A DNA stretch of 26,989 bases from Macrostomum lignano (Eukaryota): positions 1-26,989 of the forward strand of contig NIVC01005074.1 of NCBI GenBank assembly GCA_002269645.1, given 5' to 3'. A program made the position numbers and the translations under genes. Shown piece by piece: positions 1 to 26,989 of this stretch (positions are counted from its first letter, which is position 1; the number at the start of each line of letters is the position of its first letter). The notes beneath the pieces are model-generated. The model searched no databases, was not told the origin of the DNA, and worked only from the letters and a program-made list of their open reading frames with translations.

Positions 1-12
1 TGTACTTAAAAT

Positions 13-390
13 GATATTTTCTCTATAATGCACTGTTTTAATGAGATCAGAAGCGACAGCTTTAACCATAGACACAGTTGTAGACAGATATTTTCTCTAT
101 AAATGCACTGTTTTAATGAGAATCAGAAGCGACAGCTTAACCATAGACAGTTGTAGACAGATGATATATTCTCTATAATGCACTGTTTTAATGAGATCAG
201 AAGCGCGACAGCTTATAACCATAGACAGTTGTAGACAGATGATATTTTCTCTATAATGAAAACTGTTTTAATGAGATCAGAAGCGACAGCTTTAACCATA
301 GACAGTTGTAGACAGATGATATTTTCTCTATAATGCACTGTTTTAATGAGATCAGAAGCGACAGCTTTAACCATAGACAGTTTCAGACAG
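13..390. repeat. Tandem repeat, ~75-bp unit, ~5 copies, many small indels
   Basis: Unit gatattttctctataatgcactgttttaatgagatcagaagcgacagctttaaccatagacagttgtagacagat recurs, with 1-2 nt insertions in several copies. Confidence 0.9.
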
Positions 391-413
391 ATTAGAAAAA
401 AAACCACAACCAT

Positions 414-694
414 AATGAATAATAATAATGATAATAGGAAAAATTACATCCGCTCTAAATGAAGGCTTCGTACGGCTGTTCAGTCCAAGGACTAAGGGGG
501 GGGTGGCTTTGCCACACACACACATACCCTCAATTACCCCAACTAATGCTGGCACCCATTTTACAGCTGGTGAACTGAAGCAATGCAGAGTTAAGTGTCT
601 TGCTCAAGGTCTTGCTTGTTTCGAGGGGTCGAGAATCGAACCTCCGACCTTTCACTCGTGAGTCTGACGCTTTTAATCACTAGGCTACTACCCC
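414..694 (-). mobile_element. tRNA-derived SINE with a CORE (MIR-like) central domain, copy 1
   Basis: Minus strand has box A-like tagcctagtga, box B ggttcgattctc, then ccttgagcaagacacttaactctgcattgcttcagttcaccagctgtaaaatggg (resembles MIR CORE as recalled) and an (ATT)n-like tail. A second copy is at 21465-21760. Confidence 0.75.
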
Positions 695-892
695 TACATA
701 GAACTTTGAACTACACAGAACGGGCTCGTGGCGCAAGAGTCATACAGTGCATGCTCTCAAATGTCGTAACTATTCGCATCGGAACTTGACTTCTCGATAT
801 TATCCGGTATGTTAGGCGTAGGACGTCTCATCAACAGTATCAATTGACGGAATTATTGGGCTGAAATGTAGGCTGAGGCCCGTCCTTGCTAT

Positions 893-1317
893 TTAAAACG
901 CCTTTTTTCTTGGTCGCTTGACTCGTTGAAGCTGCTCTGACTCCTGAGACGCGTCATCTACGACAGACAAACCAGAATGCGATACAAATAATAGCAAGCG
1001 ACTACAAGGACAGAGCACCACGTATCCGATGATGTTCGAAATCGAAAATATCCTGTTTTTGAATAACCGATTTAGCAAGTTTTTCGCCTTCAGTACTATT
1101 ATCTACAGGATCCGACACTGCCGCATAGCTGTGGTGTTGAAACAGGCGCGAGATTCTTTAAAAGCTGTGCACTTTTTAGCATTATAAATTGCCATATAGT
1201 GAGTTGGACAAGCAGTAAGAGCAGGCGCAGTAAGAATCGTAATAGAAATATCCAGATTCAATTGCACAATAAACTTTTTCTGATATTCTTGCAGTCATTT
1301 TGGAAGTTTTTCGGCAC
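893..1317 (-). pseudogene. Receptor paralog F, exon 2: Cys-rich domain, stalk and TM, broken by several frameshifts (pseudogene or sequence error); 3' end uncertain, may extend to ~750
   Basis: After acceptor ttttcgattgcag| the frames read VPKNFQNDCKNIRKSLLCN / ESGYFYYDSYCACSYC / ...YNAKKCTAFKESRACFNTT / ... / ISNIIGYVVL / VLVVACYYLYR. This has the same YYDxxCxCxxC, Cx8C and NxT motifs as the intact paralogs. Confidence 0.7.
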
Positions 1318-1377
1318 CTGCAATCGAAAAATTATTTAACGAGCCTATTTTTAGAGCTGAATTTTAATTCGGTCTTT

Positions 1378-1733
1378 TTTTATTAGAGGCAGGGGGTTGT
1401 GTGCACCCTGGCGCACTTTAAGCGACATAGGCACACAACCGGCGAGAGGCATTACTGCCATTCGCCGACTCCCCTGAGCAGGCATACAAGCGCGCGATAC
1501 GTACGCAGGCACACACTCACACAGAAGTGTACAGCGGCCCACGACTTTATTTATATTTAGGCATGTACACTTCACAGTGTCTTGGGGGTTGGCTCTCAAG
1601 GCCGTTAATTGCACGAGCAGAGCCAAGCCGAGATTCCAATTCAGCCCCAAATTAATGTGACTGCACTTGGAATCGAGCCTGGGTCGCTGGCACACCAGAG
1701 CAGCTGCGCTACCGCTGGGCTACGGCTCCCCTA
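1378..1733 (-). mobile_element. tRNA-derived SINE family 2, copy 1, with a perfect 13-bp target-site duplication
   Basis: Box A tagcccagcgg, box B-like gctcgattcc, A-rich tail. TSD taattcggtcttt at 1365-1377 and 1734-1746. Highly similar to 20634-21000. Confidence 0.85.
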
Positions 1734-2220
1734 TAATTCGGTCTTTCGCATCGCGTAAATTCTCTAAATAATGACATCTTTTCAGTCATAAGGAGGCATC
1801 GAGGAGAGAAAAGTCACCCGAAAAAAAGTCATGTGTCGCTTCAGAGTCGTTGCAGGTAAACACAGGTAAAATCGGAAAAGAAGTGAATCTAAAACGACTA
1901 CATGTCACGGTACAATTCGTCAAATAGTGGACTCTTTAATAGTGACTCCAGGGCCTTAGAGTCGTATCTGAGGCGGGCCAGAGCCTTGCATCTGACTCAC
2001 TTTATGAATTAGAATCGCACTTCGCGTTCATAAAACTCTATATTTAGTCTACTTGAGTTAGTAAAATGTCAAACACAAAAACGACTATTAGACGACTTTT
2101 GCGACTCTTTAAAGATACGGCAACTCATGTGATATGCGCTCGTGACTCGACTTAACAGTCGCCTCTCCGTCGCATTACAGTCGTTTGAGTCGTTAAAAAG
2201 TCAAAAGAGAAGCCCGAGTC

Positions 2221-2596
2221 CAGGGGCGTCGCCATAGATTTTATGGTGGGGGGGGACAAAAGCCGAGAATTCTAAATGTACATTATTTCCGAATCGGTGT
2301 TGTCATTGATTTTTTTGAAACCGCAGGCACTCATTTTAGCGCCGCATGCTCTCATTTTGGCGCCGCAGGCACTCATTTTGGCGCCGCAGGCACTCATTTT
2401 GGCGCCGCAGGCACTCATTTTGGCGCCACAGGCACTCATTTTGGCGCTGCAGGCACTCATTTTGGCGCCCTGAAGCAAATTGACTATTGATTTCCATAAC
2501 GGATCAACAAGGTGGGAGGGGGACAAATGGACAAGCATCGGGATGTCCCCCATTGCTTCTACTGGGGGGGGCACTTGTCCCACCCCCCCAGTGGCG
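2221..2596. mobile_element. Probable non-autonomous TIR element (MITE) with truncated right end and an internal 21-bp tandem repeat
   Basis: Left end caggggcgtcgcca..ggggggggaca. Right end tgtcccacccccccagtggcg lacks the expected acgcccctg. About 7 copies of gcaggcactcattttggcgcc at ~2322-2470. Confidence 0.55.
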
Positions 2597-2810
2597 TCAG
2601 TGCGTCCCGACATTCTTGAAAAAGTTGTTGCCGAGGATTCAATGCTAAATGGCACGAATATTCCATCACCAATGGCTCGCAATCGACGCAAATACAGTCG
2701 CCATTGTAATACTGCCGATCCAAATCGCATTCTGGCGGGAGGTAGCAATCTAACTGGTTTTTAGGCGTGTCTACAAAACATCTGGCTCGGTTGCTTGACA
2801 ACAGGAACAG
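2559..2810 (-). pseudogene. Partial duplicate (fragment A) of receptor gene B: end of signal peptide plus most of the Cys-rich domain, no TM
   Basis: 2594-2811 aligns without gaps to gene B (14 substitutions in ~217 nt by hand count). Reads LFLLSSNRARCFVDTPKNQLDCYLPPECDLDRQYYNGDCICVDC...ECRDALT, then runs into MITE sequence and stops at 2559. Confidence 0.85.
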
Positions 2811-2848
2811 CTATATTATAAATAGGTCCAGTTTTGAAATTTATTCAC

Positions 2849-2929
2849 CTTTACATCCTGCTGATCATTGCCGAAACACCGACAGATAATAACAGCAGCG
2901 GCAATTAGCAGCTGAATTTGAAGATGCAT
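2849..2929 (-). CDS. Signal-peptide exon (exon 1 of paralog F), absent from the ORF track
   Basis: ATG at 2929, MHLQIQLLIAAAVIICRCFGNDQQDVK, then donor aag|gtgaat in phase 0. This phase matches the acceptors at 1317 and at 2810. Confidence 0.65.
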
Positions 2930-3576
2930 CTGATCAGCTGATTAGGGAAGATTTAAAATAGTAAGATGCCGCTACTACTCTTAAAAGTAGTAATTCATAG
3001 CGAAATCGTATCTGAAATGAGCGACAAAGGTGGCAGATAAATTTGAAACTGATTAACTGAAAAAAACTGCGATTATCCTACTCACAAGTAGCCAAATAAA
3101 AAGTGTCAAGTCAAAAAACCGGTAAATGACTACAAAAATAGACTAAAATTTACAATCTGGCAGGTGCATGGATGTGTATTTTGTTTGAAATGGCAACTGC
3201 TAAAAAGATAAAAATGTGGGAAAATTTCAAGTTGGCAAACTCGTCTTTTTTGCCTGAGAGATTTACCAGCGCAGTAAAACATGAACTCGCGGCACGTTAG
3301 TAAAGTGCATGGCTAAGCAGAGAATTAAAACTATTGTAAAATTTATATTTAAACTCGCAATAGACAGTTTGTCAAGGCTCTTGAGATAAAGCAGAAGTCA
3401 AACGGAATTTACACTACTAATAAGTAGAAATGTAAAAAGAAAGAAGCAAAATTTAAATATATTGTAGAATTGTTTTAACAGTTGGCATTATCTGTAATTT
3501 TTCGTTGATTAAAAGACTATAATATATTCGTTAAAGTTTGAGTACACTAAATAAATTATTACGACAAGGAGCCTTC

Positions 3577-4493
3577 AGTCAGTCAGGCAGTCAGTCAGTC
3601 AGTCAGTCAGTCAGTCAGTCAGTCAGTCAGTCAGTCAGTCAGTCAGTCAGTCAGTCAGTCAGTCAGTCACCCACTCACTCAAGTCAGTCCAGTCAGTCAG
3701 TCAGTCAGTCAGTCAGTCAGTCAGTCAGTCAGTCAGTCAGTCAGTCAGTCAGTCAGTCAGTCAGTCAGTCAGTCAGTCACCCACTCACTCAAGTCAGTCC
3801 AGTCAGTCAGTCAGTCAGTCAGTCAGTCAGTCAGTCAGTCAGTCAGTCAGTCAGTCAGTCAGTCAGTCAGTCAGTCAGTCAGTCAGTCAGTCAGTCAGTC
3901 AGTCAGTCAGTCAGTCAGTCAGTCAGTCAGTCAGTCAGTCAGTCAGTCAGTCAGTCAGTCAGTCAGTCAGTCAGTCAGTCACACCACTCACTCAAGTCAG
4001 TCCAGTCAGTCAGTCAGTCAGTCAGTCAGTCAGTCAGTCAGTCAGTCAGTCAGTCAGTCAGTCAGTCAGTCAGTCAGTCAGTCAGTCAGTCACCCACTCA
4101 CTCAAGTCAGTCCAGTCAGTCAGTCAGTCAGTCAGTCAGTCAGTCAGTCAGTCAGTCAGTCAGTCAGTCAGTCAGTCAGTCAGTCAGTCAGTCAGTCAGT
4201 CAGTCAGTCACCCACTCACTCAAGTCAGTCCAGTCAGTCAGTCAGTCAGTCAGTCAGTCAGTCAGTCAGTCAGTCAGTCAGTCAGTCAGTCACCCACTCA
4301 CTCAAGTCAGTCCAGTCAGTCAGTCAGTCAGTCAGTCAGTCAGTCAGTCAGTCAGTCAGTCAGTCAGTCAGTCAGTCAGTCAGTCAGTCAGTCACCCACT
4401 CACTCAAGTCAGTCCAGTCAGTCAGTCAGTCAGTCAGTCAGTCAGTCAGTCAGTCAGTCACCCACTTACTCAAGTCAGTCAGTCAGTCAGTCA
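3577..4493. repeat. (CAGT)n microsatellite, ~0.9 kb, interrupted about 8 times by cacccactcactcaagtcagtc
   Basis: Seen directly. It accounts for the SQSV-repeat ORF 3538-4656. Confidence 0.97.
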
Positions 4494-4879
4494 CAAAGCC
4501 AAACAAATAAGATTGCATTCAGTATCAACTGAAAGAAAACAATCAATAATTTCGCTAATGAAGAAAGGAATGCAAGGCAATACTGTACAAAGATACAAAG
4601 ACAGATGTCTGTACATTACTAATGTCAGTGTCGGTATAACAAAATGCGTCAGTTGAATCACGCAATTACTATGAGCATGACAAAAACATTGATGACAGCT
4701 GAGTACTGTTGGCATCGGTGTAGAAAAGCAGAGACACAGAGATCTGCTTTAAAAAATCCATTGGCAGGGCAACTGATTGAAATATTACTATAGGTCTTGT
4801 ACTAGAGTACATTATTGTGGTTAGAAATATTAATTCCTACTTTATATAACTTTATTTCTATGAATATTGTCGTCTTATG

Positions 4880-5345
4880 CGAGATCCGGGATATATGATA
4901 GAATAGCTTTGAGATTTTATGTGAAATATTAGAGATCTCAAATGAAATGTTAAAAATCTCATGAAAGATAATTAAGACTTCATATGAGATTAGAGATCTC
5001 AAGTGAGATAAGAGATCTCATGTGAGATTAGAAATCTCATGCGGAAGATTCGAGATCTCATATGAAAGATTAGAAATCTCATGAGATATTTGAGATCTCA
5101 TATGAAAGATTAGAAATCTCATGAGATATTTGAGATCTCATATGAAAGATTAGAAATCTCATGAGATATTTGAGATCTCATATGAAAGATTAGAAATCTC
5201 ATGAGCAATTAGAGACTTTATGTGAGATTAGAGATCTCATGCGAGAGATTCGAGATCTCATATGAAAGATTAGAAATCTCATGAAAGATAATTGGGACTT
5301 CATGTGGGATTAGAGATTTCATGTAAGATTCAGAATATCATATGT
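4880..5345. repeat. Minisatellite, ~40-bp unit made of palindromic gagatctc/gaaatctc subunits
   Basis: gagatctcatatgaaagattagaaatctcatgagatattt is near-perfect at ~5052-5205 with degenerate flanks. Confidence 0.85.
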
Positions 5346-5525
5346 AGGAGATTTCAGCTCAGTTTAAAGTACAAAAAGTAACCATTTCAAATACAGCAAA
5401 AAACCTGAATGATTTAATTATTGAAAAGATAGTGAGCAGACAGAAAAACTACAAAGTCAGTCTGAGAACAATATAATAAGCGGAGCTGATTATGCACATA
5501 AACAGACATGTCACATGATGTAGGA

Positions 5526-5862
5526 TCACACTTTTGATAGGATTTGGTCGCGGCACTTTAACCCATAAGCATTAGTAGCCGCAGGCGCCAGCATAGGCGC
5601 AGACAGATGCAGCAGGGGATTCAACTGCCTAACGATTGAGCACACGGACATGCTAGACGCTGGTATGTTTGGCGCGAGAGCCTCCGATGAGGCACCGTCT
5701 TGTACTGAGCAGTTCTCGCTTAACCACTTCGAGCAACGTTGAGCGCCTTTGGATAAATATCTGCTGGACTGGTCTGGGCACTTTATTGGCTGACAGGTTC
5801 TACAGGGGCCGTTGCAGCCGCTGTCGGTGCCCCCGGAGTGCTCCACGATGGGGGACTGCTCT
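5526..5862 (-). CDS. Receptor gene B, exon 2 (cytoplasmic tail, ends ...QILSKV*)
   Basis: Acceptor aacccacctgcag| at 5863. 1 nt plus 112 codons fits the phase-2 donor at 7576 and joins into ORF 5526-5846. Spliced CDS is 891 nt (296 aa). Confidence 0.7.
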
Positions 5863-5865
5863 CTG

Positions 5866-7560
5866 CAGGTGGGTTAATTATCAGAGATGATTGTTATCTG
5901 ACTCAGGTAGGTTAATTATCAGATATGATTGTTATCTGACTCAGGTAGGTTAATTATCAGATATGATTGTTATCTGACTCAGGTAGGTTAATTATCAGAG
6001 ATGATTGTTATATCTGACTCGGTAGGTTAACTATCAGAGATGATTGTTATATCTGACTCAGGTAGTTAATATCAGAGATGATTGTTATCTGACTCAGGTA
6101 GTTAATTATCAGATATGATTGTTATATCTGACTCAGGTAGGTTAATTATCAGATATGATTGTTATCTGACTCAGGTAGGTTAATTATCAGAGATGATTGT
6201 TATCTGACTCGGGTAGGTTAATTATCAGATATGATTGTTATCTGACTCAGGTAGGTTAATTATCAGATATGATTGTTATCTGACTCAGGTAGGTTAATTA
6301 TCAGATACGGTTGTTATCTGACTCAGGTAGGTTAAATATCAGAGATGATTGTTATCTGACTCGGGTAGGTTAACTATCAGAGATGATTGTTATCTGACTC
6401 GGGTAGGTTAACTATCAGAGATGTTTGTTATCTGACTCAGGTAGGTTAATTATCAGAGATGATTGTTATCTGACTCAGGTAGGTTAAATATCAGAGATGA
6501 TTTTTATCTGACTCAGGTAGGTTAATTATCAGAGATGATTGTTATCTGACTCAGGTAGGTTAAATATCAGAGATGATTGTTATCTGACTCAGGTAGGTTA
6601 ACTATCAGAGATGTTTGTTATCTGACTCAGGTAGGTTAATTATCAGAGATGATTGTTATCTGACTCAGGTAGGTTAAATATCAGAGATGATTTTTATCTG
6701 ACTCAGGTAGGTTAATTATCAGATATGATTGTTATCTGACTCAGGTAGGTTAAATATCAGAGATGATTTTTATCTGACTCAGGTAGGTTAATTATCAGAT
6801 ATGATTGTTATCTGACTCAGGTAGGTTAATTATCAGATACGGTTGTTATCTGACTCAGGTAGGTTAAATATCAGATATGGTTGTTATCTGACTCAGGTAG
6901 GTTAATTATCAGATATGATTGTTATCTGACTCGGGTAGGTTAATTATCAGATATGATTGTTATCTGACTCAGGTAGGTTAATTATCAGATATGATTGTTA
7001 TCTGACTCAGGTAGGTTAAATATCAGATATGGTTGTTATCTGACTCAGGTAGGTTAATTATCAGATATGATTGTTATCTGACTCGGGTAGGTTAATTATC
7101 AGATACGGTTGTTATCTGACTCAGGTAGGTTAAATATCAGATATGGTTGTTATCTGACTCGGGTAGGTTAATTATCAGATATGATTGTTATCTGACTCAG
7201 GTAGGTTAATTATCAGATATGATTGTTATCTGACTCAGGTAGGTTAAATATCAGATATGGTTGTTATCTGACTCAGGTAGGTTAATTATCAGATATGATT
7301 GTTATCTGACTCGGGTAGGTTAATTATCAGATACGGTTGTTATCTGACTCAGGTAGGTTAAATATCAGATATGGTTGTTATCTGACTCGGGTAGGTTAAT
7401 TATCAGATACGGTTGTTATCTGACTCAGGTAGGTTAAATATCAGATATGGTTGTTATCTGACTCGGGTAGGTTAACTATCAGATACGGTTGCTATCTGAC
7501 TCAGGTAGGTTAAATATCAGATATGGTTGTTATCTGACTTAGATAGGTTAATTGTCAGAT
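5866..7560. repeat. 38-bp minisatellite, ~44 copies, filling the gene B intron
   Basis: Unit actcaggtaggttaattatcagatatgattgttatctg with recurring variants and no spacers. Confidence 0.97.
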
Positions 7561-7576
7561 AAGAGATATTACTTAC

Positions 7577-8130
7577 TCATCGAGTTCATCAGTAGACTCA
7601 ACTGACTCGTTTAATCCACCCTGACGCCCGACTCCGCTCCGGCCGCGAGCGCAGAACCGGATTATTATGACCGTAAATAGTATGGCCAATGCAAAAAAGC
7701 AGGCTAATAAACTGAATATCAAAGCCATATTGGAGTTCGAAGGATGCTGAACTGTTATTGATGAAGACAACGTCGCAGTCGTGGTTGACATTTCAGTTGA
7801 AGTATGCTGAATACGCTCAGTGGTAGCGCCTGCCACTGGCGATAAGCTTACATTTCGCATAGTTGCCTGACAATAGCCCAGCGTCAGTGCGTCTCGACAT
7901 TCTTGTAAAAGTTGTTGTCGAGGAATCAATGCTGAATAGCACGAATATTCATTTACCAATGGCTCGCAATCGACACACATACAGTCGCCATTGTAATACT
8001 GCCGATCCAAATCGCATTCTGGCGGGAGGTAGCAATCTAACTGGTTCTTAGGCGTGTCTACAAAACCGCTGGCTCGGTTGCTTGACAACAGGAACAGCAA
8101 CAATATGCTTAGTAGCATTCGTTGATCCAT
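7577..8130 (-). CDS. Receptor gene B, exon 1: signal peptide, 8-Cys domain, S/T stalk, TM, start of tail (single-CRD TNFR-like)
   Basis: ATG 8130 MDQRMLLSILLLFLLSSNRASG. Domain CYLPPECDLDRQYYNGDCMCVDCEPLVNEYSC...CRDALTLGYC, sequon NVS, TM ALIFSLLACFFALAILFTVIII followed by R. Canonical donor ga|gtaagt at 7576. Confidence 0.8.
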
Positions 8131-9010
8131 GCTGTTTAAATCAATCAATTGCCGCTAAGCCGTCACGTATTGGACATTTGCGTTGACGAAAGAAAAAGCC
8201 TCAACAAAAGCTCTTCTTGTTGTTAATGTTGACGACGGCTGAAGAGTAGACAGAACGAGAGGCTGGGTGAAGTGAAAAGGTTTCTAACAAAAATGATGAG
8301 CCTAGCATATAATCTGTAGCTATTGCGTTGGTAAGAGCGAGCCAGAGAGGTAGAGACTATATAGGAGTTGCAGCGGCAGAGAAGAGCGGTGAAGACGCAG
8401 TAGTAATAACAGAAAAAACTGCTTACGAAGTTCCCTCGAAGACACTTTGTCAACAGCATCTCTAAAAGAAACAGCTCTCTATTCTAAAATTAACTATTAG
8501 ACATGGTCCCCGCTACTAAAAATAGAACACTTGGTCTAGCTGTAAGCTTAAAAACGAAGCGGGTGATGCTATAATATAATACAAACTTCTTCTACTTATA
8601 TAGCGTAATAACTGAACTCTAAAGTGGAACGATGCTTATTTTAACAGAACCCCCCCTTCCCCAAAGCCCAAGTGCGAGTTGATTCACTGCTAGCTGGTAA
8701 CTACGCAATTGAAAGTAAAGTAGCGGAATTTATCTGGCGCAGATGCTAATAAATATGATAAATTTTTAGAGAAACAAAAACGTTTATTATTGCAGCGAGA
8801 GAAGTTATAATGCGCGATTAACAGTAAAATAGGGGCGCTATTATTAAATATTATAACAAATTTTGTAAATTTCTACAATGTAAAAGAGCGCATTGTGAGC
8901 TAGAAGACAAAAGATAAAAAGATAACTATTGATTTGAATATGCGGTTGGCGATGATTCTTCGATAGCAAAACCTTAAAGCAATACAATATAGTTAAAACA
9001 ACACGAAACG

Positions 9011-9748
9011 GTCTCTGTGAGGAGGGGGCGCCAGTCTCTGTATGGGAGGGGGCGCCAGTCTTTGCGGGGGAGGGGGCGCCAGTCTTTGCGGGGGAGGGGG
9101 CGCCAATCTCTGTATGGGAGGGGGCGCCAGTCTTTGCGGGGGAGGGGGCGCCAATCTCTGTATGGGAGGGGGCGCCAGTCTTTGCGGGGGAGGGGGCGCC
9201 AATCTCTGTATGGGAGGGGGCGCCAGTCTTTGCGGGGGAGGGGGCGCCAATCTCTGTATGGGAGGGGGCGCCAGTCTTTGCGGGGAGGGGCGCCAATCTC
9301 TGTATGGGAGGGGGCGCCAGTCTTTGCGGGGGAGGGGGCGCCAATCTCTGTATGGGAGGGGGCGCCAGTCTTTGCGGGGGAGGGGGCGCCAATCTCTGTA
9401 TAGGAGGGGGCGCCAGTCTGTATGGGAGAGGGCGCCAGTCTCTGTATGGGAGGGGGCGCCAGTCTTTGCGGGGGAGGGGGCGCCAATCTCTGTATGGGAG
9501 GGGGCGCCAGTCTTTGCGGGGGAGGGGGCGCCAATCTCTGTATAGGAGGGGGCGCAAGTCTGTATGGGAGAGGGCGCTAGTCTCTGTATGGGAGGGGGCG
9601 CCAGTCTCTGTATGAGAAGGGGCGCCAGTCTCTGTATGAGAAGGGGCGCCAATCTCTGTATGAGAAGGGGCGCCAGTCTCTGTATGAGAAGGGGCGCCAA
9701 TCTCTGTATGAGAAGGGGCGCCAGTCTCTGCGGGGCGGGGGTGCCAGT
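9011..9748. repeat. GC-rich 24-bp minisatellite, ~30 copies, alternating variants; related degenerate patch at ~10141-10310
   Basis: ggagggggcgccagtctttgcggg alternates with ggagggggcgccaatctctgtatg. It accounts for the overlapping ORFs at 8844-9791. Confidence 0.95.
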
Positions 9749-10848
9749 TGCGACTGTAAATAATTTTAAGACTTTGAGATTGCGGTAGCACTTTACCCGA
9801 AGGGGGCTAGCTAGTGTGTCCCGGGGCCGGCTTGACTAATGATTCTGCGTCTTTGTCTGAGCTGCCTATCGTTCAAATAAAACACAATTATGCGAACGAC
9901 ATTGTAATTTTAACAGTTAAATAAAGACGTAAGTAGGCACATTGTAAAAAGGGAAAAATGGAGGGAGGGGCACAAAAAGGGATATCAACTGATTTAAACA
10001 AGCGTTTGGAGGTGATTTGACAATAGAGCAATCTAAAACAATATACGAGCGTATTATACGAAGGAGTATGGATATGAGAACCACTGTTAGCAACAGAGCG
10101 TACTGATTTTTATAGCAAAAACTGCTCAAAATTTGCTTGCCTGCCAGTCTCTGAGGGCCACATTTAAGGGGGGGGGGCGCCAGTCTAAGGGGCGAAGTCT
10201 CTTTGGGGGGGGGGGCGCTAGTCTTGGAAGGGGGCGACAGTCTCGGAGGGGGGGGACGCTAGTCTCCGAGTTTCTGGGAGACAGGAAGACAGTCTCTGCG
10301 GGGAGGACGTTGTGAAATACTCTGTCTTCCAGCAGGGACTCGCTCTAGTATTGCTTTTTCGATCCAATAAACTTTTGAAGCCGCTATTGATCGCTAGATG
10401 ATCTTCGTAGTACTGATAGAAAGAGGTTAGGCCCTTAAAATATTACTGGCAAGCTTAATATGTGCTTTCACTGATGGGTACAAACGATGCCGTTAAAATA
10501 CCAATGACAATGACAAGCTCAACTGTGTGACGAATATAATATTCCTTAGTAAAAGTTTTCATATATGAATTGTTTCATTGCTAATCCGAGAGTCTTGGGT
10601 TCAGGTTGCCAACCGGAACGACGACCCAATTTCTTGTTTTTTTTCATCTATTTTTCTCGGAGTGACTCATTAAATTGCTTGATACTATCTGCTGGATATC
10701 AAAGCGATCTAGAAAGCTAGCGACAAGAAACTTGCTGATAATAAGCGTTAAAATAGGCTTCGAAGCACTTAGCCTTTGGCGTGGCGAAAAATATTGTGCA
10801 CTCTTCACTATTGTGCATTCCTATTGAGGAATGTTCAACCAACGATGA

Positions 10849-11661
10849 TTAAAATTTGACAGGGTTTAATTTGCTTTGCATGAACTGTTGCTCAGGCCGC
10901 CTAATCGCGTCAAACTGTTCATCACCATTCTGCGCACAGAGAGGCAAAGGTATAACTGGTGCCGCAACCTGCGGTTCCTGATCGGAAGTTAGAGCTTCCG
11001 TTGCAGTTTCAGCAGCCGGTTCATGCCAACCTTCGGAGGTGAGTTTAGTTGACGGTGACGCCGCCTCCGACTGAGACAGAGACTGTGCATCAATAGCTTG
11101 AGTATCTCCAGACTCAACTGCAGAAACGTCTTCGCCACTGTAGCATTGAGTAGCCCAATACCGAATTTTAAAGGACAGAAGTTGACTAGATCGATTGAGT
11201 CGAAATACTAGCAAGGCAAAGCAAAATGAGACAAACAACAAGCCGAAAGCGATAGCAACCGGTTGAATTCCAAACGCTAAAGAGCGGTTATGCAACGGGA
11301 GGTCATTGCTTGGAATCATAGGCCGAGCAGAATTACCATTTTCAAATTTCTCTGGAAGACCAAGTCTTGATGGCAAAACCGATTCATTACAATAAGAATA
11401 CCTCTTAATTAGAATACAGAATTCGTCTTTGGAACTATGCGTGCTAGTGCAAGATTGGAGGACATCGTCGCAAGACTGACAATTGCATAGAAAGTCGTGG
11501 TACTGATTGGCCAAACAATGTACAAGGTTCTGCATAGATTCACTGCAATCTTCGCGACTTCGTGGAAAGCTGCCAATTGATTTAACTATGTTGAATTTAA
11601 AGTTTACAATCCATAGCCATAGTTGCTGATAATAAATAAGTTGATTGAAAAAGTTGCGCAT
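10849..11661 (-). CDS. Receptor gene C, 270 aa, single-CRD TNFR-like type I membrane protein
   Basis: Domain CSESMQNLVHCLANQYHDFLCNCQSCDDVLQSC...CILIKRYSYC, sequon NES, TM VAIAFGLLFVSFCFALLVF followed by R, acidic S/A/E/Q tail. The signal peptide is atypical, so the start is less certain. Confidence 0.78.
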   Translation of the reverse strand: MRNFFNQLIYYQQLWLWIVNFKFNIVKSIGSFPRSREDCSESMQNLVHCLANQYHDFLCNCQSCDDVLQSCTSTHSSKDEFCILIKRYSYCNESVLPSRLGLPEKFENGNSARPMIPSNDLPLHNRSLAFGIQPVAIAFGLLFVSFCFALLVFRLNRSSQLLSFKIRYWATQCYSGEDVSAVESGDTQAIDAQSLSQSEAASPSTKLTSEGWHEPAAETATEALTSDQEPQVAAPVIPLPLCAQNGDEQFDAIRRPEQQFMQSKLNPVKF

Positions 11662-11898
11662 TTTTTGTACAAATCTGTTGACTTTACAGACCTTTGCGGT
11701 ATGGCTCGAGCGCCTGAAAATTCGTTAAAAACATAGCTAATTGTAAAGGTAAATGAGCAAGCGGTATGGTAGTGTGTGTGTGTGTGGACTCCCTAATCAT
11801 TAGAATTCAATGAGATGTGTTCAACTTTAAGTGGGACAGCTTCGATATGGGAAAATGAGAGAAAAACAGTGATGCTTAACAAAGCATCAGAAGACTCG

Positions 11899-13080
11899 TT
11901 TGCCAATGCAATGGAGCTTTTGTCTATGGTAGCAAGGCTATGGCATTTAATTTGGTCCAACAAGCATCAATTTGGCCCAACAAGCACCAATTTGGTCCAA
12001 CAAGCACCAATTTGGTCCAACAAGCATCAATTTGGTCCAACAAGCACCAATTTGGTCCAACAAGCATCAATTTGGTCCAACAAGCACCAATTTGGTCCAA
12101 CAAGCATCAATTCGGTCCAACAAGCATCAATTCGGTCTAACAAGCACCAATTTGGTCCAACAAGCACCAATTTGGTCCAACAAGCACCAATTTGGTCCAA
12201 CAAGCATCAATTTGGTCCAACAAGCACCAATTTGGTCCAACAAGCATCAATTTGGTCCAACAAGCACCAATTTGGTCCAACAAGCACCAATTTGGTCCAA
12301 CAAGCATCAATTTGGTCCAACAAGCACCAATTTGGTCCAACAAGCATCAATTCGGTCCAACAAGCATCAATTCGGTCTAACAAGCACCAATTTGGTCCAA
12401 CAAGCACCAATTTGGTCCAACAAGCATCAATTTGGTCCAACAAGCACCAATTTGGTCCAACAAGCACCAATTTGGTCCAACAAGCATCAATTTGGTCCAA
12501 AAAGCACCAATTTGGTCCAACAAGCATCAATTTGGTCCAACAAGCACCAATTTGGTCCAACAAGCACCAATTTGGTCCAACAAGCACCAATTTGGTCCAA
12601 AAAGCACCAATTTGGTCCAACAAGCATCAATTTGGTCCAACAAGCACCAATTTGGTCCAACAAGCATCAATTTGGTCCATAGCTTTATTTTCAACTGTTG
12701 CGAATGAGCAAGATCAGCCCCAGAATTGTGTATGATATGCTAGGCTGTTGAACCAATGTCATTGGCTTGCGATCGAAGCGCTCGACAGAGGTGAACACCC
12801 AAAGGACATTGCAAGGCTGTTCAATGTAAAAGAAAGATGGTTTACAGCATCCAGCAGCGCTTTGAAACCACTGCCGGCAGAGGTCGCCTGCGAAAAGAAA
12901 GATAATTCTATGTTGACGTTGCAGAAAATGTAGCAGAATTTGAAGAAACAGTTCCAGTTGGTTATCAGATTTTTGACTATCGGTAGAGCTCTGGAAAAGC
13001 GTTTGGACCAAATTGATGCTTGTTGGACTAAATTAAATGCCGCTCTGACAGCCTCGCTACCATAGACAAACATTGGCAAA
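11899..13080. mobile_element. Degenerate TIR element (possible Tc1/mariner relic) with an HTH-like remnant
   Basis: 11899-~11975 and ~13002-13080 are imperfect inverted copies (tttgccaatg..tttgtctatggtagc..gcatttaatt.gtccaacaagcatcaatttgg). Internal ORF 12748-12933 contains AIEALDRGEHPKDIARLFNVKER, like a transposase N-terminal helix-turn-helix. Confidence 0.5.
11949..12679. repeat. 20-bp minisatellite, ~36 copies
   Basis: Unit aatttggtccaacaagcacc or aatttggtccaacaagcatc. It accounts for the SNKHQFGPT-repeat ORFs. Confidence 0.97.
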
Positions 13081-13845
13081 TGTATCTTGGATTAACTTAA
13101 ATGCGCGTAAATTTAAATAAGCCGCAAAAAAGCTATATTTGATCGAACTATGAGCTAATTATACCTTTGCTGAAATTGAAATGGTTAGGTCCTACAATGA
13201 ATGGCGAAATGATTAACACGTAATTAGAACTTTTACCACAATTTTAAAGGAAATATATACGGCTGTAATTTTATTTACAAAATTTACGAATATATGGTAT
13301 TATGATAGATACTTCTAACCTGCAAGAGTATATGTAGGTTAAAAATATTACAATGGGAAAATCAGTTAAGGTTAGTGTTTGTTTGCATAAATAGAGAGTA
13401 CGAGCGTATTTCGACTATATATCGAAAGCTACACGTCATCTTCACATATATAAAAAGTGCGTAAATTATCTGTACATCACAAATTGTGCCCCTAAAGAAG
13501 AAAAATAATGCAAACATTCGAATCAAAACAAAAAAACATTTCGCTTCAAAAGTAGCAGTAATTAGTGATATTGGAGACTGCTAAAAGTACGAATTTCTGG
13601 ACCTTTACGGCGTGTAAATTTAGTACCAAGGACGACTTAGGAATTGCAGGAAACTTCATTTCCTACAAACCATCTGAAAGGCTGGTCTTTAATACACTAC
13701 TGAGTTAGGAACTGTTCGCTAAAAGGATAACAAGCTTCTTATACGCCATAAAACTTGCTTAGTACAAACTGGATATCCATAAAGCGAGCACAGGTCGGTC
13801 AAACGTCTTCCATAGTTAATATGTGATAAAATTGAAACACAAAAA

Positions 13846-14240
13846 TTCGAAGAGTGCCTGGAAAGTTCTGACACTTTTGATTCTAGAGCAAAAACGTTAG
13901 CAGCTGCAAGCACAACTTTGGTATCATTTTTAATGAATTCAGTCGCGTGTTTTTTGGTCATTTCATTCAAAAGTTATGTGTGAAAAACCATCGCAGTGCC
14001 CCTAAAATACCCCCCCCCCACTTCATTCCTCAACTTAAGTCTACCGCGGCGTAGCTAAGTTGCGTCACTCGCAAGATTGAGAGACTTTACCTGCACTCTC
14101 AAAAATGGCGACCACAAACGGAATCTTCTGTAATGGCGAATTTTCGATGTTATAAATTTTGTTATAAATTTTGAATGAAATGACCAAAATACAGGCGACT
14201 AAACTCTATAAGTGTCAGACTTTTCCATACACCCCTCGTA
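13846..14240. mobile_element. Mariner-like MITE with long imperfect terminal inverted repeats
   Basis: Right end reverse complement tacgaggggtgtatggaaaagtctgacactt (mariner-type terminus with TA) matches left end ttcgaagagtgcctggaaagttctgacactt at 24/31. Inner inverted pair at ~13941-13972 and ~14171-14201. Confidence 0.6.
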
Positions 14241-14940
14241 CACGTAGGCTGAAATTTTAGCCACAACTCATTGCACAGCTGCTCTATTATTGACTGGTAA
14301 AACTGTAAAACTATTCAACATGCTGAGCACGGGTTATACAACGACGTCTTAAGTAGAAGGATGGGAAAAATACACTACGGAGATAGGAAGTTTTCATTTT
14401 TTCAGCACGAAAATTGCTATTGCTTTTGATAGGAGGCCGATCCAGTGTTCATCTTTTGATATGTTGTGCCTTTCTTATTGCTCTATCGATATTATCGATA
14501 TTCATATTGAATACTTTGAATATTGAATATTGAATACTTAATCTTAGGAGGCAGATCCAGTGTTCATCTTTTGATATGTTGTGCCTTTCTTATTGCTCTA
14601 TCGATACATAGTAGGTTACGAATGGCTATGATTGGCTGAAAAATATGCACCATATTCGATAAAGCAATAAGAAAGGCACAACACATCAAAAGATGAACAC
14701 TGGATCTGCCTGGCAGAAAAACCTGCCTTCTCTAAACATTGCAAAGAAACGAGGTTTCCCATCCTTCTACTTGAGTTGTCCTTGGGGTTATATATAACTA
14801 TTTGAACGCATTTGTCGCATACAACTTGCTGATTGAATATCACAGGGAAAATTAACCGAAAAGTTGTGCAATTTGGTTTAGCAGTTTTACTATTCAATAG
14901 ATCAACCTATGCAAGGGGTTGTGGATAAAAGTTGGGCTCG
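14241..14940. mobile_element. Fold-back (palindromic) element, ~700 bp, with an internal duplication
   Basis: The ~60-bp block gatccagtgttcatcttttgatatgttgtgcctttcttattgctctatcga occurs at ~14438 and ~14554 and inverted at ~14655-14712. aagtagaaggatgggaaa (~14352) is inverted at ~14757. Outer arms are also weakly inverted. Confidence 0.6.
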
Positions 14941-15450
14941 TTCACAGCAACTTTTCGTAATTTATTAACGAAATATCAGCAAATGAACAGATAATACATT
15001 AAATAACTATTGCTACACAAATAATTATTCAATTTATTACAAAATGAAAACAATTTAGAATAAAATTAGCACCTGATAATTTATAAGTAGCATAAAACTG
15101 ATTAAATATGGCGCTTCATATTGTTAAAAAATTACCATAAGATACACAATATCAACATATAAGCGGAATGTGTACATATGGATTGTTTTACTCGTAAATG
15201 GCGCTAAGAATAAATCAATTTGTCCAAAAATACGCACGTGTTTTTAGAAAAATTGCCAAGAACAGACACAACCATAACTTGTAGCCATAAAATCACGCGG
15301 TTACCTCGTGGATTTGTTTCTTTGCTTTGCGCTCTGGTCCGCCTTCATTGCACTAGGATAAAAAGTGAGTTTGACATATTAGCTTTGCCTCAGATCATAG
15401 AATAACAAAGGCTTCCATTCTTGAATAAGTGTTGAATAAATTTGGCATCC

Positions 15451-16323
15451 TCAAAAGCTACTAGTGGCATTGGCACTAGCAGATGCTGCCACTTTTTTGC
15501 GCGCATTGTCTTGATCGCGCCTGCTTCCAGGCGTAGCAGACTGTTGCTCGGTAGTGCCACTAGCTGGAATGCCTGGCGTACTGCCTGCCAGGACTGGATC
15601 CATCACGTCTAGTAGTTGCGCAGGCGGTGTCGTCTGAGTGACTCCGGCGCTTAGGCTGCGCGCTAGCAGCGGTCGGGACGACTGAGTCTGCTCTGGAGGC
15701 GATGACGGTACCGAAGCGGCCCGACCGAATATGCGCCATTGTTGCATAAACTTTGGCAATCTCTTTGAGTATGTACGGCCAAGAAGCAGTGCTGCTACTA
15801 GTGCTGCGAAAATTATAATTAATACCAAACCGATAGCAAGAAAGACAACATAATTTGGCTGCTCATAGTTTGTAGTTGACTGATAATTGTAGGCAGCTGC
15901 AGCATTATTATTAGTGGACGCAAATCTACTAGCAACCGAAGCGACACTGTTCAATGTGGAAAGATGGGTGATGGTGGAAGCTTCACGTGTTGTACTAGCG
16001 CTTGTAGAAGGCAAAGTAGTAGTTTTGGTACTGTTGTCGCAGTAATACAATTCTTTTAATTTTGAACAAAACTCGTCACTAGGACGTGGCTGACTGCAAT
16101 GCTGCCAAGTGGCCTCACAATGTACACAAGTGCAGTGGACATCGTAGTACTCATTTTCGGAGCAATTTAGCATGTTCTGAGTTTGCCGGACGCACTCGTA
16201 CCGACTCATTGGGTAGCTCAGTGGATTTTTTACACTCATCGACAGAACCAAATTAGACATCAAGTTGATCTGAATCAGAGTTACAAAAGTCAGAAATTTC
16301 CAAATTTGGTTATTTGCTGCCAT
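15451..16323 (-). CDS. Receptor gene D, 290 aa, single-CRD TNFR-like type I membrane protein
   Basis: ATG 16323, hydrophobic leader IWKFLTFVTLIQINLMSNLVLS. Domain CVRQTQNMLNCSENEYYDVHCTCVHCEATWQHC...CSKLKELYYC, sequon NST, T/S-rich stalk, TM VVFLAIGLVLIIIFAALVAALLLG followed by RTYSKR. Confidence 0.85.
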   Translation of the reverse strand: MAANNQIWKFLTFVTLIQINLMSNLVLSMSVKNPLSYPMSRYECVRQTQNMLNCSENEYYDVHCTCVHCEATWQHCSQPRPSDEFCSKLKELYYCDNSTKTTTLPSTSASTTREASTITHLSTLNSVASVASRFASTNNNAAAAYNYQSTTNYEQPNYVVFLAIGLVLIIIFAALVAALLLGRTYSKRLPKFMQQWRIFGRAASVPSSPPEQTQSSRPLLARSLSAGVTQTTPPAQLLDVMDPVLAGSTPGIPASGTTEQQSATPGSRRDQDNARKKVAASASANATSSF

Positions 16324-18012
16324 CACCAGACTTCTCCAGGGAAGAGAGCGCTATCGCAGCCCGTTTTAGCTCACATGCATGAAATTTTAGCAAGGCATTT
16401 AAAGAGAGCATATAGACGACATTGATATACAAACAAGTAGGGGACACATTTAAAAATCATTTCGTTAAGATGAACAGAAACTGTAACTGAAAAAGTACAA
16501 AAAATCAACTCTTTACCAGTACTATTTCTGCATTAAAATTAAAAAGTCTACCATTTGTCATCTTGCCTTATGAGACTATAAGGGCCTATAATATTTTGTA
16601 GCCATAAATACTTATTTAAAGCAGTGAATTAAATTTTAAAGACATCAATATTAAATTTATGACGTTTATTTTTACAAGCAAAATTTACAATGTTTACAAC
16701 AGATCAAGTGGCGCTTGGAAGTAATAATTTAAAATCAATAAAATAACGTGCAAACAAAAAAGACAAAAAACAACTGCGGATATTAAATAAGCTTCTTTTG
16801 ATTTTGATTAATTGCTTTCGTTATTTCAAACACAATAGTTTTTCGAAAACATATAAAAAGTAATTCTCCAGCTACACACTAGCATTGAATGCCAAGTATA
16901 ATATAAGCAGATATGAGAGAGCATATGCAAATAGGACCGGAACGAAAACGCACAATTTAATATTTTGACATGGGCTCGCAATATGTTGTGCTTCGAATGT
17001 ACAAAACGGAATAATATTTGCCGGTGAAAAAATGACGCATTATTAGATTAATATATGCCAATCCCACCGCCTAAAACATTGGGTTCATCGCTGCGAGTGG
17101 TCTGGTAGCGCATTAGGCGTTGTCTTTTAAATGCCATAGCGCGAACGGGGTGACGCAACACCTAGCACCATTTTCCTGGCCACGCTGGAAACCTGACCAT
17201 CGCTATTAACAACAACAGCAACATTGATAGTCAATTAGCAGGTTTTAAGTCACACTTGGTAATTTAGCTGTTTTAAAAACTAGAAAGAAAGACGCATAAA
17301 GACATTTAAATTTTTTAAGTACAGTGTACATTTTCTTTAGTGATATTTATCTGGTGCTGTTTAAAACAGAACAAGGCTTTTTAAAAATTCAAAAATTAAG
17401 AATTGGAATACTTCACACGATATTTTGTTGAGGCAGAGTGACGCAAAGGATGATCACAGATATATAAATAAAAATGTTGCAGAAATATTGACGATTACTA
17501 CTTTAAGCATTGGGGACACAAGAAGCAGAATTTGGATTTTTGAATGGATTTTACAGCTGCTAATCTGTGTTATTTCAAGTGATCTTAAATCTCTTTCTCT
17601 GCTTACTATAAAGTTTGTCAACTTAAGCTTATAAAGTGGAGCCCAATACACAAATGATACGTCATTATGCTCACAGTGACACCAGGAAGCTAGGTTGGGC
17701 GAAAAAGTGACAAAAAATTGGACCTAGGATAGGGGAGAACAAGCAAAGGGATAATTTGGGACACCACTTTATTAGCTTAAGTTTACATAATAGTTCCTAA
17801 TTATACGTCGTCTTTTTGTGGTGTTTTTTATTATGATGCATACAGAAATTTTTTGTCTGCTAAAAACTTTCTTTAACAAATACGATTGTTTTGTTCAAAG
17901 ATGGTTAATTTTACAGATTACAGACCTAGGTTGGAGCGGCTGTTGTATTATTCGTTATGACAAATTAACAATTCATACAAAAACGTTTTAAATTTTCGAA
18001 TGACCCGACAGT

Positions 18013-18789
18013 TCAGGCATTGGCTTGCGGAGCAGGGTCAGGAGTGTCTGGTATGTCGACCACTACCGGCTCATAATCCGAGCCATTTTCCACATGCTGC
18101 TGCTGCTGCTGCTGCTCATCAAGCAGAGGAGATACCGATTCAATTACAGTAGGCTCACTGAGCACGCTTACTCTGCCGTTAGTATTGTTCTGCTGGATCG
18201 CGCTGTTGTTTTCAAAAGCTGCTAATGGCGGCTGAGTATGTGCTTGCCGACTCCTAGGCAACAGGCGACAAAAGCTAGTAAACTTCACTCTTATCACGTC
18301 GGCGTACTTCAATCGAATGAACACCGCTATTCCGATTACAACAACTATGATAATTAGAATAGGAATTGTTATCTTCACTGCAGTGGACAGACCGTCATAG
18401 ACTTTGCCGTTGCTGTCGGTAGTTAACAACAGATTATCAGTACCTCTGCTAGTAGACTCTACGCCTCTCGCACTGGTGGTAGGAGTGAAACTACTAGCAT
18501 TGCCACTGCTTGTAGTATTCAGTGCGCAATAGTTTAGCTCACGATATTTCGGACAAATTAAGTCATTAGGATTTGAAAAGCATCTTTGTTTCACAATGGT
18601 GCAGCTCTGACACTCGCATTGCGAGTTAAAATAATTCTCGCTTTGATTCGAGCAAGCTTGAAGCAATCTTACATTAATTTTATCCTTGCAAATGTTGAAA
18701 CTGAAAGGATATGACACTTCCTGTGCTACGGAATCAAGTAGCTGGCATACAAAGATTATTGTTGACAAAACGATAATCCGGCAATCCAT
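18013..18789 (-). CDS. Receptor gene E, 258 aa, single-CRD TNFR-like type I membrane protein
   Basis: ATG 18789 MDCRIIVLSTIIFVCQLLDSVAQ. Domain CKDKINVRLLQACSNQSENYFNSQCECQSCTIVKQRC...CPKYRELNYC, sequon NTT, TM ITIPILIIIVVVIGIAVFI followed by RLK, polyQ/acidic tail. Confidence 0.85.
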   Translation of the reverse strand: MDCRIIVLSTIIFVCQLLDSVAQEVSYPFSFNICKDKINVRLLQACSNQSENYFNSQCECQSCTIVKQRCFSNPNDLICPKYRELNYCALNTTSSGNASSFTPTTSARGVESTSRGTDNLLLTTDSNGKVYDGLSTAVKITIPILIIIVVVIGIAVFIRLKYADVIRVKFTSFCRLLPRSRQAHTQPPLAAFENNSAIQQNNTNGRVSVLSEPTVIESVSPLLDEQQQQQQHVENGSDYEPVVVDIPDTPDPAPQANA

Positions 18790-18951
18790 AGGGCCATAAA
18801 AAAGCAATAAAGTAATTTTTGTATTACCAAATAATTGCTGCAGAATAAATAAACAAATATTAATTAGAAAAATAAGTATAATTCTCCATCAGAAAATTTT
18901 TTATCCACTACAATAAAAAATACCATTTTTCACTCCTAAATAATACTATCT

Positions 18952-19700
18952 AAGACTCTAGATAACATCACCTGTGACTCTAGAAAATTACTACCTGTGA
19001 CTAGACAATAGCACCTAAGACTCTAGATAACTACCACCTGTGACTCTAGAAAATTACTACCTGTGACTAGACAATAGCACCTAAGACTCTAGATAACTAC
19101 CACCTGTGACTTTAGATAATTACCACATGTGACTCTAGACAATAGCACTTAAGACTCTAGATAATTACCACCTGTGACTCTAGACAATAGCACTTAAGAC
19201 TCTAGATAATTACCACCTGTGACTCTAGATAATTACCACATGTGACTCTAGACAATAGCACCTAAGACTCTAGATAACTACCACCTGTGACTCTAGAAAA
19301 TTACTACCTGTGACTAGACAATAGCACCTAAGACTCTAGATAACTACCACCTGTGACTCTAGAAAATTACTACCTGTGACTAGACAATAGCACCTAAGAC
19401 TCTAGATAACTACCACCTGTGACTTTAGATAATTACCACATGTGACTCTAGACAATAGCACTTAAGACTCTAGATAATTACCACCTGTGACTCTAGACAA
19501 TAGCACCTAAGACTCTAGATAACTACCACCTGTGACTTTAGATAATTACCACATGTGACTCTAGACAATAGCACCTAAGACTCTAGATAACTACCACCTG
19601 TGACTCTAGATAATCACCACCTGTGACTCTAGATAATTACCACACGTGACTCTAGACAATAGCACTTAAGACTCTAGATAATTACCACCTGTGACTGTTG
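18952..19700. repeat. Composite minisatellite of alternating 22- and 23-bp units
   Basis: gactctagacaatagcacttaa and gactctagataattaccacctgt, roughly 33 units. Confidence 0.95.
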
Positions 19701-20022
19701 ATAATACCACCTGTCAAACCAAATCAAAAGAAAAGAGACAGATATACCCGTGAAAAAAAATTGCATAGACAGCTCCCAATCGGGCACATGTGCCAATATT
19801 ATATTATATTTACTTAACATTAAGGGAGCCCACAATGGCGTTAGTAAGTTTAATAATATTTTATCTAAATTAAAGAACACTAGCTAGCTAGCTACCTACC
19901 CAAATAATAACTATTAAACAATGAATAAACTAGCGCATCTGAGGGTGTGTTCCAGTCTGTAACAGAAGCATCTATGATAGGTCAGTCAACAACAAAGCTG
20001 GGGACACAATCAAGTTCTGATT

Positions 20023-20368
20023 TTAATGAGCCAGAGGCGGCGGGTCGGGCTCGGGGAACTCGCCAATGCTGGCCCAGTAGTAGTTGTACAGCCGGTACGG
20101 CTTGATCTCCCAGTGAATCCGGTGCTCCAGCGGGGTGAGCTGCACACCCAGATCGGCCAGTGTCGGATTGCCAGGCGTCAGGGTGTCAGTCACAAATTCT
20201 CGTTCGATCCGGTCTAGCGAGTAGGGCGGACTGACCGGCCGGACGAAATTTATCAGGCGCATTTGCAGCTTGAATGGCAGTGTTCGATTGAATTCGGTTA
20301 AGCGAATGTTGCTGGGACTGTATCTAAGCACCTGGTAGATGTAGGTGATCAGGTGGTCCAGCCGGTAC
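20023..20368 (-). CDS. NDUFA9: NADH:ubiquinone oxidoreductase 39-kDa subunit, last coding exon
   Basis: Acceptor ctgtccgtag|g, in phase with the donor at 21894. Reads YRLDHLITYIY...LDRIEREFVTD...PTLADLGVQLTPLEHR...YWASIGEFPEPDPPPLAH*, matching the NDUFA9 C-terminus. Confidence 0.9.
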
Positions 20369-20633
20369 CTACGGACAGGGGGGGGGGGGTCATGACAAGA
20401 TAACAGCTTTCTACTTTCAGATCTGTAGCAATGGATAATACATAAGCTTCTTTTATAAATAGAAGTCCAAGCTTGCAGGCGTTAAACAGCTTGCTAATTG
20501 GTTCACTGAAATGTACATGGCGGAATTAGGCTGGAACAATCGAGGAGGGGCAATAATAAAATTGGGCGGCTCGGCAGGGGTAGAGGTTCTGTGTGGAGTC
20601 TGAGGGTTTATTTAAATTGGGGGGGGGGATAAG

Positions 20634-21000
20634 GGGGGCCGTAGCCCAGCGGTAGCGCAGCTGCTCTGGTGTGCCAGCGACCCAGGCTCGATTCCAAGTA
20701 CAGTCACATTAATTCGGGGCTGAATTGGAATCTCGGCTTGGCTCTGCTCGTGCAATTAATGGCCTTGAGAGCCAACCCCCCAAGACACAGTGAAGTGTAC
20801 ATGCCTAACGATAATATAAAGCTAGGGCCGGTGTACACTCCTGTGTGAGTGTGTGCCTGCGTACGTATCCGCGCGCTTGTATGCCTGCTCAGGGGAGTCG
20901 GCGGAATGGGCAGTAATGCCTCTCGCCGGTTGTGTGTCTATGTCGCTTAAAGTGCGCCAGGGTGCACACAGCCCCCCTGCCTCTAATAAAAAAATAATAA
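20634..21000 (+). mobile_element. tRNA-derived SINE family 2, copy 2 (in the NDUFA9 intron)
   Basis: ggggccgtagcccagcggtagcg...gctcgattcc...aataaaaaaataataa. Near-identical to the reverse complement of 1378-1733. Degenerate TSD aaat(t)gggggggg(ga)taag. Confidence 0.85.
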
Positions 21001-21464
21001 ATGGGGGGGGTAAGAGCCAATAAATGAGCCTTGTGTCTTAAAAATACATTAAAATGCTTCAGTTTCAGCTTCAGCTTCAGTTTAACTTACTACTGAATTG
21101 AAAGTAGCTTACACGCAATTGTGCTGAATGGCCCATCTAGTGATTCTAGTATCTGTCTGTAGTTTTGATTAAGATGGATAATAGCCTAGCATATTAACCC
21201 TTGGTGATGACCACCTAGTTCACTGAGCTTCTTGGTCATTTCTGAGCATCTTCCGGCTGACTTCTGAGCTGCCATTGACATTCTGATTGTCTCTGCACCA
21301 GGGTTGGGAAGGCAGACCTTCAGGGAGCCTACGGTACAGATGCACTATAGCAACACGCAGTAAAACCAAAAATGCTACAGTATATACTTTAGATATACTT
21401 TATACTATACTATAGTGCATCTGTATATACTACAGTATATACTTTAGATATACTTTAGATCAGG

Positions 21465-21760
21465 AGGGGTTGTGGCTTAGTGCTTAACGAATGAAAGGTC
21501 AGGGGTTCGATTCTTGTCTTATTTGGAACAATTTGTGTCCTTGAGCAAGACACTCAACTCTGCATTGCTTCAGTTTTAAAATCACCAGCTGTATAATGGG
21601 TGCCAGCATTAGCTGGGGTAATTGAGGCAGTGTGGCGACGCCCCCCCCCCAGTCCTTGGACTGAACAGCCGTACGCAGCCTTCAGATGCGCCGCGCAATA
21701 GCTGCGGCTGAGCTGTCGGTTGCACATCTGCCCAATAGGGCAGGTGTAATTATTTTTATT
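21465..21760 (+). mobile_element. CORE-like tRNA SINE, copy 2 (in the NDUFA9 intron)
   Basis: Box B ggttcgattct, CORE-like gtgtccttgagcaagacactcaactctgcattgcttcag..ccagctgtataatgggtgccagc, and 3' agtccttggactgaacagccgtacg shared with 414-694. Confidence 0.75.
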
Positions 21761-21894
21761 TTACTTGAAAACAACTAACTCTGATAGCGAAACGACTAAC
21801 TAGATGACAAGACATTTTTCTATTGCAGTACAGTTATAGTTACTCCTGCCGTTTACCCAGTTTTTAATCAATTTTTAATCCCATCAGCACTCAC

Positions 21895-22702
21895 CTGTGC
21901 GGTCCAACAATATCAAAGGTCTTGCCCATACAGCCGGGATCTAGCAGGGCTTTCACCACGCCGTCACCAACATCGCTAGCAAACACCGGCTGCTTGACAG
22001 TGGTCCGACCTTTCTTGTACAGTGGTATGTAGGTGACGCCGCCCAGTCCGGCTACCCGACGATAAGGCCTAGCGTACAGAGTCAGAAAGTGATCCAACTG
22101 GCCAAACATATCGGCGGGTCGGAACACGATAGCCTCGGGAAATTCTTCCCTAACAGCCATTTCGCCTTTGAATTTGGTGCGCAAGAACTCGGAGCCCTCC
22201 GGCAGCACGTGACCAGCTGGATTCGGACAGGCGTTCAACGAGCTGAAGTGCAGCAGCTTCTCAACGCCGCTCTCCTTAGCTAGGCGAGCAATACGCTGAG
22301 CACCCAAGTAGTTCACATCCTCAAATGAGAAATTTCTGGTCTCATTGTTTTTGCCAATTAGATTGACAACTACGTTGGAATATTGCATCGCCTTGCGCAG
22401 GCTGGCTTCGTCCTCCAGGTGGATGGGCAAGAACAGGATCTGACCCAGGTCGCCCATCAGTTTCGGCTCCTTTACATCGTAGGGATCGCCTCGGTACGGG
22501 CAGATCACCTGGCAGCCCATTTTGCCCAGCCTATTGACAACGTATTTGCCAAAGAAGCCGGAACAGCCAAACACTGTGGCAACCATGCCGCTAAATGAGC
22601 TGCGACCGCCTTTGCCACGCTTGTAGTCTGTTAGACGGCTTGCAGAGCTGTTGCACCGATGAGGCTGGTGAAGCTGGACAGCTTGGCATTGCTGCTGCTT
22701 AC
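21895..22702 (-). CDS. NDUFA9: NADH:ubiquinone oxidoreductase 39-kDa subunit (atypical SDR fold), large internal exon
   Basis: KRGKGGRSSFSGMVATVFGCSGFFGKYVVNRLGKMGCQVICPYRG...MGDLGQILF...YSNVVVNLIG..ETRNFSFEDVN is the diagnostic NDUFA9 sequence. Acceptor ccactcag| at 22703, donor ag|gtgagt at 21894. Confidence 0.97.
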
Positions 22703-23695
22703 CTGAGTGGATGAATGTGTACAAATTGGGATACAGGTAGAGGTAGGGGCCTAGGCCAAGTCGCATACATATAAAAAAATATAAAATTATAAAAAACATA
22801 TACTAACATATTACTGCTATACTAGTATACAATTAGTATTGGTAGCATAAGCAACTACTAATACTAGTAGTACATACACACACACTGTCAGTCAACTCAA
22901 AAGATTCAGTCAATTCAGACAACCAAAGTGGCTTGGCCTTGCTTCAAACCTTTCATAACCAGCTCATGCATTTAATCTTGAACAAGCTCTTTGCTAATCC
23001 ATGAATAAATAAAATGCTTCAAGGCTTCAATAAAATGATACAATATATATTCTGTATTCTATTAGCTAAAATTTAGCTAAGTATATTGCTTCAATTTTGG
23101 GCCTATACTATATGATTCAGAGTGTGAAATCATAATCTTAATATTGTCTTGTCAGAAGTTTTTGTCTAGCACTATATTGCACCAATGCGGCACATCTTTA
23201 ACCCCCTTTAAAAGCCATTTCAAAATCGTTGCTATGTCACTCTATAGTCCAGATCAAGCTGAATACACACTCAAACAAAAAATAAATAATTACAAATGCA
23301 CACCAAAAAAAGTTGAGTTATTCTCAAATCTAGGTTGGTGTTACATCAATAAAACATATTTTTGCATGTGAAAAAATGACCTTTTTGTGTTGCATCAATG
23401 ACCCCTTTTTAGCTGATATTTTTTTATTTTCTTTGTTTTTTATCTATTACAAATACTATTTATAGCTGAAAATTGATATACAAACTTTTGTTTGACTGCT
23501 TCACTATAGACTATTGTATGCCAATTTTTTTGGTATATAATATACCTTCCACAATATGGCATACCGTACAAGCAAATTTTTTTGATAGGAATAGTTCTGG
23601 TACACGGCGCCATCAAACATTTTTGATAGGATTTGTTCTAGCGCAGGTGTGCCATGCGTTATACCTGATCAGCACACCCGCACTAGAACAAATCC

Positions 23696-24525
23696 TTCTG
23701 GTGGATTTACACTGCCATCATCCACCCCTCAATCAGTTATGCCAGCCTCATATGGGCCAGCAGCCTGAGCGTCAAGAGCAACCTTGAAACTCATTAAAAA
23801 ATCCAGGGCAGAGCCTGCTGTATCACTATGGGCACTCCACCCTCTACTCCTTTTGAAGGCATGAATGCCTTTTTCTATGCCCCTCCTCTGGATAATTATA
23901 TCAAAGGAGAGGCGGCAAAGAGCACTTGGGCATCTTCTAGATGCTGGGGTGGCCTTCAAGAAAGTGCCAGCCTTTAAGAAGTGGTCGCTTATCCTGCACT
24001 CTGACCTTTGCCTTAAGGCTCTCGAGGAGTATGGCAGGCTCAACATCCTCACAGACTCAATCCCAGCCACTCTTCTCCTGAACCAAAGGTATAAGGTCAC
24101 TATTCAGCCTTGACACAAGGCGAGTGACAGCTGGAGCAACTCTGAAATCCACTGTTACACTGACAGCTCTATGAGGCATGGTCTTTCAGGCTTTGGAGCT
24201 TGCATCTTCTTCAAGGGAAAAGTGGTGTGGAGCTACTTCCAGCACACTAGGCTCAACTCCAGTGTTTTTCAAAGCAAGGTGCTTGCCATCAGCTCCTGTG
24301 CGGCAGAGCTGCGCTAAGGGCAGCTTAGCAGTCAGAAATTTATTTTTCACTTTGACAGCCAAGCAGCCCTTTGGGCCCTCTGCTGCAGCACCACTAGCTC
24401 CAGGTCCATCCTGGACTACAACACCCAGCTCAACGGACTTGCGCTAGGCAACCAGGTTGAGCTTAGATGGATCCCGGGCCATATGGTTTTCCTTGGCAAT
24501 GAGTGTGCTGATATACTGGCTCATA
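23696..24525 (+). mobile_element. Decayed non-LTR retrotransposon fragment: RT C-terminus plus RNase H (RNase H-bearing clade such as I/R1/Tad1)
   Basis: WIYTAIIHPSISYASLIW...KIQGRACCITMG, then YTDSS...SVFQSKVLAI...FDSQAAL.AL...VELRWIPGH..FLGNECADILA, with stops and frameshifts. Confidence 0.85.
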
Positions 24526-25086
24526 CATGCCCAACCTCAAAATTTCACCCGTACAATGCAACTCAGTTTTGTCTAGATTTGCGACTTACCTATCTGCCAC
24601 CACACTGAAAGACTGGTAGCTTGTACCCTTTAGGCTACACTTTACATATTGTACTGTATGTCTGGCAAACTAACTTGTATCTGCACACTTGTGCACTCAT
24701 ATATTTATATAGGCCTTGTGTGGGCTGGTTTTTTGGATAACAAACAGAAAGCTTTAGTTTAAGGCAACCAGATAAGGCTGAAGGCAAACTGCAGCAAAAC
24801 TACCTTCAGTAAAAAAAGTACAGGCACTGGTAACTTTGACTTGTGGAAATGGTAAGTGTTGCTTTTGCTAAGCTGCTTGCAAATTATAACCTTATCCATT
24901 TCATTGGATAAAACATTTCAAAAATCAAGTTGGTAAACCTTTGTAGCTAAAGAAAGACTTGTCACTTGCATTTCAGGTCTAGCTAAGTAAGAATGAGGTA
25001 TAAGCTACAGCTTTTCTTGCAAAATTGCACTACTTGCCCTATGTTTCTACTGTGCTTCAATAAACTGTTGGACTGATCTAGACAGA

Positions 25087-25915
25087 TTGTGTACTTTTGT
25101 TATAAATGAGCTGAATACTGATAGACCCCATCTTGGCTCTCAAGAGTTTTTGGAATTTGTTGAATTAAAGCTTGTATGTTCGATAAAGCCTACATTGACA
25201 GTTCAAAAAACCAGTCATTACTTTTTCTATAGACTTTTTTGCATTGCAATGAAGGAAAAACCAAATTTTTTGTTATTGCATCAAAGGATAGAATAAATAC
25301 AGCAGACATGTACTTCACAGACTTTGCAATTGGGTATACAGGTAAAACAGGACTACTGTCTAAGGAAGCACCAGCTGGGGCATTGCAATTTTCAATTTTC
25401 AAATTTTTCAAATTGGCAAGTAAACAACTTCCAAATGACCTAAATATATTGAGGAATGATAATGGCAAAAGTCCTATGGCCCTCATGCTTCTATATCAGA
25501 AAGACTATTCAAGAAATGAAGATGCGGCAAACTACCTAAATAGCATTGCAAAGTTACCTCTAACAAAGATGCACCCATCTAATAGGTGACCTACATTTGT
25601 TGATAGAATTCCAATCAATGAGGATATTTCAACATAGAACTCACGACATGATCATTTATGCAAGAGGTATATAGAACAACCAGTGTACATTCTTTGAGTC
25701 ATATACTTCACTTAAAGATAGACTTATACCTGACTATATACTGAGTCCTGCACGTGAATGGGATGAAAAAGGCCATGAAGACTATTCTATCAACTGGTGC
25801 CCCCTTTCTGCAGCTAAAGAGCAAAAGCCATTGCTCTTTACATGATGGAAACTTGGTTGTATAACTCCTGGAGAAGTGAATGATTGTTCTGGTGTGCATT
25901 GGATTTTAGAAAATT
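25087..25915 (+). pseudogene. Disrupted coding region resembling a lamin-tail-domain (LTD)-like fold
   Basis: FVINELNTD..SQEFLEFVELK at the start and YSINWCP...KLGCITPGEVNDC at the end resemble the INE.N.D..EF.EL and S.SRC..TPG..N motifs of LTD-like domains. Several stops and frameshifts. Confidence 0.45.
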
Positions 25916-26159
25916 GACTAGCAATTTTAAGTGCAGCCCAGGGATCAGGTGATGGTGCAGCTGCAGCACATTCAAGGGAACTAGAAGCACGACCATCCAA
26001 TGTTCAGCAAGCTCACACAGAGAGAGACTGTTAATGGCAGTGCAAAATCCAGAGGTTGTTGCTTCTAATAGAGATCTAGCTGTACAGAATGCAGAAATTA
26101 AGATTCATGGTGCAGATGCAACAACCCACGCATATTGATCTTCTCAAATAAGCATGCCA

Positions 26160-26989
26160 GCATGTCAGGATGCTTGAGAAGAGCAAACCAATAATGTACT
26201 TCTATAGATTTAAGCAACTGTCTGTCACAGAAACAGGACAAAGCATATTTGATATGCTAAAAGATTTATTTACTCAAGATAATATTGCAACAATTGTTTC
26301 ACAAAGACTATGGGCATTACAACAAATAGAGCATCTGTGATAACAGGAAATCGAGTTGGACTTACAAGTTTGCTAAAACTATGGGCAAGAAACAATTACT
26401 TCCAACACCATTGTGCTGCACACAAATTGGAACTTTCTATGTATCATACCTTCGAAAATTTGCCATAAGTCATGACTATAAAGTGTAATGCTTCTCTTGC
26501 TGAAACATCAGTGGCTTTAAATGCTGTGTTTTATAACCTTAAAAAGATATACCCGATTAGATGGGTAGCATCATAAGTCTCAGCTTTAGAAGTTGTTAGA
26601 AAGTCCTACTATACTTTGGTAACTAATTTAGAAAGTATAAAGTCACCTTCCACTGGATTTATTTATGAAAGCAAAGCTATAGCAACTGGCTTTCTAAATA
26701 CTCTTCAGAATATTCGGTACTATGCTCTGCATATATTTATTTTGGATGTGCTAAATTCTTTTTAACTTCAATCTATGCAGTTTTAGAAGATACAAGCAAC
26801 TTTTATTGGCCTACAAAAATGTCACAATGACTTAATAAACTCATTGGAAATACTAAAATACTAAAAACTGAAAATGGGCCAAGCACAACAGCATTCCTAA
26901 ACTCTTGCAAGTGCCAAGTAGTGACAAGGCATACCGAGGAGACAGAGTACTGATCCCACTGCCAGACATATGACCTCTCACACTCTAAC
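26160..26989 (+). mobile_element. Decayed hAT-superfamily (ZNF862-like) transposase
   Basis: Across frames: GITTNRASVITGNRVGL (cf. TDGASVM.G), HCAAHKLEL (CxxH), IRWVAS (RW motif). In-frame stops, and the catalytic D appears replaced by N. Confidence 0.75.

What the first reader, a model, noticed from the sequence alone, without database searches (positions are those of the whole stretch)
893..18789. Tandem cluster of divergent single-CRD, TNF-receptor-like genes
Seen: four open genes (B, C, D, E), one frameshifted copy (F) and one fragment (A), all on the minus strand and head-to-tail. They share signal peptide, 8-Cys domain, NxS/T, stalk, one TM with basic stop-transfer residues, and a disordered tail. 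Outside the Cys, aromatic and sequon positions the paralogs share little sequence. Established: BCMA, TACI and BAFF-R have short CRDs and no death domain, and Drosophila Grindelwald has one CRD. Inference: this is a lineage-specific, fast-diversifying receptor family under birth-and-death evolution (immunity, recognition or JNK signalling). I do not recognise it as a described family, and simple BLAST may miss it.
Basis: partly seen in the sequence, partly recalled or inferred. Interest (0 to 1): 0.9.

Follow-up and report, generated by a model that had tools for sequence, protein, structure and literature searches.

The report
Flatworm tandem cluster of TNFR-like receptors
This stretch of the flatworm Macrostomum lignano genome carries five neighbouring, species-restricted genes for small cell-surface proteins whose single cysteine-rich domain most resembles the ligand-binding domain of the vertebrate TNF-family receptors BCMA and TACI, so they are candidate extra receptors for this worm's unusually numerous TNF ligands, although that link is suggestive and not proven.

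Summary
The cluster is real. On the minus strand, head-to-tail, lie five paralogous genes (my labels E, D, C, B, A). Each encodes a signal peptide, one 8-Cys domain, an N-glycosylation sequon, a stalk, one TM helix with a basic stop-transfer, and a disordered tail. A 240-bp partial copy of B (F) sits inside A's intron. The window matches Macrostomum lignano (assembly Mlig_3_7). The "frameshifted copy" is an assembly artefact: the window is a redundant contig with indel errors at its end, and A is intact on three other contigs.

No relatives outside M. lignano turned up among 1.84 billion representative proteins. Pfam, PDB sequence search and Foldseek all give nothing. A targeted profile comparison does pick out human BCMA: P about 1e-4, all six BCMA cysteines aligned, best of 36 Cys-rich sequences, and 0 of 250 Cys-fixed shuffles reach the score. 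TACI CRD1 is second; Grindelwald does not match. AlphaFold (pLDDT 86) predicts a hairpin followed by two helices. UniRef names one fused B+A model "TNFR-Cys domain-containing protein".

Between haplotypes the ectodomains are under purifying selection (omega about 0.3), and gene content is constant. These are old, maintained paralogs, not rapid birth-and-death. Verdict: a new, uncharacterised, probably TNFR-like single-CRD receptor family. Function is inferred only.

The parts
18013..18789 (-). Gene E, single-exon CDS of 258 aa. Signal peptide, 8-Cys domain (18505-18714), NTT/NAS sequons, S/T stalk, TM, 100-aa tail.
   Evidence: ORF. Features. Identical copy on NIVC01001809.1 and an 89%-identical allele, P0002 = PAA65778.1.
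15451..16323 (-). Gene D, single-exon CDS of 290 aa. 8-Cys domain at 16018-16218.
   Evidence: ORF. P0001 sits on three contigs and is identical at nucleotide level in the sister haplotype.
10849..11661 (-). Gene C, ORF of 270 aa. 8-Cys domain at 11368-11571, including a DxL tripeptide (YHDFLC). Weak signal peptide. No annotated protein.
   Evidence: The sister copy differs by 2 nonsynonymous and 3 synonymous changes.
7577..8130 (-). Gene B exon 1: signal peptide, 8-Cys domain (7834-8064), stalk, TM and start of the tail. A GTAAGT donor overlaps the in-frame TAA stop.
5863..7576 (-). Gene B intron, made almost entirely of a 38-bp minisatellite (5866-7561, 44.6 copies).
   Evidence: The sister haplotype has an intron of only about 600 bp.
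5526..5862 (-). Gene B predicted exon 2: 111 more tail residues, including C-x3-C-x2-C-x4-C-x14-C-x7-C.
   Evidence: Gene models P0003 and P0007. CAG acceptor and reading frame. 2 synonymous and 3 nonsynonymous differences between haplotypes.
2595..2834 (-). Fragment F: truncated copy of B exon 1 (clear homology from about 2810). It has no start codon, carries an in-frame stop at its 5' edge, and ends before the eighth Cys. It lies in A's intron.
   Evidence: tblastn 82.5% identity. Alignment. 5 synonymous and 14 nonsynonymous codon differences. Present in L005 and L006, absent from L002.
2849..2929 (-). Gene A exon 1 (signal peptide MHLQIQLLIAAAVIICRCFGNDQQDVK), followed by a GT donor.
757..1317 (-). 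Gene A exon 2: 8-Cys domain, short stalk, TM, tail. In the window it is broken by 9 indels that are assembly errors.
   Evidence: Intact proteins P0005 and P0006.

Best explanation
Shown: the window carries a five-gene tandem array (E, D, C, B, A) from Macrostomum lignano. The genes encode old, maintained paralogs of a species-restricted type I membrane glycoprotein. Each has a signal peptide, one domain of about 55 residues with eight cysteines, an N-glycan site, a stalk (S/T-rich in E, D and B), one TM helix, and a disordered cytoplasmic tail with no known domain.

Inferred: the domain is a divergent TNF-receptor-type CRD of the BCMA/TACI kind. That means an A1-like beta-hairpin carrying the conserved Y-[YFH]-[DN], then a helical second module. 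Cys 2, 4, 5, 6, 7 and 8 correspond to the six BCMA cysteines, which predicts disulfides 2-4, 5-7 and 6-8. An extra N-terminal helix would be tied on by Cys 1-3.

Inferred mechanism: each paralog sits on the cell surface, held away from the membrane by its stalk. Through the hairpin and first helix it binds one or a few of the worm's multiple trimeric TNF-family ligands. Ligand-driven clustering of the tails recruits adaptors through short linear motifs, because there is no death domain. Divergence of the paralogs would partition ligand specificity.
For: Real genes:
- Paralogy statistics.
- The same five genes occur on every assembled copy of the locus.
- The ectodomains are under purifying selection between haplotypes: 8 nonsynonymous against 7 synonymous changes, omega about 0.3.
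- A, B, D and E have protein records in an annotation built from RNA-seq transcript assemblies.

TNFR-type CRD:
- hhalign of the family profile against human BCMA gives Prob 56%, P 1.1e-4 and 39-42 aligned columns. All six Cys align, as do the CSxNEY[YF]D stretch and the post-Cys N-x-S sequon.
- BCMA and TACI CRD1 rank first and second among 10 TNFR CRDs and 26 decoy Cys-rich sequences.
- 0 of 250 Cys-fixed shuffles of BCMA reach the real score, z 7.1. For TACI CRD1, z is 3.8.
- The result survives leaving out any paralog. Leaving out both D and E still gives P 0.005.
- D, C and E come within one or two residues of the PROSITE TNFR pattern.
- AlphaFold2 of the E domain (pLDDT 85.8, pTM 0.69) and of the D domain (pLDDT 66.6) gives the same order of elements: N-terminal helix, hairpin, two helices. 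From my own knowledge of the BCMA structures, this matches hairpin plus helix-loop-helix.
- UniRef names the fused B+A model A0A1I8IZQ0 'TNFR-Cys domain-containing protein'.

Context:
- M. lignano has 4 genomic plus 6 transcript-derived TNF ligands, but only one NGFR-like TNFR was reported (PMC7519573).
Against: - Every unbiased test is negative. Pfam gives no TNFR_c6, BCMA or TACI hit even at E up to 10. The PDB profile and sequence searches give no TNFR. Foldseek on the confident model returns nothing from PDB, and on the D model only Fn14 at E=6.
- A nominal P of 1e-4 would not survive a search over all known families.
- The strict PROSITE pattern fails.
- The DxL motif essential for BAFF/APRIL receptors (PMC5865128) is present only in C.
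- The second-module loops are much longer than in BCMA, and there are two extra cysteines.
- Grindelwald, Fn14, BAFF-R, TACI CRD2 and the TNFR1 CRDs score no better than decoys.
- The separately modelled A and B UniRef entries are named 'Uncharacterized', so the signature match is marginal.
- A TRAF2-type motif (SDQE) occurs in only 2 of the 5 tails, and no TRAF6 motif occurs.
- A preprint already counts 16 Wengen-like and 1 Grindelwald-like receptors in M. lignano, so ligands may not lack receptors.
- BCMA and TACI are otherwise known only from vertebrates (my knowledge), so convergence is plausible.
- There is no expression or binding data.
Confidence: 0.45

Rival explanations
1. The 8-Cys domain is a new fold unrelated to TNFRs, and its cysteine spacing and hairpin motif resemble BCMA by convergence. 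The proteins are lineage-specific surface molecules that work in adhesion, cell-cell or gamete recognition, or as mucin-like coat proteins. They bind something other than TNF ligands.
For: - No hit in Pfam, PDB sequences or Foldseek, even with a pLDDT-86 model.
- Eight rather than six cysteines, and an added N-terminal helical segment.
- No relatives outside one species.
- Stalks rich in S/T, as in mucin-like proteins.
- No conserved signalling motif in the tails.
Against: - The BCMA match is specific. It beats 26 decoys, and Cys-fixed shuffles never reach it.
- It is robust to leave-one-out.
- There is an independent TNFR-Cys label on one database entry.
Confidence: 0.37
2. TNFR-like, but not signalling receptors. 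They would be membrane-bound decoys or co-receptors that buffer TNF ligands or present them to the canonical NGFR-like receptor. The tails would serve only for trafficking.
For: - The tails are poorly conserved. E's tail has omega about 1.1 and a 9-residue length difference between haplotypes.
- There is no death domain and no consistent TRAF motif.
- B may exist as a short-tailed isoform, because the stop codon overlaps the splice donor.
Against: - Tails of 70-117 residues are retained in four genes.
- A shared acidic S-D-x-E element occurs in several tails.
- Nothing tested here separates a decoy role from a signalling role.
Confidence: 0.1
3. The ORFs are not functional genes. They would be decaying duplicates or chance ORFs in a repeat-rich region, and the similarity would be a remnant of one ancestral gene.
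For: - C has no annotated protein and only a weak signal peptide.
- Fragment F is clearly a dead partial copy.
- The region is full of minisatellites.
Against: - All five ORFs are intact on several independently assembled copies.
- Coding divergence between haplotypes (dN about 0.006, dS about 0.018 on the ectodomains; D identical) is lower than the divergence of the flanking DNA, which is 91-98% identical to the sister contig.
- All eight Cys are kept despite 62-74% sequence divergence.
- RNA-seq-derived gene models exist for A, B, D and E.
Confidence: 0.03
4. They are Shisa-like (STMC6-type) single-pass adaptor proteins that regulate other receptors through PY-motif tails.
For: The general layout is similar: an N-terminal Cys-rich domain, one TM helix and a disordered tail.
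Against: - No PPxY motif in any tail.
- No Pfam Shisa hit.
- The cysteine pattern has no CC pair and a C-x-C-x2-C core instead.
Confidence: 0.03

Closest known systems
BCMA (TNFRSF17) and TACI (TNFRSF13B) cysteine-rich domains
   Same: - Type I membrane protein with one functional small CRD and no death domain.
- C-x11-14-C-x2-C start, with an aromatic pair and D/N in the hairpin (CSxNEY[YF]D).
- All six BCMA Cys align, as does the N-x-S sequon right after the last Cys.
- The predicted order is hairpin then two helices.
- hhalign P 1.1e-4.
   Different: - Two extra cysteines and an extra N-terminal helical segment.
- The hairpin turn is two residues shorter and contains a Cys.
- The second-module loops are x6-8 / x8-13 / x8 instead of x3 / x7-8 / x3.
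- The DxL ligand-contact motif is kept only in C.
- There is a long S/T stalk.
- No hit by Pfam BCMA/TACI models, PDB search or Foldseek.
- The host is a flatworm, whereas BCMA and TACI are known only from vertebrates.
Grindelwald (Drosophila single-CRD TNFR)
   Same: An invertebrate type I protein with a single 8-Cys CRD, no death domain and a disordered tail.
   Different: The Cys spacing is unrelated: 4,6,6,2,3,11,3 against 9,9,1,2,6,9,8. hhalign P 0.65. It ranks below most decoys.
Fn14 (TNFRSF12A)
   Same: A single small CRD with a C-x12-C-x2-C start. It was the only TNFR listed by Foldseek, for the low-confidence D model (E=6, TM 0.35-0.40).
   Different: There is no profile similarity above decoys. 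It was not recovered with the confident E model.
Platyhelminth NGFR-like TNFR (SmTNFR family, PMC7519573)
   Same: It is the TNF-receptor candidate already described in M. lignano and belongs to the same superfamily, if the inference here is right.
   Different: That receptor has several canonical CRDs detectable by standard HMMs and a predicted death domain, with one copy per species. The genes here have one atypical CRD, no death domain, and form a five-gene array.
Shisa-like / STMC6 single-pass adaptors
   Same: An N-terminal Cys-rich domain, one TM helix and a disordered tail.
   Different: No PY motifs, a different cysteine pattern and no Pfam match.

Membership tests
TNF receptor superfamily (TNFRSF) | Match to a curated TNFR CRD sequence model (Pfam TNFR_c6, BCMA-Tall_bind, TACI-CRD2) | tested here: not met
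   hmmscan at E up to 10 gave no TNFR-type family. This covered the four full proteins, the four isolated CRDs, and A and the fused B+A model.
TNF receptor superfamily (TNFRSF) | PROSITE TNFR/NGFR signature | tested here: inconclusive
   The strict pattern PS00652, written from memory, fails in all five. D, C and E match a version relaxed by one or two residues. The UniRef name of the fused B+A model is 'TNFR-Cys domain-containing protein', which implies an automatic signature match. The separate A and B entries are 'Uncharacterized'. The PROSITE profile itself could not be run.
TNF receptor superfamily (TNFRSF) | CRD fold built from an A1-type disulfide-closed hairpin plus a second module, recognisable by structure comparison | tested here: inconclusive
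   The AF2 models show a hairpin plus two helices. Foldseek found no TNFR with the confident model and only Fn14 at E=6 with the weaker one.
TNF receptor superfamily (TNFRSF) | Binds a trimeric TNF-family ligand | not testable with these tools
   The ligands exist in M. lignano (PMC7519573). Co-folding and binding assays were not available.
TNF receptor superfamily (TNFRSF) | Cytoplasmic death domain or TRAF-binding motifs | tested here: inconclusive
   No death domain. The TRAF2 major motif SDQE occurs in C and A only, P-x-Q-x-x-D occurs once in D, and there is no TRAF6 motif. Such short motifs occur by chance.
BAFF/APRIL receptor subgroup (BCMA, TACI, BAFF-R) | Six-Cys A1-D2 CRD alignable to BCMA/TACI | tested here: met
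   At a nominal level only. hhalign P 1.1e-4 to 1.3e-4 with all six Cys aligned. BCMA is the top of 36 sequences, with shuffle z 7.1, and the result is stable to leave-one-out. It would not be significant in a database-wide search.
BAFF/APRIL receptor subgroup (BCMA, TACI, BAFF-R) | DxL motif at the hairpin tip, essential for ligand binding (PMC5865128) | tested here: not met
   Present only in C (YHDFLC). D has DVH, E has NSQ, B has NGD and A has DSY.
Grindelwald-type single-CRD TNFR | Sequence or profile similarity to the Grindelwald CRD (PDB 6ZSY sequence) | tested here: not met
   hhalign P 0.65, below most decoys. The Cys spacing differs.
Shisa-like / STMC6 | Shisa-type cysteine pattern and PY (PPxY) motifs in the tail | tested here: not met
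   No PPxY in any tail and no Pfam Shisa hit.

The most novel reading that the evidence does not exclude
The five genes are true, very divergent TNF receptors of the BCMA/TACI (A1 plus helical module) type and are the cognate receptors of the expanded M. lignano TNF ligand set. This would place the origin of that compact CRD type, so far known only from vertebrate B-cell biology, before the protostome-deuterostome split. It would also give a genetically tractable flatworm system with several ligand-receptor pairs that standard domain searches miss.
Probability: 0.2. Interest if true: 0.75.

Novelty: new variant of a known kind. Interest (0 to 1): 0.55.

Why it matters
Published surveys give platyhelminths one NGFR-like TNF receptor each, yet M. 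lignano has about ten TNF ligands (PMC7519573). A hidden family of single-CRD receptors would help explain that imbalance. It would also show that standard HMM surveys undercount invertebrate TNFRs. M. lignano is transgenic-capable, regenerates and is transparent, so ligand-receptor pairing and downstream roles in wounding, stem-cell control and immunity could be tested directly. If the BCMA link turns out to be convergence, the result is still a new four-disulfide ectodomain fold with a confident model and no structural neighbour. On the practical side, the finding shows how indel errors at contig ends in a redundant long-read assembly can imitate pseudogenes and birth-and-death evolution.

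Tried and rejected
- phmmer of D against 5.8 billion clusters returned only D itself.
- A profile of four CRDs against 1.84 billion representatives returned only the E-like and B-like M. lignano proteins plus one spurious repeat protein.
- The word-indexed search with the CRD alignment found no candidates. With the full-length alignment it found only the same M. lignano proteins.
- Pfam on full proteins, on isolated CRDs and on A and the fusion gave only sub-threshold TM or low-complexity noise.
- The PDB profile search gave LIM (E 0.1) and schistosomin (E 0.7), judged to be chance. P0007 against PDB gave nothing relevant.
- Foldseek of both models against PDB, and of the E model against BFVD, gave no hit better than E 1.3.
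- A four-sequence BCMA/TACI/Fn14 profile gave a weaker signal (P 0.014, 5-6 of 300 shuffles reach it) than BCMA alone, because Fn14 and TACI CRD2 dilute it.
- Grindelwald, EGF, LDLa, Kazal, PSI, SMB, Ly6, saposin, ShK and other modules showed no similarity above background.
- I first read A as a pseudogene and took it as evidence for birth-and-death. I rejected this after the indel analysis.
- Looking for expression data by gene identifier found no main-text mention. In supplementary tables only Mlig000476.g1 and .g5 appear; at 1614 nt they are probably the neighbouring helicase.
- ARAGORN and Rfam found no RNA genes in the window.

Full report
**Origin of the window.** The window is eukaryotic. 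Proteins nearly identical to its ORFs are encoded on contig NIVC01001619.1 of GCA_002269645.1. Papers identify that accession as the Macrostomum lignano Mlig_3_7 assembly, and the source names say the same. The assembly is known to be highly redundant because of the karyotype of the sequenced line (PMC5730564).

**What is in the sequence.** I label the genes in order of transcription on the minus strand.
- Four intact ORFs: E 18013-18789, D 15451-16323, C 10849-11661, and B 7577-8130.
- They are paralogs. tblastn inside the window gives D-C 1e-12, D-E 6e-7 and B-D 3e-3. CRD identities are 26-38%.
- The invariant positions are eight cysteines and one tyrosine. Spacing is C-x5-11-C-x9-11-C-x-C-x2-C-x6-8-C-x8-13-C-x8-C.
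- Each protein has an N-terminal hydrophobic segment (weak in C) and an N-x-S/T sequon right after the last Cys.
- The stalk is 43-63 residues long and 37-38% S+T in E, D and B.
- A strongly hydrophobic 19-mer is followed by R/K residues. The cytoplasmic tail has no recognised domain.

**Gene A.** The sister contig carries an intact 212-aa gene with two exons. Exon 1 encodes the signal peptide. Exon 2 encodes the CRD, TM and tail. In the window the same gene is exon 1 at 2849-2929 and exon 2 at 757-1317. Exon 2 there is broken by nine indels. A belongs to the family by position, strand, architecture and the Y-[YH]-D-S-Y-C-A-C-x2-C core. Its sequence similarity is weak: P is about 1e-3 against the profile of the four other paralogs.

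**Fragment F.** F (2595-2834) is a copy of part of B's exon 1, running from inside the signal peptide to just after the seventh Cys. It sits in A's intron immediately after exon 1. It has no start codon and no eighth Cys, and it is absent from the sister haplotype.

**The frameshifts in A are not biological.**
- Window 1-12947 aligns to NIVC01000221.1 with 6 mismatches and 65 indel events. Of those, 29 lie in the first 2 kb of the window.
- Window 12447-19323 aligns to NIVC01001809.1 with 0 mismatches and 4 gaps.
- The window is therefore a redundant contig of the same haplotype, with typical long-read indel errors at its end.
- That haplotype encodes an intact 211-aa A on two other contigs (P0006).
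- The same pattern appears elsewhere: gene C looks frameshifted only on NIVC01000552.1, within 1.5 kb of that contig's end.

The locus therefore has five intact genes and one dead fragment, flanked by an NDUFA9-like gene and a DEAD-box helicase gene.

**Evolutionary dynamics.** I compared the window haplotype with NIVC01001619.1.
- D is identical at nucleotide level.
- Summed over the genes, the ectodomains show 8 nonsynonymous and 7 synonymous differences, omega about 0.3.
- E's TM and tail have omega about 1.1.
- The counts are small, but they indicate constraint on the domain and none of the signs of rapid diversification.
- Gene content is the same in all assembled copies apart from F.
- The paralogs themselves are old, at 62-74% protein divergence.

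"Birth-and-death" therefore rests on F alone.

**Transcription.** A, B, D and E have GenBank protein records from an annotation built from RNA-seq transcript assemblies. C has none. I found no expression values for these genes.

**Gene B structure.** B's stop codon overlaps a consensus GTAAGT donor. Splicing to a CAG acceptor at 5863 adds 111 residues, as in gene models P0003 and P0007. The intron is essentially one 38-bp minisatellite.

**Relatives.**
- phmmer of D against 5.8 billion clusters found only D itself.
- An exhaustive HMMER profile search of 1.84 billion representatives found only M. lignano E-like and B-like proteins.
- A last profile search found the same set.
- Pfam gives nothing. 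PDB sequences give nothing.
- AlphaFold2 of the E domain with seven window-derived rows gives pLDDT 85.8 and pTM 0.69. Its elements in order are two short N-terminal helices, a beta-hairpin and two helices.
- The D model (pLDDT 66.6) has the same order of elements.
- Foldseek finds no neighbour in PDB or BFVD.

By any unbiased test this is an orphan family with a fold that has no recognised neighbour.

I first checked my recalled sequences of human BCMA, TACI CRD2, BAFF-R, Fn14 and Drosophila Grindelwald against PDB chains. All matched 100%. TACI CRD1 has no PDB chain, so its sequence remains from memory.
- hhalign of the MAFFT family alignment against BCMA gives probability 56% and P 1.1e-4. 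It aligns family Cys 2, 4, 5, 6, 7 and 8 with the six BCMA cysteines. It also aligns CSxNEY[YF]D with CSQNEYFD, and the post-Cys sequon with BCMA's CNAS.
- In a panel of 10 TNFR CRDs and 26 unrelated Cys-rich sequences, BCMA ranks first and TACI CRD1 second. The best decoy aligns over only 21 columns.
- Shuffling the non-Cys residues of BCMA never reaches the real score (0 of 250, z 7.1). For TACI CRD1, z is 3.8.
- The signal survives leaving out any paralog. Leaving out both D and E still gives P 0.005.
- Grindelwald (P 0.65), Fn14, BAFF-R, TACI CRD2 and the TNFR1 CRDs are no better than decoys.
- Independently, UniRef names a 472-aa fused B+A model 'TNFR-Cys domain-containing protein'. I take this to be an automatic PROSITE-rule name. 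The separate A and B entries are 'Uncharacterized', so the match is marginal.

**Weighing the evidence.** The BCMA/TACI similarity is specific and goes beyond cysteine spacing. A P of 1e-4 would still not be significant in a family-wide search, and Pfam, PDB and Foldseek do not confirm it.

Several features also differ from BCMA:
- The domain has two extra cysteines and longer second-module loops.
- Only C keeps the DxL motif that is essential in BAFF/APRIL receptors (PMC5865128).

My estimates are 45% for a true, divergent TNFR-type receptor, 10% for a TNFR-like decoy or co-receptor, 37% for an unrelated convergent ectodomain with another ligand, and the rest for minor alternatives.

**Context.**
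- M. lignano has four genomic and six further TNF ligands, and one NGFR-like TNFR was reported per flatworm species (PMC7519573).
- A later preprint counts 6 Eiger-like, 16 Wengen-like and 1 Grindelwald-like proteins in M. lignano. I could not establish whether that count includes these genes.

**Mechanism, with status marked.**
- Shown: type I topology features, a single conserved 8-Cys domain under constraint, a glycosylation sequon, a stalk, and tails without a domain.
- Inferred: hairpin and helix contact with the groove of a trimeric TNF ligand; disulfides 2-4, 5-7, 6-8 and 1-3; ligand-induced clustering and adaptor recruitment through short motifs (SDQE in A and C; S-D-x-E-like acidic elements in others); and partitioning of ligand specificity among the paralogs.

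**Novelty and score.** I could find no paper that describes the family. Database names are 'hypothetical' or 'uncharacterized', apart from one automatic TNFR-Cys label. I rate it a new variant of a known kind (a single-CRD TNFR-like receptor), with interest 0.55. It is a real, well-defined and testable family in a tractable model organism, but its identity rests on nominal statistics and its function is entirely inferred.

Noticed in passing
window 1-2000 and whole window: The window is a redundant small contig of the same haplotype as the ends of NIVC01000221.1 and NIVC01001809.1. It differs from them almost only by indels (6 mismatches against 65 indels, then 0 mismatches against 4 gaps). 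The indels are concentrated at the window start, and these assembly errors mimic pseudogenisation. Gene C looks frameshifted in the same way near the end of NIVC01000552.1 (L006 661-1466).
   Followed up: yes
window 5863-7576: B's intron is almost entirely a 38-bp minisatellite (44.6 copies). The other haplotype has an intron of only about 600 bp. The GTAAGT donor overlaps the TAA stop, so unspliced and spliced mRNAs would give short-tailed and long-tailed isoforms.
   Followed up: partly
window 5526-5862: B's predicted exon 2 encodes a second Cys-rich stretch (C-x3-C-x2-C-x4-C-x14-C-x7-C). Given the TM helix it would be cytoplasmic. Haplotype differences there are 2 synonymous and 3 nonsynonymous, so coding constraint is unclear. 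It could also be the segment behind the UniRef 'TNFR-Cys' label.
   Followed up: partly
window 2812-2848: Directly after A's exon 1 donor there is a pyrimidine-rich stretch ending in AG. This would put fragment F in frame with exon 1. No compatible downstream donor was seen, so use of F as an alternative exon is unlikely, but it was not excluded.
   Followed up: no
L002, L005, L006 and GenBank names: A-like proteins carry the transcript-unit prefix Mlig000476. The same prefix is carried by 1614-nt genes that fit the neighbouring DEAD-box helicase, classed 'Non-Specific' in positional RNA-seq. E-like and B-like proteins share the prefix Mlig030720. This hints at long or polycistronic, trans-spliced transcription units across the array.
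   Followed up: partly
window 20023-20331 and 21891-22799 (minus strand): An NDUFA9-like gene with at least two exons (Epimerase, 3Beta_HSD and NmrA Pfam hits) lies immediately upstream of E. The 388-aa model on the sister contig has the same Pfam hits.
   Followed up: partly
window 11-392, 2321-2469, 3575-4493, 4922-5344, 9021-9748, 11949-12679, 18950-19714: Every intergenic space of the array holds a different tandem repeat. These include (TCAG)n of about 226 copies, a GC-rich 24/48-bp array and a 20-bp array of 36 copies. Their copy numbers differ between haplotypes; for example, the 21-bp array has 7 copies here and about 40 on NIVC01001619.1. They create long spurious ORFs on both strands.
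   Followed up: partly
window about 1600-1700 and about 650-740; L002 15540-15620 and 16570-16650: Sequences that look tRNA-derived (possible SINE copies) flank A's exon 2. ARAGORN and Rfam report no tRNA in the window.
   Followed up: partly
PDB 9FDO and 9RT6: The family profile has a weak hit (E 0.7) to schistosomin, an 8-Cys snail peptide, over Cys 4 to Cys 8. I judged it to be chance; it scored among the decoys in the hhalign panel.
   Followed up: partly
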